Shown: positions 1-64,000 of the stretch, in pieces
Layout: each line of letters begins with the position of its first letter
Numbering within the stretch: position 1 is the first letter of the stretch
From: Lytechinus pictus
Lineage: Eukaryota
Reading direction: 5' to 3'
Assembly (NCBI RefSeq): GCF_037042905.1
Contig: NC_087251.1
Location: 17,176,001 to 17,240,000 of the forward strand
Length of the DNA: 64,000 nucleotides
Made by a program: the position numbers and the translations under genes
The notes under the pieces: model-generated
Told to the model about the DNA's origin: nothing
Seen by the model: only the letters and a program-made list of their open reading frames with translations
The model's database searches: none

Positions 1-122
1 ATTCCAATTTCAAAAGTATTTTGACTGCTATATGTATATCATTTTTGAATGATTGATTTTTTTTAAATATTCTTGATGAAAATTTGAATTCAACTGTTTA
101 TCAGATTTAGTAGCCTCTGTTA

Positions 123-2436
123 TACCTCGGTCACATTTGCTCTATGGCGGCCATACGGCAAGTCGAAAACAGCCGTTTTATTCATTTTATTCCAATCACC
201 TATGTAGCTGATACAAAAAATGTTAAAACGGCTGTTTTCGACTCGCCGTATGGTGATTCCATACGTGTCATTTAGAGAAAATTTGACAGTTTTTTGACAA
301 GAAAAAGAAAAAATATTCCAGTAACTAAAGGTGATCATCAAGTACTACCAGAGTGTTAGGAAAACCAAGACTTAACATGACTTGAATTCACATCCTGTAT
401 AATACAGATCGATCTAAAATAGTAATGTGTCGTACGGACGCAGAAAAAGTGGCTTTTTTAGAAACCTCAAGTTTGTACACTAAAGTCTGTGAGTTGGACA
501 GATAATTTTCATAGAAACTGAACTCAAATTGATATTCAATTACCCAAGAACAAACACATCTATGAAAGAAAGCAAAATAAACATTCATGAATAAATAAAG
601 CAAATTATCATTTTTGAGAACATTGTGGCGTACGGGACACTCAAAATGTGTCGAACGGGACATCTCTAAATTGAAGCCAAACTTTCTTACTTTATGTCTC
701 TTTGACTTCTTCAATCACTTTATTTGGCTGATGATAATGATAATCATATCAAACTAAAGACATTCATTATGTTAGAAACCGCTATTGGCTGAATATTTCT
801 GTCAATATATCATAAACAAAATAATGTGTCGTACGGGACACTTGTGTGTTGAACATGCACTTGCGTGTTGTACTGGACAGCCTGAATAAAACAATGAACT
901 TTTTATCAATCAGAAGGGGAGCATTGCCCCTAAATTATTCCTTTTTAACGAAAAGCGTTTTAATAAGTAGTCATTCAGGAAAATATAATTAAGTAACCTC
1001 AATATATACAATCGGGAGCAATATATTATCATTTTTTTCATGACGGGAATGTACAATGGTTCACATCATTTTTACGAGCTGAAAAACTTGAGGTTTTGTG
1101 TGAAGTTGTATTTTAGTGAATTGTTGATTTCTAATACACTATTTAAACAATGAATGAATGAAACTGTTTGTGTAAATTATGGGGCTAAAATGTTATGATT
1201 TTTCATATATATACATGATATATGTCACAACTGTCACTTGTAATTCCACAAAATATTTTTTTTTCTAAAGAAATGCGATTCTACTTTTTCTAACCTTTCT
1301 GCATTTCATGAAACCATATGGTTTGTCTTATTTTCCAGATTTTTTTTTGAACAACACGGTTTGTCTTATTTTCCAGTTTTTTTTTTTACAACTTGAAAAA
1401 AGTAAGGAGTTTCAATATGGAATATAAAAAAAAATTAGTGAGCATCAAGGGAAGTCCAAATAGATGATTGATATGTAAATATTTTTTTTTTACATCTTAT
1501 AATAATTTCACATTAGCATGCAAGAGGAAGTACACTTCCAGGCTAGGGTGAATCAATTATAAAGGTTTTCTTTTCATGCTCAATGACAAAGAAATTAACC
1601 TGCTCTGACCAGTGAAAATCACCAGTTTAGCTGAATGGATTCACAAAAGAATACGCCTACATGAAGTCAATTAAAATGGTTAGAATCACCTATTTCATGT
1701 TCCATGGATATAAAAAAGTACTTTTACAGTTCACTTTATGTCAAATCAATTACTTAAATTAAAATAGGCTTACTATTTATAGTTTCTGAATCCAAATCTT
1801 GCAATCAAATGCAGTACATGTATATATTGTGTGTCGTACGGGAAATGTCCCGTACGACACACACTGTGTTGTACGGGACAACTTTTAACAGGACAATTAT
1901 TGAAAAATGAATGGCAGTAATTAGATCCTTTATGGGATAAATCGATCACCCATGGGTCAAAGATAGAGAAACTGATATTGTGAAATTGCATCATCAAAAA
2001 TACAATTGTAGGAAAAACTTTTGCATTTTCATGTGTCGTACGGGACATTGCCAAAAATAGGTTCGGAAAAATCAGGGCTGCCCCTATTATGGATCATGAA
2101 AATGTTGTAAATATTATTTGGAACCATCAATGATACATTATTCCATTGACCTGCAATATTTTCAATCTTCTCGTGCTTTGCCAATAATCGTTTCAAGCAG
2201 TGTTTGTACTTGACTATTTAATTAGCAAAATTATTGAAAATTGGAAATTCCATTGTTTCCCCCCCAAAAAAAAAATCTGACTTCACTTTTGGTTAGAACT
2301 CGTAATTTCTATAAAATTTAGGTATCATCGTAAAATATTACACTACTTATGACTTATTGAAAGCATGTTGAAATTTATGATATTTTTGAAGTTCTAGTGT
2401 GGAATCGCCCCGTAGAGCAAATGTGACCGATGTATT
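123..2436. mobile_element. Palindromic MITE interrupted by a ~2.15 kb insertion
   Basis: The left end TCGGTCACATTTGCTCTA (127-144) is the reverse complement of TAGAGCAAATGTGACCGA (2413-2430). Internal inverted repeat GTCGAAAACAGCCGTTTTA / TAAAACGGCTGTTTTCGAC. Confidence 0.75.
252..2410. mobile_element. Non-autonomous DNA transposon with GG(T/C)GATTCCA termini and dispersed TGTGTCGTACGGGACA motifs
   Basis: GGTGATTCCATAC at the start and GTGTGGAATCGCCC at the end. Motif copies near 427, 625, 647, 825, 1830, 1846 (inverted), 1866 and 2033. Confidence 0.7.
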
Positions 2437-3589
2437 AGTAATAGTTTTATTTCTCTTATTAGACACCCCTTGAAACACTTCATTAGGCCTATATCCTGAT
2501 ATTTCCATCCCTTTCCCTGCATGAGAAATGGATATGCCTATATATTATAAATGAGATTACAATTCAATTGTAAAAATTTCCAATAAAAATCAGATTTTCC
2601 CCTAAAAATCAGATTTTAGATCATTCTGATTTGTTTAGTCTGACAATGAATTCAAACTTAGAAAACGAATGATCCTTGGACAAAATTTTATTTAGAAAAT
2701 TGATACACTGTACACGCTTTAAGCCCATGAAGACTTGAACTATTTGATATTCACAAAAATCATGAACTTATGACCCAGCGGTTTACTCATTCAGCCAAAA
2801 GGGCTTCACTGCCAATTTAAAAACTGCAATTAGTAGATGCCAATGAGGCAGTAAGCTTCAAACAGAAACGGATGCCAACTAAAAAACTTTTCACAAGGCC
2901 TGTTTGAAAATCCCTTCAAATTTCCTGCATATGTTGATGCATGAAAAGGGCTGTTTCAACCACAAATCCATCCTGGTTATTCATTCTCTAGACATTAGTG
3001 ACACGAAAGATCCTTCTCATAGTACTTATTATAGGGTACTTACTAAACATAGCAGCACATTGTACACAAAAAGAAAGTACATGAGTAACCATATAGTAAT
3101 GTAAAAGTAAAAAAAACTTCACATCACTTTGTTAGAGACAACATTTATTTATAACAAATGGAAAATTCTACTTGTACTATGACATTAAGTATTTTTTTTA
3201 CCTCATTGACCTATACAATACAAATTTCTTTTTAAGAGGCAAGACAACTAAACTTAACATAAACTTAAAAATTTAATAGAAAATCTGAGAAGCATAAAGA
3301 CAAATTTTGAACAAATTCAGAAAAGAAATAAGAAAGACACAATATTGTAAAGGTTGTACTGTAAAATGCACATTGGGATTTCAAACTGGCAATATGGGTA
3401 ATATCAGTGGGATCAAGTTGATTGTGACGAACAAGTACATGTAGGGGAGAGAAAAGACACCTCCAGTCCTCCACTTTCTCAAAAATACAAAATGACAATT
3501 ATGCCATACATTTCAGAATTATATTTTCTTAAATGATGACATTTGAATATGCCATGTTATTACCACCCATATGAAAAATAATTATTTAA

Positions 3590-4720
3590 AAGGGTAAGTC
3601 CACCACAACAAAATATTGATTTCAATAAGAAAACAAAATAAAACAAGCACAACAGCGCAATTTTCATAAAAATTTGATGTACAGGTAAGAAAATTTAAGT
3701 CATTTTAAAGTTTAACTTTTGCTTAATCTCTCAAAACAGTTACTTGTATATGACATCTGACATCACCCACTCAATATTTCTTTTGTATTTTATTATATGA
3801 AATAGTTTTTATTTTCTCCCCATTGTTACATGTAAAAAGTTTCATTAATCCATGAACATGATGAATTACCATTGTTTGAACACCTATGGTTCAATCTTAA
3901 AGGGATGGGCCAGGCTGAAAATATATATCTTAATACAAAGAGTAGAATTCACTGAGCAAAATGCCGAAAATTTCATCAGAATCGGATAACAAATAATACA
4001 GTTATTGAAGTTTAAATTTTAGCAATATTTTGTGAAAACATTCGTCATGAATATTCATTAGGTGGGTTGATGATGTCACATCCCCACTTTCCGTTTTCTT
4101 ATGTTATTACATAAAATCATATTTTTTCCATTATTTCATACTTGTGTAAATAATATGTCTCCCTTATAATGAAATAAGTTGCAGCAATAAATATCTAATG
4201 CACTAAATCAGTTGTCAATCCAATTTTTCTAGTTCTTGGAGGAAAAAATTTGAATAAACCTAATTTCATAAAATAAAATACAAAAGAACAAGTGGGGATG
4301 TGACATCATCAGCCCAGCTAATGAATATTCATGACGACTGTTTTCACAAAATATTGCTAAACTTTAATATTCAATAACTTTGTTATTTGTTATCCGATTT
4401 TAATGAAATTTTCGGCATTTTGCTCAGTGAATTCTACTCTATTTATTAAGCTAAAAATACTTTCAGCCCGGACCATCCCTTTAAGGATTCTTATTGTCAA
4501 ATCTGTAAAAAAAAAATGTAATTGCATCACTGCATCATTCAAATTTGTGAGTGACATCAGTGACTCTTCCATTTGCACAGAAATTATAAATGTTCCATGC
4601 AAAATACGAAAGACATTAAAATAACAAATTTTCTCATTTTACATCCGATATTAAAAGAAAAGATTCAATTATGCTTGTTTATTTTTACTTGTTTCAAATC
4701 TACTTTTTCTAGGTGGAATT
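3590..4720. mobile_element. Older related TTAA-type MITE hosting the 3901-4480 element
   Basis: AAGGGTAAGTCCACC start and degenerate ..TAGGTGGAATTG end; shares TGACATCA motifs with the inner element. Confidence 0.55.
3901..4480. mobile_element. Young foldback MITE with TTAA TSD (Kolobok-like AG/CT termini)
   Basis: TTAA|AGGGATGG...CCATCCCT|TTAA with long inverted arms. Related copies at ~57341-57930 and ~45298-45360. Confidence 0.88.
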
Positions 4721-5709
4721 GAGTTTTATGACATGACATGGTTGGCTTTTGTTGTGATTTCCATTAACATTTTAATGTATATATCTGCATGATGTCTGCT
4801 TTGCATTTTATGAATTAATAATAAATTGAATAATTGAATAAAAATTGAAGTTTGACCTTCTGTCTTCTTGTCAGGCTCTCGACTCTTAGGGTATAATGGT
4901 AAAATAATATAACAGGGCTACCTTGGGCAAATAAAAGTTCATTTATTGTGCAATATCTGTATTGTGGACTACATATTCAATGCATCCTTTATAATTGACA
5001 GTATGCAGTATACAGCAGCATTATTGAAATATGGGTCTCAGAGTGACCTAGTTTTAAAAGCTGCCTTTAGCTTTGGTAAAGGGTCCTTAATGTGAACTAC
5101 AGGTATACTCAACTCTCATCAAACAGTACTATATTGCAAAAGCGTAGTAGCCATTGAATGCATTTTTTTATCCATCAAAATTTAAATATGGCATTTTTTG
5201 GGGGGCTGTCGGGGTTTAAATCTAAGTCTAGCTCCCTCTCTTGGTCATGTATCTTTATTGAAAATTGCTGTTTCAAGCACATACTTCACATATTCAGTAC
5301 AGTGTAATTGAATATTACAAAGCAACTGTCATACATTGTAAATTACTGGTATTGTGAAATTTTCAGCCCATTTCACGCTTGAGAAAATGTTTTATATAAA
5401 CAAGACAAAAATATGCAGATATGATGTACATGTACCCAATCAAATTAAAATCTGATGTAAAATCAGTAAATTTATTGAATAATACACATTTTTGGTTTAT
5501 ATCCTTTTTAACATCACATCCATTTTAGGGCATATGCATGCACAAAATCTAAATCTGTAAAAACTACCAAAACTGTAAAAGCTACATCTAGTATATTGAG
5601 TTTATAGACGATGTATATTTTCTACATTTAGATGTGCTTTCAAAGTAACATGGAAGTACAGATGCTGGATCTCTCCCAGGCACAACATTTTTTTGTTTAT
5701 AAATATGCA

Positions 5710-6440
5710 AGCTCAGTCGGTAGAGCGGGGGTTTCGGATTCTGGTGACCCGGGTTCGGTTCCCAAGTGGTGTGCTAGTGCCCCGGGGGGGGCACTCGACC
5801 AAAAAAGTGGTAGGGGTGTGCCGCGGGCGAGGCAAAAAACGGGGGCCTTGGAGCGGGCTTATTGTAAAAAGGAGGGTCCTCGGAACGGGCTTCGGAACTA
5901 CAAATGTTTGTGAAAACGGGGGTCCTCGGAACGGATCTCCGTATCTCTGTGAGTGCGTATATGCATCCCTATGGAACGGGCAATCGTGCATGACGCAGCT
6001 AGCGCGGCCTCCGCCGGGTATTAGGCGATGGTCGAAAAGCGCTCTACGGCCGCTTTTCACCAAAATTGCAGCTCTTTGTAGCAGATCAATGCGACCGGAA
6101 CGGCGTAACGAAAAATATGCGAAGCTTTGGAACGGATTTCTTTCTTCTTTTTTCTCGATAAGAAGGAAATGCTATGCCTTGGAGCGGCTTTCTTTGTTCT
6201 TTTTCTTAAAAAGACAAAAATGCTATGCCTTGGAACGGAAATTTGAGTGTAAAAATGGGGGTCCCCTCCGCGGCACATACCCACTATGCATTATATACTG
6301 AGTGCCCCCCCCGGGGCTAGTGCCCTTTGGTAAGGCATTTATCCTCATTACCAGGTCCCTCGGAGAGGACCTTAAGCCCTCCGTCCCCTGGTTGCTTGCT
6401 CACAGGCATTTGTGCTTTCTTAGCAGTCAGGTAAAAAACC
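5710..6440 (+). mobile_element. tRNA-derived SINE split by a DNA transposon insertion
   Basis: A box AGCTCAGTCGG and B box GGTTCGGTTCC. The body resumes after 6323 (CCTTTGGTAAGGCATTTATCC...), resembling the SINE at 24005-24356. Confidence 0.75.
5781..6315. mobile_element. GC-rich MITE with CCCGGGGGGGGCACTC TIRs
   Basis: TIRs at both ends. GCTAGTGC is duplicated at 5773-5780 and 6316-6323 (8-bp TSD, or 6 bp if the TIR is extended by one base). Internal GG(A)ACGG repeats. Confidence 0.88.
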
Positions 6441-6584
6441 TCGGTATGAAATGTTAAGCTATTTGACATGTAACTGAACTGTTACAGTACCTCTCAGGGA
6501 CAAACTTAAAATAATGGATCTACACTCAGCCAAAAGAGGGCAGTATTTCACTTCTGAAATAGGATCTCACCGAATGGTATTCGA

Positions 6585-6745
6585 CATGGATGAATGGATG
6601 GATGGACATACGGACAGCTGGATTGTATCATCCATTCATTCATTAATTCATTTATTTATTCATTCATTCATTCACTCATTCACTCACTCACTCATTCATT
6701 CACTGACACATTCATCCATCCATTCATTCATTCATTTATTCAATT
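6585..6745. repeat. (ATGG)n/(TTCA)n microsatellite
   Basis: Directly visible tetranucleotide repeats. Confidence 0.9.
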
Positions 6746-7973
6746 TGTTTAGTTTTATTTCAGCATGTTAGCCCCATCAGTAATTGACATACTGTTTTAC
6801 ATGGGGGCCCTGTACAAATACGTACATTTATACTTGTAAAAAGATTTAAATAGAGCTACAATGTACAGAAGATACTATAAGTAAGTTGCAAGTTCTGCTA
6901 GTCAAACTTATATATAAAACAAATATTGAAAGAAAAATCATTGCATCATACTAACAGAATGTTTTAAAGTAGACACCTGAAGATTCAATAGTATTTAATA
7001 ATGATTATTATTTTTTTAATCATTGTAATGTATTACTCATCAGATAAATAACTTCCCTTTTCAAAAAAGTGAATGAGGCTTGCAGGAATCAACCCTAAAA
7101 ATGATATATTTTCAGGCCATACATGTCTGCCTTGATAGGTCCTCCATCCTGCTACTATAGGAGTGACGTCATACCCCCTACACAGCTGACAGCACATGTA
7201 CATGTATCATTCACTTTTCGCGTCTTATCTCAAGCATTGTCCGTATGACAGGGTGTCCAAACTTCGGACATATAAAGAATATTCATAAGGCTAATTCAAT
7301 CACAAAATATTTACATTTTATAAAAATAAAAAAAATTCAAATAATAGCTACCAAATTGACAGCAAGAACATAAGCTAAAAAATATTGATGAAAAGTAGGT
7401 CAAGGGGTTTCGCCTGTATCGCAATCTCAAAATACTATTCCAATGGATGGGTAAATGTGATGGAAAATTGTTCTGAAAAAGTTTGATCCAACTTCGCAGA
7501 CAAATGTTTTGTGGAGATTTAAACAAAAAGTCATGCTCAGAAGGTGAAATAATCATATCAAACTGCAAAGTGTTATAGAATTTGTCTGCTAGTACCACAT
7601 TTTACTCACATTTTTTATGATTTCTGCTGGCAAAACATTGATTTCCTGTTGTTTGTTGAAGTTCAGATTTTTTTTTAACAGGCATTAACGGTCACAAATT
7701 TGCCATATTGCCAGAAAGTGATTTAATGGCAATGATGGAGAAGTACAGGGAAACTTGAAGTGAGGAGAATTAAGAAGAGTAAGAACATGTACCTGTCATC
7801 TCGCGGATGATGAATAAGATCTAACACCGCAGCAACAGCTCCCCTGCAGTGCCACTGCAACTGCCAGCGTACAGGCCTGGCAATAGCTTGGGTTTTTTCA
7901 ACACTTTTTTCAAACACTTCACTGTACTGGTGCAAAATAACAGTCCAAGCTCAGTCTTTATAGTTTATAATTA

Positions 7974-8932
7974 AACAAGTGGAATGCCTCTGGCCGTCTC
8001 ACCTGCATCACGCGATTCAATATAGCAGCAGTGCTGATTTTGAAAACTACTATAACTCGCACAAGATGTTCAGTGATACTTGGTTACTCTTATTTCCACG
8101 TTTTATGAACTAGACCAATACACTTATAGAGATATGATGGCAATTCAACAAATACCCCCAACATGGCCAAAGTTCTTTGACCTTAACATGACCTTTGACC
8201 TTGATCATGTGACCTGAAACTTGCACAGGATGTTCAGTGATACTTGATTACTATTATGTCCAAGTTTTATGAACTAGACCAACACACTTTCAAATTTATG
8301 GCTGTAATTCAACAAATACCCCAATTTGGCCAAAGTTCATTGACCCTAAATGACCTTTGACCTTGATCGTGTGACCTGAAACTTGCACAGGATGTTCAGT
8401 AATACTTGATTACTATTATGTCCAAGTTTCATGAATCAGATCCATAAACTTTCAAAGTTATGATGGTAATTCAACAGATACCCCCAATTCGGCCAAAGTT
8501 CATTGACCCTAAATGACTATTGACCTTGGTCATGTGATGTGAAACTCAAGCAGGATGTTCATTGATACTTGATTAACCTTATGTATAAGTTTCATGAACT
8601 AGGTCCATATATTTTCTAAGTTATGATGACATTTCAAAAACTTAACCTTAGGTTAAGATTTTGATGTTGATTCCCCCAACATGGTCTAAGTTCATTGACC
8701 CTAAATGACCTTTGACCTTGGTCATGTGACATGAAACTCAGGCAGGATGTTCAGTAATACTTGATTAACCTTATGGCCAAGTTTCATGAACTAGGTCCAT
8801 ATACTTTCTAAGTTATGCTGTCATTTCAAAAACTTAACCTCAGGTTAAGATTTGGTGTTGACGCCGCCGCCGCCGCCGCCGCCGTCGGAAAAGCGGCGCC
8901 TATAGTCTCACTCTGCTATGCAGGTGAGACAA
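7974..8932 (+). mobile_element. Helentron-associated (HINE/DINE/pearl-like) non-autonomous element with an internal ~130-180 bp tandem array
   Basis: AACAAG start; subterminal inverted repeat GTCTCACCTGCA / TGCAGGTGAGAC; repeated TGACCTTTGACCTTGxTCATGTGACxTGAAACT units; (GCC)n microsatellite and a 3' hairpin. Confidence 0.75.
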
Positions 8933-10372
8933 TAAAACCAACAAAATAACACAAATAGGCCTACTGTTCATTACAGTGTTTGAAGATGTCGAAACATCCA
9001 ATTACATGGAAGAAAAAATAAAAATCTGAAGAAAAAACAAATCAGTAAGGGGAATGGATGCAATCCGATGCATGCATACGCATGGAGTAGGATGGTGGTG
9101 TACTGTGTGAAGTCATCATTGAGACTGTTTTGCGATCGCTCATTGTCTGTATTCATGATCAATCGAGAAGGGCCTCTAATAATTGCATTTGCTACATTTT
9201 CATGAATTCTACATGTATGAGACTTTGTAGTGACATATTTGTGTTTAATAAGACAAGACCTTTCCATCGATATATAGACCCATTTTAATGGTGATCAATA
9301 TTTCACGGCATTACAATTTTTTTTAAGCCGAGTTGTCTTAAAACCAAAAGTGAAGGAACATCAATGGACATAAGCAAATCTTTGAAAATAAACTACATCT
9401 AATATTTATTACATATAAGAATGTTTAATGCAAATCATGCAAATAAAACAAGATTAAAGATGTAAATGAATGCAAGTGCAATTCCTCTTTCCAAGGAGTT
9501 AGTTTTGAAACAATTTTCATTTGAAATTAGTGGTGGACAGAAGCAGTGTTTTTCATGAGTGGCGGTAGGAAATCTTGTGCCGGTTGGGCCTGACCACTAC
9601 CGTCCACTGTAGCTATAACACTAAATTGTCGATAATTAACACTTACATGTATCGTGAATTTTCTTCAATTGGCTACTTTAACATTTAATTTGCAATATTT
9701 ATGATTCATAATGAATATTTTGTTTACAAAGTACCGTATACCATTGTGAAATATTTGGTATTCAGTGGGGTATTGTTGTCTTATATGATATGCATGATGA
9801 TGCTGATGACAATGATGATGAAAATGATGATGATAATTATGATAATGATGATGATAATGGTAGATAATTGGAGAGAGTGTCCAATGGGAGAGTCTCCAAT
9901 ATTGATCGTGTGCCTCAACTGGTAACTGTGATGTGATACCAACTAGTTTAATAGCATTTTTACCTGCATCTGAAATCATGATCTAACCTGTGTCTGCTTA
10001 ACTTATTTTACAAAATTTTGCAAAACTATCAGATGAGAAATAATGTCTTACATTTTTATGACATTTATTTAGCCTAGGGCGCACTTGTCGATCAGCATTG
10101 AATTTTGAGATCGCGATACCAGTGAAACCCATTGACTTTAATACCATATAGCTATTTTGATTCTAGGATCTTGCTGTCCAATTTTAGTTTTCATAACTTA
10201 GGTTGATATTTTGTGAACTATGAGTAATCTTTGACTAAGTATCACCTCTGTGATAATCTTTGAAATATGTGCAACTTATGGTCACCCAAGTTAAAACATA
10301 TTAAGTCCCAACATGCTTCTCCAAGACATGGGCATGTCATGGTAATTTTTTGGACAACCATACAGGGCATTT

Positions 10373-11756
10373 CAGGCCTCTCGATTAACTTTAATTTTTG
10401 GAAGTCAGCCGGGCACCCTGGACTGAACTTTAGGTGGTCAAATGGCAATTTAGGTGGTCATCACATGCATATTGAAAATATTGTATCATGACAAATTGTA
10501 AAGTGTATCAACTCTGTATGTGTAAGTTTGCTGCGAAACACTACATTACTGGTGGAACCTTTCTGTGGATTAAAAAGGACAAACTCAAGCCTTTGTTTCA
10601 AAGAAGATAAAAAATTAATTACTCATGATCCTTTTCACACCTCTGTGTGTAACTGTCTCTCTCTGTCCCTTTCTCTCTGTCACTCTCTCTAAGGTAAACT
10701 CTGAGTCTCTGTGCTTAATTTGTTTTCTTTAAATGCATGATATCCTGTACTCATAGTTTGTTTTTGGATATCATATTAGTATTTTAATTTTGCATTGTGT
10801 AATTATGTAATTATTTGATGATTATGTAATGTTTATATTTTTTATTTGTAAAAAATTCCACAATTCAGCATCTGGCTGCGTAAGAATTTATAACAACTTT
10901 TTATGAAATGGGCCCCAGAAGTATACATCACAGAAAGAGTGGGAACAAAACCACAAGTGGCTTGGATGAGGCAAAACATAAACAAGTGATCATGTCGTTG
11001 TCCATTCCCCAACATCACAAAATGTGTCCTCAATCACCAAATTACACACAACAAGCTCACCACACGTTGAATTTGATACTATAATGAAAGGACTTAACTT
11101 TATTGAAGTTCAATGGGCTGATCGATGACCGGATACGCCGGCCGTCGATCGGCCCATGAAAGTCATGCGCTAGTGCCGAACTGTCAGTGGGTTGATCAAC
11201 GTACATGCTGCAAAATAATGAAGGGTATTGAATATGCGGTCATATTGAGAGCGTACGGTAGTGCCGCACAATACCTAGGTGGTGGGATAACCAGTCTGTT
11301 GAATGATACCATATACCTCGGCATAAGAGTGTGTGCATCATACACACAAAATTTACAAAACTAGGTACCAGTTTTGCTCAGTGCGTGCATGCACTTTCAA
11401 TCACGGGAGTGAGATTGATTGCATGCGTGGGACTAGACCAAGCGTGACTGTCTTTGATACGCAATGTGGATCGAATCTACAACGGAGTCGGGGAGAATTG
11501 TAAAAAAAATGGAATAATCAGTGCAGAATTCGTCTAAACAGATTTCAAAATTTCTAAACGTAAGCAACAAAATATAAGTTTAAATGCTCTGCAAGAGAGA
11601 AGTTTCATTCGTTTTAGACCTACCGGTACTCATTTTTGGTTTTCTACATTTATTTTTTCTGGTGGTCAGCCCGGGCACTATTACCCGACTTTTAGGGTGC
11701 CTGCCGGAGCTTTAGGCGGTCAATGGCCCCCGGACCGCCACCAATTTCGAGCCCTG
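10373..11756. mobile_element. hAT-like non-autonomous element, CAGG..CCTG termini, 5-bp TSD
   Basis: CATTT|CAGGCCTCTCGATTAAC ... AATTTCGAGCCCTG|CATTT, with CAGCC(C)GGGCAC motifs near both ends. Confidence 0.6.
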
Positions 11757-12160
11757 CATTTGACGCACCCCTCAGGCATTTATTTTGACTGACAAACGGT
11801 GAAAATGACCCACACCTCTGTCACAATAATGACAGACATCCTCAGTAGCCTACATTGAAGTACAACAGAGTCAACATTTTGACGGACATACATGTATGAC
11901 ACACTTCTTAAAAATACAGAAATGATTTTAAATTGAGGCAGTCGTGAACTCTTTGCGGTAGCATTACTTACAGAGACTGACGCACTACTATCTGATGTAG
12001 TATAATATGATAATCATCTTATCTGCAACCTCAGGGCAAAAATGCAATTTTAAAATATTCATTTTCTCAAGACAACAAAATAGCTGATCAGTCATTTTGT
12101 GCGTTTTCCATCTTTTCCCACTGAAACACACATTCAGTATTATATGATACAATTTTTAGA

Positions 12161-12563
12161 GGCCGTTCTCATTACACTTTCTAAAACTACATGTAGTTTA
12201 CTGGAAACCGATTCAGGAAACCAGTTTGGAAGATCGCTTTGCTAGCGTTCCAACTTGATCACACGAAAGTGGTTTTAAAAATCACTTCACGTAAAGCGAT
12301 CTTGTTGCTATGGGGTGAAGCGTTTTGCGCAGTGTAGGCATTCTACACCTGTCGTGTGGAGTAGCGCGCTCAATATGTGCGAAGATCGCTTCCCGAAGAA
12401 TGGTTGTGTCCTCATTTACGCTTAAACCAGTTTAACGAAGCAAAACGATCTTGAAAACTACATCGCGAGGTGGTTTTCTGAACCGGTGTGGAAGATCGCT
12501 TCGACCGTTCTCACTAAACGTTAGTTTCCAGTAAACTAGTTTTAGGAAGGAAGTGAGAACAGT
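12161..12563. mobile_element. Palindromic MITE
   Basis: GTTCTCA...CTAAAACTA...AGTTTACTGGAAAC is inverted as GTTTCCAGTAAACTAGTTTTAG...TGAGAAC; GAAGATCGCTT repeats inside. Confidence 0.75.
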
Positions 12564-15056
12564 GTCTAAGTGACCAAAATATTTCACATGCGAAGAGCGG
12601 TGCGATCAGTAACTGATATCGTTAAAAAAAAAGAGAACTGATCTCAGCAAAAATTATAATTTTTATTTTTTGTAGGTATTTCTGTATCAATGGTGGAAGT
12701 TTCATGAATTATAATAAATTAGTTGTTTGAAATGACTGAATTTATTAAGTGTTCAGTAATACAATCCACTGACATACTGATTTATATCAAACTATGTGCT
12801 TACATGTAGTCTACATTCTTCTGAACACACACCATATGCAAACGAGAAAGGTGACAAATTTCATGGTACACTGCACTCAAGGGTTCATTACCATCCTGCC
12901 TGTGGGGAATCTACAGGTAGGACTATGGTATGCCAATGCTGTACATAGCACACACTTTAAAAAATCATTGAAATATCACTTTCGTGACCAAACATACTAA
13001 TTTCCATACAGTTGCAATTCATTTTTCATTAGTAACTTGGGAGTAATTTTTGTATTCACCAGAGCGCTCGAAAACTTGAATTTTTGGCATATTTTTGTGT
13101 ACGCCCTCTATTGGTGGAAAGTAATATTGCAAGACAATTGCCATTTTTCAATCTCTATTTTTAATTAAGAAAAGATAATTTAAAGAATCAAATTTACTTA
13201 AGAGCCAAGTTATATGATGAATAGCTGTAATAGAAACTGACAGTGTCAACAAATCTCCAAAGAAAAAGAGAAAATGTGCCAAACATTGCCAACCTTATTT
13301 CACCACACAGGGAGTAGTAACAGAGAACAAGGTTATATCATAACCTTTTTCATAGAATGAGTGGGTACACTGTAACTTGTAAGGCCTTTTAAATATCCTC
13401 TGGCATACTACTTTTATAGTTGATAAAATATTGCTTGCAAAGTTCTTGAAAATGTCTAGATAAACAAGTCTGCAGACATACATGTACACCTGAGCGGGTG
13501 CTAGCTAACTCGGCATTTGAGAACTCAAGCTCCCTCCAAAACAAAAAATTATGTCCCAAGTTCATTCGAACTTTGATTGAAGTTGTCGTCAAACTGTACT
13601 GGACACTTTAAAGTTCAACTTGTTTGTCTGGACAAGACAGCAATTTCAAGAACTTTGCAAGCAATAAAATATATAATAAACTGACCCAACTTAAGTTAAA
13701 TAGCGCTCGATCTAAGTAACGTTAAGTCTTAACGTACTTAGATTGAGCGCTATTTTGTTGAAAATATTAGATATATTATTTTGATCCTTCTCCATATTTT
13801 CATTTTCAATTTTGGGTGGCTGTCGGCTGTCGCAAAAGGAACTCTTCGCAAAATTTGTAACAAAATAATTTCAAACTCAATGTTCTTTTCTACAGATTTT
13901 GATCGATTTATTGTATTTTAGTAATTATACTGCATCTACTGGAAAAATACAATTGTGTCTGCAGTCAAGTAACAATCTCAGCTATCTCAACATATGGTGA
14001 GGTCTTATGATGGACGACTCCAAACCTAATATTTCGGAGGGGTCAAACTTCCTCAAGAGTTGACTTGAGGCCACCCATGGGTGCATTACTGCCGCCATGT
14101 ACAGGAAAATTGAAGGCACGGCGCATGCAAAATTGCAACAAACTCCCGCGAATTTAAGAAGAAATTTAATCGAATCAAGTACTTCTATGAAACTTACCGA
14201 ACGATGTGAAGTCAATTCCCCCTAATATATTGAATATCCCTCAAATAGCGTCATTTAAGCGTTGATTTTTTTTCTCGTTGACAAAATACGAACATCACTT
14301 CCATCTCCCAAATTTTTTCGTCTAATTAGCTAAAGAGGGCGCGCGATTTATCTTCATATTAAAGACACTACATGGGAAAGACTAGGCACAAAAACTATTT
14401 TACACGTAAATCGATGCAAAGCGTTACGCCAAGTCGGCAAAGTGTCCAGTCTAATTACTGTAAAGACTTTGGTGGAACGTTTATTGACAAACGAACGGTA
14501 GCACTGCGTTTGAATGTTTTCCGAAAAGTATTATCGTCAGCAAAAAATATAAAAAGTATGTTTTTTAAGTTATTGCATTTATTGGTGTCTATATTTTATC
14601 AAACAATCATGGGAATTGCGCATACAGTACCAGTCACAATTCTTTGACTACCTGTTTCTCCAGAAAACAATAGATTCAGTGGACCGAATCTATTGTTCTC
14701 TGGTGAAACAGGTAAACAGATAGTCAAAGAATTGTGACTGGTAGTATACAATGAATCAAGAATCTGGTTAAAAATAAACCGACAAGCTGAATTAAGGTTG
14801 TGAATTGTATTAGCGCCACCAACGACCTTCCTTTTATTTCCGTGGAAGAGACATGCAAAGCAACTTTTCAGGCTGAGGTAAGCGATTTTGCTCTTTTTTA
14901 TGTGGTTTTTATATAGAAGAAATATTTGTAAAATTGAAAATGAAACGCTTTTCACCAGAAGAAGCCCTGGTGAGTAGCGGAATGAGTTTTGTTTAACATT
15001 ATTCGTATTATGACCAACAACTCTAAGACTAAAATCCATTACGTAAACACGTTGGT

Positions 15057-16633
15057 CAGAGCTGCCAACCTTGTGCAAGCAGAAAAAGGAATCATTATGG
15101 CCAAAAAAAGGAATTTCCAACAAAAAAAAGGAATGTGTTAAAACGAACCTTAAAACCACATGCGACAAACATCCAATGCAAAAAGTATGTATGCAGTGAA
15201 CAATTTAAAAAAAGTTAATCTCTAGGCCTAGTCTGGGCTAAGTAACGGAGTGTTACAAATTGGACCCAGCTTAGTCTTGGGCCATTTGATATAATCTACC
15301 AACTTTAATTAAGTCAGTAGCAGGGCTTGAATTAAGAATTGAGAGGGGCAAGGCCATTTTTAAATGGGCACTTTCAGTTTGGGGCAACCAGCAAAGTGGC
15401 CTTGGATGCCCCAAAATTTCAAGGGGTATCAAGGCCACTTTTATTCTAGTCAAATGGGCACCTAGGCAAATTTTTCTAAAAATGACAAGTAGGCCTTTCA
15501 TTTTGTAGTGCAACCTACTCCGGCACTTATCAAAGTGAAGATCTGTCGAGAAAAAATTCTTTCAGGAATTCAGGGGCACCAAAATCAGTTCTGGTGAACA
15601 TTTTTAGGGCTTCCTTTCCACTTCTAAAATAATTAATTGTTTTATGTTGAGTTTCCTGACAAAACTACCAAATTGTAGACTAAGAGAAAGAAAAAAAAAG
15701 GTGACATCAATTCAGACTTCTCTTCCGAAGTAACATTGTTTTTGCCAAACAGTACCCTTTAAAATTAAAGTGTCATAAAATGGAAGTGTACATGTAACAT
15801 TCCACAAATATAGAAAAATTATTCATAAATCAATCTAATCTAAAATTCAAATAGATCTAGGTATAGATAAGAAGTTGAAATCATTCCACAAAAGTCCCAT
15901 CGTAAATCACTTCACCATGTGCACAGCTCAGCCTCAATCACACTGCACGCACACTCAATCATCCCCAGCAGTGACAGCACTATAGAGCAGACATCTAGGC
16001 CGCCAGAACTGGGGAAGAAATCTTCCCATTCCTGCTAAACTGAATGCTAAAGTGCCGACTTTTTTAATGAATTCCAAAGGCAGTAGGACATCTCTCTAGT
16101 ATAAATCATGTAAAACTATCAATAAATGTTGAATATCACCCAGAATTATTACTTCAGGGGACAATGAAGAGCTTTCCAGGTCTTTTCACAGCCGAATTCA
16201 TCGTATTTGTTTGATACGAGTTGATGAAAATTAACCAGACAGTACCGCCCGTCAAAACATAATCATCCTCGATTCTTTCGTTTGTCATCGTAAGTTGCCA
16301 TCTTGGATGACGTCATCATCCTTACAGACGTATTTACCAGTCGCTATATATCGCGATTCGTACCATGCATGCCGCTCGCATATTCAACTAACGTATATGT
16401 ACGTGCACGCTATCAAATTATTAAAGTGCGTTGGAAAACCGGCCGGCGGGCGACTACGCACGCGCAAGTACCAGGCTCATCTCGGGCTCAACACGCACTC
16501 CACATACATACAATTCTGTACACACATTATCAAAATTGTCAAAAAACGTAATTTGAAAAGAAAAACCATAATGCCGGAATTTGAATGAAAAAACGTAATG
16601 ATTACGGCAAAAACGTAATGGTTGGCAGCTCTG
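15057..16633. mobile_element. Non-autonomous DNA transposon, 14-bp TIR CAGAGCTGCCAACC, 6-bp TSD GTTGGT
   Basis: GTTGGT|CAGAGCTGCCAACC ... GGTTGGCAGCTCTG|GTTGGT. Confidence 0.85.
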
Positions 16634-16797
16634 GTTGGTGCATTAGCCAATAAATATTATAAAATATTATATTTATTGGCTAAGCAAGTCTTTTACAATT
16701 CACGATATTCATCGGCCAATGGAAGTATTTTTTTAAAATTTAAATTGGCACTGCTCATGATTTCGTCGCCCTCTCTTATTATACGCATATTGTGACT

Positions 16798-17246
16798 TAG
16801 ACAGCTGGCAGCCGTCTGTTTCGAGGAGTTTTTTAACTTTTTTTTTTTTTTTTTTTATTTCTCCTCATACACAGACGGCTCGCTAGCGTGCAGCCACCAT
16901 TAGGGGACTTGCAATGCAAAATCCCCCCATCGGGGTCTTCAATTTTTGTCTTTAATGAATAAAAATTTTGAAAATTAACCTGACCAAAATGCAAATTAAT
17001 ATTTCCTCTTGGCATTAATTGCCAAAAAACTGAGAAAAATCAAGTTAAAAAGAACAAAAACAGTGACTTACCTCGGCTGTCGCGCAAATTCACTTCCCCG
17101 TTTTATCCGATCTTAAGTACATAAACATATGGCCATTGAGTCCCCTGTACAGATCGCGCTAGAACTTCGGTCTCTGTATTTGGTGAGTGAAGCCAACGGA
17201 GTTCAGCTGAACAACCAACATAACAGAGACCGAAGCTTTTGGTCTA
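16798..17246. mobile_element. Insertion with 5-bp TAGAC/GTCTA termini, 9-bp TSD and a hairpin near each end
   Basis: ATTGTGACT at 16789-16797 and 17247-17255. Hairpin arms at 16810-16819/16871-16880 and 17165-17177/17223-17235. Confidence 0.65.
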
Positions 17247-17955
17247 ATTGTGACTAGGCTACGAACAAAGACGGAAATATGGCGACAAGATCATCTGTAT
17301 CTGCTCATCTCCTTACAATTTTTCTTAATTTTTGTTTTATTTTTCGTGTAAAAATAAGGTTATAAGTGCCTAATGGGGGAAAAATTAACTTCTTTTGTTT
17401 TTCCATTTACAAAATTGTGTGATAAGTTAAGCAAATCAAGTATTTTGGAGCAACATTGTTGTCTCCAAAAATACTCGCCTGTGTGTGGGCCCATGCTATG
17501 CCGACCCAGTCTTCATGGGGATTAAGCCTACGTATAGTAGAAATAATTTTACTCCCCAGAAGCCTCCAGGCTACGTGTGAGTGACTTGAGGCTGGACCAA
17601 AATCAAATTGGGCTTTAGCCTTAGGCTACTTACACAGATTTCAAGGCGTGGGACAACCAAATCAAGGATACCAAATTAGGCTAGCTCTATACTCATTAAA
17701 ATCGAAGTTCTCTTACCTCTGTCAGGCCCATATTACACAGCTGACAGACTCCAGTTTTTTCTGCATTTTGAATATGAGGTTTGATAGAATTTCCCATTTC
17801 TAAGGGTTCAAAAGATAAACAAAAGTTGACAGACCCCGATCTCTAATTCCGGCTGTTAAGTTCTGATCAACAGATGGCGCTATTTAACTTGCTTCAAGGC
17901 TTGCTTTATTTCAACTCTGGTTTCAATTCGACTTTTCATCATCATCATCATCATC

Positions 17956-19368
17956 CAGGCGCGTAGCCAGGTGTGGGCAGTGGGGGCGGTCGCCCCCCCC
18001 CCAAAAAAAAAAGCGAAGGGAGGAAAGGGAAGAAAGGTAACTTTGTGGGTTTTTCTTTTTATTCTTTTATTTTTTTCTAAAAAGAGAAACTCCTTCACTC
18101 TTGCTCTAATTTATCTATATGAATTTTGCTTCTGCGCTGCGCGCGGTTAAATGACAATATTGCAGTTCTCCTTTGTATCTCCTCACCCTTTCTCTAACCC
18201 TGTTTTTCCACCTCAGCTATATGTGTTTCTTGCCAGTTAAAGTTCAAATGTATACATTAGGGCATGGAATTAAACATGTTTTATAGCTCCATGGAATTAG
18301 AGTAAGGTTAGTCCGAAGTATATAAAGTTATCTCTTTTTTTTCAAATTGATCGCGCAACTTCTGGACAGGTCGGGTCGACTCCGGGCGGGTAAATCTTTA
18401 TATCAATTTCTGCCGTCACCTCCATATAGGCAACTTCTCCGCTTTTCAGCTCATTATTAACAACCATAAATTGGGGGCAAAAATGTACCTATTTAAAAAG
18501 AGGAAGGTAGGCCCTATACAATTCGTGTCGTATTAAATAAAAAAAAAAGTAAAATATTTTTTTATCAAATTCTATTAAACTTCATTTCCCTGCACATTCA
18601 TCTCCTGTCCTGTTTTGCGCCCTCAGTTTGAAATTTTGAATGACACTTAAGTTTCTTTATCATTCAAAATAAAGCACTTCAGGATAATAGTCAAAGAAAT
18701 CATCCTTTTTTATATAATTTAAATAAATCACAGAAGTTTCAACTTTTTGCGCACTATTTTCATTGTAATGAAGTTCAATAATCTTAGAAAATCAAATGAA
18801 TTAGAGACGATGGGGTATGAGAGATATCTGCATTTGATGAAACGTCCGCCGTTTGAACTTCAGAGTTTCCTTTGCTCAGGGCGGGGAGGAATATCTTCCT
18901 CCCAGCATATACCCCTCTTCTCCTCTGTTTTGCAAGTTAAAGATATAATTGTTTGAAATCAAATCTGATCTTTCCAAGGGACGCATTCATTTTAACTTAG
19001 AGAACCCTTATCTCGGGACCCTTTTTGGGGAAACTAAATTGATAAAACGCTTTAGCTTCCGCGGGGTAATTATTATTTTAATTTCCTCCATTTTATCCCT
19101 TTTTTGTGCGTTCACAATCACTTTTGAAAACGAGGTTCAAAATCACAATATAGTCAACTGAATTGGAGCTGATATAGGTACTAGAGACAAGAGAGACGGC
19201 TCCTTTTCATTTTAATTTATGAAACACCGAAAGCTTCGCGAGGGAGGGGGAAACTCCCCCTCCCTGCTCCCACCCCCTAGGGGGCGCGCTTTGCGCGCTC
19301 TGTAAGTGTTTGCACACTTCGCGTTTATTTACCGCCCCCTCCAAAATGAAATCCTGGCTACGCAGTTG
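17956..19368. mobile_element. hAT-like MITE inserted in a (CAT)n tract
   Basis: CAGGCGCGTAGCCAGG / CCTGGCTACGCAGTTG TIRs; flanks TCATCATC and TTGTCATC. Confidence 0.75.
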
Positions 19369-19371
19369 TTG

Positions 19372-19735
<364 letters not shown>

Positions 19736-19819
19736 GCCATAATCACCATCACCGACATCATCAAGATGAGCATTATCGGTCATCATGATCATGATCGTTA
19801 TCATCAACCATGATCTGAA

Positions 19820-20206
19820 TATGGCATACAGAAATGTGCCGCTGGAATGGGTCGCTTTTTTGGAAGAAATTCCTGAACATGGGGTATGGTTTTATGCTAG
19901 AAAATCCCTAAACATGGCCCCCCTTTTTAGATACTGGCCTTAAACATGGGTCCACTGCCCCACTTTTTAGATACTGGCCTTAAACATGGGTCCATGACCC
20001 CAATTTTTAGATACTGGCCTTAGACATGGGTCCATATTCTTTTCCAATTTTGGGTGATTACCCTTTTCTTTTTTGCTTGTCAAATTTTAATAAATCCTTA
20101 ATAATGGGTACCTTTTTAGCAAAAATGACCCGTAAATATGGGTATGGGTTTTGAACCTTCAGCCGCACACCCCCGTCCAAACCAAATCTAAATACCCCCC
20201 CCCGGG
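19820..20206. mobile_element. Partial CCCGGGGG-terminus MITE with three ~38-bp tandem units
   Basis: Ends TACCCCCCCCCGGG; TTTTTAGATACTGGCCTTAAACATGGGTCCA occurs three times. Confidence 0.6.
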
Positions 20207-21296
20207 TCTTAATCACCGTCATCCCTAACATTACCATGATCATCACCGTATTGATAATTTCCATCATTATAAGCTTTATCATCATCACAACCATTTTCAC
20301 CATCATCATTTCAAAGTTATTTAAAAATTCGGAATTAAAAAAATATATATATTCATTGGCAATAGATTGAAAGGAAGTTAGGAAGAAAGAATGCAACAAA
20401 TTTCTCCTCCCCCTTTTTTTTTCCATCTCAGAAACCATATGGAGTTTTAACTTTTTATGCTATCAACATTGTCAGACAAACACTTTAAACACAACTTCTA
20501 AAATTTTGCAAAAGTTATCTCCACAACCTTTTACATGTATCTCATCTCAAATTCTAATCAGATAATTGTCTGTCACTCCCAAATTCATAAAAGTTGAATC
20601 TGAATCCTCAAACTCTATTTATTTGGATACCTAAATATATATTTCGGGTATGACCCATTACCTTATATTTGCCCTTGTGACCCCCGCATCTAATCAGACA
20701 ACTGCCCCTCCAATATGCACACATAGACAAAGTTTGAAGTTCTTCTAAAATGTTCCTGCATGAAAATATATTTCAATCACAATGTATGTATGACCTCTCC
20801 GGCCTTTGAACTCATGAATCCAAAATCTATGGCGATCATCATCACTCACAAGCCAAGAAGTCAAAATCACATAAGTTTCTTTGGTTATTGCAACTTAATG
20901 TATTCGAGTATAAAATGACCTCTGCGACATTTGACCTTTGACATTGATCCTCCAAATCTAATCAGATCCTCACTTCTAAATGCACACTTAAAAATTAAAT
21001 CTGAATTTGATCTGTGACATGGTTCTGTAGTTATCTTGAGAATGGAAATGGGACTAACCACCCAAAGACAGCCGCTTCCAGCAATCGTCATTGGTGGGCA
21101 GAGACATAAACAAAAATTTGAGGACCCTCCCACTTTCCCCTAGAACATATTCATACTATCCAGGATATACTTTGTACAGATGGTGTCTAATTGCATTCAG
21201 GATCTATACTTCTGTGGTCTCTTAATTCATACACAACTCATTTGGATTGATATGAGACAGAAAAAGACAATTCATGTAATTGGTAACAATCAAATT

Positions 21297-21302
21297 TTTA
21301 TT
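21297..21302 (-). terminator. Candidate polyadenylation signal (AATAAA) of the SYT14/16-like gene, implying a ~5.1 kb 3'UTR
   Basis: TTTATT on the + strand, with a T/GT-rich tract downstream on the minus strand. Other AATAAA hexamers lie between here and the stop, so this site is tentative. Confidence 0.35.
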
Positions 21303-22398
21303 GCTTTTTCCATAAATATTTGAACAAGATATCTTTTCATACCATATATTCCATTATCATACCCCATCAATAGCTACAAATAATAAATGTGATATTTACA
21401 TGACAAGTACTGTGATATATAATAAACTAACAGTAATAAACTAACATGATGCAAGCATTACCCATTTTTTGGTCCACTGAAAATCAGTCTTCAGCATACT
21501 ACCCTTTAAAATAAGATGAAATCTATCTCAAGAACTTTTTGAGCAAAATATCTGTATCACTACATAATTCTCAGAGAACTTCTGAAGCTTTGCTTCTTCT
21601 TAATGCATTCATGTGCAACTATAAGAATAGCAATACAAGTTCTTACTTGCTGTTCAAATACTTATCATATGAATATTCAAAATAATGAACTAATGATGTA
21701 CAATTAACTTTGTTAATAAGACACATCAATTTATACAGCAATGAATAAGCTACAAAGTACAAAGATGCAAATTCTATGTATTCACATAGATGAGTATTTC
21801 CTTTTAGAAACGCTCAAATCTGCAAGCCTTGGAAATTGATATTTATTGTACTATTCACTGGCTGGACTTTCATGATGTAATCAAAATGTCAACTCAGTCA
21901 TGATTACATGCATTTGTATAGAGAATTATTCTATTATTTTCTTGTTTACAAATTTGAAGTTTTACTCTATTTGCATAGAAAAATTTCATTGAGAATATTA
22001 GTGTATTATTGACAGAAACCTACAGCTTTGAGTCATATATATGCCTATTAACTACAATAGCTGATATGTCAGACAATACATGGGTGAAAGCAGCGCAAAA
22101 TAGGCAGCAAATCAATCATTGGAAACAATTACCTTTTTAGCTATAGGTTTCATCTATTTGAGTAGGAAATACTTCCAAATTTGTTTTATGCATATTTTTT
22201 TTTAAGCTTTGAATGTGATATATATAAAATAAAGTAATCAAAGTTGATCTTTTTTTTTTTTACATAAAAACACATGAAATAACAATTCATTAATAGTAAT
22301 ATGATGCAATAACATCCATATTAGAGGAATGCAAATATGAGTATTTTGTGAGTATTTGTAGGAGTATTTGTCAGTAACAAAATTTGTGAAATTTTGCT

Positions 22399-22761
22399 GG
22401 TGCTGCACCATCCCGAGTTTGCTCAATCTCGAGATTTTAGCCCGATCGGCCCTCTTCGCGATTATAATCTCGAGATTCAAGAAACCCCGTCTCCACCATC
22501 GCAAGAGGAGCAATTCATGCTCGAACGAGGCATTATGGTCCGACGCCGTGAATAAATACGAATTGGCGCGATAATTCGTAAAATAGCGCGCTATTTTGCA
22601 AATAATCCCAAGTTGACTTGGGATTGCAACCTCGAGATTAATCCTACGAACTAGCGCGATAATTGCGTCTCCATTGCAAATAATCTTGAGTTCAGATCAG
22701 GATAATTTGTCGAATCAAAAATAGCGCGCTAATTTGAAAACTCGGGATGGTGCAGACGGCC
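22399..22761. mobile_element. CpG-rich palindromic MITE in the putative 3'UTR
   Basis: TGCACCATCCCGAGTTT / AAACTCGGGATGGTGCA inverted termini. Confidence 0.8.
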
Positions 22762-23775
22762 CTTTTATGAATCAAGGTTCTGAACTTCTTCACAAACCCC
22801 CATATACTCATCATAAATTCACAGATGTTTTTTGTTAACTTGTGTTTTAAAGGAGTCATACATTTCACAACAAAATGAAATTTCTGAGAACATTTCCATT
22901 TCTGAGGATAATCCATTTGCAGAAGAAAAGTAATGACGACAAACTTAAAAACCAAGAAAAGATTAATCTAATTAAAATTTTCAGATAAAGTGTTATACAA
23001 TATATAAGCAAGTATAATTATCATTATTTAGATGACTTAGTATGCACATGTTTTCCCTAGTAAGTACAATACGACAAAAGCAAGATTATTTTACAAGGAA
23101 TCACATTGATATAATATTCAGGTACACTGTATAAATGCATGCACTGAAATGAGTACATCATATAAAACCCAAACCATTTCAATAAAAAGGATATGATAAT
23201 CATAATTAAAAAGCTATTAGTGTTATTAGATATGTGAAATCTCAGTTACTGGAAGACATTTTGTGGAAGATATATAATTTTCAACTTTGTAAGATTTGGA
23301 AGCTCCTTTTGGTCATGACATATTTGGAAAGTCTAAATACAACTGTTTTTCCCCAAGACAACTTTTAATACAGATAATTAATTACCAGAAGGTCATGATG
23401 AAATGAATAATAATTCCTACCTGTTGCCTGTCTGGATATAAATCATCAAACTAGCACATTAATTTTCTTTTCATGTCAATTCATTTGTGTAATTCATACC
23501 AAAAAATTAAATGTAATGAATATTGAGACACTATATAAGGCTAAACCCTACAAGTGGTGTTTGCATAAAAAACACTGAAATACTGTTAAATACACATGAA
23601 AATGTCAGTTTTTTCATACAAACTATCCGGTACAAACAACTTATTTGTAGATAAATATGTCAGCCTACTACAATGGCATAATCTAATATTATATAAATAC
23701 TCTTGCACAAGCATGGAGGCCTATTAAAGTTCAGCCTTTGGTCTAGCAATCACTGTTACCAAAAGTCTAGTACAA

Positions 23776-24402
23776 GGCCCCGTCTTACAAAGAGTTGCAA
23801 TTGACCTGATCAATCGCAACTATGGACAGCCAGCAACGTCAACATATAAAATGCTTGTTTGTTCAAACAAATTTCTAGATATGAATGTATATCCATAAAT
23901 TCATTGATTTGACAATTTGGTGTGTTCTCCTTTGTTTCCAAAGGACATTTTACAAATTTCCTGCTGTAGAAGAAATTATGACACTGATGGATTTCCATAG
24001 AGTTAATAATAATAATATTCCGCATTTATATAGCGCTTAACACATCGAAACGACATCTCTAAACGCTTTACAGATATATTATTACCCCGGTCATCGGATC
24101 CTTGCATGCCCGCATACAATGTATGCACCTTCTCCACTCCCTGGGGAGCATACCAACAAGAGTTCCAAGACTCAATTGCTAGGCATACTACATAGGCTTT
24201 CGCATCCTACTGGGTACCCATTTAACACCTGGGTGGAGAGTGGCAAATTGTGGATTGACGCCTTGCCAAAGGACGCTAGGCCATGGCGGGATTCGAACAC
24301 ACGACCCTCTGATTACAAGGCGAGAGTCAGAACCGCTACACCACGGCGCTTCCACGGTTACGATTGATTGGCTCGATCGTAACTCTTTGTAAGACAGGAA
24401 CC
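23776..24402. mobile_element. MITE split by a SINE
   Basis: GTCTTACAAAGAGTT at the left end and AACTCTTTGTAAGAC at the right end. Confidence 0.8.
24005..24356 (-). mobile_element. Full-length tRNA-derived SINE with a Deu/Nin-like core and an L2-type (TAT)n tail
   Basis: On the minus strand: A box TGGTGTAGCGG, B box GTTCGAATCC, core CTCTCCACCCAGGTGTTAAATGGGTACC, tail AAGCGCTATATAAATGCGGAA(TAT)n. Confidence 0.85.
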
Positions 24403-26397
24403 AGATTACAATCAAGGTAATGGCATCACTGAACTATGCCTGAATACATGAAGACATCCAGTCATTGAATAAACAAAAATTACAGTATTTGACCCCACCC
24501 TAAGGACATCTTTGCCCATAGGGAACACAAACAGATATATCTAAATCATACAACATCCTCACTAAATCCTCAATGTTCATTTTTCTCATTCATATGCAAT
24601 TGTGATATTCCTGTGCAAATAAAGTCCATAGAACTTTTTTCAAATCCCTGCCAACAACCCCCTTGCCTTATCTACATGTACATGTACCTCCCATCCCTCC
24701 CTGGTTAAATAATACACATCTCATTCCAATAAAATAAAGATGTTGTCCTTGTTATTATCAGGAAAAAAAACTAAATGTCAGAAATTCAAAAGAAACATAC
24801 TAGTTAAATATAAACAAATTCATTTGTTATTTATACAGCAGATGCTCAATAAAAAAAGAAGAAATATCAAACAAACTAAAATCCTGGTTATTATAGTTTC
24901 CGACATGACCATAACATAAAAACACACTAACAATACTTGCAAACCTGTTGAGGAAACCTAAAAATCAAATAACAAATCCATCTTGGCACACACAATATAC
25001 ACATAACTTGTTCTCTCAACCTTTTTCATCAGGCAATAATAATCTAATGGTTTCTCAGATTGCTTGTGCGACAGACCTCAATAAAGAAAATTGTTACGTT
25101 ATCATACCAGCACTACATTGTGTAGATCCATTTTCTATTATTATATACGAGTATTACATAATAACATATCATACATGAGGATGGTCATAACACTGACAGT
25201 TTCTAAGTAAAGGTTGTTGAAACTACCTTGCCAATATGTGTGGGTCATGCGTGTGTCTTTGTGCATGTTCAAAATAAAGATCCCAAGCCATGCTTACTTT
25301 TTAGATGTACCGATACCTTACACCATGTCTTACATACCATATTTCTGTAAATGTATTGCAAAAATACCCTTTTAAACAGTCAAAAATTAAGCAAACATAA
25401 ATATTGCAAAATATGCTAAGTTCCTTTTAGCTCTACAGATTTTTTAATGGTTAGTATACCATTATTAAATTTTAAAAAAATATGTGAAATCGTGTTATTT
25501 TTCATGATTAAGAAACATTAAATTATCTAATAGAATTTGAGAGCACTTGATTCACAATCTGAACAGCGACATTAATTGAACATTACACGTTCACGGAGGT
25601 AAAAAATCATTTAAAACCACTGGCCTATTTGTCGTCCAACAGGTTATACAAAGACAACAATCTCATATGTGAGTATCAATGCTCTATCAATAAACAAATG
25701 ATAACATTAAATAAACTTAATAAACCCAGTATCATGTGGTCATTCCAATAATACAAAATAATCTAGATATGATACTTGTAGGCACTAGTCACACCTTTTA
25801 AGGTTTCATTCAATCATTCATGCTCATCTTTTGTAGGGGCACAATTGACATTTTGAAATGCAGTTTAATCGTTCAAAGCAAAGTTGCATCCTTTTCATTT
25901 CCATACAATATATCAAAATGATGTAATACTTGAAGATATACCTACAAAATCCACAAATATTGTTCAAAGGATAGATGGACCAACCATGCCTGGTACTAGT
26001 ATGAGCAGAAACAGTGCTCCCCTGCACTATTAACTAGATTTGCATTTCTCAAGGGTGTTTTTTACTCCTGAGCCCTTTGACACAAAGCTTGTCAATTGAT
26101 CATACCATCGATATGTATGATTGATATCATATAATGACTAATACAAGCAATCGTTCAAATCAATCTTATGATCAGTCACAAAGCTTTGTGTAATGGGGAA
26201 GCATATTGATTTTGCTTCCTTGTCGAAACACACTGTTACTGACACTGATTCTGCACAGCTGTACAATCTTGATAGTAGATGGGAGTACATGTTTGATAAT
26301 CTCATCAGCAAACCTTTGTGCTGATGTTAATCAGGTACAAGATCGGAAGGAGAGATAAAGAGTATTTGTCTAAGGAAGTACTCCATGGTTTAATCCT

Positions 26398-26595
26398 TTA
26401 TGATTCCAATAATGCATGCCATCGACACACCTGGTGACCCTTTGATTCTCTCATCTCATTCCAATGGCCGATCTCTTCTTCGCTGCTGTTACTGAGACCC
26501 ATTGAGAACCAACCAATGGTCTCCTTACGCTTCACTCCTTTCTTGTTGAATGCCGTGAAGAGTAGGGTCATCTCAGGAAGCTGAAACTGGGCAAC
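26398..26595 (-). CDS. SYT14/16: Synaptotagmin-14/16-like, last coding exon (end of C2B and stop)
   Basis: Read by hand (not in the ORF track): VAQFQLPEMTLLFTAFNKKGVKRKETIGWFSMGLSNSSEEEIGHWNEMRESKGHQVCRWHALLES*. This closely resembles the vertebrate SYT14/16 C-terminus (..KRKEMIGW..GQQVCRWHALLES). AG acceptor at 26597-26596, phase 0, 198 nt including TAA. Confidence 0.96.
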   Translation of the reverse strand, partial: VAQFQLPEMTLLFTAFNKKGVKRKETIGWFSMGLSNSSEEEIGHWNEMRESKGHQVCRWHALLES

Positions 26596-26820
26596 CTGAT
26601 CAGAGAAAAAACATACATTTTTGAAATTTTGAAGTTACGTTTGTACTTACAAATCATTGTACACCAACTGGTTTAATATCGACACATGATTGAGTAAAAC
26701 AGCAAAACACTGAAATATGTCACATTTGAAACAGTGACACATATGCAAGTGGATGTTTAATAATTGGTAGTGTACGAAGTAAGATTCTTGTATTATACAT
26801 TTAAAACCACTTATCAATTA

Positions 26821-27180
26821 GATGTTGTTTGAAGGTTTGCATGGTGGTATGTACAATCGCTGATGTGGTTTACGGTACACCATGTGAAGTGTTGTAGAAA
26901 CAGTGGATAGGAGAAGAGAAGAAATGGATAGGCGAGAAAGTGGAGATTTGAGAGTAGAGTATTCTTTCTTGAAAGTAGTCCTGAAAAGGACTGTAAACCA
27001 GGAAAGATGATGAGTTGAGAACAGCTTGAGTAGTAGAGCTAGTGAGGAGATGCTGGCTTGAGTCGGCGAGTAGAGATGATGAGTAGTATACTATCCACTT
27101 TCTCGCCTATCCATTTCTTCTCTTCTCCTATCCACTGTTTCTACAACACTTCACATGGTGTACCGTAAACCACATCAGCG
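26821..27180. mobile_element. 360-bp insertion with a 12-bp TSD and a perfect 88-bp inverted repeat
   Basis: ACTTATCAATTA at 26809-26820 and 27181-27192; arms at 26857-26944 and 27094-27181. Confidence 0.8.
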
Positions 27181-27263
27181 ACTTATCAATTACTTCTGAT
27201 TCACTACTTAAAAAACAAATTTAGGCATGGTGTAGGAGACAGAACAATTAAAGTTATGTTTAC

Positions 27264-27379
27264 CTGGAAAAAGAATGTCTCCTTAAATGTTGGACTAGAC
27301 TGGCTTCTCCTGACAGAAGTCTTGCTCTTGGAGATCTCAAAGCCACTGGATGACATTAGAGCAACCTTCACAAAGGAAT
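27264..27379 (-). CDS. SYT14/16: SYT14/16-like constant exon (C2B: DSFVKVALMSSSGFEISKSKTSVRRSQSSPTFKETFFFQ)
   Basis: CAG acceptor and GTAAAC donor; 116 nt, phase 1 to 0; joins in frame to give APDSFVK...FFFQ|VAQFQ. Confidence 0.95.
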
Positions 27380-27914
27380 CTGTGACACACATACAACAAT
27401 TAGATAATATGTAAGTGTTGGCTAAAACTGTATTCAATAAAAACGTGTTAAAAGTATGATTAAGCCCCTCAGTAATAATTTTGCCAAGTTATAAATGCTT
27501 TATACTCATGACACAATCTGTCAGAATGTGTGATAGGTTTCTGTTATTTATTCTAATGTTGAAAAAAAATATTCAAGCTCAAAGTATAGAGCCAATAAAT
27601 AGTCGAGCTATTCCTGAAATCATTGTGGATCTTGTCTGGTTATTCAGATTCCTAATAAAAGTTATGTCCATGATTTTACCGCATATGGGATTTCATAACA
27701 CCTTTCCCAATACCCCAATTGGTTTGTATATATAGCAATTGGAGGACTGGGGTGCAAATGATGTTGAGTGATGTAACCTCTTTTGTGTGTATGATAAAAA
27801 AGGGAGTATAAATTATTGTGATGGTGTATTCAGTGGTGTGAAGGCATCATTGGAATAAGAACTCAGAAGGGTGTCAAATATTTCAATGTGAATGGCATCG
27901 GTTCATCTATCGAT

Positions 27915-28250
27915 GTGGTGGCAGTGGTGGGATATGATCAATTATATTATTGTGACAGGAGTCTGCTCATAGTGGCACGGTGGCAGCAGTGGGATATAAG
28001 TTCATAACAATGTGGTGACTGGAGTCTGTTCACAATGGCATGGTGGCAGCATTGGGATATGAATTCATAAAATTACTGTAACTGGAGACTGTTCATAATG
28101 GCATGGTGGCAGCGGTGGGATATGAATTCATAACATTACTGTGACTGGAGTCTGTTCATAGTGGCATGGTGGCAGCAGTGGGATATGAATTCATAACATT
28201 GTGGTGACTGGAGTCTGTTCATAATGGCATGGTGGCAGCAGTGTGATATA
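27915..28250. repeat. ~61-bp minisatellite, about 5-6 copies
   Basis: Unit approximately GGTGGCAGCAGTGGGATATGAATTCATAACATTGTGGTGACTGGAGTCTGTTCATAATGGCAT. Confidence 0.9.
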
Positions 28251-28623
28251 AATCCATACCATCAAAATTAATGGTGTCTTAAATAATGTGACAGTGTTTA
28301 CCGGTAATTAAAATGACTGGAGCATCACGCCAGCATCATTTACCTTATGGGGGCAATATTGAGATGTTGTATGCATATCGATATGCAGTCCTAAATTATG
28401 CTAACATACTGTGAGTATTAATTATGTTATACAACTATGAATAGTTTAGCACCTTGAATCTGGAACCATTTACATTTGATGGTGACATCAGATTGGTAGA
28501 CTAATTTGAACAAAAACATAGTGTAATGTCACATTAAAAAAATATATTCTCATTGACATTTGGACCATGGCTTACTAAAAATCAATAAACACTTCTCTTC
28601 TTTCAAAGCTATTATCTTATTAC

Positions 28624-28822
28624 CTGGTGCTCTACCAGCAGCTTTCTGCTTGAAGTGGCTTCCCTTGATAACCTCTACATCCAGCCGCCCAGTGGTGGCA
28701 TTGTAAGCTAGACCTATCAAGATCTCGGGTACACTACCCTGACTCATTGACTGCAGAGAAGATGAACTGTTGGTGTCGGACAGATCTGAGGTACTGGAGT
28801 ATGGAGAGGAGCCATCCTTGCT
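28624..28822 (-). CDS. SYT14/16: SYT14/16-like constant exon (inter-C2 linker and start of C2B)
   Basis: [10 protein letters not shown]...[42 protein letters not shown], with the SYT14/16-typical [17 protein letters not shown] acceptor, GTAATA donor; 199 nt, phase 0 to 1. Confidence 0.96.
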
Positions 28823-30277
28823 CTGTAAGATGGGTGAAAATGTGAAGACATTGAAACACGGTTTGCAGCTTAGCAAAAAAAAGGTAATGGGCCAAACTGA
28901 GAGGCATGAGAAAACATCGATTTCATGCATGATTTCCAGTTATCTTCCATTTCAAAGAATTCATACCGATCTTATCATAATAATAATAATAATACAGGAT
29001 TTGTATTGCGCACATATCCATCTTGCTAGATGCTCAAGGCATTCCTATATTACCCCGGCTAAGCTCCTCACGTGAGGAGTGTGGCAAATGTAGATTAATT
29101 TCTTCCCAAAATAATTCATTGCCAAAGAGGGATGCAAACCCTAAACCGCAGATTACTTCAAACATACAACGGCCATAAATATTAATGGCTAAAATAAACC
29201 TTGCCAATTAATGATTGATAATAATTAATAATAATTTGTGTTTTATCTTCTTTACTGGCATGCATTTTAAAAAAGATTATTTAACTTCTTTACAGATAAC
29301 GACAGGTAGTTCATTTGAAACAAGTATTGGCTATACTATAAACAACTATAATTGGAATCACCAGATTCTGCACAGATGCTTATTAGAATGTATTCATTCA
29401 TTGCTTATACATAAATGTTCATTATTTCTTGAACTTTATCCCTAACTTGGCCCCCCCCCAGCTTCTGCACCCCAAAATCAATATAAATGTGACATTTTAT
29501 TGTCCTAGTTACAAATATCCTCCCTAATAAATGATAGATTTCAGAACCTCCTTCAAACCAATGGGAGGAATAGTCCATTAAAGAAAGACTACTGCTAAAG
29601 AAACTTCTCTTTTAATCCCTTACAATAATAGTGATGTAAGCAGTATTCATAAGGGACCCAATACAGCATAATATCCACTAGAGCTTATCCACAGTATTGA
29701 CAATGCAGCAAACTCTTGGTCAAGAACAATGAAAAGTCTATCAGGAACAAGGGTTGACCCTTCAATGAATACGACATGGTCTATTCAGTTCAACAATTTC
29801 AAAGCAAGACACAGAACATTTGGAAGGAGCAACTTGGCTTGAGAAAGTCCATAGGTTGAGGATAAAAGTAACTGTATTCCCAAACCTCAGTATTTCTTAA
29901 GCTCCTGGGATTTTTGTTTTTTCTGATCAAATTTGGAAGATAAAATCTATCCAGGTGGAACAATGTCTGATAGATTACCATTGCTGAAATGCATCATAAA
30001 AGCAGTTGCTTTAATTGATAATTTTGTTCTAAATAATGGTAACAAAAGTAAAGATATACATTCCAATTGGAAGTTCACTCTCCCAGAAGTTGGTCTAAAT
30101 CAAATTTTGATAAACATTACATTCATGTTTTGAAAATACAAATATAAATATCATACTTCAACTTTAGCAACTCTGATAAAAATAGACAACGTTGAATTTT
30201 GAATCTCAATACTTCGAGGCATTCACAAAAGTTATGCATAATTATATTAGGACCATAAAGATGAACTCTTTACTCAC

Positions 30278-30688
30278 CACATCACTGCGAGGGTCGATTC
30301 TGACTTTGATGATTTGCTTGGTACCAATGTTTAGCGATGAGAACTTGATGATGCTCTCTCCAATTAGCTTCTCCTTCCTCATCCTCTCACAGCCATACAG
30401 TCTGCACCTCAGAGCAGTACTCACAACCTCATGAGGGAAGATCCGAGAGAACCTGAACAACTCTTTAAAGAGAGGCTCCTTAGTCTCTCTGATGTGGGTC
30501 TTAGCCCTTTGGCGTTTGCTTGGAAGCAGCAGAAGACGTAGCCTGAAGCTGGAAGCTCCACCTTCATCCTTAGTTGGTAGGTTATGGCACTTGATGATGG
30601 TGACATTCATACGCCTTGCTTCACCGTTGTACTGGAAAGCAATTTCAAGTTCACCAATGGAGGGACCCGCATCAGCTGGCTGGACATT
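30278..30688 (-). CDS. SYT14/16: SYT14/16-like constant exon (C2A domain)
   Basis: NVQPADAGPSIGELEIAFQYNGEARRMNVTIIKCHNLPTKDEGGASSFRLRLLLLPSKRQRAKT...RCRLYGCERMRKEKLIGE...DPRSDV. TAG acceptor, GTGAGT donor; 411 nt, phase 0 to 0. Confidence 0.96.
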
Positions 30689-31027
30689 CTAAATGGATGA
30701 AGAAAAAAATGTATCATTGAATTATTATCTGAAATTTGAAAAAAAAAAGAGCAAATAGAAATAATCCTTCAGGAGGTATCAACAATTATTTTCACCTTGG
30801 TGAAAAGCAGCAACATAGAAGTTCTTTCCAAATTGATTTAAACCACACCCCATCAGCGCAAAGGCCTGTGATAAATATTCCACTACTAATAATATCAACT
30901 TATGACTATGATTATACAACTTTGATGGGTATTTAATATTGATGCATATATAAGAACACATAGATCTATAGTAGATGAAAAGTTAGATGGAGAGATGGAT
31001 AGATTGAATGATAGAAAGGCACCGTAC

Positions 31028-31158
31028 CTCTACAACTATATCATCGTCATCTGATCCAACCAGAGGCAGATCATCCACCATCTCTGATTGTACAGGATCA
31101 TCATGGCCTTCTTGACCTATCGATATGTCACCTTGTTCTGCATCCTCCGCTCTCACAC
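31028..31158 (-). CDS. SYT14/16: SYT14/16-like first constant exon (acidic linker), phase-1 acceptor
   Basis: (G)VRAEDAEQGDISIGQEGHDDPVQSEMVDDLPLVGSDDDDIVVE. Pyrimidine tract plus CCAG acceptor, GTACGG donor; 131 nt, phase 1 to 0, in frame with the C2A exon. Confidence 0.85.
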
Positions 31159-31685
31159 CTGGTACAGACACAAAGAATCAGAAACAAATAGGGACATTAG
31201 AAATATTGTTATTGGAAAATGGAAAGATAACTAATTTGAATAAAAAGTTGAGAAACTGGACACAATGAATAATGGAAATTGACAGGAATAGAACAGTAAA
31301 ACAAAATCATACCATTTAATTTTTTTTTCTTTAATTCATTGATCTTCTGCTTAAAAAATGATGAGATTTGCAACTACTACCCAGACTTTATCTGGTACAC
31401 TGATAATCTATTGCAACTAGCCCTCATGACAAAGCAGCCTCTGTTGAAAATTAGTGAATCAAAACAGCAGTATTGTCATGGACTCTGGACAAACAACATA
31501 TTTGCAATTTTTCATCAGCTCAGATTTTGGGACAATCTGCGGTCCCGGTTTAAGATTTCCAACAAAGACCTTTACACTGTTCATTGTGATTTGACAGGCA
31601 CTTTCAATAGATTTACTAGTGTTGAAGAATCTGTCCTGTTGCAATTGCTACTGAGTGAAGTTTAAATCAAATATAAAAAAGTAAC

Positions 31686-31959
31686 AGTGTTGCCAATGCT
31701 GGCCTCAAGGAAAATTATTTGGCATTGGCCGTGGGATAGGTCCTCGGACCAGGCCAGCTAAGGCCAGGAAATATTGAAAAATCAGTTGTAGTGATTGTTA
31801 TCCTACAGCTTTATAGCAATGGCCTTAAAGCTGACCTCAAGCATAAATTTTGTGGATTTTGCCTTGGACCCTTGGCCTTGGGCAACCAGGCCTTGCTTTG
31901 CCATTGGCCTCGGTCTCAGACAGCCTGGCGTTGGGTTTTCAACCTTGTGCACAACACTG
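31686..31959. mobile_element. Small hAT-like MITE
   Basis: CAGTGTTG...CAACACTG termini; GGCC(T/A) subterminal repeats. Confidence 0.55.
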
Positions 31960-34900
31960 AATAACCATTTCATAATTTCGAATTTATCATATAGGCACAC
32001 ACCCACAATTTTGCCTATTCAGTGTAAACAATAGTGAACAATATTTTGTACTTAAAAATGGTGTTCATTGATGCATGGTCCTAGCACCTATATAGTTTAG
32101 AACTTCAGGAATCTTTGTAATCATGATAAGTCATATTTTCAAGAAATTAAAGTATTATTAATCATAATCTCACAAACAATCATGAAAGTTTCTTTTTCAC
32201 TGGGATACCCCGTAATCCCAAGCCTTGTACAGGGACCACCCGGTTCCAATAGGCAGTAGGTAAAATGAGGATTCCCAACAGACAATTCAAATCATCATGT
32301 ATGGGATACTAATACTTCCATACTCTTTAGAATTATAATCATTGCTACAGAGACACATACTACCTTCATGGTACCTTGGCATTTTGCTTTTATGAACTTC
32401 GATATAAATACTAGGGCAATATGAATACTATTAAGCCTAGGGCATGAAAGGTGTTCATTTATACTTCACAGATATGAAAAAAAACCAAGAAATGTGGATA
32501 GTGAGAGAATGAAGAAGATATGCATTCCCCTTTTCACCAGTTCACAAGGTATTACCTTCATATACCTTTCAGAATTGAAAAGATGTGAGGATTATATACT
32601 GGTAGATGACCTAAAACTCTATTGAACCTCGCTGTTACAACCTTCATTATTTTGTCAGTTTTTGGCATAGGTTGGGATATACAATATGTTAGGAGCAGAA
32701 TTGAACAAAAGCTCACCTTGAGAGTTTATACATGTCTATGTACCATTTGAAATGAGTGATAAAAGTATTTTTGTGTTGCTATACAATGGGAATTCTTCAG
32801 TATGGAAAACCCTCATGAATACATGTATAATTGCCTTGGTTGATAGTCCTTGGTCTCCTATTGACTTGATAATTCAAATCAATTTCATGCAAGTCAGCCA
32901 GACTAACAGCAAGACAGAAGTATTACTAAAATGCTTAGAATATTCTTTTTCCTTGTTGAAATATACATATGGGAAGCAAATGAAAAGGTGAACATAGTTT
33001 TGATTTAATAGTTTTCCTTAAACAGATCCATATGATACGACACATTGTGGAGGGAGGCGCCAATTTGTCAGAAGCTATATTAAAAGAAGCTGTTATATTG
33101 TAGTCTGCAGGCACAGACTCTGATTGAAATTTGATCAACAAGTGTGTCTCCATGCAAAGACTATCACATACAAAACTTGCTGTTTCAGAGGACCTTCAGT
33201 ACACAAGGCATGAGTAGGCTGCACATTCAGACCCTTAACTCGAGTGAAGGGTTTGCGCAACAGACCAGTTATATTGTGCCCATTTCTGGTCTCCTGAAAC
33301 CAAGAGTGCAATAATTAATAGATATGACACATAAAAACAAAAATAAATGGAGTAAGAAGTGCCTTTTAATATGGAAGCAATATGTTTGCATCCCCCTACT
33401 CCTCAACCACAAAAGAAGCTCATCACATAATAAGCATATGTCATTTGAATTAAACAAAATATTGCAATATATCCTATTTGACCCTCATGATCATCTAATC
33501 AGACCACTGTTCTAACAAGGAGACATACAGATTACTGGACAGTTACCATTATCTGGGGTGGTATTCTGAGATCTATTTTATCTCAGTTACAATAAAATAT
33601 TTTATCTCTGTTAAAATCAGTGAGATAAAATACCCTTAAAATCTCTCCGAATTGGTATTCTGGGAACCATTTTACCTTCATTTTATCTCTGTAAGACACC
33701 TAATTTTGAAGCAATATCCAATGAGAAACACTGTTTTATAGCTCTCTCATCTCATTTATCCAATGAAAATCCATTCTACCAGGAGATCTGGAGATGTGGC
33801 AAAAAGAGTGAGCTTGCTTCAATTTATTAACTTCAAATACGCTTGCACCATATGCTGGCGTGTCTTGACAGAGATTTCTTCTTTTTTTTTATTGCAATAC
33901 TCTAATCTTTTCATTACAAGCATCATTTCAAAAACAATATTAGTCAAGAAAAGCAGTAAGAAATCATTCCTAATTCTACAGAATAATGTTAAGCTAAAGT
34001 GTCACTTTCAATAGCTATATAATTTTTCTTCATTTCAATATTTGGAGCTAATTCACCTAGAAATATTTGATGAACCTCAGGAACTCTACCAGATGGAAGA
34101 AAAAAAATCAAAATTGGTCAACAAATAAAGAATTTTTTGTGAATTTTGAAAAATGCACATAAATTGGCATATTTAATGAGTTTCAAAATTCTGTGCAGAA
34201 GTTTTGAATCCCCCACCTCGTGCTATCATATAAAGCAAACAGAATTGACAATCGGACTTGAAATAATGAAGAAGAAGCATTTTGAAATTGTGGACGGACA
34301 ACAGATGACGGCAGGCGACGGACGCCACAGCATATTGCTCATCTGGCTCTTTGGGCCGGATAAGGTAAAAATGGGATGAACTACCTGAGTCAATTATTTT
34401 TACATGAATATTCATGGTATGAGACAGAACCAGACTTTGTAGGGCCTAGATTGAGTGAATTTGTGATGATCTTAGTACTTTTCTACTGCATTCGGATACA
34501 GTTTTGGGCCCAACTTTTGAGGACAAATCAACTATATCTGAATGACCTGTGCCGTTGTCACAAAAACATTGTCAGCCCAACAGAGTGCTAAAAGCAAGAC
34601 CAGTCACATCTTTCGGATTGTGAAGTCAAAACATTTTTTTTAATGTGTATAAAGTAATGCATTGTTGTAACATCAGGCATTGCTGCCACATTACCGGTTG
34701 TAACAGGGCCTCTGTTAGTGCACTGTTAACGCTAACAACGTTTATGTGCGGTCAGTACTGGTTGGTTTCAAATCAACAGACGGAGCCATTGTAAATTTAT
34801 CTTAAATGGAATGTAAGGCCGTTTAAAATCATCCTTTCTATCATTTTGAATGAAACCCCTTGTGATCGGGCAATTTAAGAGGGTGCTGAGAATAGTAAGG

Positions 34901-36742
34901 TATGCAACACAATGAATGATGGGGGATGGTTGAGCAGATCAAGTAACCCAACTGAATCAATCCAAGAATAAAGGAAAGTCTGAATAAGATTTTACAACCT
35001 GGCCATCTATGGATGGATTTCAAGAAGAACTTGTGAGGTGATCAGCATAGCTATAAGCATGAAAGGCAGGACAATTTACAGCGCAATATAGATCTATACA
35101 TTTTTTTTGTGATTTTGTCAAACTGGGAAAGTATTCAAAGACATTGGACAGGTAAAGGGTATAAGTATTTTGAAAAATCATTTTCAATATTTTCACCAGC
35201 AGCAGAAACATCCAACTGCCTGTCTTGTCCACAATAATAATAAACTGGGTCACAATACATACCAAGCATGGTACAAGAGAATTATGTCCAAGTGCATTGT
35301 AATAATTATTTATTTGACACTACTTAACAAAAATAGCCAAAACACATCGCTAAATAAGAAATTATTCATGACTTGCCTTGTATCAACTTGTACCAAATTT
35401 ATACAATATTTTTGCAAATAATTCAGAAAGGACAACAGCTTTAAGACATCGATAGATGGAAAATTCATCAATGACTTGCCTTATCAAACTTGTACTCTAT
35501 TATATTTAATATATTTTTTTGAATAATAAAGAAAGGACAACAGCTAATAACACATCCATGTATAGATAATGTACCAAAGGAATTACTTGCCAGTTGCCAA
35601 ACATGCACCCTATTTACAAATTATTGTTGTTTTAGATACAAAATGAAGTTCATGTATTATAATCAAGCACAATATGGCACATAGCTCTTCCAAAGTAATC
35701 TTATTCTGAACTCGGAGTGAAAACATTAAGTCCCCTCACTCAAAATGCATGCCTGGTTCCTTAACTAACTATAGAAATTTACAGACACAATGAAGACTAG
35801 GTCTTTAATTAAATTTGAATCCTGCGTTTTGGGTAGTTCTACTAATATAATTAACATAAAAAAATAACATGTACAACTTTGAAATAACTTCCACATTTCT
35901 TTTGTAAATTCATCCTTGAAAAAGTATCCAAAAAAGGTCGGCCATATTTTGTGATAGAGACCTACGCGTTGAATATATCATGGACCCTATTAAGCTGGGG
36001 TCCATTCCTATATTAACAGGGTGAGCTTTTCACTGTTAAGGTATGTACCAACAAACCTCAAAATCCCAATGCCCCAGGCATCTGTCGGTTTACATGAAGC
36101 TTGCATATGACAATAAATGTCACACAGAACACTGTAAAATGTCACACTCAGTCAATCATCAGTCAAGGGAAACAATCCTTTCAATGTCAGCACATGGATT
36201 AGTCTATGTATGCACAATGCTAATTACCACTCATTATGAATCCAAATATGTATCATAGACTTTTTAATATGTTTCAAAAAAATATTTTTAACTTGCTAAG
36301 CTCAACCCTTTATACATTTGCAATGCAACTGACAGTCTCATCAACATTATATGCAATTCAATAGAGCAGCAATGTTTGATTTTTTACATTATATATGTTG
36401 GTTTTTTTCATTTACCCTTTGAACAAGCCAAAGGCACAAATGAGCAAGGTTTTGGATGTCCTGTTGACTAGCCCCAATGCCCACTGTATTGAAATGTTTT
36501 GGTACTGCTTTTCATTTTCCCTATTTGTGCTGCTATAAAGAAATGTGGTTGACTGCAAGGTGACCTTGCAATAATAATTTTGAAATCAATGAAAACATTC
36601 AATAGATTTTTGGATACTGAAATAACATATAAATCCTATTTTCTATTGAGCATAAGCAGGAATAAACAGGAAATATGAATTTTGAGGGTTGCATGGCCCC
36701 TTAAAAAAATGAAATGAATTGCCCCATTGTAAATAAACCTAC

Positions 36743-37010
36743 CTACTTCACTAACCAATGACTCATTTGAGACAAGCTCATTGGCATTCTCACCGACTGC
36801 AGACTCTAAATCAACCTTACTATTAGCGATTGATACAACGTCCGATTCATTGGCGCTATGGGCAACACTGGGCTCTGAGTAGTGGCCCTCGTCTTCATCA
36901 ATGTTTTCATTATGCTCTTTGACTTCAGAAGGTTCCCTTGCAGGTCTGGGAACTAATCCTATCAGGGACGAAAACCCTGGGCAAAACTTCAGGCACGGTA
37001 AACACGTCAT
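36743..37010 (-). CDS. SYT14/16: Candidate alternative first coding exon V1 (MTCLPCLKFCPGF...SNESLVSEV)
   Basis: ATG with an in-frame TGA 15 nt upstream; acidic, protein-like 89 codons; ends GTA G|GTAGGT, a phase-1 donor (268 nt = 89x3+1). Confidence 0.7.
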
Positions 37011-38509
37011 TTTCTTTTCAATTCACATATGTCTTCTACTAGAAATGTTTCAGAGAAAGTGGGTTAATTCTGACCGTCTCAATCTGACACAAAATGACTC
37101 CGAGTTTGGACCAGATCAGCAGATATATTGCCAAGAGTTCACAGGAAGCTTATTAGCAATTGTCATAAATACTTGTCAACTTTTTTAGATTCAAACATGC
37201 ACAAGACAGTAGTGGGCAAGGTCATGCCATGAGTAACAATTTATCAAAAAATCAATGAAATCCAGAAATTGAAGAAAACTTCAAGGATGAAAGTAAGGTG
37301 CCCAGTGTAGAACAGACAGATATAAATTCTTTGAGTCAACTTCTTTATTAGAACCGAAGAAGCCACTGATTTCCAGCATATAGTCCTTTAAACATGGTTT
37401 GTGATTCACATGTACAGCAAGCAGGTGAAAGATTAAATGTCTTCAGTAATTCTTTCCCTCAGGCTAAAGTATTTGAGCAAACAATAAAACATCTTTCTAC
37501 GTTTTTTAATACCAATGTAGCTGCGATCACTAAAGAGACCTGGGTTGGGTTTGGTCTCAGGCAGATGATTCTGTAGAATCTCAGGAACTTCAGAGGTGCA
37601 AAGTCCAGAGATCCCCCGTCTTTCTCAGTGAATACAAAATTGTTGATGTTTCTGACTTCAAACAAGGACAGAAAAGAATAGGACAGTGCAGCTTCAGAGC
37701 GCAAGATGATATGCAACCGCTAGTAATAATGTCAAACTCTATCCAATCAGCATATCAAAATAAGAAATACTGGTAGTTGTATAGTCTGATGCAGTTTAAG
37801 AATATGCAAGTGTGGTTAACATGTTGAGCGCACTTGTTATGGGAGACACCACACTCCCCCTGCATGGGACACATCAATTCACAATATAACAAGGGGGAAA
37901 AAAACAGGATTAAATCTGGTTTTAAAATGCAGGTTTGGGGCTGGATTGGGAATAGTACAGTTCAGTGAATATTGTGAAGAGAACACACATATATACAGCA
38001 ATGGATGGGACAATGTATGCAAGAAGGGGCCAGAGTGATTCTTGGTGGACTGGGTATTCATAATGCAGCTCCTCTATTCATACTGTTCCAAGGTAAATAA
38101 TGCCCATAAGCTGTAGACAGTGTGATAGGCATAAAACTTACTTAGCTGTAAACATCACGAGAATGGAAGACCTTCCATGGAAGAACCAATCAAAGCAATC
38201 AAGAATTTTTTAAATGTCCATATGTTTTTGCTATAATATAAAAAAATTGAAAATGGCAGCTAAAACTTTTAAATGAACAAGTTAGTACATACTGTATTAG
38301 CCATAATTTTTGAGAAAAGATGGTAGGCTTTTTCAAAAGTGCTAAAAGTCTACTCTGCTAGCTTTCCAGTAGTCACAGTGTCCAGTCAATTAGTTTTCAT
38401 GCCAATACCAATTTACACATCTTGTCAACAGACATATTGGTGAGAATTGTATACCTAATGGTTCAAAGTCATTGGACTTATCCATTAATTCATAACACCC
38501 CTTTTGGGT

Positions 38510-38902
38510 CAGGGTTCCCAGCTTTTCAAGAAAACAAAGTTCCCTGATTTTTCCCTGATGAATTTTAACAATTCCCTGATAATTATTTAAACCCATTCCC
38601 AGTTTCGCATGTTTTCTAAGCTGTTGCAGTGAATTACATGTATTTTCAGTATAAAAACAATAATTTAAAACTAATTAGTACCTCCATAACCAGTCATTCA
38701 ATGGATGTTGTTTTGATATGCAACATAATATAACAGAGTCTGATTGACTACCGTGCTTTCGACTTTTTGGCTGATAAAAATTCCCTGATTTTTCCCTCAT
38801 TTGAGGCATTTCCCTGATTTGAGGTATTTTTTAATCAAATTTCCCTGACTGGAAAAAGGTGAAACGATTTTCCCTGATTTCTCTGATGGGCTGGGAACCC
38901 TG
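38510..38902. mobile_element. MITE with 13-bp TIR CAGGGTTCCCAGC and 6-bp TSD TTGGGT
   Basis: TTGGGT|CAGGGTTCCCAGC ... GCTGGGAACCCTG|TTGGGT; TTCCCTGA subterminal repeats. Confidence 0.88.
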
Positions 38903-40198
38903 TTGGGTGTATTTTAGGGGGTTACAGGGGGTACAAAAATCACCCCATCAAAATGTATTACAGATGATTTGGAAACCTGTGGTCCCATAGTGTGATCAGC
39001 AAATGTAGTTGAATTTCAAATTCCCAGTTCTATCTATGGAGAATTGACAGAACAGTGAACTATCCAATGCTTTATTTGCTACATCAAAAGTTCCCCCCTC
39101 AAATAAGGGATTTTTAAATCCTAATAATCACTAGTAGATGCTTGTTAAGCGCTTCCCCCGACACTCCACTGGCTCTGAGGGGTCCTTTTCTTGATGAGAT
39201 TGAGAGAGTTCATGTAGGTTCCTCCATGGATAGAGGCATTCTAGTATTATTCACTACATGCTGCCCTCTGTTGCTGAAAAAAATACACTTGGATTGCATA
39301 ATGTCTGCCAGTTCTCTCTGGGATTCGGAGGGGAAGAACAGATAAATCTTGCAAACACATCTTGCAAACATACCTATGCACAGAGCAGGAATCTTGACAC
39401 TTCATTGAAGAATATTTTCAATAATCACAAACTACTAAAAAGGATGAATCATGGGCTTTCTACTACAGCTGCTTGGATATGACATCACAAAAAAGCTTTG
39501 AAAAGTCACTACTCAATCTTTTTTTATAGATTTTCATCACTACCTCTGACACGACATTTCTCGTTTTTATTTAAAAAAAAACAAGTTCTGAAATCATCAT
39601 GATGGAATACCCTCTTTAAAGCCTCTCTAGAGCTTTGGTAATGGATCAGTAATGTGAACTATACTAGAGTATCATTGAACATTACAATTATCAAAAATCG
39701 TCCCTGAATGCAATTTTTACCCATTAGAATTTAATGACACTTATCCAGCAGTTAAGATTTAAATTTAAATATAGCACCTCTCTCAATAATCTATTTTTAT
39801 TCAAAATAGCCATCTCAGCAGTATATTAAAGATTATATCCTGAAATTCTCAGCCCACTTCATGCTCGGGAACACGTTTTTTAATATAAAATCAATAAATT
39901 TATGAAATAAAACACATTTTTAGTTTATATACTAGTAGCTCACACCACAACTGTTTTGGGGCACATGCATTTATACACTAAAAAAACCAATGAAATGGAA
40001 TAGTAACAAACCCTTTGGGGGATTCATCAACAGTAAAGATGACTTTAACCTTTGGATTTAAATGAAAGATGCAAATAGAAAAACACGAACGGTGAAAGTC
40101 TAAAGGAAATTAGACTAACAATATAGTTAGTGCTGATTGAAAAACGATATCATCAAGATCATAATAATCTCAAATCAGAAATTTGGTAACTTTGTGAC

Positions 40199-42360
40199 GG
40201 GATCAGGACAACTACCCACCGGACAATTACCCCCTGGACAACTACCCCCGGACAATTACCCCCTGAGGACAATTACCCCCGAGGACAATTACCCCCGAGG
40301 ACAATTACCCGAGGACAATTACCCCCGGACAACTACCCCCCCCGGACAATTACCCCCCCCCGGACAACTACCCCCCGGACAATTACCCCCCTGGACAATT
40401 ACCCCCAGGACAAGTACCCCCGAGGACAATTACCTCCTGACAATTAACCCCGAGGACAATTACCACCAGGAACAATTAAACCCAAAATAAATATTAAAAT
40501 CAGATCAGTTGGAATCAGAGATATTCAGCATTTGTGATTATTATGACTAATTGTGTTCAATTGTTCTATGAAAACTTAGTATGAGGGCCAGGGGAGCGTT
40601 TCATCAACATTTTTGTCCGACATGTTGTCAGATCTGACATCTTTCCTTGATTTTGATTGGCTGATAAGCAATGTTACTATGGTAACTGTCGGATAAAATA
40701 GGACTTGTCGGATAAAACGTCTGACAAGTCCTTTCATGAAACGCTCCCCAGTTTACACATTTTCTGATGTATATATGCATAGCCAAACGGGAGGTTTCGG
40801 GTTGCAACCCCCCCCCAAATTTTTCATGATGCAGATGGCGCCGCTAAACAAAACAAAAAAAGGAAAAAAGAAAAAAGTGAGAGAACAGGAGAGAGAACAG
40901 GAGAAAGAGCAATATAAAGAGAAAGAAAAAGTTATTAACGTAAGATAAAGTAGAAAATATTTCGAGAACCTGTGCCACTGACCAAAACTTACAATGCGTA
41001 CCGCTTAATATTAACATTGATGCTGGAGAGAAGGGGGATTTTTTGGGGGTAATTGTCCAGGGGGTAATTGTCCTTGGGGGTAATTGTCCGGGGGGGGGGG
41101 GGGGTAATTGTCCTCGGGGGTTATTGTCCAGGGGTAATTGTCCAGGGGATAACTGTCCTCGGGGGTTATTGTGCGGGGGGTAATTGTCCAGGGGCTTATT
41201 GTCCTCGGGAGTAATTGTCCGGGGGGTAATTGTCCGGGGGGTAATTGTCCAGGGGGTAATTGTCCGGGGGGTAATTGTCCTTGGGGGGTAATTGTCCTTG
41301 GGGGTAATTGTCCGGGGGGGGGGGGGTAATTGTCCTCGGGGGTTATTGTCCAGGGGATAACTGCCCTCGGGAGTTATTGTGCGGGGGGTAATTGTCCAGG
41401 GGGTTATTGTCCTCGGGAGTAATTGTCCGGGGGGAAATTGTCCGGGAGGAAATTGTCCAGGGGGTAATTGTCCGGGGAGTAGTTGTCCGGGGGGTAATTG
41501 TCTAGGGGGTAGTTGTCCGGGGGGTAACTTTCCTCGGGGGTTATTGTCCGGGAGGTTATTGTCCGGGGGTTAGTTGTCCGGGGGGTAGTTGTCCGGGGGG
41601 TAATTGTCCGGGGGGGGGGGGGGGGTAATTGTCCTGGGGGTAATTGTCCGGGGGGAAATTGTCCGGGAGGAAATTGTCCAGGGGGTAATTGTCCGGGGAG
41701 TAGTTGTCCGGGGGGTAATTGTCTAGGGGGTAGTTGTCCGGGGGGTAACTTTCCTCGGGGGTTATTGTCCGGGAGGTTATTGTCCGGGGGTTAGTTGTCC
41801 GGGGGGTAGTTGTCCGGGGGGTAATTGTCCGGGGGGGGGGGGGGGGGGGGGGTAATTGTCCTGGGGGTAATTGTCCGGGGGGTAATTGTCCAGGGGGTAG
41901 TTGTCCGGGGGTAATTGTCCGGGGGGTAATTGTCCAGGGGGTAATTGTCCGGGGGCTAATTGTCCGGGGGGTTATTGTCCAGGGGGTAATTGTCCAGGGG
42001 GTAATTGTCCGGGGGGTAATTGTCCGGGGGGTAATTGTCCGGGGGGTAGTTGTCCGGGGGAGTAATTGTCCGGGGGGTAATTGTCCAGGGGGTAATTGTC
42101 CTCGGGAGTAATTGTCCGGGGGGGTAATTGTCCTGGGGGGGGGGTAATTGTCCGGGGGTAGTTGTCCGGGGGGTAGTTGTCCGGGGGGTAATTGTCCGGG
42201 GGGTAATTGTCCGGGCGGTAATTGTCCTTGGGGTGTAATTGTCCTTGGGGGGTAATTGTCCAGGGGGTAGTTGTCCGGGGGGGTAATTGTCCTCGGGGGG
42301 TAATTGTCCGGGGGTAGTTGTCCGGGAGGTTATAGTCCGGGGGTAATTGTCCTAGAACCC
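40199..42360. mobile_element. Foldback (TU/Puppy-like) element with inverted arms of ~15-bp tandem repeats
   Basis: (GGACAATTACCCCCC)n at ~40206-40480 and its reverse complement at ~41045-42352. TTTGTGAC is duplicated at 40191-40198 and 42361-42368. Confidence 0.88.
40591..40750. mobile_element. Short palindromic MITE nested in the foldback element
   Basis: GGGGAGCGTTTCAT ... ATGAAACGCTCCCC. Confidence 0.85.
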
Positions 42361-43993
42361 TTTGTGACCATAGGTCATAGGGACTACTTATCCGTCATGT
42401 ACTAAAAAATCTTGAAAGCATTATACTACACACACGGAATTTGCAATGTCATGAATCTCGTCGTCAATATTCGTGATTTGGTCTATATATTTGCGATGTC
42501 CCTTCAAGCCACCATAGTTTATAAGTAAATTTTTGTAATAGTTAGGAAAAATTTACCCTTCATTAACTCAGTTTCAAATGACTAAAATTACTCATATTTA
42601 CAATTTCTTATAATCTTATCAGCTCTTTTACAAGAATTACTGTGAATCTGTATTATTTTTTCTTTTTTATTTACAAACCTCTAGTAAACCCATGCATTTC
42701 AGCCATTGGATGCCATATGTGTAATTTCAGAAAGAAATAAACCATGGATATAAATTTCAAACATTCATCATCACAATTTCCCATTTTATAACAAAATTTC
42801 TGAGAAGTAAACAATGGAAAATGAACATTCTGAAGTAAGCTTTACAACAGAAATTTTAAAAATTCTTTTTTTGGGCAATTTATTTTTATTTTTGATTTCA
42901 AGCCAAGTCTTATTCAAACAACATGTAATCAATTGTTCACTATTAAGCACAATACCCGGAGTCTCAAACATTTTTGTCCATTGTCTATACTTTTGATGAA
43001 ATATGCTATTTTGTTTTGCTTGATTTGATTGAAATGATAAAATCTTCAAATAGCAGACAAATGGCTGTATCACACATTACTGTTATCATCACAAGCTGTT
43101 ATTTTTGCATACACATTTGTTTTTGCACAGCAGTTAAGATCAGGAAAATGGTACACATTCCTTGCAGAAATGTGGGGGGGGGGTCTTTTTATTATTTGTC
43201 AACCATTCACTTTGACTATTTTTGCCATCATAAATGTTCTTTATTTTTCTGTGTGTCTCATTAATCCAGAGTTTTTAATACCATATTAAAATACTCCTCA
43301 TTAGGTGGTTTCAAACCGCCTTGATCACAAGAATCCCTGTTGAATTATGGGAAGTTTTTCAGGCTAAAAAATAGCTGTGAAATATTCCCCATTCACACCA
43401 CCCCGTAACAGTTACGAGCATGCACACTATGCACACTATGGTCTGATAAGTAAGCAAGGCACAAGATTCAAAATCACTAGCTCAGCAGCCACCCACGGCA
43501 TCCGTGCCCAACTACACGCTGGGCTTTAAGTTCCCAGAATTTGCTTTCACACTGCCAAAACGGATTTGAAAGTGAGCTGCTGGCCATGCAAAAAATCATA
43601 AATAGATGGTTATTTTTATGTTTCTATACAGTTTTGGAAAAAAGTGCCCTCGTCTCTGCAGACCCTGCAAAATACCTGTGACCTTAGAAAAATCCCCATG
43701 AAAGTTCTCATAATTTTGACAAGTACAAAAGTAATATTATGTCAACTGTTTATTGTGCCTTTAATACTTGATAATACAAATCAAATGCAATATACAATAA
43801 TATAATAATTATTAGTCATTGATAAATTATGTAAATTAAGTTATACTTATGATAAAACACAATAAAATAAGCAATTATTTCATTAGATAGATGGAGGAAT
43901 ACAGAGGATGAAGGAGACTAAAAGAAAAGGAATGGGAGAGAAAGAGAGAAGGATACCCTTTCATGTATTCCCTCTCAAATATATAGTCTCTCA

Positions 43994-44161
43994 GGGCCGT
44001 TTCATAAAGCTGTTTGTAAGTTAAGAGCAACTTTAAGAACGACTGGTGAACCTTTCTTACGCACTTAACCATCACCAGTGAATATACCATTTACCACAAG
44101 AAAGGATCACCAGTCATTCTTAAAGTCACTCTTAACTTACGAACAGCTTTATGAAACACCC
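43994..44161. mobile_element. Short palindromic MITE
   Basis: GTTTCATAAAGCTGTTTGTAAGTTAAGAG ... CTCTTAACTTACGAACAGCTTTATGAAAC. Confidence 0.85.
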
Positions 44162-44199
44162 ACCACTGAATGAAAATCAGAGTGGGATTCTGCAATAAA

Positions 44200-44460
44200 A
44201 AGAGGTGACATGACAAGAGTACAAATATCTCTATGGTTATATGATACAATATCTGAACTTTTCTGTCTGAGAAATACTAGGAAAACATGTCCATGTGGTA
44301 ATTCCTCAGAGCTTGAGAAAAGTTTTTCATGTCTTGATGTGCCTAAAATTTTCTTTGCCAACAGATTGATAGATGTGTGGAACAGTCTCCCAGAAGAAGT
44401 CGTTACTGCTCGATCAGTGAATGCATTCAAGAATAGACTTCATAAAGCATGATTTTCAAG
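44200..44460 (+). mobile_element. CR1-type LINE ORF2 C-terminal remnant
   Basis: FFANRLIDVWNSLPEEVVTARSVNAFKNRL matches the CR1 C-terminal pattern FFSxRVVxxWNxLPxxVVxAxSxxxFKxRLD. Confidence 0.8.
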
Positions 44461-45910
44461 TGTATTGCTTTTGCTGTCCATGATACCACTGTCGTCCCTC
44501 CCTGCCAACGCAAGTAGTGCGTCTGTGTATTTTTATCTGAAGGAGAGCAGCAATCCCCTACGGAAATGTAAGCGTGCTGCATGCTAGTAACTAGTTAGCA
44601 ACTAGCTGGTGGCCTGCTTAATATAGCTGGTGGCTTGCTTTATATAGCTGGTGGCCCGCTTAATATAGCTGGTAGTCCGCCAAATGAGTGATTTTAAGCT
44701 AGCAAACAGTACATGCTCACTAAAAGATCGCTTGATTTTTTTTCTCTGCATGCCTATTAACAAGCTTATTAAGCTCGTTACTAGCTAGCCGCAAGCTAGC
44801 GACTAGCATGCGGCTAGCTTGAAATTTGTGTGAGGGATCTCTAATTTGATCGATGAACAGGCATAGTCTTACTACATCCTTTGAGTAAAGTAAAGTAAGT
44901 AAAATAAATGATGTTTGTGAATTTAGAAACAGTCTGCACTGATGTCTGCCAATAGTGCCTAGAATCATGGACCTATATTTAGAGACCTGTTTGTGTAGAA
45001 CTATGGCTTATTTAGAATATTGGCTAAGTAAAAAAAGTACTATTTGAAAAGGATAATATGCGCAAAGTGCTGACACTATTTTATGTGCTGGAGATAATCC
45101 ATGGCTTCACAGTATGTGACCTCGAATTCTTGGTGTAACATGAAATGGTAGAAAATGAACCTTTTGTATAACCAAATGAATTTTTGGTATCCTTGTTAAA
45201 CTTTGAAACTATTTGAATTCACTGATGTGCGCAATAGATGAAAGAGGGCATAATAAACAATGAGGTTTCATTTTTACTTTCAGTTTAAATTGTAATAAAA
45301 GGGCAATCCAGGCTGACTGAAAAATATATATCTAAACAAAATACAGTAAAATTCACTGAGGAAAACGTCAGAGATATTCTAAGGGATAGGGCCAGAAATC
45401 ACAGATGAATGCAAAATGTCTGGCGAACCATGAAATAAAGCCATCCAATATAATAATTATCTATTCCCCAAAAGTAAAGTTATTAAGTAAATTGTGTTAT
45501 ATATCATCATCAGTTAATATAGCCCCACTTAATAAAACAGTCTTGATCAGAGTAATGAGTGTAACATATAGCAATTCAGTAATTTTTCTAGTGATTTTTA
45601 GTTTTATAAAGAAGCTTATTAGATATACATCAGATTTTGGTGCTTTGTGCAATCCAGGGGAGGGGGGGTCACTGCCTCTGAAGAGTGGACAACATCTGCA
45701 ACAACAACAACAAAAAAACACAGAAAAAGGGGTGTTTATTGCGAGTAGGTGCGGAATGTGAATAGAGGGTAAAAAAGGCAAAAAAATGAAGAAAAAAAAG
45801 CCCCCTAAATCATGATGGTCTAAACCTTGAAGACCAAAATACAGATCTAATGCAACTTCAAAACACCCTATACAGATAATGATTATTTGAACTCAATATC
45901 AAGAATTTAC

Positions 45911-46085
45911 CAGTTGACCTTGATCTTGACAAATCGGTGCAGTTTAATAGCTGTTCATTACTTGACACGATTAAACATGATTCAATGTTTCCAGCAGAAC
46001 TCAGGCTTTTCTTTTCAACTAGACATTGGTCCTCATCACCTTCAAAGTCACCACAGCAACATAGCAAACCAGATCTGGCTACCAT
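45911..46085 (-). CDS. SYT14/16: Candidate alternative first coding exon V2 (MVARSGLLCCCGDFEGDEDQCLV...SRST)
   Basis: ATCATGG start with an in-frame TGA 9 nt upstream; CCC cluster; ends ACT G|GTAAAT, a phase-1 donor (175 nt = 58x3+1). Confidence 0.62.
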
Positions 46086-47653
46086 GATGGTTCAGCCAAG
46101 AATCCTCAAGAATCATAAAAGTTGAAGGAAACTAGTATCATGAAGCAAATAGATTCATTCAACAAGTTGACCACTTGATTTTCAAAAAGACTCAACTCCC
46201 ATTGCTTGATAAAGTTTCAAATCACATCAATCCAAAGAAATCCAAGAAAGTAAATATCCAGTGTGCTTTTGGTGATATGCAGCACCCACATATAAGCTTT
46301 CTGTACATAACCAAACTAGCTTTAGAGAACTTCAATTCTCCATGATGACTCTTTTCAAGGGATTCTTCTGATCAGCAGAAATTTAGATCTTGACTCACTT
46401 GAAACTCTCCTCAAATTGTACTCCAATTTCAATATCCAATAGCTTTGTGTAACTGCTATAAATTCACAGAGAATGACCCACACTAAAATCTGTACATTAC
46501 CAAGAAAATCAGGTGGCCCTCTTATTCTATTGCAGAATCTCTGTCATTGATGTGCAGGTAACACAAGACTATTATTCAATCAACAATGAAGTACCAGTGT
46601 ATTGTAATGATGCCAGCAACTTTTTTAGGCCCCCATTCAGTTACATAATAGTATAGAACATGAATTAAACCTACCAACACTTGCTTCGTTCAGTCGTGGA
46701 TTCCTAGTTGGAATAAAATTTCATTAAGCAGGGTTAAAATTCCATAGATTTTTATCTCATCACGACCCATTGTTACGGGAGAAACTCCGACTAGTTAATC
46801 ATGACCTTCTTAGGGGCCATCATGAGGGGTCAGAGTAATTTCTAGAAGTGGTCACGGGAGAAACTCCGACTAGTTAATCATGACCTTCTTAGGGGCCATC
46901 ATGAGGGGCCAGAGTAATTTCTAGAAGTGGTAGCGCCATGTATGTAACTCTTCCGATGTTCCGCATGATATCTGTAATTTAGTATAGAGAACTAGACCGA
47001 GGAAGTTTTAAACAAGGTCGTAAGGAAGGTCGTAAGGTAGGTCATAGATAGATACTCCCGAGTTCAGCTGGTACGCACGCCCATGGGCAATTTACTCCGA
47101 TCGGCTATTCATGATTACGAGATACTCCTGTAAACAAGTGGACTTCACCTCTGGCGGTCTCGTCTGCATCATAGCAGCAGTGCTACTGAATTTGAAAATA
47201 ACTAAAAGTGAACTATTGACGAAAAAAACATTATTCATGTGGTAATAAAATACCAGGTTGATTGACCCTAACTCTTTGCAAGCTGAATTAATTTTTGGGG
47301 GATAATGATGACAAACGTTTCCATGTTATTTTCTTTGATTCAAGATTTCCATATTGCACCATTGATACTTATTATCATTGTACAGAAGTTGTGCATGAAC
47401 TATTGCCTTTTATTAGCTTATCTAATTTGAATGTAGGGGAGAAATTTAAATAGTACGATACATGTTGAATTTAATTGTAAGAATGTGCAAGATTGCAACA
47501 TATCAGCGTGCAAAGGGCTAAAAGTCCTATATGAGCTAAGACTTGATTACTTTTGTTTCAAAGTTTCATGAACTAGATCCATAAACTTTTCTTAAAAGTT
47601 TTGATGGCATTTCCATAAATACCCCCAAATGGACAAAGTTCATTTGCTCTAAA

Positions 47654-48403
47654 CAGGGGTGGCAAATCATAGTTGAAAGTGGGGGGCACAGGGGAAAAGG
47701 GGCACCTTTTCTTTTGAAAAGGGCACTATCTCAAAAAAAAGAAAAATGATCTAGTAGCGTAATGGGCCAAAATTTTGAGGGGGCTAGATATGTCTTATCA
47801 CGTTAATTTATAAGAAGTTTCGAGCGAGCCAAAATTTTGACATTTTTATAACGAAAATCAAATTTTGTGATAGATTTTGACAATATTCAGAAAATAATAT
47901 TATATTTCACCCTTCTCTCTTTCCTTTTCTTTTTCTCGGTCATGAAAAATTTATATTATATCTACCCCACTCACATGACTCATGAAGCTTGAGACACATA
48001 GGATTATCCTTTCAAGTTTTGTAGTACTTTAGCATATGAAAATGAGAATATTGTTTTCTGTTTCAAAGGGGCACTCGTTAACACATAAAATGGGTCCTTC
48101 TCAGGTGAAAGGGGCACACAACGCATTCGTGTGGGGCACTTTTCTTGGGTAAAAAGGGGAACTGATACGAGATAGGGAACTTACAAGAACATGTTCGCGA
48201 GGGGGTATTTTTGCTTTAAAAATTGGCATTTACACGAGAAAGGGCACTTGGTAACACCTAAAATGGGTCATCCTCAAGTGAAAGGGGCACAGTACACATT
48301 CGTGAAGGGGGCATTTTTTTGCGTAAAAAGGGCACTTTTTCAGTGCTTCAAAAAGTGGGGGGGGGGCACTGTGCACCCCGGCTACCAAGGAACATCGCCC
48401 CAG
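47654..48403. mobile_element. hAT-like MITE with an 8-bp TSD
   Basis: GCTCTAAA|CAGGGGTG ... CGCCCCAG|GCCCTAAA; many AAGGGGCAC subterminal motifs. Confidence 0.7.
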
Positions 48404-48641
48404 GCCCTAAATGATCTTTGGCCTTAAAAATGTGACCTGAAACTCAAGCAAGGTGATCAGTGATACTTGATTACTCTTATGTCTAAGTTTCATGAACTAC
48501 CTTGGTTAAGATTTTGATTTTGGTTCCCAAACATGGTGAAAAGTTCATTGACCCTAAATGACCTTTCAACTTAGTATGTTTAGTATCATGAAATAGGTTC
48601 ATATACTTTCTAAGTTATGATGAAAGTTCTTTTAAACTTAA

Positions 48642-51265
48642 CTCTTACTCTGCCAGGCCCAATACCCCTCTACTGCCAGGGATATTCGAGGGAACCCTAA
48701 ATTGACCGAAATGTGAGCAGCGACTGATTTTAAAACGGTCATAATTCTTTACCCGTACGTTGTATAATAAAACCTTCTACACATGAAATGATGCATGGTT
48801 CATGGGCTTTATGGTCGTGTTATTATCTTTCATATTTGCGTTTGGAAAAATGGAGAAAAGATGTAATATTTTACATTGTTTTTTTTTCAATAAGTAAAAC
48901 CTGGAAAATTATGATTTCATGAACATTTCAAAGAGTAAATAACCTGAGGAATTGTAGAGATACCAAGAAATTAAGAAGATAAAATGAAAGTTCAATGTTT
49001 ACCCTTTCAAATGACGTATCTATTAATGAAATTGAACAAAAAGAAATAACGAAAAATAATGCTCTTTTGAATAAAATACTATTTTGCTATTCAAGTTATT
49101 TCCTCTGAAGTACGATAAAGCGACCTGTTCCAAAAAAGGGCATTGTCGCCGATCAAGTGACCAATCACAGCACAGCTGCGATCCCCACGCAAACATACAT
49201 AATAATATATTAGAGCCATGTATCTTCAAAGTGCGGCCAACCGTACCCTTTCATTTGTGTAGTCTTCAAAATAAGACTCTGTAATTTTTTTTTATTCGTA
49301 GTGTAACAAACAAAGTTATTGCCAGTCAGAAGGAGACAAAATATAAAAGAACTAAAGATGATATATTGAAATATATATAGAGGGGTCGGACAGTTTCAAT
49401 ACTTACAAGTTTGGGGTATAAAATCCCACAAAATAATATGGGCGTTCTTGGCAAAGTGCACAGAAGTAAGAAAAAAAGGGTTTATTTTTCGTGAATCAAA
49501 GAAGAGGGAATGCAAATCAGTTACAAACAAAAAAATCAATACAAATTTTCAAAAAGAAAATAGGCCTATTTGTTCTGTATTACTGGTCTGACCAAAGTAG
49601 CCACCTGTTAACATTCTACGTAACTACATTCTTTTGGTCATGCCACCAAGTCATGAACAATAGATGCCCAGACTCTCTTTCATGAGGAATCTCTAATCCG
49701 CGCTCCCTTCTGACCTATTATCTAGGAGAGTAATTTGGCACAGGATGTTCATAGAAATCGGGGCTCACGCGCGTCTTTTGATTTGACATTTGAATACTTT
49801 CAAAGGTTCCGGTATTGATTTCTTATGGGTGACCCAGGTAAAGAGAAAATAATTTTTTATATGCAGAAAAATCCTGCATCCGCCCAGGGCCTCCCCAGCT
49901 CGTAGCACTATCCGTGGTAAAAGAAATAATTTGTTCAGATAACATAGTGTACAATAATATGCGTGGTATAAAGAAATGTAATATTCAACCCGTTATCATC
50001 GTTATCATTTTCATTTCTACTCTCTAAAGTCGTTTTAAAATCCCCTTGATAGTGACGTCAATGATGCAGCAACTAACAGGTCGGTCTGATCGGTTTTGTT
50101 AATGTATCCCTTTCTTTCTTTTCCTCAAAACATCTTGAGACGAATAAAGCGGTATTATCGGCCGTTTTAATTCTCACATGTATTTGTTTTGCTTCTTCCT
50201 ATTTTATTCGAGGAGAATATTGAACGATTCATATTTTTGTGAGAAGTTTGAATATGATATTGATAAGCATAACAATGTCAATCATTCTTTTTTTATGGTT
50301 TGGGCTATAAAAACACCAACGAATATGAACCGTTATTTACCTGATCTTAAGTTTATGAAGAGAGAGTTTGTCTGCAGAAGGAATGCAATTGATATGATTA
50401 CAACAATTATTTTTGAATAATAATCATAATGATGATGATGATTCTGATGGCAATAACATTAATAATAAGAAGGTGAAGGAGAATAATAATGATAATAATA
50501 GCAATAACAATAATGATAATAATGATTACGATAATAGTAATACTAATAATGAAAATAATAATAACAATAATAAATGAATAAATAAATAATGTGTGATGAT
50601 TGCAGTGCGATGAGAGTTGGAAATGACAGCTTTCTTTACTCATATATTTAAACCAAAACAATTTCGTGAAAATGCTAAAAAAACAAAGTATAAGACCTTT
50701 CCCCTACCCCCCAAAAATCTCCCCCAAACCGTGCACATTTGCAGGCAGAAAAAAGCCTTGACACAAGAATACCACCATACCGGCCTGCAAAAGAACCGAT
50801 CGATAGCTCATGAATATTCATAAAACAATAGCGAATGGGCGAGTAGCGTTGGGTGAGAGACATCGTACCGCTCTGTCATTGGTCAATTCTGAGCTGAATG
50901 CCTTCGCACACTCGCCTTTGCTCTGCCCATAGAAGTACGTGTATTGCTACACACAACCTTTATATCACACGTGTCTATAGGGGAAATCTTGATTCAGATC
51001 GCGGCAATATCCGAAATCAACTCTTCAAAATAATGATGCAAAAATGCCATTTTACTCAAAAAATGTCTATGTGAACCACTATTTTTTATGTAACAAAATC
51101 AATTGTGAATTCCTTGCCAATATAACAACATAAAAAACACAGAATATAGTGTTGATTTTCTGGCTGTAAAATTGGTTAAACAAAAAAAAGTTACTTGGGC
51201 AACTATAGCTGCCAGCGGCACTAGAGGGCTATGGGCAACTATAGCTGCCAATGGCTCTTAAAGAG
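48642..51265. mobile_element. 2.6-kb non-autonomous piggyBac-like element (TTAA TSD)
   Basis: AAAC TTAA|CTCTT...AAGAG|TTAA CCTTGG. Removing it restores the AAACTTAACCTxxGTTxAGATT seen intact in the 7974-8932 copy. No transposase ORF. Confidence 0.75.
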
Positions 51266-53256
51266 TTAACCTTGGTTGAGATTTCAATGACGCCACTACC
51301 CTCGCCATCGGAAAAGCGGCACCTATGTGTAAGCAAGACAAAAACCCGGAGCATCTTGGTCAGAGTAGGGTCAGAGGAACTTACACGACCACTGTCCAGA
51401 CAGGCACTACTCTGACCTTACTCCAAAAGGGCTTCCTCCGACCGTTCCTTCGATCTAACTACGATCAAAACATCCTCCGTCTGAACGAGGCTATGAAGAG
51501 AACGTGCCTGTTTACTAAGTGATTCAAGTTTGCAGGTTTCTTTCCCTAATTCCTATGAACCAAGTGACAAGGTATTTCTTTTCACTTGTGAGTAAAAAAG
51601 AAACTACAATACTTAGAATTCAGTTGCATACATTAGTTGTTGCTAGGTATGGCAAAGTCTTAAATTAAATTTCTAGGAAAGTTTCTAGTGAAACGTGCCC
51701 CCCCCCCCCAATCGACTGGCAAAAAAAAATGGGGAACAGGAGAAAAAGAGGGAGTTTATGAAGGTTTGCACATACCCCCCAAAAAAAAAAAAATTGGTTG
51801 GCCAAAAAAAATGGGGAACAGGAGAAAAAGAGGGAGAAAGAAAGAGAAACGTGGAGAAGAAGAAATTTTTGTATATTATATTATGTTATATTACATTATA
51901 TATATTACACAAGATGTATTTTTTCATAACTCTATGAATCATAATTTGCTTAAAATTTTTGTTTGTGTTCATCATTCCTGGTACTCACATTGTCTCTTTA
52001 ATGAGATATATAATCCTGTTGTACTGAAACATGCCGTTTTCAAGTCAATAAACACCAAATATATTTTCTCACACTTCGACTTATCATTGTTTAATAATTT
52101 ATGTAGTGACATATGCTTCTTTTTCATGACTTCTTAAAGTGATTACCCCCTTTTAAGGTCTGAATATAAAACGTTGCTTAGTGAATTGGTGAGATATGTC
52201 TGCTCTTCATTAATTTCTAAACAGTACTTGAAATTGTTGCTTTTCCTGGTCTGAAAATAAAAAATTTTCAGCTTGCACTTCGCATCATTTGGTTGTGTTT
52301 CACGCTCGCATTATTTTAGTGAGACAGGTATAAATCATGAGTACAAAAATTTGCTTATAATGTCCCTTTTTTACGTCTGAATATAAAAAAAATTCAGCTC
52401 ACGCTCCGCTTTCTCATTATTTGATTAGTAAGATACATATCCAATAATGGAACAGTCCTTAAAATGCCTCTACTATGTCAGTATCTGATAATATGCCATT
52501 CCGTAGTTCCATTCTGCACATGATCAGAAGATTCTGCGCATGATCAGAAGAGGGTCATTGGCCTAAAAGTGACACGGTGGTTCAATATTTAATGAGATAA
52601 GCACCAACTTTGCACCTTTGATGTCTTGATTATTCATATATTCTTTTGAATTGTAATTTTCATTAGATCCACAAAAAACAATACGTCCACTAGCGACTGG
52701 TATATCACAGTTCGCCAAGTACATTGCATAACAACAGGCTAATATGCATTCAAAGTGCAGCTAGTATACCTTCATAGAGTGTTCATTGGTGTGCTACTTT
52801 AGTCATCTGGACTATTCGATTTCTTCATCCTGTTAAGTAAGGCATGCTTACATAATATCTTGCTTTGAAATCTGCCTATCATAATGAAAGAGATGAAAGG
52901 TCATTTGACCAAAATTGCCCATGAAGTATGAAATGGTCTATTGGATGCGCTTTGCGCGCCCATCACTAAGTGAGTCAAAATGTTTGCCGGTGCCCCCCAA
53001 TGCCGTGACCCAAGGTACGCCACTGGTATCTCCATTAAATGTGACAGCTCTATACCATTGCTGAGGATCACCCCCCCCCCACACACACACACACATGAAA
53101 CCCTTGAAAATTCTTTCAAATTGTCCACTTGAAAAATTATTACAATATGGCCTGCAGTATGAGGTGCACCTCATAAAGATCAAAATACAAGAATACTTAC
53201 TAAATTATTTTCTAAAATATTGATCACTACAAGAAGAGCAGACAATGACTACTCAC

Positions 53257-53653
53257 CTCTCCCTATTCTATCAGAAAACAGTTCATATTTTCTGTTTTTG
53301 CTATATTTTGAACGTTTCCCTCGTGGCAAGTAGACATCGGAATTGCTCGAAAAATCACTATCTGGTGATGAATAGGTGCTTGGGGGAAGCAAACGTATAA
53401 CAGGTATCTGACTTGTAGAATAACTCCTGACTTGCATTTGGGTCCCTCTAAAGTTACCTGCTCTTGCTCTAGGATCATAAAGTCTATTAGGAACTGACTT
53501 CCTATGTATTTTTTTGTACATTTGAGGTTTATTTTCAATCAGCAGGGCCGATGTTTCGGAGTCTGTAACATCTGTTGTAGAGTAAGCGATGTCAATAACC
53601 TTCCCTTCAGTTGTCTTTCGACAGCAAAAGCAACATGACATCTTGCCTCCCAT
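53257..53653 (-). CDS. SYT14/16: Candidate alternative first coding exon V3 (MGGKMSCCFCCRK...DRIGR)
   Basis: AACATGG start; MGxxxS followed by CCFCC; 132 codons; ends AGA G|GTGAGT, a consensus phase-1 donor (397 nt = 132x3+1). Confidence 0.75.
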
Positions 53654-55516
53654 GTTATAAGACTGGCTGTATAGGATCAAGCTTTTAAAAAAATATATAC
53701 TTGCGGATTGAGAAAATCAAGCTGAAGATGTCAAATCAGATGCACAGTCATTGTCCTTCATCACAAAAGCTTTATCCACAGTGATATAGCAGATACATTT
53801 CAAGATAGAGCCCCCTCATTTTGCAATCTACATACCTATGCTTCAACTAGTTTAAGAAGGCAAAACAGTCTTGAAAACCACATCGCAAGGTGTTTTTTTC
53901 CACACTGGTTTGGAAGACTAAAATTAGTTCAAGAACCACTTGGAGCGTTCCCATAGTTACACATTAATCTGGTTTCCTGTCAACTGGTTTCCACTAACTG
54001 AAATGAGAAGAGGGTTAGTAGGACACTGAACAAAACCACTGGCATCAAATCTAAATCCTCCAACATCACTTTTCCATGTACAGTTCTACTACGTGCTATA
54101 ACCAATCCAAAGCATCTGATAAATAGAGATCTCTTTCTGCAAACATGTCTGATTCATGCCAGACAAGACAATAATAAACACTCCGCACATTCTTTGTTGG
54201 ATACGAAGAAGGCTTGAATGAATGGCCAAATTTCCCTGGTCAACCAAACCTATCACAATTATGGCTTCCACAGGTTGTCATAGTCCAAGGAAGTTGAATC
54301 AAGCTAGGCTGTCTGGTAACTTTAAAAGATTGTACCTGGTTGTCTGTCAGTTTGACTTCATTCATACTTGGTCTCCTGTGGTCTATACCAAAGTGTTTCA
54401 GAGAGTGTAGACCATGGTTGTACCATAGAGCTATAGCTCTATGGTTGTAGAAAGCAAACAGATTAAATCCTTTAAACCAACTTAACGGACAATGGACATC
54501 TACCTGTGCATGGAGGTTCCAAACCTCAAGGATCTCTTCATGGATTACACAAAAACAGGGAAATTACAACTATCCTTGTAGTTACGTCATTCCCTTTTTC
54601 AGGGTCATTAGTACATTTGACTATCAATGGATTTTCATACATATGGGTGACATACCATATCTTGTAGCAATGGCAGGAAAACTGAACAGGTCAGTAAAAG
54701 TGACAAGTGCCCTGCATAACCCATCCCCCCCCAAAAAAAAAAAAGTTTGAATAGGCTATATACTCATAGACACCATCCTCATCTACTTCCATTTAACTAG
54801 TTTAGTGGAAACAAATTATAAAGTGGAAACAAGTTCAGGGATTCTTATTGTCTTTTCTTTTAATACTTCTATAATTTGCTGTGTTTATTTTTTTACTGCC
54901 ATGATGCTTTATGATTATACTGAAGGTTTGTATTGTATGAATATGAATAAACACCTCTGTTACACACATGTATGTATAGAAAGACGAGAATAAATGCCAA
55001 TGTTGCTAATGTCTCATGTACACCTAATTCCTGCATACACTGCATATATCATATGCAGTGTATATCATTTCAAGAGGCCTACATATCACATTGCAGTGAA
55101 TGTGATTATATATTTATATATTTATGTATCAGAATCAGATGTCATGTAGTTGCAATGTACTATTCTCCAAAATCTAACTTCCATGTCTTTCTTAGGTTAA
55201 GAAATGAAGCCAATCTTATATACAGCCAGTTTAGATTTGACTTCAATTGGGCAAAATATATCTGGTTGCTTTTATTCATACAAGGATATATATCAACTGA
55301 CATTTTATCAAAGTAGAATCTTATTTCCCATCTGACATTTATATTACTATTAAGAAATAAACATGCATCAATGCATCTAAATTTCATAAAGTTTGCAAGT
55401 TTAATGCATCAAAGTTTCATCAAGTTTGTAAGTCTTTTTATTTAAAGAAAATATTAAATGCAAGTTTGTTACAGAGAAAGTAATGAATGAAGTTTAACAT
55501 GCAGTCACTGACATAC

Positions 55517-56060
55517 CATAATAACCTCTAGGTGAATAATGTTGAGTAAGCTTTATCTTCCTCTGGTGGTTTTTGTCTCTCGTTGCAACATTAAGAATTT
55601 CTGAGCCACTCCTAGGTAGGAGCTTATACCGATGGTCATCACTAATCCGTCTGGTCACGGGAAGACTCTTAGAACTGGTGATGTCGCTGAGGTCAGAGTA
55701 TGACGTCCCTTCGCTCAAGCAATGTTCGCTGTCAGTGTTATACAGGGGAGATGGTGGAAGGTGCAGGACTTGTCCTTCCTGGATAGTCTCAAGGTCTTCT
55801 GCACCTTCTGGGGTATCTATCCCTGTGTCATTATAGTCATCAACATGTTCACTGGAATACTGATGTTTCTGAGACAGCATGCGTTCTCTAGCATCACCAT
55901 CACCACCATCATGATCATCATAAGGTCTACTCGATTGATCCCTGTCCGCTTCATTCAACATGCTCTCTTTCTCAGAAGGGTCCGCGACGGTTTCGTCCTT
56001 GTTTGGACGCAAGGAGCTGATGAAGCTTCCTATGAACTGGGTGAATTCATCAAAAGCCAT
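55517..56060 (-). CDS. SYT14/16: Candidate alternative first (or cassette) coding exon V4 (MAFDEFTQFIGSFISSLRP...SPRGYY)
   Basis: GCCATGG Kozak context; 181 codons of acidic, Ser-rich sequence; ends TAT G|GTATGT, a phase-1 donor (544 nt = 181x3+1). A TTCTTCAG acceptor at 56082-56081 also fits phase 1. Confidence 0.75.
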
Positions 56061-59000
56061 GGCAACTTGGCTTTTTATAACTGAAGAATACACATAGAAT
56101 TGTTGATCTAGATATAATCTACCACAGATTATATGAAATTCAATTGATGAGGTTGTCAAGAGTAAACCATTCTTCTATCAACTACAATATGGTGTATCAG
56201 CAATGTGCATTTTCACAAGCAATCAATGTCCAATGCACCAGCTCCTAAGGTGACTTCCAATCTCCAACTTCAGACAGCTCGAAGCACTACTCCATCCAGA
56301 ATCAGAAGACCACAGAGAAAACTACCGGACAGCCATCTTAACTATAACGGAATCATCCTCTGCTTCACAATCAATGCTGTATTGTTATGCAGTAACAATT
56401 GGCAAGTAGGGAGGAAAAGCTCTGAAGAAATCAATAAACTCGGTTGAGAAGTGTTTAGGAAATAACAGGTGATGGGCTTACACCACAGTTTAAGCTCCAT
56501 ATTTATGACCTCACGACCTATGATTGCAGTCTCCTGTTGATTTCTCTGTATTCCACATTGACAACATTCAGGTACTTACACCAATGTCAGAGATCTCCCA
56601 TTCTCATTATCATTCTTAACATGCATAGATGCTATGACATTGCAATACATCACACGTCATCCCCACCACACAGTACACGGCACTACTACGCTCAACCCCA
56701 AGGCCATCCTATGGGCCGTACTTCCCAGAACATAGCAAGAAAACAATAGCCCACAAATCAATATCTCACTTCCAATTTCAACACAGCACTCGAGGCAACA
56801 AAACTGAATGAGTTTCTTCAATTTCAAATGAATTGTTCTCATTCGAAGGTGATGGTTCATGGACAAGATACGACACTTCATTATTCACAAGAACCGTCAA
56901 TCAAAATTCATGATCATATATATCTTTCTTGTGAGTGATAACATATAAAGCATACTTTCTATGGTTGGCTTTCTATCACATGTTGATCATATTTTTGCAC
57001 CAGAGATAAAAAGAATGGAGAAAATGTGCCTTGCAAGAAATAACAGTTTTTGGTAAGTTCTGCACTTAAGTACCAAGTGGGCCATCTGCAATATGGTGAG
57101 CATTAAAAATTTTGGTTTTTCAAAACAAATAATGAGGGGAACAGGTCAGTCAAAGATTAGGCAAAATGGTAGAGTCTGGATGAAAGTAGTAATACACACT
57201 GAAATCTGCTGACAAGACATCATGCAAAATGGGTTAACTTCGAATCCGAGTACATACATGAGCCAATTAGGCGAGTTTATACATCTACCATTCTGTTCTC
57301 ATGCCAAGACTGTCTGCAATGCTAGCCAGTATCTGTCTCAAAGGGATACTCTACGCTGAAAAATAATATGATCTGAACAGAGAGAGAAAAATCAGACAAA
57401 CACAACACTAAAAATTTGATCAAAATCTGACAAAGAATAACAAAAGTTATGACATTTGAAAGATTTGCATTTTTTTTGTATAACAGTTCTATTCATGGCT
57501 TCATGAATATTCAATTAGCAAACTGCTGTCATATCACCACTTGTTTTGTATTATATGGAATTATGTTTATTTAATTTTGTCCTCCAAGGATGAATAAAAT
57601 TGGATTGACAACTGACTAACTGCATTAATACACATTCATTGCTGCAACTTATTTCATTATAAGGTAGACATACCATACACACATGTATGAAAATATGATT
57701 TCATGTTATAACATAAGAAAAAGGAAAGTGGGGATGTGACATCATCAGCCCACCTCGTGTATATTTATGACAATGTGCATAATTGTTTTCACAAAATAGG
57801 GCTTTACTTTAAAATTCAATAACTTTGTTATTTCATATCAGATTTCGATGAAATTTTCAATATTTTGCTTGGTGAATTTTACGCTACTTATTTAGATACG
57901 ACTATTTTCAACTTTGGAGTACCCATTTATCATCATTCGTTAAAGTACAGTCCACCATTGGGTGTATCATCGTACTTGTATTTAAGCTAGATCCATCAAG
58001 TTACACTACCTTCAAACAATTTAGAAGATGCAGTCAAGATACATTTATAAAATGATGACATTCTGATGTACTTTCTTTAAAGCACCCCTACTCCCTTCAC
58101 TTTTTGTCATTCAAAATAAGATCATATACAACCTAGTTTTTAGCACACATCTTATTTCAGCTTACATTGAAGCTCAACTTAAGATTTGGTTGATCCTCTA
58201 AAATATTTTTTAAAAGAAACTTACTTTCTTTTTTCTCAGCTGGTCAATAGCTTGACCACAGCAAAGTATTGTCCACTTCTCAGATTATCAAATATCAAGC
58301 CAATGAGATAATGCAAATATATCATTGTACCTTAGCCAGGGATAAAATCCTGCATGTATTATCAAAATTATCTTTGCCTAATATAAGTTTGCCTACATTG
58401 GAGTCATATCTAGGCATAAGTAGAGGGTGCGCCCTTGTGTATCAGGCTAAGAGACCATTTCATAATGCGTTCTTTTAAGAAACACAGAAATTCACTGGAA
58501 ATAAGGAAGGAGTTAATAATGAATCTAACACATATCTCACATGTGGTAGTCAATATGAGTTTTATATGAATATTCCAGCAATTGACCCTTAAATTGGAAA
58601 CCACCACTAAACCCAACAATATATCAGGGTTGTCCTCTGAGTATGAATCAACTGCCAGTGATTCAGGCTCATTTGAAAAGTAAACTAGTTTAGACTGGAA
58701 GTAAAACTATGTTCCAGGGGCCTTATCGACAGATATACACAGTACACCAATTCTTTCACTCCAGCTGCACTAGTTCTCACCATTTCTCAGTGCAAAATAT
58801 ACCTCAACACATGATAAAAACCGAGTCAATATGATACTCTTGTTTCTATCCTGGAAAATACTCCATAAGGCTAAAAGCACTGAAAAATGTCTGCATTCAA
58901 AAGGCAATATTCAACAACAAAAAAGATATAAACACTACTTACCTTGATACAATGTCTATTATGTTAGTGCAATAACACAAATTAAATATATTTCTGGTTA

Positions 59001-61004
59001 GAATTTTAGATGACTTACCAATAGGCTAACCATACACTTATACAAACTAATGTTAGAATTAAACTGAAAATATGTGCAGTTAAAACACATCAAATTGCAG
59101 ATAGTGTATGGCAAAATTATAGATTCCCTTGTCATGTTCCCCCCCCCCCTCTCTCTCTCTCCCTCTCTCTCTCTAGTCATAGGGCAAATTAGCTGAAAAA
59201 TATAGCACACTCAGGACTTAATAAGCATACACTCATTTAATTAATACACACCCCTGAGTCTGCAATACTATTACAAAATTAGGAATGTATGTTTGTATGA
59301 CCAAATTATATTCGAAATATCTCATGAATCACAAAGGAATCACCATAATAGGAAGGTGCAAATTAAATGAAAAAGTTAATTGGGGAGAAAGACTATTTAT
59401 TGTAAAATAACAGAATCAAGAGGATTACAAATTACAATCATCCCAACTCTCACTCACTCTATTTATTTCCAAAGTACAAGTAAACATAAAAACACACTGG
59501 TACCCAAATTACTCAATTGTTCAATACCATAGAGTTATAGTTTATCTACAGACTTCATGCAGATGTGGAGATATTCAAATTGGTTCTGTCTTTATTTACA
59601 AGTTAGTATGGGTGATTGAACTGGATCTTGGTTTCCGCCATAACTAATTTTAATTAAATTAATCCATATCTATAAATATCATTAATAAACTTCATCTGAA
59701 ATGATCATTCAAGCAGTCTGATTCTCTGCAAACCACTTTATTCTATCACTCATTTAAAAAAAAATTAAGATAATTGCAAGTGATTCAAATATATCAAACT
59801 GAGATTGGCACTGATCTTAAATGTGTTTTGAAGAGAATAAAAGTTGGGATCAAACTCAATATCAATCAAATGTAACTCTTACGAGGATGGGCCCCTGAAA
59901 AGCCAGACTATCTGTAAAATAATAATTTGGATTATTCAAATTCACACTTTCAACTTCATATTAGAGGGGAGGGCGACAGTGAAGGGATAATCACATCATT
60001 CAAGAGTTTGTTCCAGACCAGTTCACCTGTCATTTCGATATCTCCTTCCATCTCAAAGAAACTCCTCTCGTGTCTTGGGAAGGTGTCTCCTGTTTCATCC
60101 TCAACATCATGTACATACAAGAATTCTTCTCCTTCATGTCCATATTGATGCATTCAAATCAAGCACAGTACATCAATTCAATTTTATGAAATTCAATCCT
60201 ATAAGAGCCATCGATGGGTTTGACAGGCTTAATACTCTTGTAGTTCCCATTATAAAGTATGATAGATGTTCAACATTTTTCTTTTCAAAGTATACAAACA
60301 AGGTAATATTTACATTTTTTTATTTAAGTAAAACATGAATTTTCCCATGCTATTGGGAGAATAATCACAAAAAAAATTTACCCAACATTCAGAAATACAA
60401 AATTCTATACAACGGAAGATTTAATCGTGCATATACAGTTAGCTTTTGCTTTAAAAAACTTTTACAACTATTATCATAGTTTTACAACTATAATCATTCT
60501 TTATCATCTACTGGAGTTTCATTCAGAATTTTTAAGAAAATTCTAAAAATTATTTGTAATGTTTTACAATAGCTAACATTATGCCAAAAGGGGAGAATGA
60601 ACTGACTATACTCTTACTCTGAAAATGCCAATTGTATACAAACATGAAACAATGCACAGAGTTTAACTTTTGCTAATGACTTGATATCAATTATCAAAAA
60701 GAAATTGAAATATTATAATAAAATTTTAGACAAGAAAATACTTTTGGTTTCAGTATATCAAAGTGGTATGATGGTATGATGGTGAGAATATAGAGTTTGA
60801 CTGCGGTCAAATGAAAAATATCAACGATTAAAAAAATCCTAAAATTGAGTTTAGAAATGAAGAGGGGGAAATAAAATTTGGGGGAATAAAATCAAAGCAT
60901 CCATCACAAAGCTATGAGAGTTAATTGATACTGTAAATACTTGAAATAATTTCAAGATGATTAATTCTTTGACATGACGCTGCAAATTTGCTAGATACAT
61001 CTGA

Positions 61005-61530
61005 GGGTGTGTTCAATGTCAATTTTCAATTTAGACAGCAACATGAATCATGATTGAAAACTCAATTACAAAACACAGAACACAAAATCCATCAGTGGTG
61101 CACTGTACAGTGTCTTCAGTATAAAGCTGATCTTTTGTCGATCATCTTTAAATTTCCCACTTTGGTAAATGCAGCTTTAGTGCGTATTTGAAAGGTCAAT
61201 TCTAGCACCTGCTTGTGCAGGCTTCCACTGCGAGAGCATATTTAAAGACTTTTCAAAACTCAATCAAGTTTGCATTTATTCCGTTCAATGTCACATTCGC
61301 GATGCTGAAGGTTGTAAAATCTTATCTGATCTCATTTCCAAACATATCTTCTTCAGTGTATAAATTTTCCTCCCAATCGTGATCTGAAAGACGTTTACTT
61401 TTGCAACCAGGAATGGGGAACATTAAAACACACCATTTGTTCTCATTATATCCACGTTGTGTAACAGCGTTTAAATATTATGATTCATGTTGCTGTTTAA
61501 ATTTGAAAATTGGCAAATTTGAAAACACCC
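61005..61530. mobile_element. Degenerate MITE with ~50-bp inverted termini; the right end is partly duplicated at ~61603-61650
   Basis: GGGTGTGTTCAA...CAGCAACATGAATCAT versus ATGATTCATGTTGCTG...GAAAACACCC. Confidence 0.65.
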
Positions 61531-62304
61531 TTATGATAGTCCTGATTAATTGTCTCACTATGTAATCAAAATTTGAGTTATTCTTTGTAAAACTGATATC
61601 AATATTCATGGTTGCTGTTTAAATTGGAAATCAGCAAATTTGAAAACACTCTTCTAGTCCTGACTAATTGCCTCACTATGTAACCACTGATAAAAAAATT
61701 TTCACTGTCCATACAGGTCTAATAATTTGAATCAATTAAAAGGGGAATAATTATGCTGAGTAGAACACTGACATACATTAAAGAAGTAAAGTAAAGAATT
61801 AAATAACAATTACAAAACTAGATTTAAGTAAATGTAAATTTAAAAGCCTCTTTGGAGTGATTTTTAAAACTATATTTCTGCACATATTGATGAAACATGA
61901 AAAATTGGAAATTCATCAATATTACAAGGATTTTCTGCACCTAACCACCTTTGAAAAAGTAAAGATGTCATGACATAGCAGAGTTATACTTTGTCGGTCT
62001 GACTTTTTACATGTACATTGTGTAAAACAATTTAAGTCATATTATCATAACAATAATCATCTTCTTTCCAATGGCTAAATAATAAGATTGAAAATTTTAA
62101 TAAATCACCTAGTGAATTCAGCAATAATGAATCTGTTATGTATTACACATGTAATTACAATGCAGAAAATTATTCAACTGTTTAATATTTCTAATCATTT
62201 CCAGTTCCAAAGATTAAGTCTATCCCATAATTCAGTATTAACATTTTAGTCAAGAACTTATTTTTGATTTCTCTAACATTTGGTTCTATGTGTAATTTTA
62301 TGCC

Positions 62305-62605
<301 letters not shown>

Positions 62606-64000
62606 ATCACCAATGTAGATAATGTTGATGGAAAATGGTAGTAAATAATTGTGGTGATAATCAAAGTGATGATAGTAGTGCTGGTAGAAGCATTGACAGA
62701 AATTACCCTAACACTGCCTTCAACATTTCAAAGGTAATCACAATGTCTAAAGATAACTAGGCAAAATATTACCAACATAAACAGCCTTTTTGATATAATT
62801 TGCATAGAAAACCAGAACTATTCCAAAAATGAAATTGGCATGCAGCTAGCCTCTCATGTATACTGTACAAATCCCTTCACTTGGATAAATAACATTGATA
62901 TACAGTTAATATGAATCTGCTGCATGGTGAGTATACATACAAATAATGAAATCCCAGAGTATATATATATTTTTTTAAATAGTAATGTTTTTCCACAATT
63001 CAAAAGTGCACCAATGTTTAATAAACATGATTTTTGTGGCATGATCTGAAAATGGCACATGCCTCCCACCCCCCCCCCCCCTTTAGCATGAAATGGGCAC
63101 TAAGGTTAATTTTTAGTTTGAAGTGCCCACTTCTATTTTCATTGATTAAATTTTGTTTTCAATCTTGATGAATTTTCTCAACACCTTCATTGATATGATT
63201 CACTCATTTATATCAGGATGGATTGGATTCCCCCAATTAAAACAATCTGAAAAATGAAATCCACAATATGAAAAACTAATGCTATAATTCTCATAAATGA
63301 GTTCTAGGTCTAAGAGAACAGAGAGATCAATTTAAAGAAAAAAATACAAATACTTCAAACGGCTCGGAAAAAGAACAGTTTCACTTGTGACAATCATTTA
63401 TGCTGGTACTGTATAAAGTGTGCTTCAGTTTAGATTGCATATTTCTGGGACAAATAATGAATGCATGCTTTTGTCAAAGGGTGTTTGATTGATTTCTATG
63501 GTTTGAGAATTGAAATCATGGCTACTTTATAAGAAAAATAATAGTTGGATTTTTAAAGCGCTTTTTGCCTGAGGACACAAATTGCTGCTATTATTACCCC
63601 GGCGATAGTCGTGCTGCCTACATGCGCTCTGGGTTGAGTGCAGCATGATGTGGGTAAATTTGTTGCTGAAGGTAAACACACCATTGCTTTTAACTTCCAT
63701 ATAATCCATTGTCTTGCGCCACAGGAACAATCATAAATTTAGCACCTTCTGACAATGGAATAAGGTCATCATTGGATATTTCAGAATGTATTCTTTTAAG
63801 TCAAGATCTAAATCATGATCTATTAATACATAAAATCTGCATAAATCATGGTCACAATTCAAACCATCTTTGTGAATTCTGTCCCATTTCATGAGATCAT
63901 GACACTAAATGTATGGTATACCAATTCAGAATGCCTCTAAGATTGGAATCATGGCGAATAATATTATAATTTGTTCATAAATAAATAGCTAAAACATGCT

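Follow-up and report, generated by a model that had tools for sequence, protein, structure and literature searches.

The question raised by this locus is whether one synaptotagmin gene attaches several unrelated N-termini to a single C2A-C2B body through the use of alternative first exons. Arrangements of this general kind are familiar from other gene families. In the clustered protocadherins and UGT1A, several 5' exons with their own starts are joined to the same first constant exon while downstream variable exons are skipped, and there the variable exons are numerous paralogues in tandem, all encoding one domain type. In plectin and the Kv-channel-interacting proteins (KChIP), unrelated alternative first exons give a constant body different targeting, with the KChIP anchor being myristoyl, palmitoyl or transmembrane (TM)-like. 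In the family considered here, Syt XIV and Strep14 were reportedly described by Fukuda in 2003.

A preliminary description of a 64,000-nucleotide stretch of Lytechinus pictus DNA (hereafter the window, to whose first letter all positions refer), made from the sequence alone, had proposed that variable first exons feed one C2A-C2B constant region. In this paper, we report a computational analysis of that proposal, based on gene models and proteins of related echinoderms and on RNA runs of L. pictus.

Gene identity and the constant region

The gene is the single L. pictus orthologue of the synaptotagmin-14/16 group; it lies on the minus strand and extends at least from 26.4 kb to 67.3 kb in window-equivalent coordinates. 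The protein comparison returned 100% identity to L. pictus XP_054758786.1, and 32 of the 34 protein matches were echinoderm-like synaptotagmin-14/16(-like) sequences, of which 31 are named synaptotagmin-14(-like) or -16(-like) at source and one, P0008, is an unnamed Logan sequence. The top vertebrate representatives that were looked up are SYT14 (P0061) and SYT16 (P0198 and P0077), and the S. purpuratus orthologue has been filed under Syt16 (Craxton 2010, BMC Genomics 11:37). By these matches, which stand in place of a tree, the locus appears nearest to Syt14/Syt16 and not to other synaptotagmins. One feature of Syt14/16, a TM helix at the N-terminus with a juxtamembrane Cys-rich motif behind it, is found in at least one isoform (P0036).

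The 440-aa L. pictus RefSeq protein P0001 was matched exactly by one unique GT-AG model, made up of the first coding exon V1 and five constant exons (Table 1). The constant part of 351 aa consists of an acidic linker, C2A, a Ser-rich linker and C2B, and is entered in phase 1 at an acceptor that reads ...tgtaccag/GTG. Pfam C2 was detected on P0001 in two stretches (E 3e-29), and an alignment to Syt1 C2AB (2r83) covers residues 143-255 and 292-437, i.e. both domains. At the five positions which we take to be the Ca2+ ligands of Syt1, C2A has D, S, G, E and K and C2B has A, D, N, K and E. The Ca2+-ligand aspartate sets are thus incomplete in both C2 domains, which predicts a Ca2+-independent type and agrees with the term used in the preliminary description. 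Rfam and ARAGORN searches of the whole window gave no match.

Table 1. Exons and other features of the L. pictus synaptotagmin-14/16 locus (a slash marks the splice site).
Feature	Position	Strand	Details
V1 alternative first coding exon (MTCLPCLKFCPG...)	36743..37010	-	89 codons + G; donor G/GTAGGT
V2 alternative first coding exon (MVARSGLLCCCG...), Cys cluster	45911..46085	-	58 codons + G; donor G/GTAAAT
V3 alternative first coding exon (MGGKMSCCFCC...)	53257..53653	-	132 codons + G; donor G/GTGAGT
V4 alternative first coding exon (MAFDEFTQFIGSF...)	55517..56060	-	181 codons + G; donor G/GTATGT
Probable 5' UTR of V4 transcripts	56061..56714	-	run X1 contig record 5 colinear with genome to 56714
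TM-branch cassette exon (GEEFLYVHDV...EMTG)	60027..60131	-	105 nt, phase 1 to phase 1; splice sites read
TM exons, window-equivalent 65736-65897 and 67124-67297	G000:C7:17241736-17241897, 17243124-17243297	-	1.7-3.3 kb past window end
Constant exon 1, acidic linker, shared phase-1 acceptor at 31158	31028..31158	-	sequence; GT-AG model
Constant exon 2, C2A	30278..30688	-	GT-AG model; tblastn; 100% to XP_054758786.1
Constant exon 3, Ser-rich linker and C2B start	28624..28822	-	GT-AG model; tblastn
Constant exon 4, C2B	27264..27379	-	GT-AG model; tblastn
Constant exon 5, C2B end (...RWHALLES) and stop codon	26398..26595	-	GT-AG model; tblastn

Five N-termini on one constant region

Four single-exon modules, V1 to V4, lie upstream of the constant exons. 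The ORF coordinates and phase-1 donors (36743, 45911, 53257 and 55517) given for them in the preliminary description proved exact to the base when checked on the sequence, and all four donors fit the acceptor at 31158, in line with its proposal of in-frame splicing to the 351-aa constant part. The four were also said to be mutually unrelated, and an all-against-all BLASTP revealed no likeness among them (best E 0.17), nor any tandem-paralogue relation. A search of the window by tblastn with every retrieved echinoderm N-terminus yielded no further conserved first exon; low-E matches of P0013 at 19.4-19.8 kb and 62.3-62.6 kb were rejected as Ser-rich low complexity on microsatellite DNA.

All four exons have orthologues in L. 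variegatus and S. purpuratus, conservation in relatives being a check that had been suggested beforehand. V1 is the first exon of L. pictus P0001 (100%), of L. variegatus isoform X5 (P0035) and of S. purpuratus P0005; V2 corresponds to L. variegatus isoform X6 (P0037) and S. purpuratus P0040; V3 to L. variegatus isoform X4 (P0003) and S. purpuratus P0007 and P0048; and V4 to L. variegatus isoform X1 (P0004), S. purpuratus P0041 and P0042 and P0052 of another urchin. The S. purpuratus counterparts of V1 and V2 are Syt16var3 and Syt16var2, respectively (Craxton 2010, BMC Genomics 11:37). Identity to L. variegatus is 83/89 for V1, 54/58 for V2, 125/132 for V3 and 172/181 for V4 (93-95%), and to S. 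purpuratus, over aligned residues, 52/71, 20/42, 77/131 and 142/178 (48-80%); the constant part is identical at 348/350 (99%) and 324/350 (93%) positions, respectively.

A fifth N-terminus is supplied by a multi-exon TM branch on the same strand, which reaches upstream past the window end and whose last exon is closed by a phase-1 donor, as in V1-V4. Residues 7-64 of P0036 (LPLAALIFLL...MYLNRIACFANCGGCPC) are encoded at 17243124-17243297, 3.1 kb past the window end. The cassette exon of this branch matches L. variegatus isoforms X2/X3 and the 169-aa L. pictus model P0036 at 100%, and is absent from S. purpuratus P0006. The array of four that had been described is confirmed, but it missed both the TM N-terminus beyond the window and the cassette. 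The L. pictus RefSeq annotation contains the V1 isoform and the 169-aa TM fragment only, the latter reading through the donor at 60027; the annotation under-represents the gene, for which a corrected model would span more than 41 kb and include five or more 5' modules.

The L. variegatus isoforms X1-X6 begin with V4, TM, TM, V3, V1 and V2, respectively, and then continue directly with VRAEDAEQ; five N-terminal classes were likewise found among the eight S. purpuratus sequences retrieved, and after the N-terminus all isoforms run on with VRAEDAEQ or VRTDDVEQ from constant exon 1. None of these 14 sequences holds two V segments together, and neither does L. pictus P0001. The one-module evidence consists of RefSeq XP_ gene models, with isoforms as annotated, and these models from two urchins support mutually exclusive first coding exons predicted to be spliced in phase 1 to one constant region, as proposed. 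In L. pictus, the junction to 31158 is documented for V1 only (P0001). The gene in S. purpuratus and L. variegatus is orthologous and shares its constant region and junction residue with that of L. pictus. The first-exon arrangement is thus confirmed as real and correctly read, and as already known from the RefSeq sets of two sister species and the 2010 catalogue.

RNA evidence and alternative explanations

RNA mapping covered 42500-62300, which includes V2, V3, V4 and the cassette, with the acceptor at 31158 lying outside. The runs represent at most four samples from two studies, tissue not given; runs X19-21 are raw, stranded and picked by species label, and run X1 is putative RNA that also holds colinear intronic pieces, e.g. 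59757-60307 across the cassette exon. In runs X19-21, the bin containing V2 (45805-46465) had a depth of 3.2-4.3, with 5-11 at 45931 and 46004, its first mates were all on the plus strand, denoting minus-strand RNA, and depth was 0 in the bin next upstream. V2 is therefore an isolated RNA island transcribed on the right strand. For V4, run X1 provided a contig of 1230 nt (record 5, depth 26.9) on 56714-55515, colinear with the genome over the 654 nt before the ATG and extended past 55515 by another 27 letters, which do not match the intron. The contig overruns the donor by 2 nt because the intron and constant exon 1 both start with GT, and the V4 transcript thus breaks at the predicted donor 55517.

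Depth over V3 was 0-0.42 in runs X19-21, and its sole contig in run X1 (53541-53814, depth 5.3) did not rise above the intron contigs of that run. The cassette exon had a depth of about 0 in runs X19-21. V2 was the only module seen in runs X19-21 and V4 had the highest module contig depth in run X1, which hints at sample-specific module usage. None of the 24 loose ends listed, of 738, fell at a V donor, the list of molecule starts for 42500-62300 had no entry, and an indexed search of 45900-55899 had no run on record as RNA among those listed. As a candidate for a transcript-derived L. pictus fragment across the V4-to-constant junction, the only match of similar length, P0052, was discarded, being a genomic prediction from another urchin that reads through the V4 donor into the intron.

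We consider it highly probable, taken whole, that the locus is one Syt14/16 orthologue with at least five exclusive 5' modules, which would have putative promoters of their own and different predicted anchors. On the letters alone, the four ORFs might instead be the product of chance, or belong to other genes or repeats in a long first intron. The intron is indeed rich in repeats, and ATG-ORFs with a phase-1 GT are common: on the minus strand from 31159 to 64000, there are 22 ATG-ORFs of 58 aa or more, 12 of them with some phase-1 GT and five with a G/GTR-type donor, the latter being V1-V4 and an unsupported ORF at 34415 whose donor is also good, while the plus-strand control gave 29 such ORFs, 12 with a phase-1 GT and two with a G/GTR-type donor. 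The letters by themselves are modest evidence for first exons, and the finding stands beyond chance because the four exons are homologous to those of other urchins. The orthology of each ORF to a synaptotagmin-14/16 isoform N-terminus in two other species refutes a chance origin, V1-V4 and the TM fragment belong to no Pfam family, and V2 and V4 have RNA support; the probability left to this reading is vanishingly small.

Serial splicing, which the preliminary description had raised against its own proposal, would make the V segments internal exons of one long transcript from the distal TM promoter. All modules do share a strand and a locus, the V4 reading frame stays open over the 38 codons before its ATG, and the joints listed are 15 of 146. 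However, none of the 14 echinoid isoform sequences has two V segments, the candidate acceptor upstream of V3 (tatacag/C) is in phase 2, which is incompatible with the phase-1 donors, the V4 contig follows the genome without a break upstream of its ATG, and the V2 island is isolated, with depth 0 in the upstream bin and on the cassette; we regard such a serial transcript as very improbable. A somewhat larger, still low, probability attaches to the idea that the architecture is ancestral but that at least one module is a silent relic in L. pictus, V3 being the least supported, and that fewer than five N-termini are used. This would be consistent with the near-zero depth of V3 in three RNA runs, its background-level contig in run X1 and the two-entry RefSeq record of the species. 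Against it, the V3 ORF, ATG and donor are all intact, the exon is identical to that of L. variegatus at 125/132 and to that of S. purpuratus at 77/131 residues, and a neural or stage-specific form is easily missed in so few samples.

Possible anchors and comparison with known systems

Under the preferred account of exclusive 5' modules, the order in transcription would be the TM module (with the optional 105-nt cassette), V4, V3, V2 and V1. We infer separate promoters for the modules, together with lipidation and targeting. A transcript from any module would be spliced from its donor directly to 31158, with the downstream V exons skipped because V1-V4 are first exons that have a donor but no used acceptor. 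The modules would then place different membrane anchors on one constant body: a TM helix with a juxtamembrane Cys cluster in the TM module, myristoyl and palmitoyl groups in V3 (MGGKMSCC...), palmitoyl groups only in V1 and V2, and an amphipathic helix in V4. Different anchors may in turn lead to different subcellular or tissue destinations.

The N-terminal dual acylation consensus is a Met-Gly start, Ser/Thr/Cys at position 6 and Cys residues after. The V3 start fits this pattern, suggesting myristoylation and palmitoylation, and similar starts are MGGKMSCCCC in two urchins, MGKAGSLCCCC and MGKKSSLCCCC in sea stars, and MGCLSCC in a crinoid. Cys3, Cys6 and Cys10 of V1 are suggestive of a palmitoylation-type start. 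The V4 start is amphipathic without an early Cys, with a hydrophobic moment of 0.53 that was matched by 3 of 2000 shuffles.

N-termini of these types also occur in other echinoderm classes. The TM class was found in sea stars, a brittle star and a crinoid; the MGK..CCCC or MGCLSCC class in sea stars and a crinoid; the MCWKxLSLCPPFG class in two sea stars; and the MAFxRF / MxLDxLTxW class in a brittle star, sea stars and crinoids. By tblastn to the window, the Amphiura N-terminus matched V4 (56060-55896, E 8e-4), and Patiria N-termini matched V4 (56054-55749, E 0.005) and V3 (53653-53519, E 0.024). Cross-class likeness is weak for the V1-like (E 0.18) and V3-like (E 0.024) starts. A conserved anchor switch, with at least four or five promoter-linked modules in place in a single echinoderm Syt14/16 gene since before the echinoderm classes split and a TM/TM-less duality that pre-dates the SYT14/SYT16 duplication, is a tentative proposal to which we give slightly less than an even chance.

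If true, the anchor switch would direct one Ca2+-independent C2A-C2B body to more than one compartment or cell type. Little is understood of what Syt14/16 does, and a single-copy invertebrate orthologue with five N-termini offers a convenient system in which to study the role of the N-terminus in protein destination and cell type, and lipid anchors as substitutes for a TM helix.

Like the clustered protocadherins and UGT1A, the urchin locus joins several 5' exons to one acceptor, with one per isoform in the 14 gene-model sequences. In contrast to those systems, it comprises four single exons and one multi-exon module, and V1-V4 are unrelated, coding for short regions that act as anchors or linkers. 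The nearest functional analogy is with plectin and KChIP; the protein families differ, and the anchoring chemistries of the urchin modules are predicted from motifs alone.

The preliminary description knew of no such arrangement in this family, yet S. purpuratus Syt16var1 (TM), var2 (V2 type) and var3 (V1 type) have been aligned in print (Craxton 2010, BMC Genomics 11:37, Additional file 30). That catalogue gives three of the five N-termini without treating the array or anchors, whereas RefSeq has all five. Beyond it, the literature searched offered nothing relevant on Syt14/16 alternative first exons, promoters or palmitoylation, nor any treatment of the variants as a conserved anchor switch. 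With the architecture in the RefSeq of two sister species and three of five variants in print since 2010, the discovery value is small.

Transcript evidence for TM-less N-terminal variants exists for S. purpuratus and two Ciona species, and vertebrates have Syt16 forms with and without a TM as well as TM-less SYT14 forms (Craxton 2010, BMC Genomics 11:37). Vertebrate and Ciona Syt16/Syt14 thus likewise carry TM or TM-less N-termini on one C2A-C2B body, with fewer documented alternatives per gene than the urchin locus. Homology of the V4-type start to vertebrate TM-less starts was not supported (hhalign, first 60 residues, probability 0.4-0.8%, E 0.07-0.17), and a split of an ancestral array into SYT14 with and SYT16 without a TM was rejected, both paralogues having both kinds. 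The view that vertebrate SYT16 lacks a TM accordingly holds for the TM-less forms but not for the TM-bearing ones: TM-less starts were seen in goose SYT14 isoform X2 and a marsupial SYT16, and a TM start in a fish SYT16.

Gene identity and the constant C2A-C2B body

The C2A exon (exon 3 of the V1 form, Table) matches L. pictus XP_054758786.1 ('synaptotagmin-14-like') at 100% identity in a protein search in which 34 proteins among 285 candidates passed the cut-off of E ≤ 0.001; of these, 32 were echinoderm-type proteins, 31 with the source name synaptotagmin-14/16(-like) and one an unnamed Logan sequence. A search over GT-AG boundaries in the window (G000:C7:17176001-17240000) gave a single model, whose translation is identical to the 440-aa RefSeq protein (P0001); the constant part accordingly measures 351 aa, the length previously counted. 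Pfam matches the C2 domain twice in this body. Aligned to Syt1 C2AB, the five positions which we take to be the Ca2+ ligands are occupied by D, S, G, E and K in C2A and by A, D, N, K and E in C2B, and would thus fit the Ca2+-independent type that had been proposed. A 63-bp tandem repeat (27916-28262, 5.5 copies) lies in the intron that separates constant exon 3 from constant exon 4, and in the composition profile of 1-26000 GC skew is strongly negative at 18-22 kb.

Features of the synaptotagmin-14/16 gene, with protein identities (a slash marks the splice site; C7, the contig)
Feature	Position	Strand	Remark	Identity to L. variegatus	Identity to S. purpuratus (aligned)
TM-branch exon	C7:17243124-17243297 (window-equivalent 67124-67297)	minus	beyond the window's end		
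TM-branch exon	C7:17241736-17241897 (window-equivalent 65736-65897)	minus	beyond the window's end		
TM-branch cassette exon, 105 nt	60131-60027	minus	phase 1 to phase 1; inside the window		
V4	56060-55517	minus	donor G/GTATGT	172/181	142/178
V3	53653-53257	minus	donor G/GTGAGT	125/132	77/131
V2	46085-45911	minus	donor G/GTAAAT	54/58	20/42
V1 (V1-form exon 1, GT-AG model)	37010-36743	minus	donor G/GTAGGT	83/89	52/71
Acceptor	31158 (exon start)	minus	...tgtaccag/GTG; one base needed from upstream		
V1-form exon 2 (c1)	31158-31028	minus	GT-AG model		
V1-form exon 3	30688-30278	minus	GT-AG model; C2A exon		
V1-form exon 4	28822-28624	minus	GT-AG model		
V1-form exon 5	27379-27264	minus	GT-AG model		
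V1-form exon 6	26595-26398	minus	GT-AG model		
Constant part				348/350	324/350

On the minus strand, every coordinate proposed for the alternative first exons V1-V4 and for the acceptor was confirmed. Each exon opens with ATG and ends on the single G of a split GGT codon, and the four phase-1 GT donors fit the acceptor. The segments are mutually unrelated, as claimed, the best pairwise E-value being 0.17. ATG-ORFs of at least 58 aa were counted on the minus strand of 31159-64000, where 12 of 22 had some phase-1 GT and five a G/GTR-type donor (V1-V4 and one unsupported ORF), and, as a control, on the plus strand, where the figures were 12 of 29 and two. The unsupported ORF (34415-34176, minus strand, 80 aa, phase-1 G/GTR donor) exemplifies the chance yield of the intron it lies in; no homologue of it was found at any isoform N-terminus. 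The sequence by itself sets V1-V4 only modestly apart from chance; homology, judged from the comparisons below, settles that they exceed it.

In the V2-V1 intron a 15-bp unit is repeated in two oppositely oriented arrays, with ~18 copies of CAGGACAATTACCCC (40205-40478) and ~87 copies of GGGGGTAATTGTCCG (41045-42352). The arrays lift GC to 0.495 and account for the long 'PGQLPP' ORFs, which occur in several frames. At 62306-62604 lies a microsatellite, (ATG)n with ~100 copies; Ser-rich tblastn matches there and at 19.4-19.8 kb were rejected as spurious.

One N-terminal module per isoform in the gene models of two sea urchins

For the congener L. variegatus, RefSeq has six isoforms, and in each of them the N-terminal part is followed immediately by VRAEDAEQ, with which the exon at 31158 opens. 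The N-terminus is the V4 homologue in isoform X1, V3 in X4, V1 in X5 and V2 in X6, and in tblastn these N-termini map on the window at the four exons. The same five N-terminal classes recur in eight S. purpuratus sequences. Two V segments occurred together in none of these 14 urchin sequences, which argues against serial splicing, at least for gene models; within such models, the proposal of variable first exons feeding one constant region is upheld by one N-terminal segment in each of the 14. Judged from the alignments, the N-termini are kept, yet are faster-evolving than the constant body.

The fifth class, absent from the preliminary description, is a multi-exon module with a transmembrane (TM) helix and, after it, a Cys-rich motif (...LPLAALIFLL...MYLNRIACFANCGGCPC...), and forms the N-terminus of L. 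variegatus isoforms X2 and X3. Its cassette exon is present in both and missing from S. purpuratus P0006. In L. pictus RefSeq the TM N-terminus occurs solely in a 169-aa protein (P0036, P0039) that reads through donor 60027 into the intron, which suggests that the L. pictus annotation breaks up the gene or cuts it short.

The finding is genuine and was read well in the preliminary description, except that it is not new to the family: the arrangement is the L. pictus copy of one that RefSeq already has for two sister species and that was published in part in 2010. The S. purpuratus alignment in Additional file 30 of Craxton (2010, BMC Genomics 11:37) contains Syt16var1 (TM), Syt16var2 (MVAKLFLLCCDG..., V2 type) and Syt16var3 (...PGFSSLIGFAPRSVRE..., V1 type), all running into GVRTDDVEQ or SVRTDDVEQ. 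No paper that describes synaptotagmin N-terminal variants as an array, or regards them as anchors, came up in literature searches.

Transcripts in L. pictus

Three raw, rRNA-depleted runs (X19-21) were chosen by species label, and an indexed run search gave no match on record as RNA. Their reads and contig set X1 (RNA by the tool's guess) were placed on 42500-62300, which covers V2, V3, V4 and the cassette exon and ends short of the acceptor. The placed reads are mostly partial matches to repeats (share running on unlike, 0.9). In the V2 bin (45805-46465), depth was 3.2-4.3 in each of the three raw runs, reaching 5-11 at positions 45931 and 46004, and the adjoining upstream bin was at 0; all first mates of the V2 bin lay on the plus strand, which, per the tool's note, points to minus-strand RNA, the strand of the gene. 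At these two positions, A>G in X19 and X20 (not X21) and G>A in X21 only are ordinary allelic variation among animals.

V4 had a depth of 0 in the raw runs. Record 5 of contig set X1, 1230 nt long with a depth of 26.9, fits 56714-55515 on the minus strand, leaves 27 further letters unmatched and breaks off at the predicted V4 donor; since the intron and exon c1 share an initial GT, two extra letters fit past that donor. For V3, the raw runs gave a depth of 0-0.42 and one X1 contig (53541-53814) a depth of 5.3, not above that of X1 contigs on introns, which does not establish that V3 is expressed in L. pictus. The cassette exon had a depth of 0 in the raw runs, and one X1 contig (59757-60307) is colinear over both its splice sites. 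Among the 15 joints listed of 146, none linked V to V, and the loose ends listed were likewise a part (714 unlisted).

Strong pile-ups of partly fitting reads (depth up to 96) at 43822-44482, 47127-47787 and 48449-49109 carry non-canonical joints, e.g. one from 47589 to 48540 that 378-453 reads show in each run. They had no match in Rfam and appear to stem from a transcribed multi-copy repeat family, not from the gene.

Possible roles of the modules and other lineages

Each module would have its own promoter, and transcripts initiated upstream would skip the first exons, since these lack a used acceptor, and splice to 31158. Unrelated first exons are used in a similar way by plectin and KChIP. 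Of the comparisons in the preliminary description, plectin is the better one; protocadherin and UGT1A differ in that their variable exons are paralogues, unlike V1-V4. Under the motif rules for lipidation and membrane anchors, V3 may be myristoylated and palmitoylated, V1 and V2 palmitoylated, and V4 may bind via an amphipathic helix; the TM form would be a membrane protein with palmitoylated juxtamembrane cysteines. Read in this manner, the modules might act as an anchor switch, a mildly interesting hypothesis.

Start types resembling the urchin classes also occur among the isoforms of sea stars, a brittle star and crinoids: TM; MGK..CCCC or MGCLSCC; MCWKxLSLCPPFG; and acidic starts whose first residues form a conserved motif with a hydrophobic face (MAFxRF..., MxLDxLTxW..., MPLDDxFS...). 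V2-type starts came from urchins only among the echinoderm sequences retrieved. In the V4 class just the first ~20 residues align across echinoderm classes; the L. pictus V4 14-mer has a hydrophobic moment of 0.53, attained by 3 of 2000 shuffles. Foreign echinoderm N-termini matched the window by tblastn at V4 (E 8e-4 and 0.005), V3 (0.024) and V1 (0.18), and orthology of the V exons across echinoderm classes is plausible, if weakly supported.

The preliminary description gave SYT14 an N-terminal TM helix and SYT16 none. According to Craxton (2010), vertebrate Syt16 occurs with and without TM, contrary to the latter claim, and TM-less forms exist for human SYT14. Among representatives from a whole-library search, a TM-less N-terminus beginning MAFF... 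occurs in goose SYT14 isoform X2 and in fish proteins, and SYT16 forms of fish carry a TM. Homology of the echinoderm V4-type start with the TM-less SYT14/SYT16 starts was unsupported in profile comparison (probabilities <1%), and a simple partition of an ancestral array between the vertebrate paralogues is rejected because both have both kinds of start.

Follow-up and report, generated by a model that had tools for sequence, protein, structure and literature searches.

An alternative first exon of a sea urchin SYT14/16 gene encodes a transmembrane-less leader with predicted acylation and dileucine sorting signals

Structure of the SYT14/16 gene

Searches with tblastn in the window, that is, the whole 64,000-nucleotide stretch of Lytechinus pictus DNA analysed here, placed five common exons (31158-26398) and the exons V1, V2, V3, V3b and V4, all of which have phase-1 donors (Table 1). 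The downstream exons encode a tandem C2 protein, recognised by Pfam, whose C2A exon is identical to the L. pictus synaptotagmin-14-like protein P0004. Among the matches listed (the best 120 of 525), all those with a name are of the SYT14/16 type and the rest are C2 proteins without a name, and the C2B region matches vertebrate SYT14/16 at 61-65%. A tree of 29 rows, built on the last 320 residues and with no named SYT17 among its rows, recovered a clade of the echinoderm rows (98/100) and a second one of vertebrate SYT14 plus SYT16 (95/96). By every family feature tested, the host gene of V3 is, as judged from its sequence, SYT14/16, and it belongs to the same family as the Syt16 group described by Craxton, for which TM-less variants (variants without a transmembrane helix) are known in S. 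purpuratus and Ciona (PMC2823689). An earlier reading made from the sequence only had drawn a comparison with SYT17. We rejected a SYT17 identity as improbable, since the gene groups with SYT14/16, its best matches are SYT14/16 proteins, no listed match is named SYT17, and TM isoforms (P0005, P0008 and P0162) exist where SYT17 would have no TM form.

The L. variegatus orthologue P0001 was compared with SYT1 at what we take to be the five Ca2+-ligand positions of the latter, and each C2 domain retains one Asp and one Glu there. Since most of the ligands are lost in C2A and C2B, the host protein is unlikely to sense Ca2+. Fly SYT14 is likewise reviewed as an unlikely Ca2+ sensor (PMC8164606).

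The window holds alternative N-termini without a TM helix (V2, V3, V3b and V4); TM exons were not found within it by tblastn, and the TM form is represented by P0005 and P0162. The L. pictus RefSeq annotation appears to split the gene into the 169-aa P0162/P0165, which contain the TM part plus V1 running into the intron, and P0004, a model made of V4 and C2AB. The V2-type leaders of urchin, brittle star and sea star (P0012, P0016, P0074) begin with MAF. So do many vertebrate SYT14 models whose first 200 residues contain no TM helix, and this start possibly marks an old class of amphipathic leader; the hydrophobic moment did not separate the V2-type leaders. Elsewhere the window contains arrays of a 15-bp G/C-rich satellite together with one long run of trinucleotides (40204-42352, 62306-62604) and, downstream of the gene, stop-to-stop ORFs at 14599-15204 (minus), 22352-22574 (plus) and 5600-6301 (plus), which could represent repeats or belong to other genes as exons.

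Table 1. Features of the SYT14/16 gene in the window, listed in the direction of transcription.
Feature	Position	Strand	Evidence or remark
V1, part of L. variegatus TM isoforms	60027..60135	minus	5' boundary approximate
V2, alternative first exon, acidic leader, possibly amphipathic start	55517..56060	minus	tblastn and contigs
Presumed 5' UTR contiguous with V3	53654..53981	minus	contig of run X1; lower bound; run X16 contig to 54448
V3, alternative first exon, coding part	53257..53653	minus	132-aa TM-less leader, phase-1 donor
Predicted N-myristoylation site (Met1, Gly2, Ser6)	53636..53653	minus	Gly2 and Ser6 invariant in 7/7 aligned leaders
Cys7/8/10/11 cluster and R12-K13, predicted S-palmitoylation	53615..53635	minus	sequence
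Acidic dileucine ETSALL, residues 33-38	53540..53557	minus	EGTALL in S. purpuratus; ENTPLM, ETTPLL in sea stars
V3b, alternative first exon, 58 aa, Cys cluster	45911..46085	minus	orthologue of Craxton's S. purpuratus var2
V4, alternative first exon, 89 aa, N-terminal Cys	36743..37010	minus	in L. pictus P0004; Craxton's var3
First common exon, phase-1 acceptor	31028..31158	minus	tblastn
C2A exon	30278..30688	minus	Pfam C2 E 5e-12; 100% to P0004
Linker and start of C2B	28624..28822	minus	tblastn
C2B middle exon	27264..27379	minus	tblastn
C2B last coding exon and stop	26398..26595	minus	tblastn

Reading frame and start of V3

V3 is an ATG-initiated frame of 132 codons plus one nucleotide that closes at the donor GAG/GTGAGT (minus strand, 53653-53257), which agrees with the frame and leader motifs first read from the letters. 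The data fit a 5'-terminal exon and not an internal cassette, since at least 328 nt lie contiguous with Met1 on its 5' side, in contigs that give no start site. These 328 nt contain eight upstream ATGs, each with a frame that closes before Met1. Compared with the 6.5 expected there is no depletion, and the density of ATGs is comparable 5' of other exons (17 in 613 nt for V2, 9 in 416 nt for V3b).

The first codon is preceded by A at -3 and followed by G at +4. Met5 likewise has A at -3 and is conserved among urchin leaders, but its context is weaker than that of Met1, and it is missing from the sea star leaders, which retain Gly2 and Ser6. Translation is predicted to start at Met1. In the record P0003 the frame is open for 151 codons upstream, and its use would bury Gly2. 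We rejected such an N-terminal extension because the window has an in-frame stop at 53719-53717, 21 codons 5' of Met1, and because P0003 reads through the V3 donor.

Splicing and use of V3

An isoform with V3 is already predicted by RefSeq in two other urchins: the models L. variegatus X4 (P0001, XP_041469137.1; leader 92% identical) and S. purpuratus X1 and X2 (XP_030855366.1 and XP_011664424.1; leader 57% identical to X2, P0002) connect V3 with the first common exon. The L. pictus isoform would be about 483 aa long. Protein searches returned no L. pictus protein with the V3 leader, nor any with the V2 or V3b forms.

Four of the 22 listed sequencing runs were aligned to 42500-62200, and runs X1, X16, X20 and X21 are among those cited here; X1 was taken as RNA by guess, and X20 and X21 are raw RNA runs, of each of which about 6% was read. 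A 752-nt contig of run X1 covers V3 and aligns at 53254-53981, with 25 letters left over. Because the first three letters of the intron are also those of the common exon, a spliced V3 contig should stop exactly at 53254, and the contigs of V2 and V3b also end where predicted (at 55515 and 45909). The exon contigs account in full for the depth of run X1 in two intron bins nearby (5.03 vs 5.05; 6.53 vs 6.53), so run X1 behaves as spliced RNA there. These results strongly suggest that V3 is spliced to the common exon at 31158 across a 22 kb intron, and they speak for its expression, the lack of which would have told against the sequence-only reading. The TM-less synaptotagmin isoform proposed there agrees likewise with the contig break, the leader and the RefSeq models that join it to C2AB.

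V3b is spliced in run X16, and in runs X20 and X21 it is covered on the expected strand. In these two runs there is no clear depth at V3 or V2; in the V3 bin the depth is no more than 0.3-0.4 per strand, and a repeat at 53013 can account for it. The presence of V3b depth without V3 or V2 depth indicates that exon use differs between samples. Interspersed repeats at 43994-44165 and 47561-48623 draw many reads from other loci.

The eight upstream ATGs, the missing V3 depth in the two raw RNA runs and the absence of an L. pictus protein with this leader from the search results would all suit a chance ORF or an untranslated transcript. We consider this very improbable, as S. purpuratus retains the frame and the donor at 57% identity, the conservation being biased towards the motifs, RefSeq models exist in two species, and the contig breaks at the donor.

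Motifs of the V3 leader

The three elements initially recognised in the leader are all present: Gly2 and Ser6 of the MGxxxS consensus, the CCxCC cluster (Cys7/8/10/11) followed by the basic R12-K13, and ETSALL at residues 33-38, which fits [DE]xxxL[LI] and is the only [DE]xxxL[LIM] within the leader. No TM segment was detected by Kyte-Doolittle analysis (best 19-residue mean 0.41), and the leader is basic, with 24 K+R vs 12 D+E. It is probably disordered, and comparisons with Pfam (E up to 1), PDB (E up to 10) and the ESM Atlas gave no usable match. In the urchins a weak YxxPhi-type motif, YKKI (YSKV in S. purpuratus), lies 3' of the dileucine (53507-53518, minus strand).

N-myristoyltransferase (NMT) is reported to prefer a small residue 3 and S6K7, and to accept GKXXSX, a motif into which the sea star starts fall (bioRxiv 2021.06.22.449375). 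In V3 residue 3 is small, Ser6 is present and residue 7 is Cys in place of Lys, so that the Gly2 context is NMT-compatible at the motif level.

Four features, namely Gly2, Ser/Thr6, at least three Cys in residues 3-16 and a dileucine within residues 16-50, occurred together in 0 of 200,000 composition shuffles of the leader with Met1 fixed, a figure that is optimistic because the feature windows were picked after seeing the sequences. Singly, they occurred in 5.4% (Gly2), 20.5% (Ser/Thr6), 0.4% (Cys) and 1.9% (dileucine) of the shuffles. Conservation is a stronger test of the motifs than these shuffles.

Conservation in urchins and sea stars

Between L. pictus and S. purpuratus, 30 of the first 38 residues of the leader are identical, compared with 47/94 in the remainder (Fisher p 0.003), and the dileucine changes at its two x positions only. 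Leaders of similar length (134-137 aa, against 132-134 aa in urchins) occur in the sea stars Patiria miniata X3, Asterias amurensis X4 and A. rubens X4, and they share Gly2, Ser6, four cysteines and the dileucine pattern ExxPL[LM], in the form ENTPLM or ETTPLL at residues 29-37. BLASTP alignments of the sea star leaders to V3 cover the first 38-45 residues only, with E values of 4.5e-4 to 0.04 for the urchin-sea star pairs; the dileucines of the two groups do not form one column in MAFFT, and BLASTP aligned both Asterias ones. The urchin and sea star exons may be either orthologous or convergent, and either case implies selection on the motifs.

Gly2, nearby Cys and an acidic dileucine are kept in three urchins, the record P0003 and three sea stars, so that the conservation of Gly2, Ser6, the Cys cluster and the dileucine in orthologues, which had been proposed as a check, is borne out in both groups. 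All four features are found in 6/288 proteins, and these six are the urchin and sea star isoforms described here; this is a description and not a p-value, because the set (346 proteins minus 58 under 330 aa, two of the searches behind it being listed for the best 120 of 525 and 150 of 1770 matches) holds redundant isoforms and distant C2 proteins. A dileucine at residues 16-50 occurs in 4 of the remaining 282. The full motif set is absent from the listed isoforms of the brittle star Amphiura (six, X1 not among them), the crinoid Antedon (five, of which X5 has Gly2 and Cys only) and Ptychodera (five), and, among the retrieved proteins, from Diadema, amphioxus, protostomes, vertebrates and all non-echinoderms. 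The V3-type leader appears limited to echinoderms.

Cys-cluster, TM-less leaders that lack Gly2 are present in SYT14/16 models of mollusc, annelid, amphioxus and hemichordate (P0047, P0048, P0077, P0168, P0142, P0133, P0035). The trematode C2AB proteins P0282, P0310 and P0340 have a Gly2 and Ser6 start and no TM helix; they form long branches, and we are unsure of their kinship to SYT14/16.

The frequency of Gly2-less Cys-cluster leaders (V3b, V4, brittle star, molluscs, amphioxus and Ciona), together with the retention of Met5 in urchins and the absence of Lys7, leaves some room for a V3 leader that is palmitoylated only, possibly starting at Met5, with Gly2 and the dileucine being incidental. 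This seems improbable to us, given that the sea stars, which have no Met5, retain Gly2 and Ser6, that the context of Met1 is the stronger one and that Gly2 is found together with Ser/Thr6 in just 1-2% of the shuffles.

Predicted targeting of the V3 isoform

The conserved motifs support the prediction of acylation well, and we consider it highly probable that the leader is both myristoylated and palmitoylated. The adaptor binding, the destination and the function of the isoform are likewise predictions. In the proposed mechanism, alternative use of the first exon V3 would give SYT14/16 a TM-less leader, from which Met1 would be removed before NMT myristoylates Gly2. A DHHC enzyme would then palmitoylate the Cys cluster and so fix the protein to the cytosolic face of a membrane. 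Some 22 residues beyond the cluster, the acidic dileucine would bind AP-3 or AP-1, or AP-2 after a pass through the plasma membrane, and thereby concentrate the isoform on late endosomes, lysosomes or lysosome-related granules, where the Ca2+-independent C2AB might act in constitutive trafficking.

The precedent invoked in the sequence-only reading, LAMTOR1, matches the literature. LAMTOR1 is described as myristoylated at Gly2 and palmitoylated at Cys3/4, with a dileucine at residues 17-22, on late endosomes and lysosomes (PMC2882324), and its residues 1-39 as a portable lysosome signal that carries other proteins there (PMC7039192). Lam1 of S. pombe is reported to disperse without both lipid sites and to spread to the plasma membrane after an LL-to-AA change, and Ego1 to have a layout in common with it (PMC5752196). 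Like these proteins, V3 would be a TM-less peripheral protein with Gly2, nearby Cys and an acidic dileucine. Compared with LAMTOR1, the Cys lie at residues 7-11 instead of 3-4 and the dileucine at 33-38 instead of 17-22, with a longer gap between them, and the cargo is C2AB instead of the Ragulator scaffold. Homology to LAMTOR1 or Ego1 was rejected, as the leader matched no Pfam family (E up to 1) and no PDB entry (E up to 10); the predicted likeness of the leaders is one of motifs.

We see about an even chance that the dileucine sorts the protein to endolysosomes or related granules. A dually acylated isoform might instead be held by its lipids and basic residues at the plasma membrane, the Golgi or early/recycling endosomes, with the dileucine acting as an AP-2 endocytic or AP-1 sorting signal (e.g. 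for secretory granules) or being weak. Signals of the [DE]xxxL[LI] class are reported to bind AP-1, AP-2 and AP-3 alike (PMC5297682), and the V3 leader is basic. At the gene level, embryos of P. miniata express syt14 in neural clusters and widely across the ectoderm (PMC10396339), and syt-17, the sole acylated synaptotagmin studied, is placed on Golgi and early endosomes (PMC6684635). Against this, the same three-part leader leads to the lysosome or vacuole in LAMTOR1, Ego1 and Lam1, and two echinoderm classes carry the dileucine at comparable distances. We judge the non-lysosomal location, the leading alternative, rather unlikely. The reading that we put slightly above even is that of a Ca2+-independent C2AB protein which bears both myristate and palmitate and is sorted by AP complexes to endolysosomes.

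Relation to other synaptotagmins and significance

SYT17 (B/K) resembles the proposed V3 isoform in being TM-less, acylated on N-terminal cysteines and Ca2+-independent (PMC6684635), and myristoylation is not mentioned in the available main text of that study. The earlier comparison with SYT17 supports lipid anchoring and does not extend to an endolysosomal location. Moreover, SYT17 is a separate gene; the V3 form, which is TM-less, belongs to a set of isoforms from a gene whose products include a TM protein. SYT7 is a lysosomal synaptotagmin whose sorting is reported to need palmitoylation; it is anchored by a TM helix and travels with CD63, whereas V3 would bear its own signal, without most of the Ca2+ ligands.

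The alignment S30 of Craxton includes var1 (TM), var2 (V3b) and var3 (V4), and a term search of the whole file did not find V3; term searches covered 12 of the 50 supplements, and the others could list it (PMC2823689). Acylation is not mentioned in the available main text of Craxton 2010 (PMC2823689). In the literature searched, which included few subscription journals, no paper described an SYT14/16 isoform that is myristoylated or sorted by a dileucine, and both the targeting proposed for V3 and its recurrence in sea stars seem unreported there. The targeting mechanism itself is already known from other proteins.

Tentatively, and with rather less confidence than an even chance would give, we propose that echinoderm SYT14/16 is an anchor-swapping gene, with TM, amphipathic, palmitoyl-only or myristoyl, palmitoyl and dileucine leaders each directing one Ca2+-independent C2AB to a different organelle, and that V3 has been a naturally myristoylated, self-addressed lysosomal synaptotagmin since the split of urchins and sea stars. 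SYT14/16 is among the least understood synaptotagmin groups; mutations in human SYT14 are linked to recessive ataxia, with little else known (PMC8164606). If the lysosomal reading is true, V3 would represent a second, CD63-independent route that places a synaptotagmin on lysosomes, and an address of the Ragulator type reused on an unrelated protein. The gene offers a natural series of leaders on a constant C2AB, with which one may ask, in embryos that can be injected with mRNA, on which membranes the protein works.
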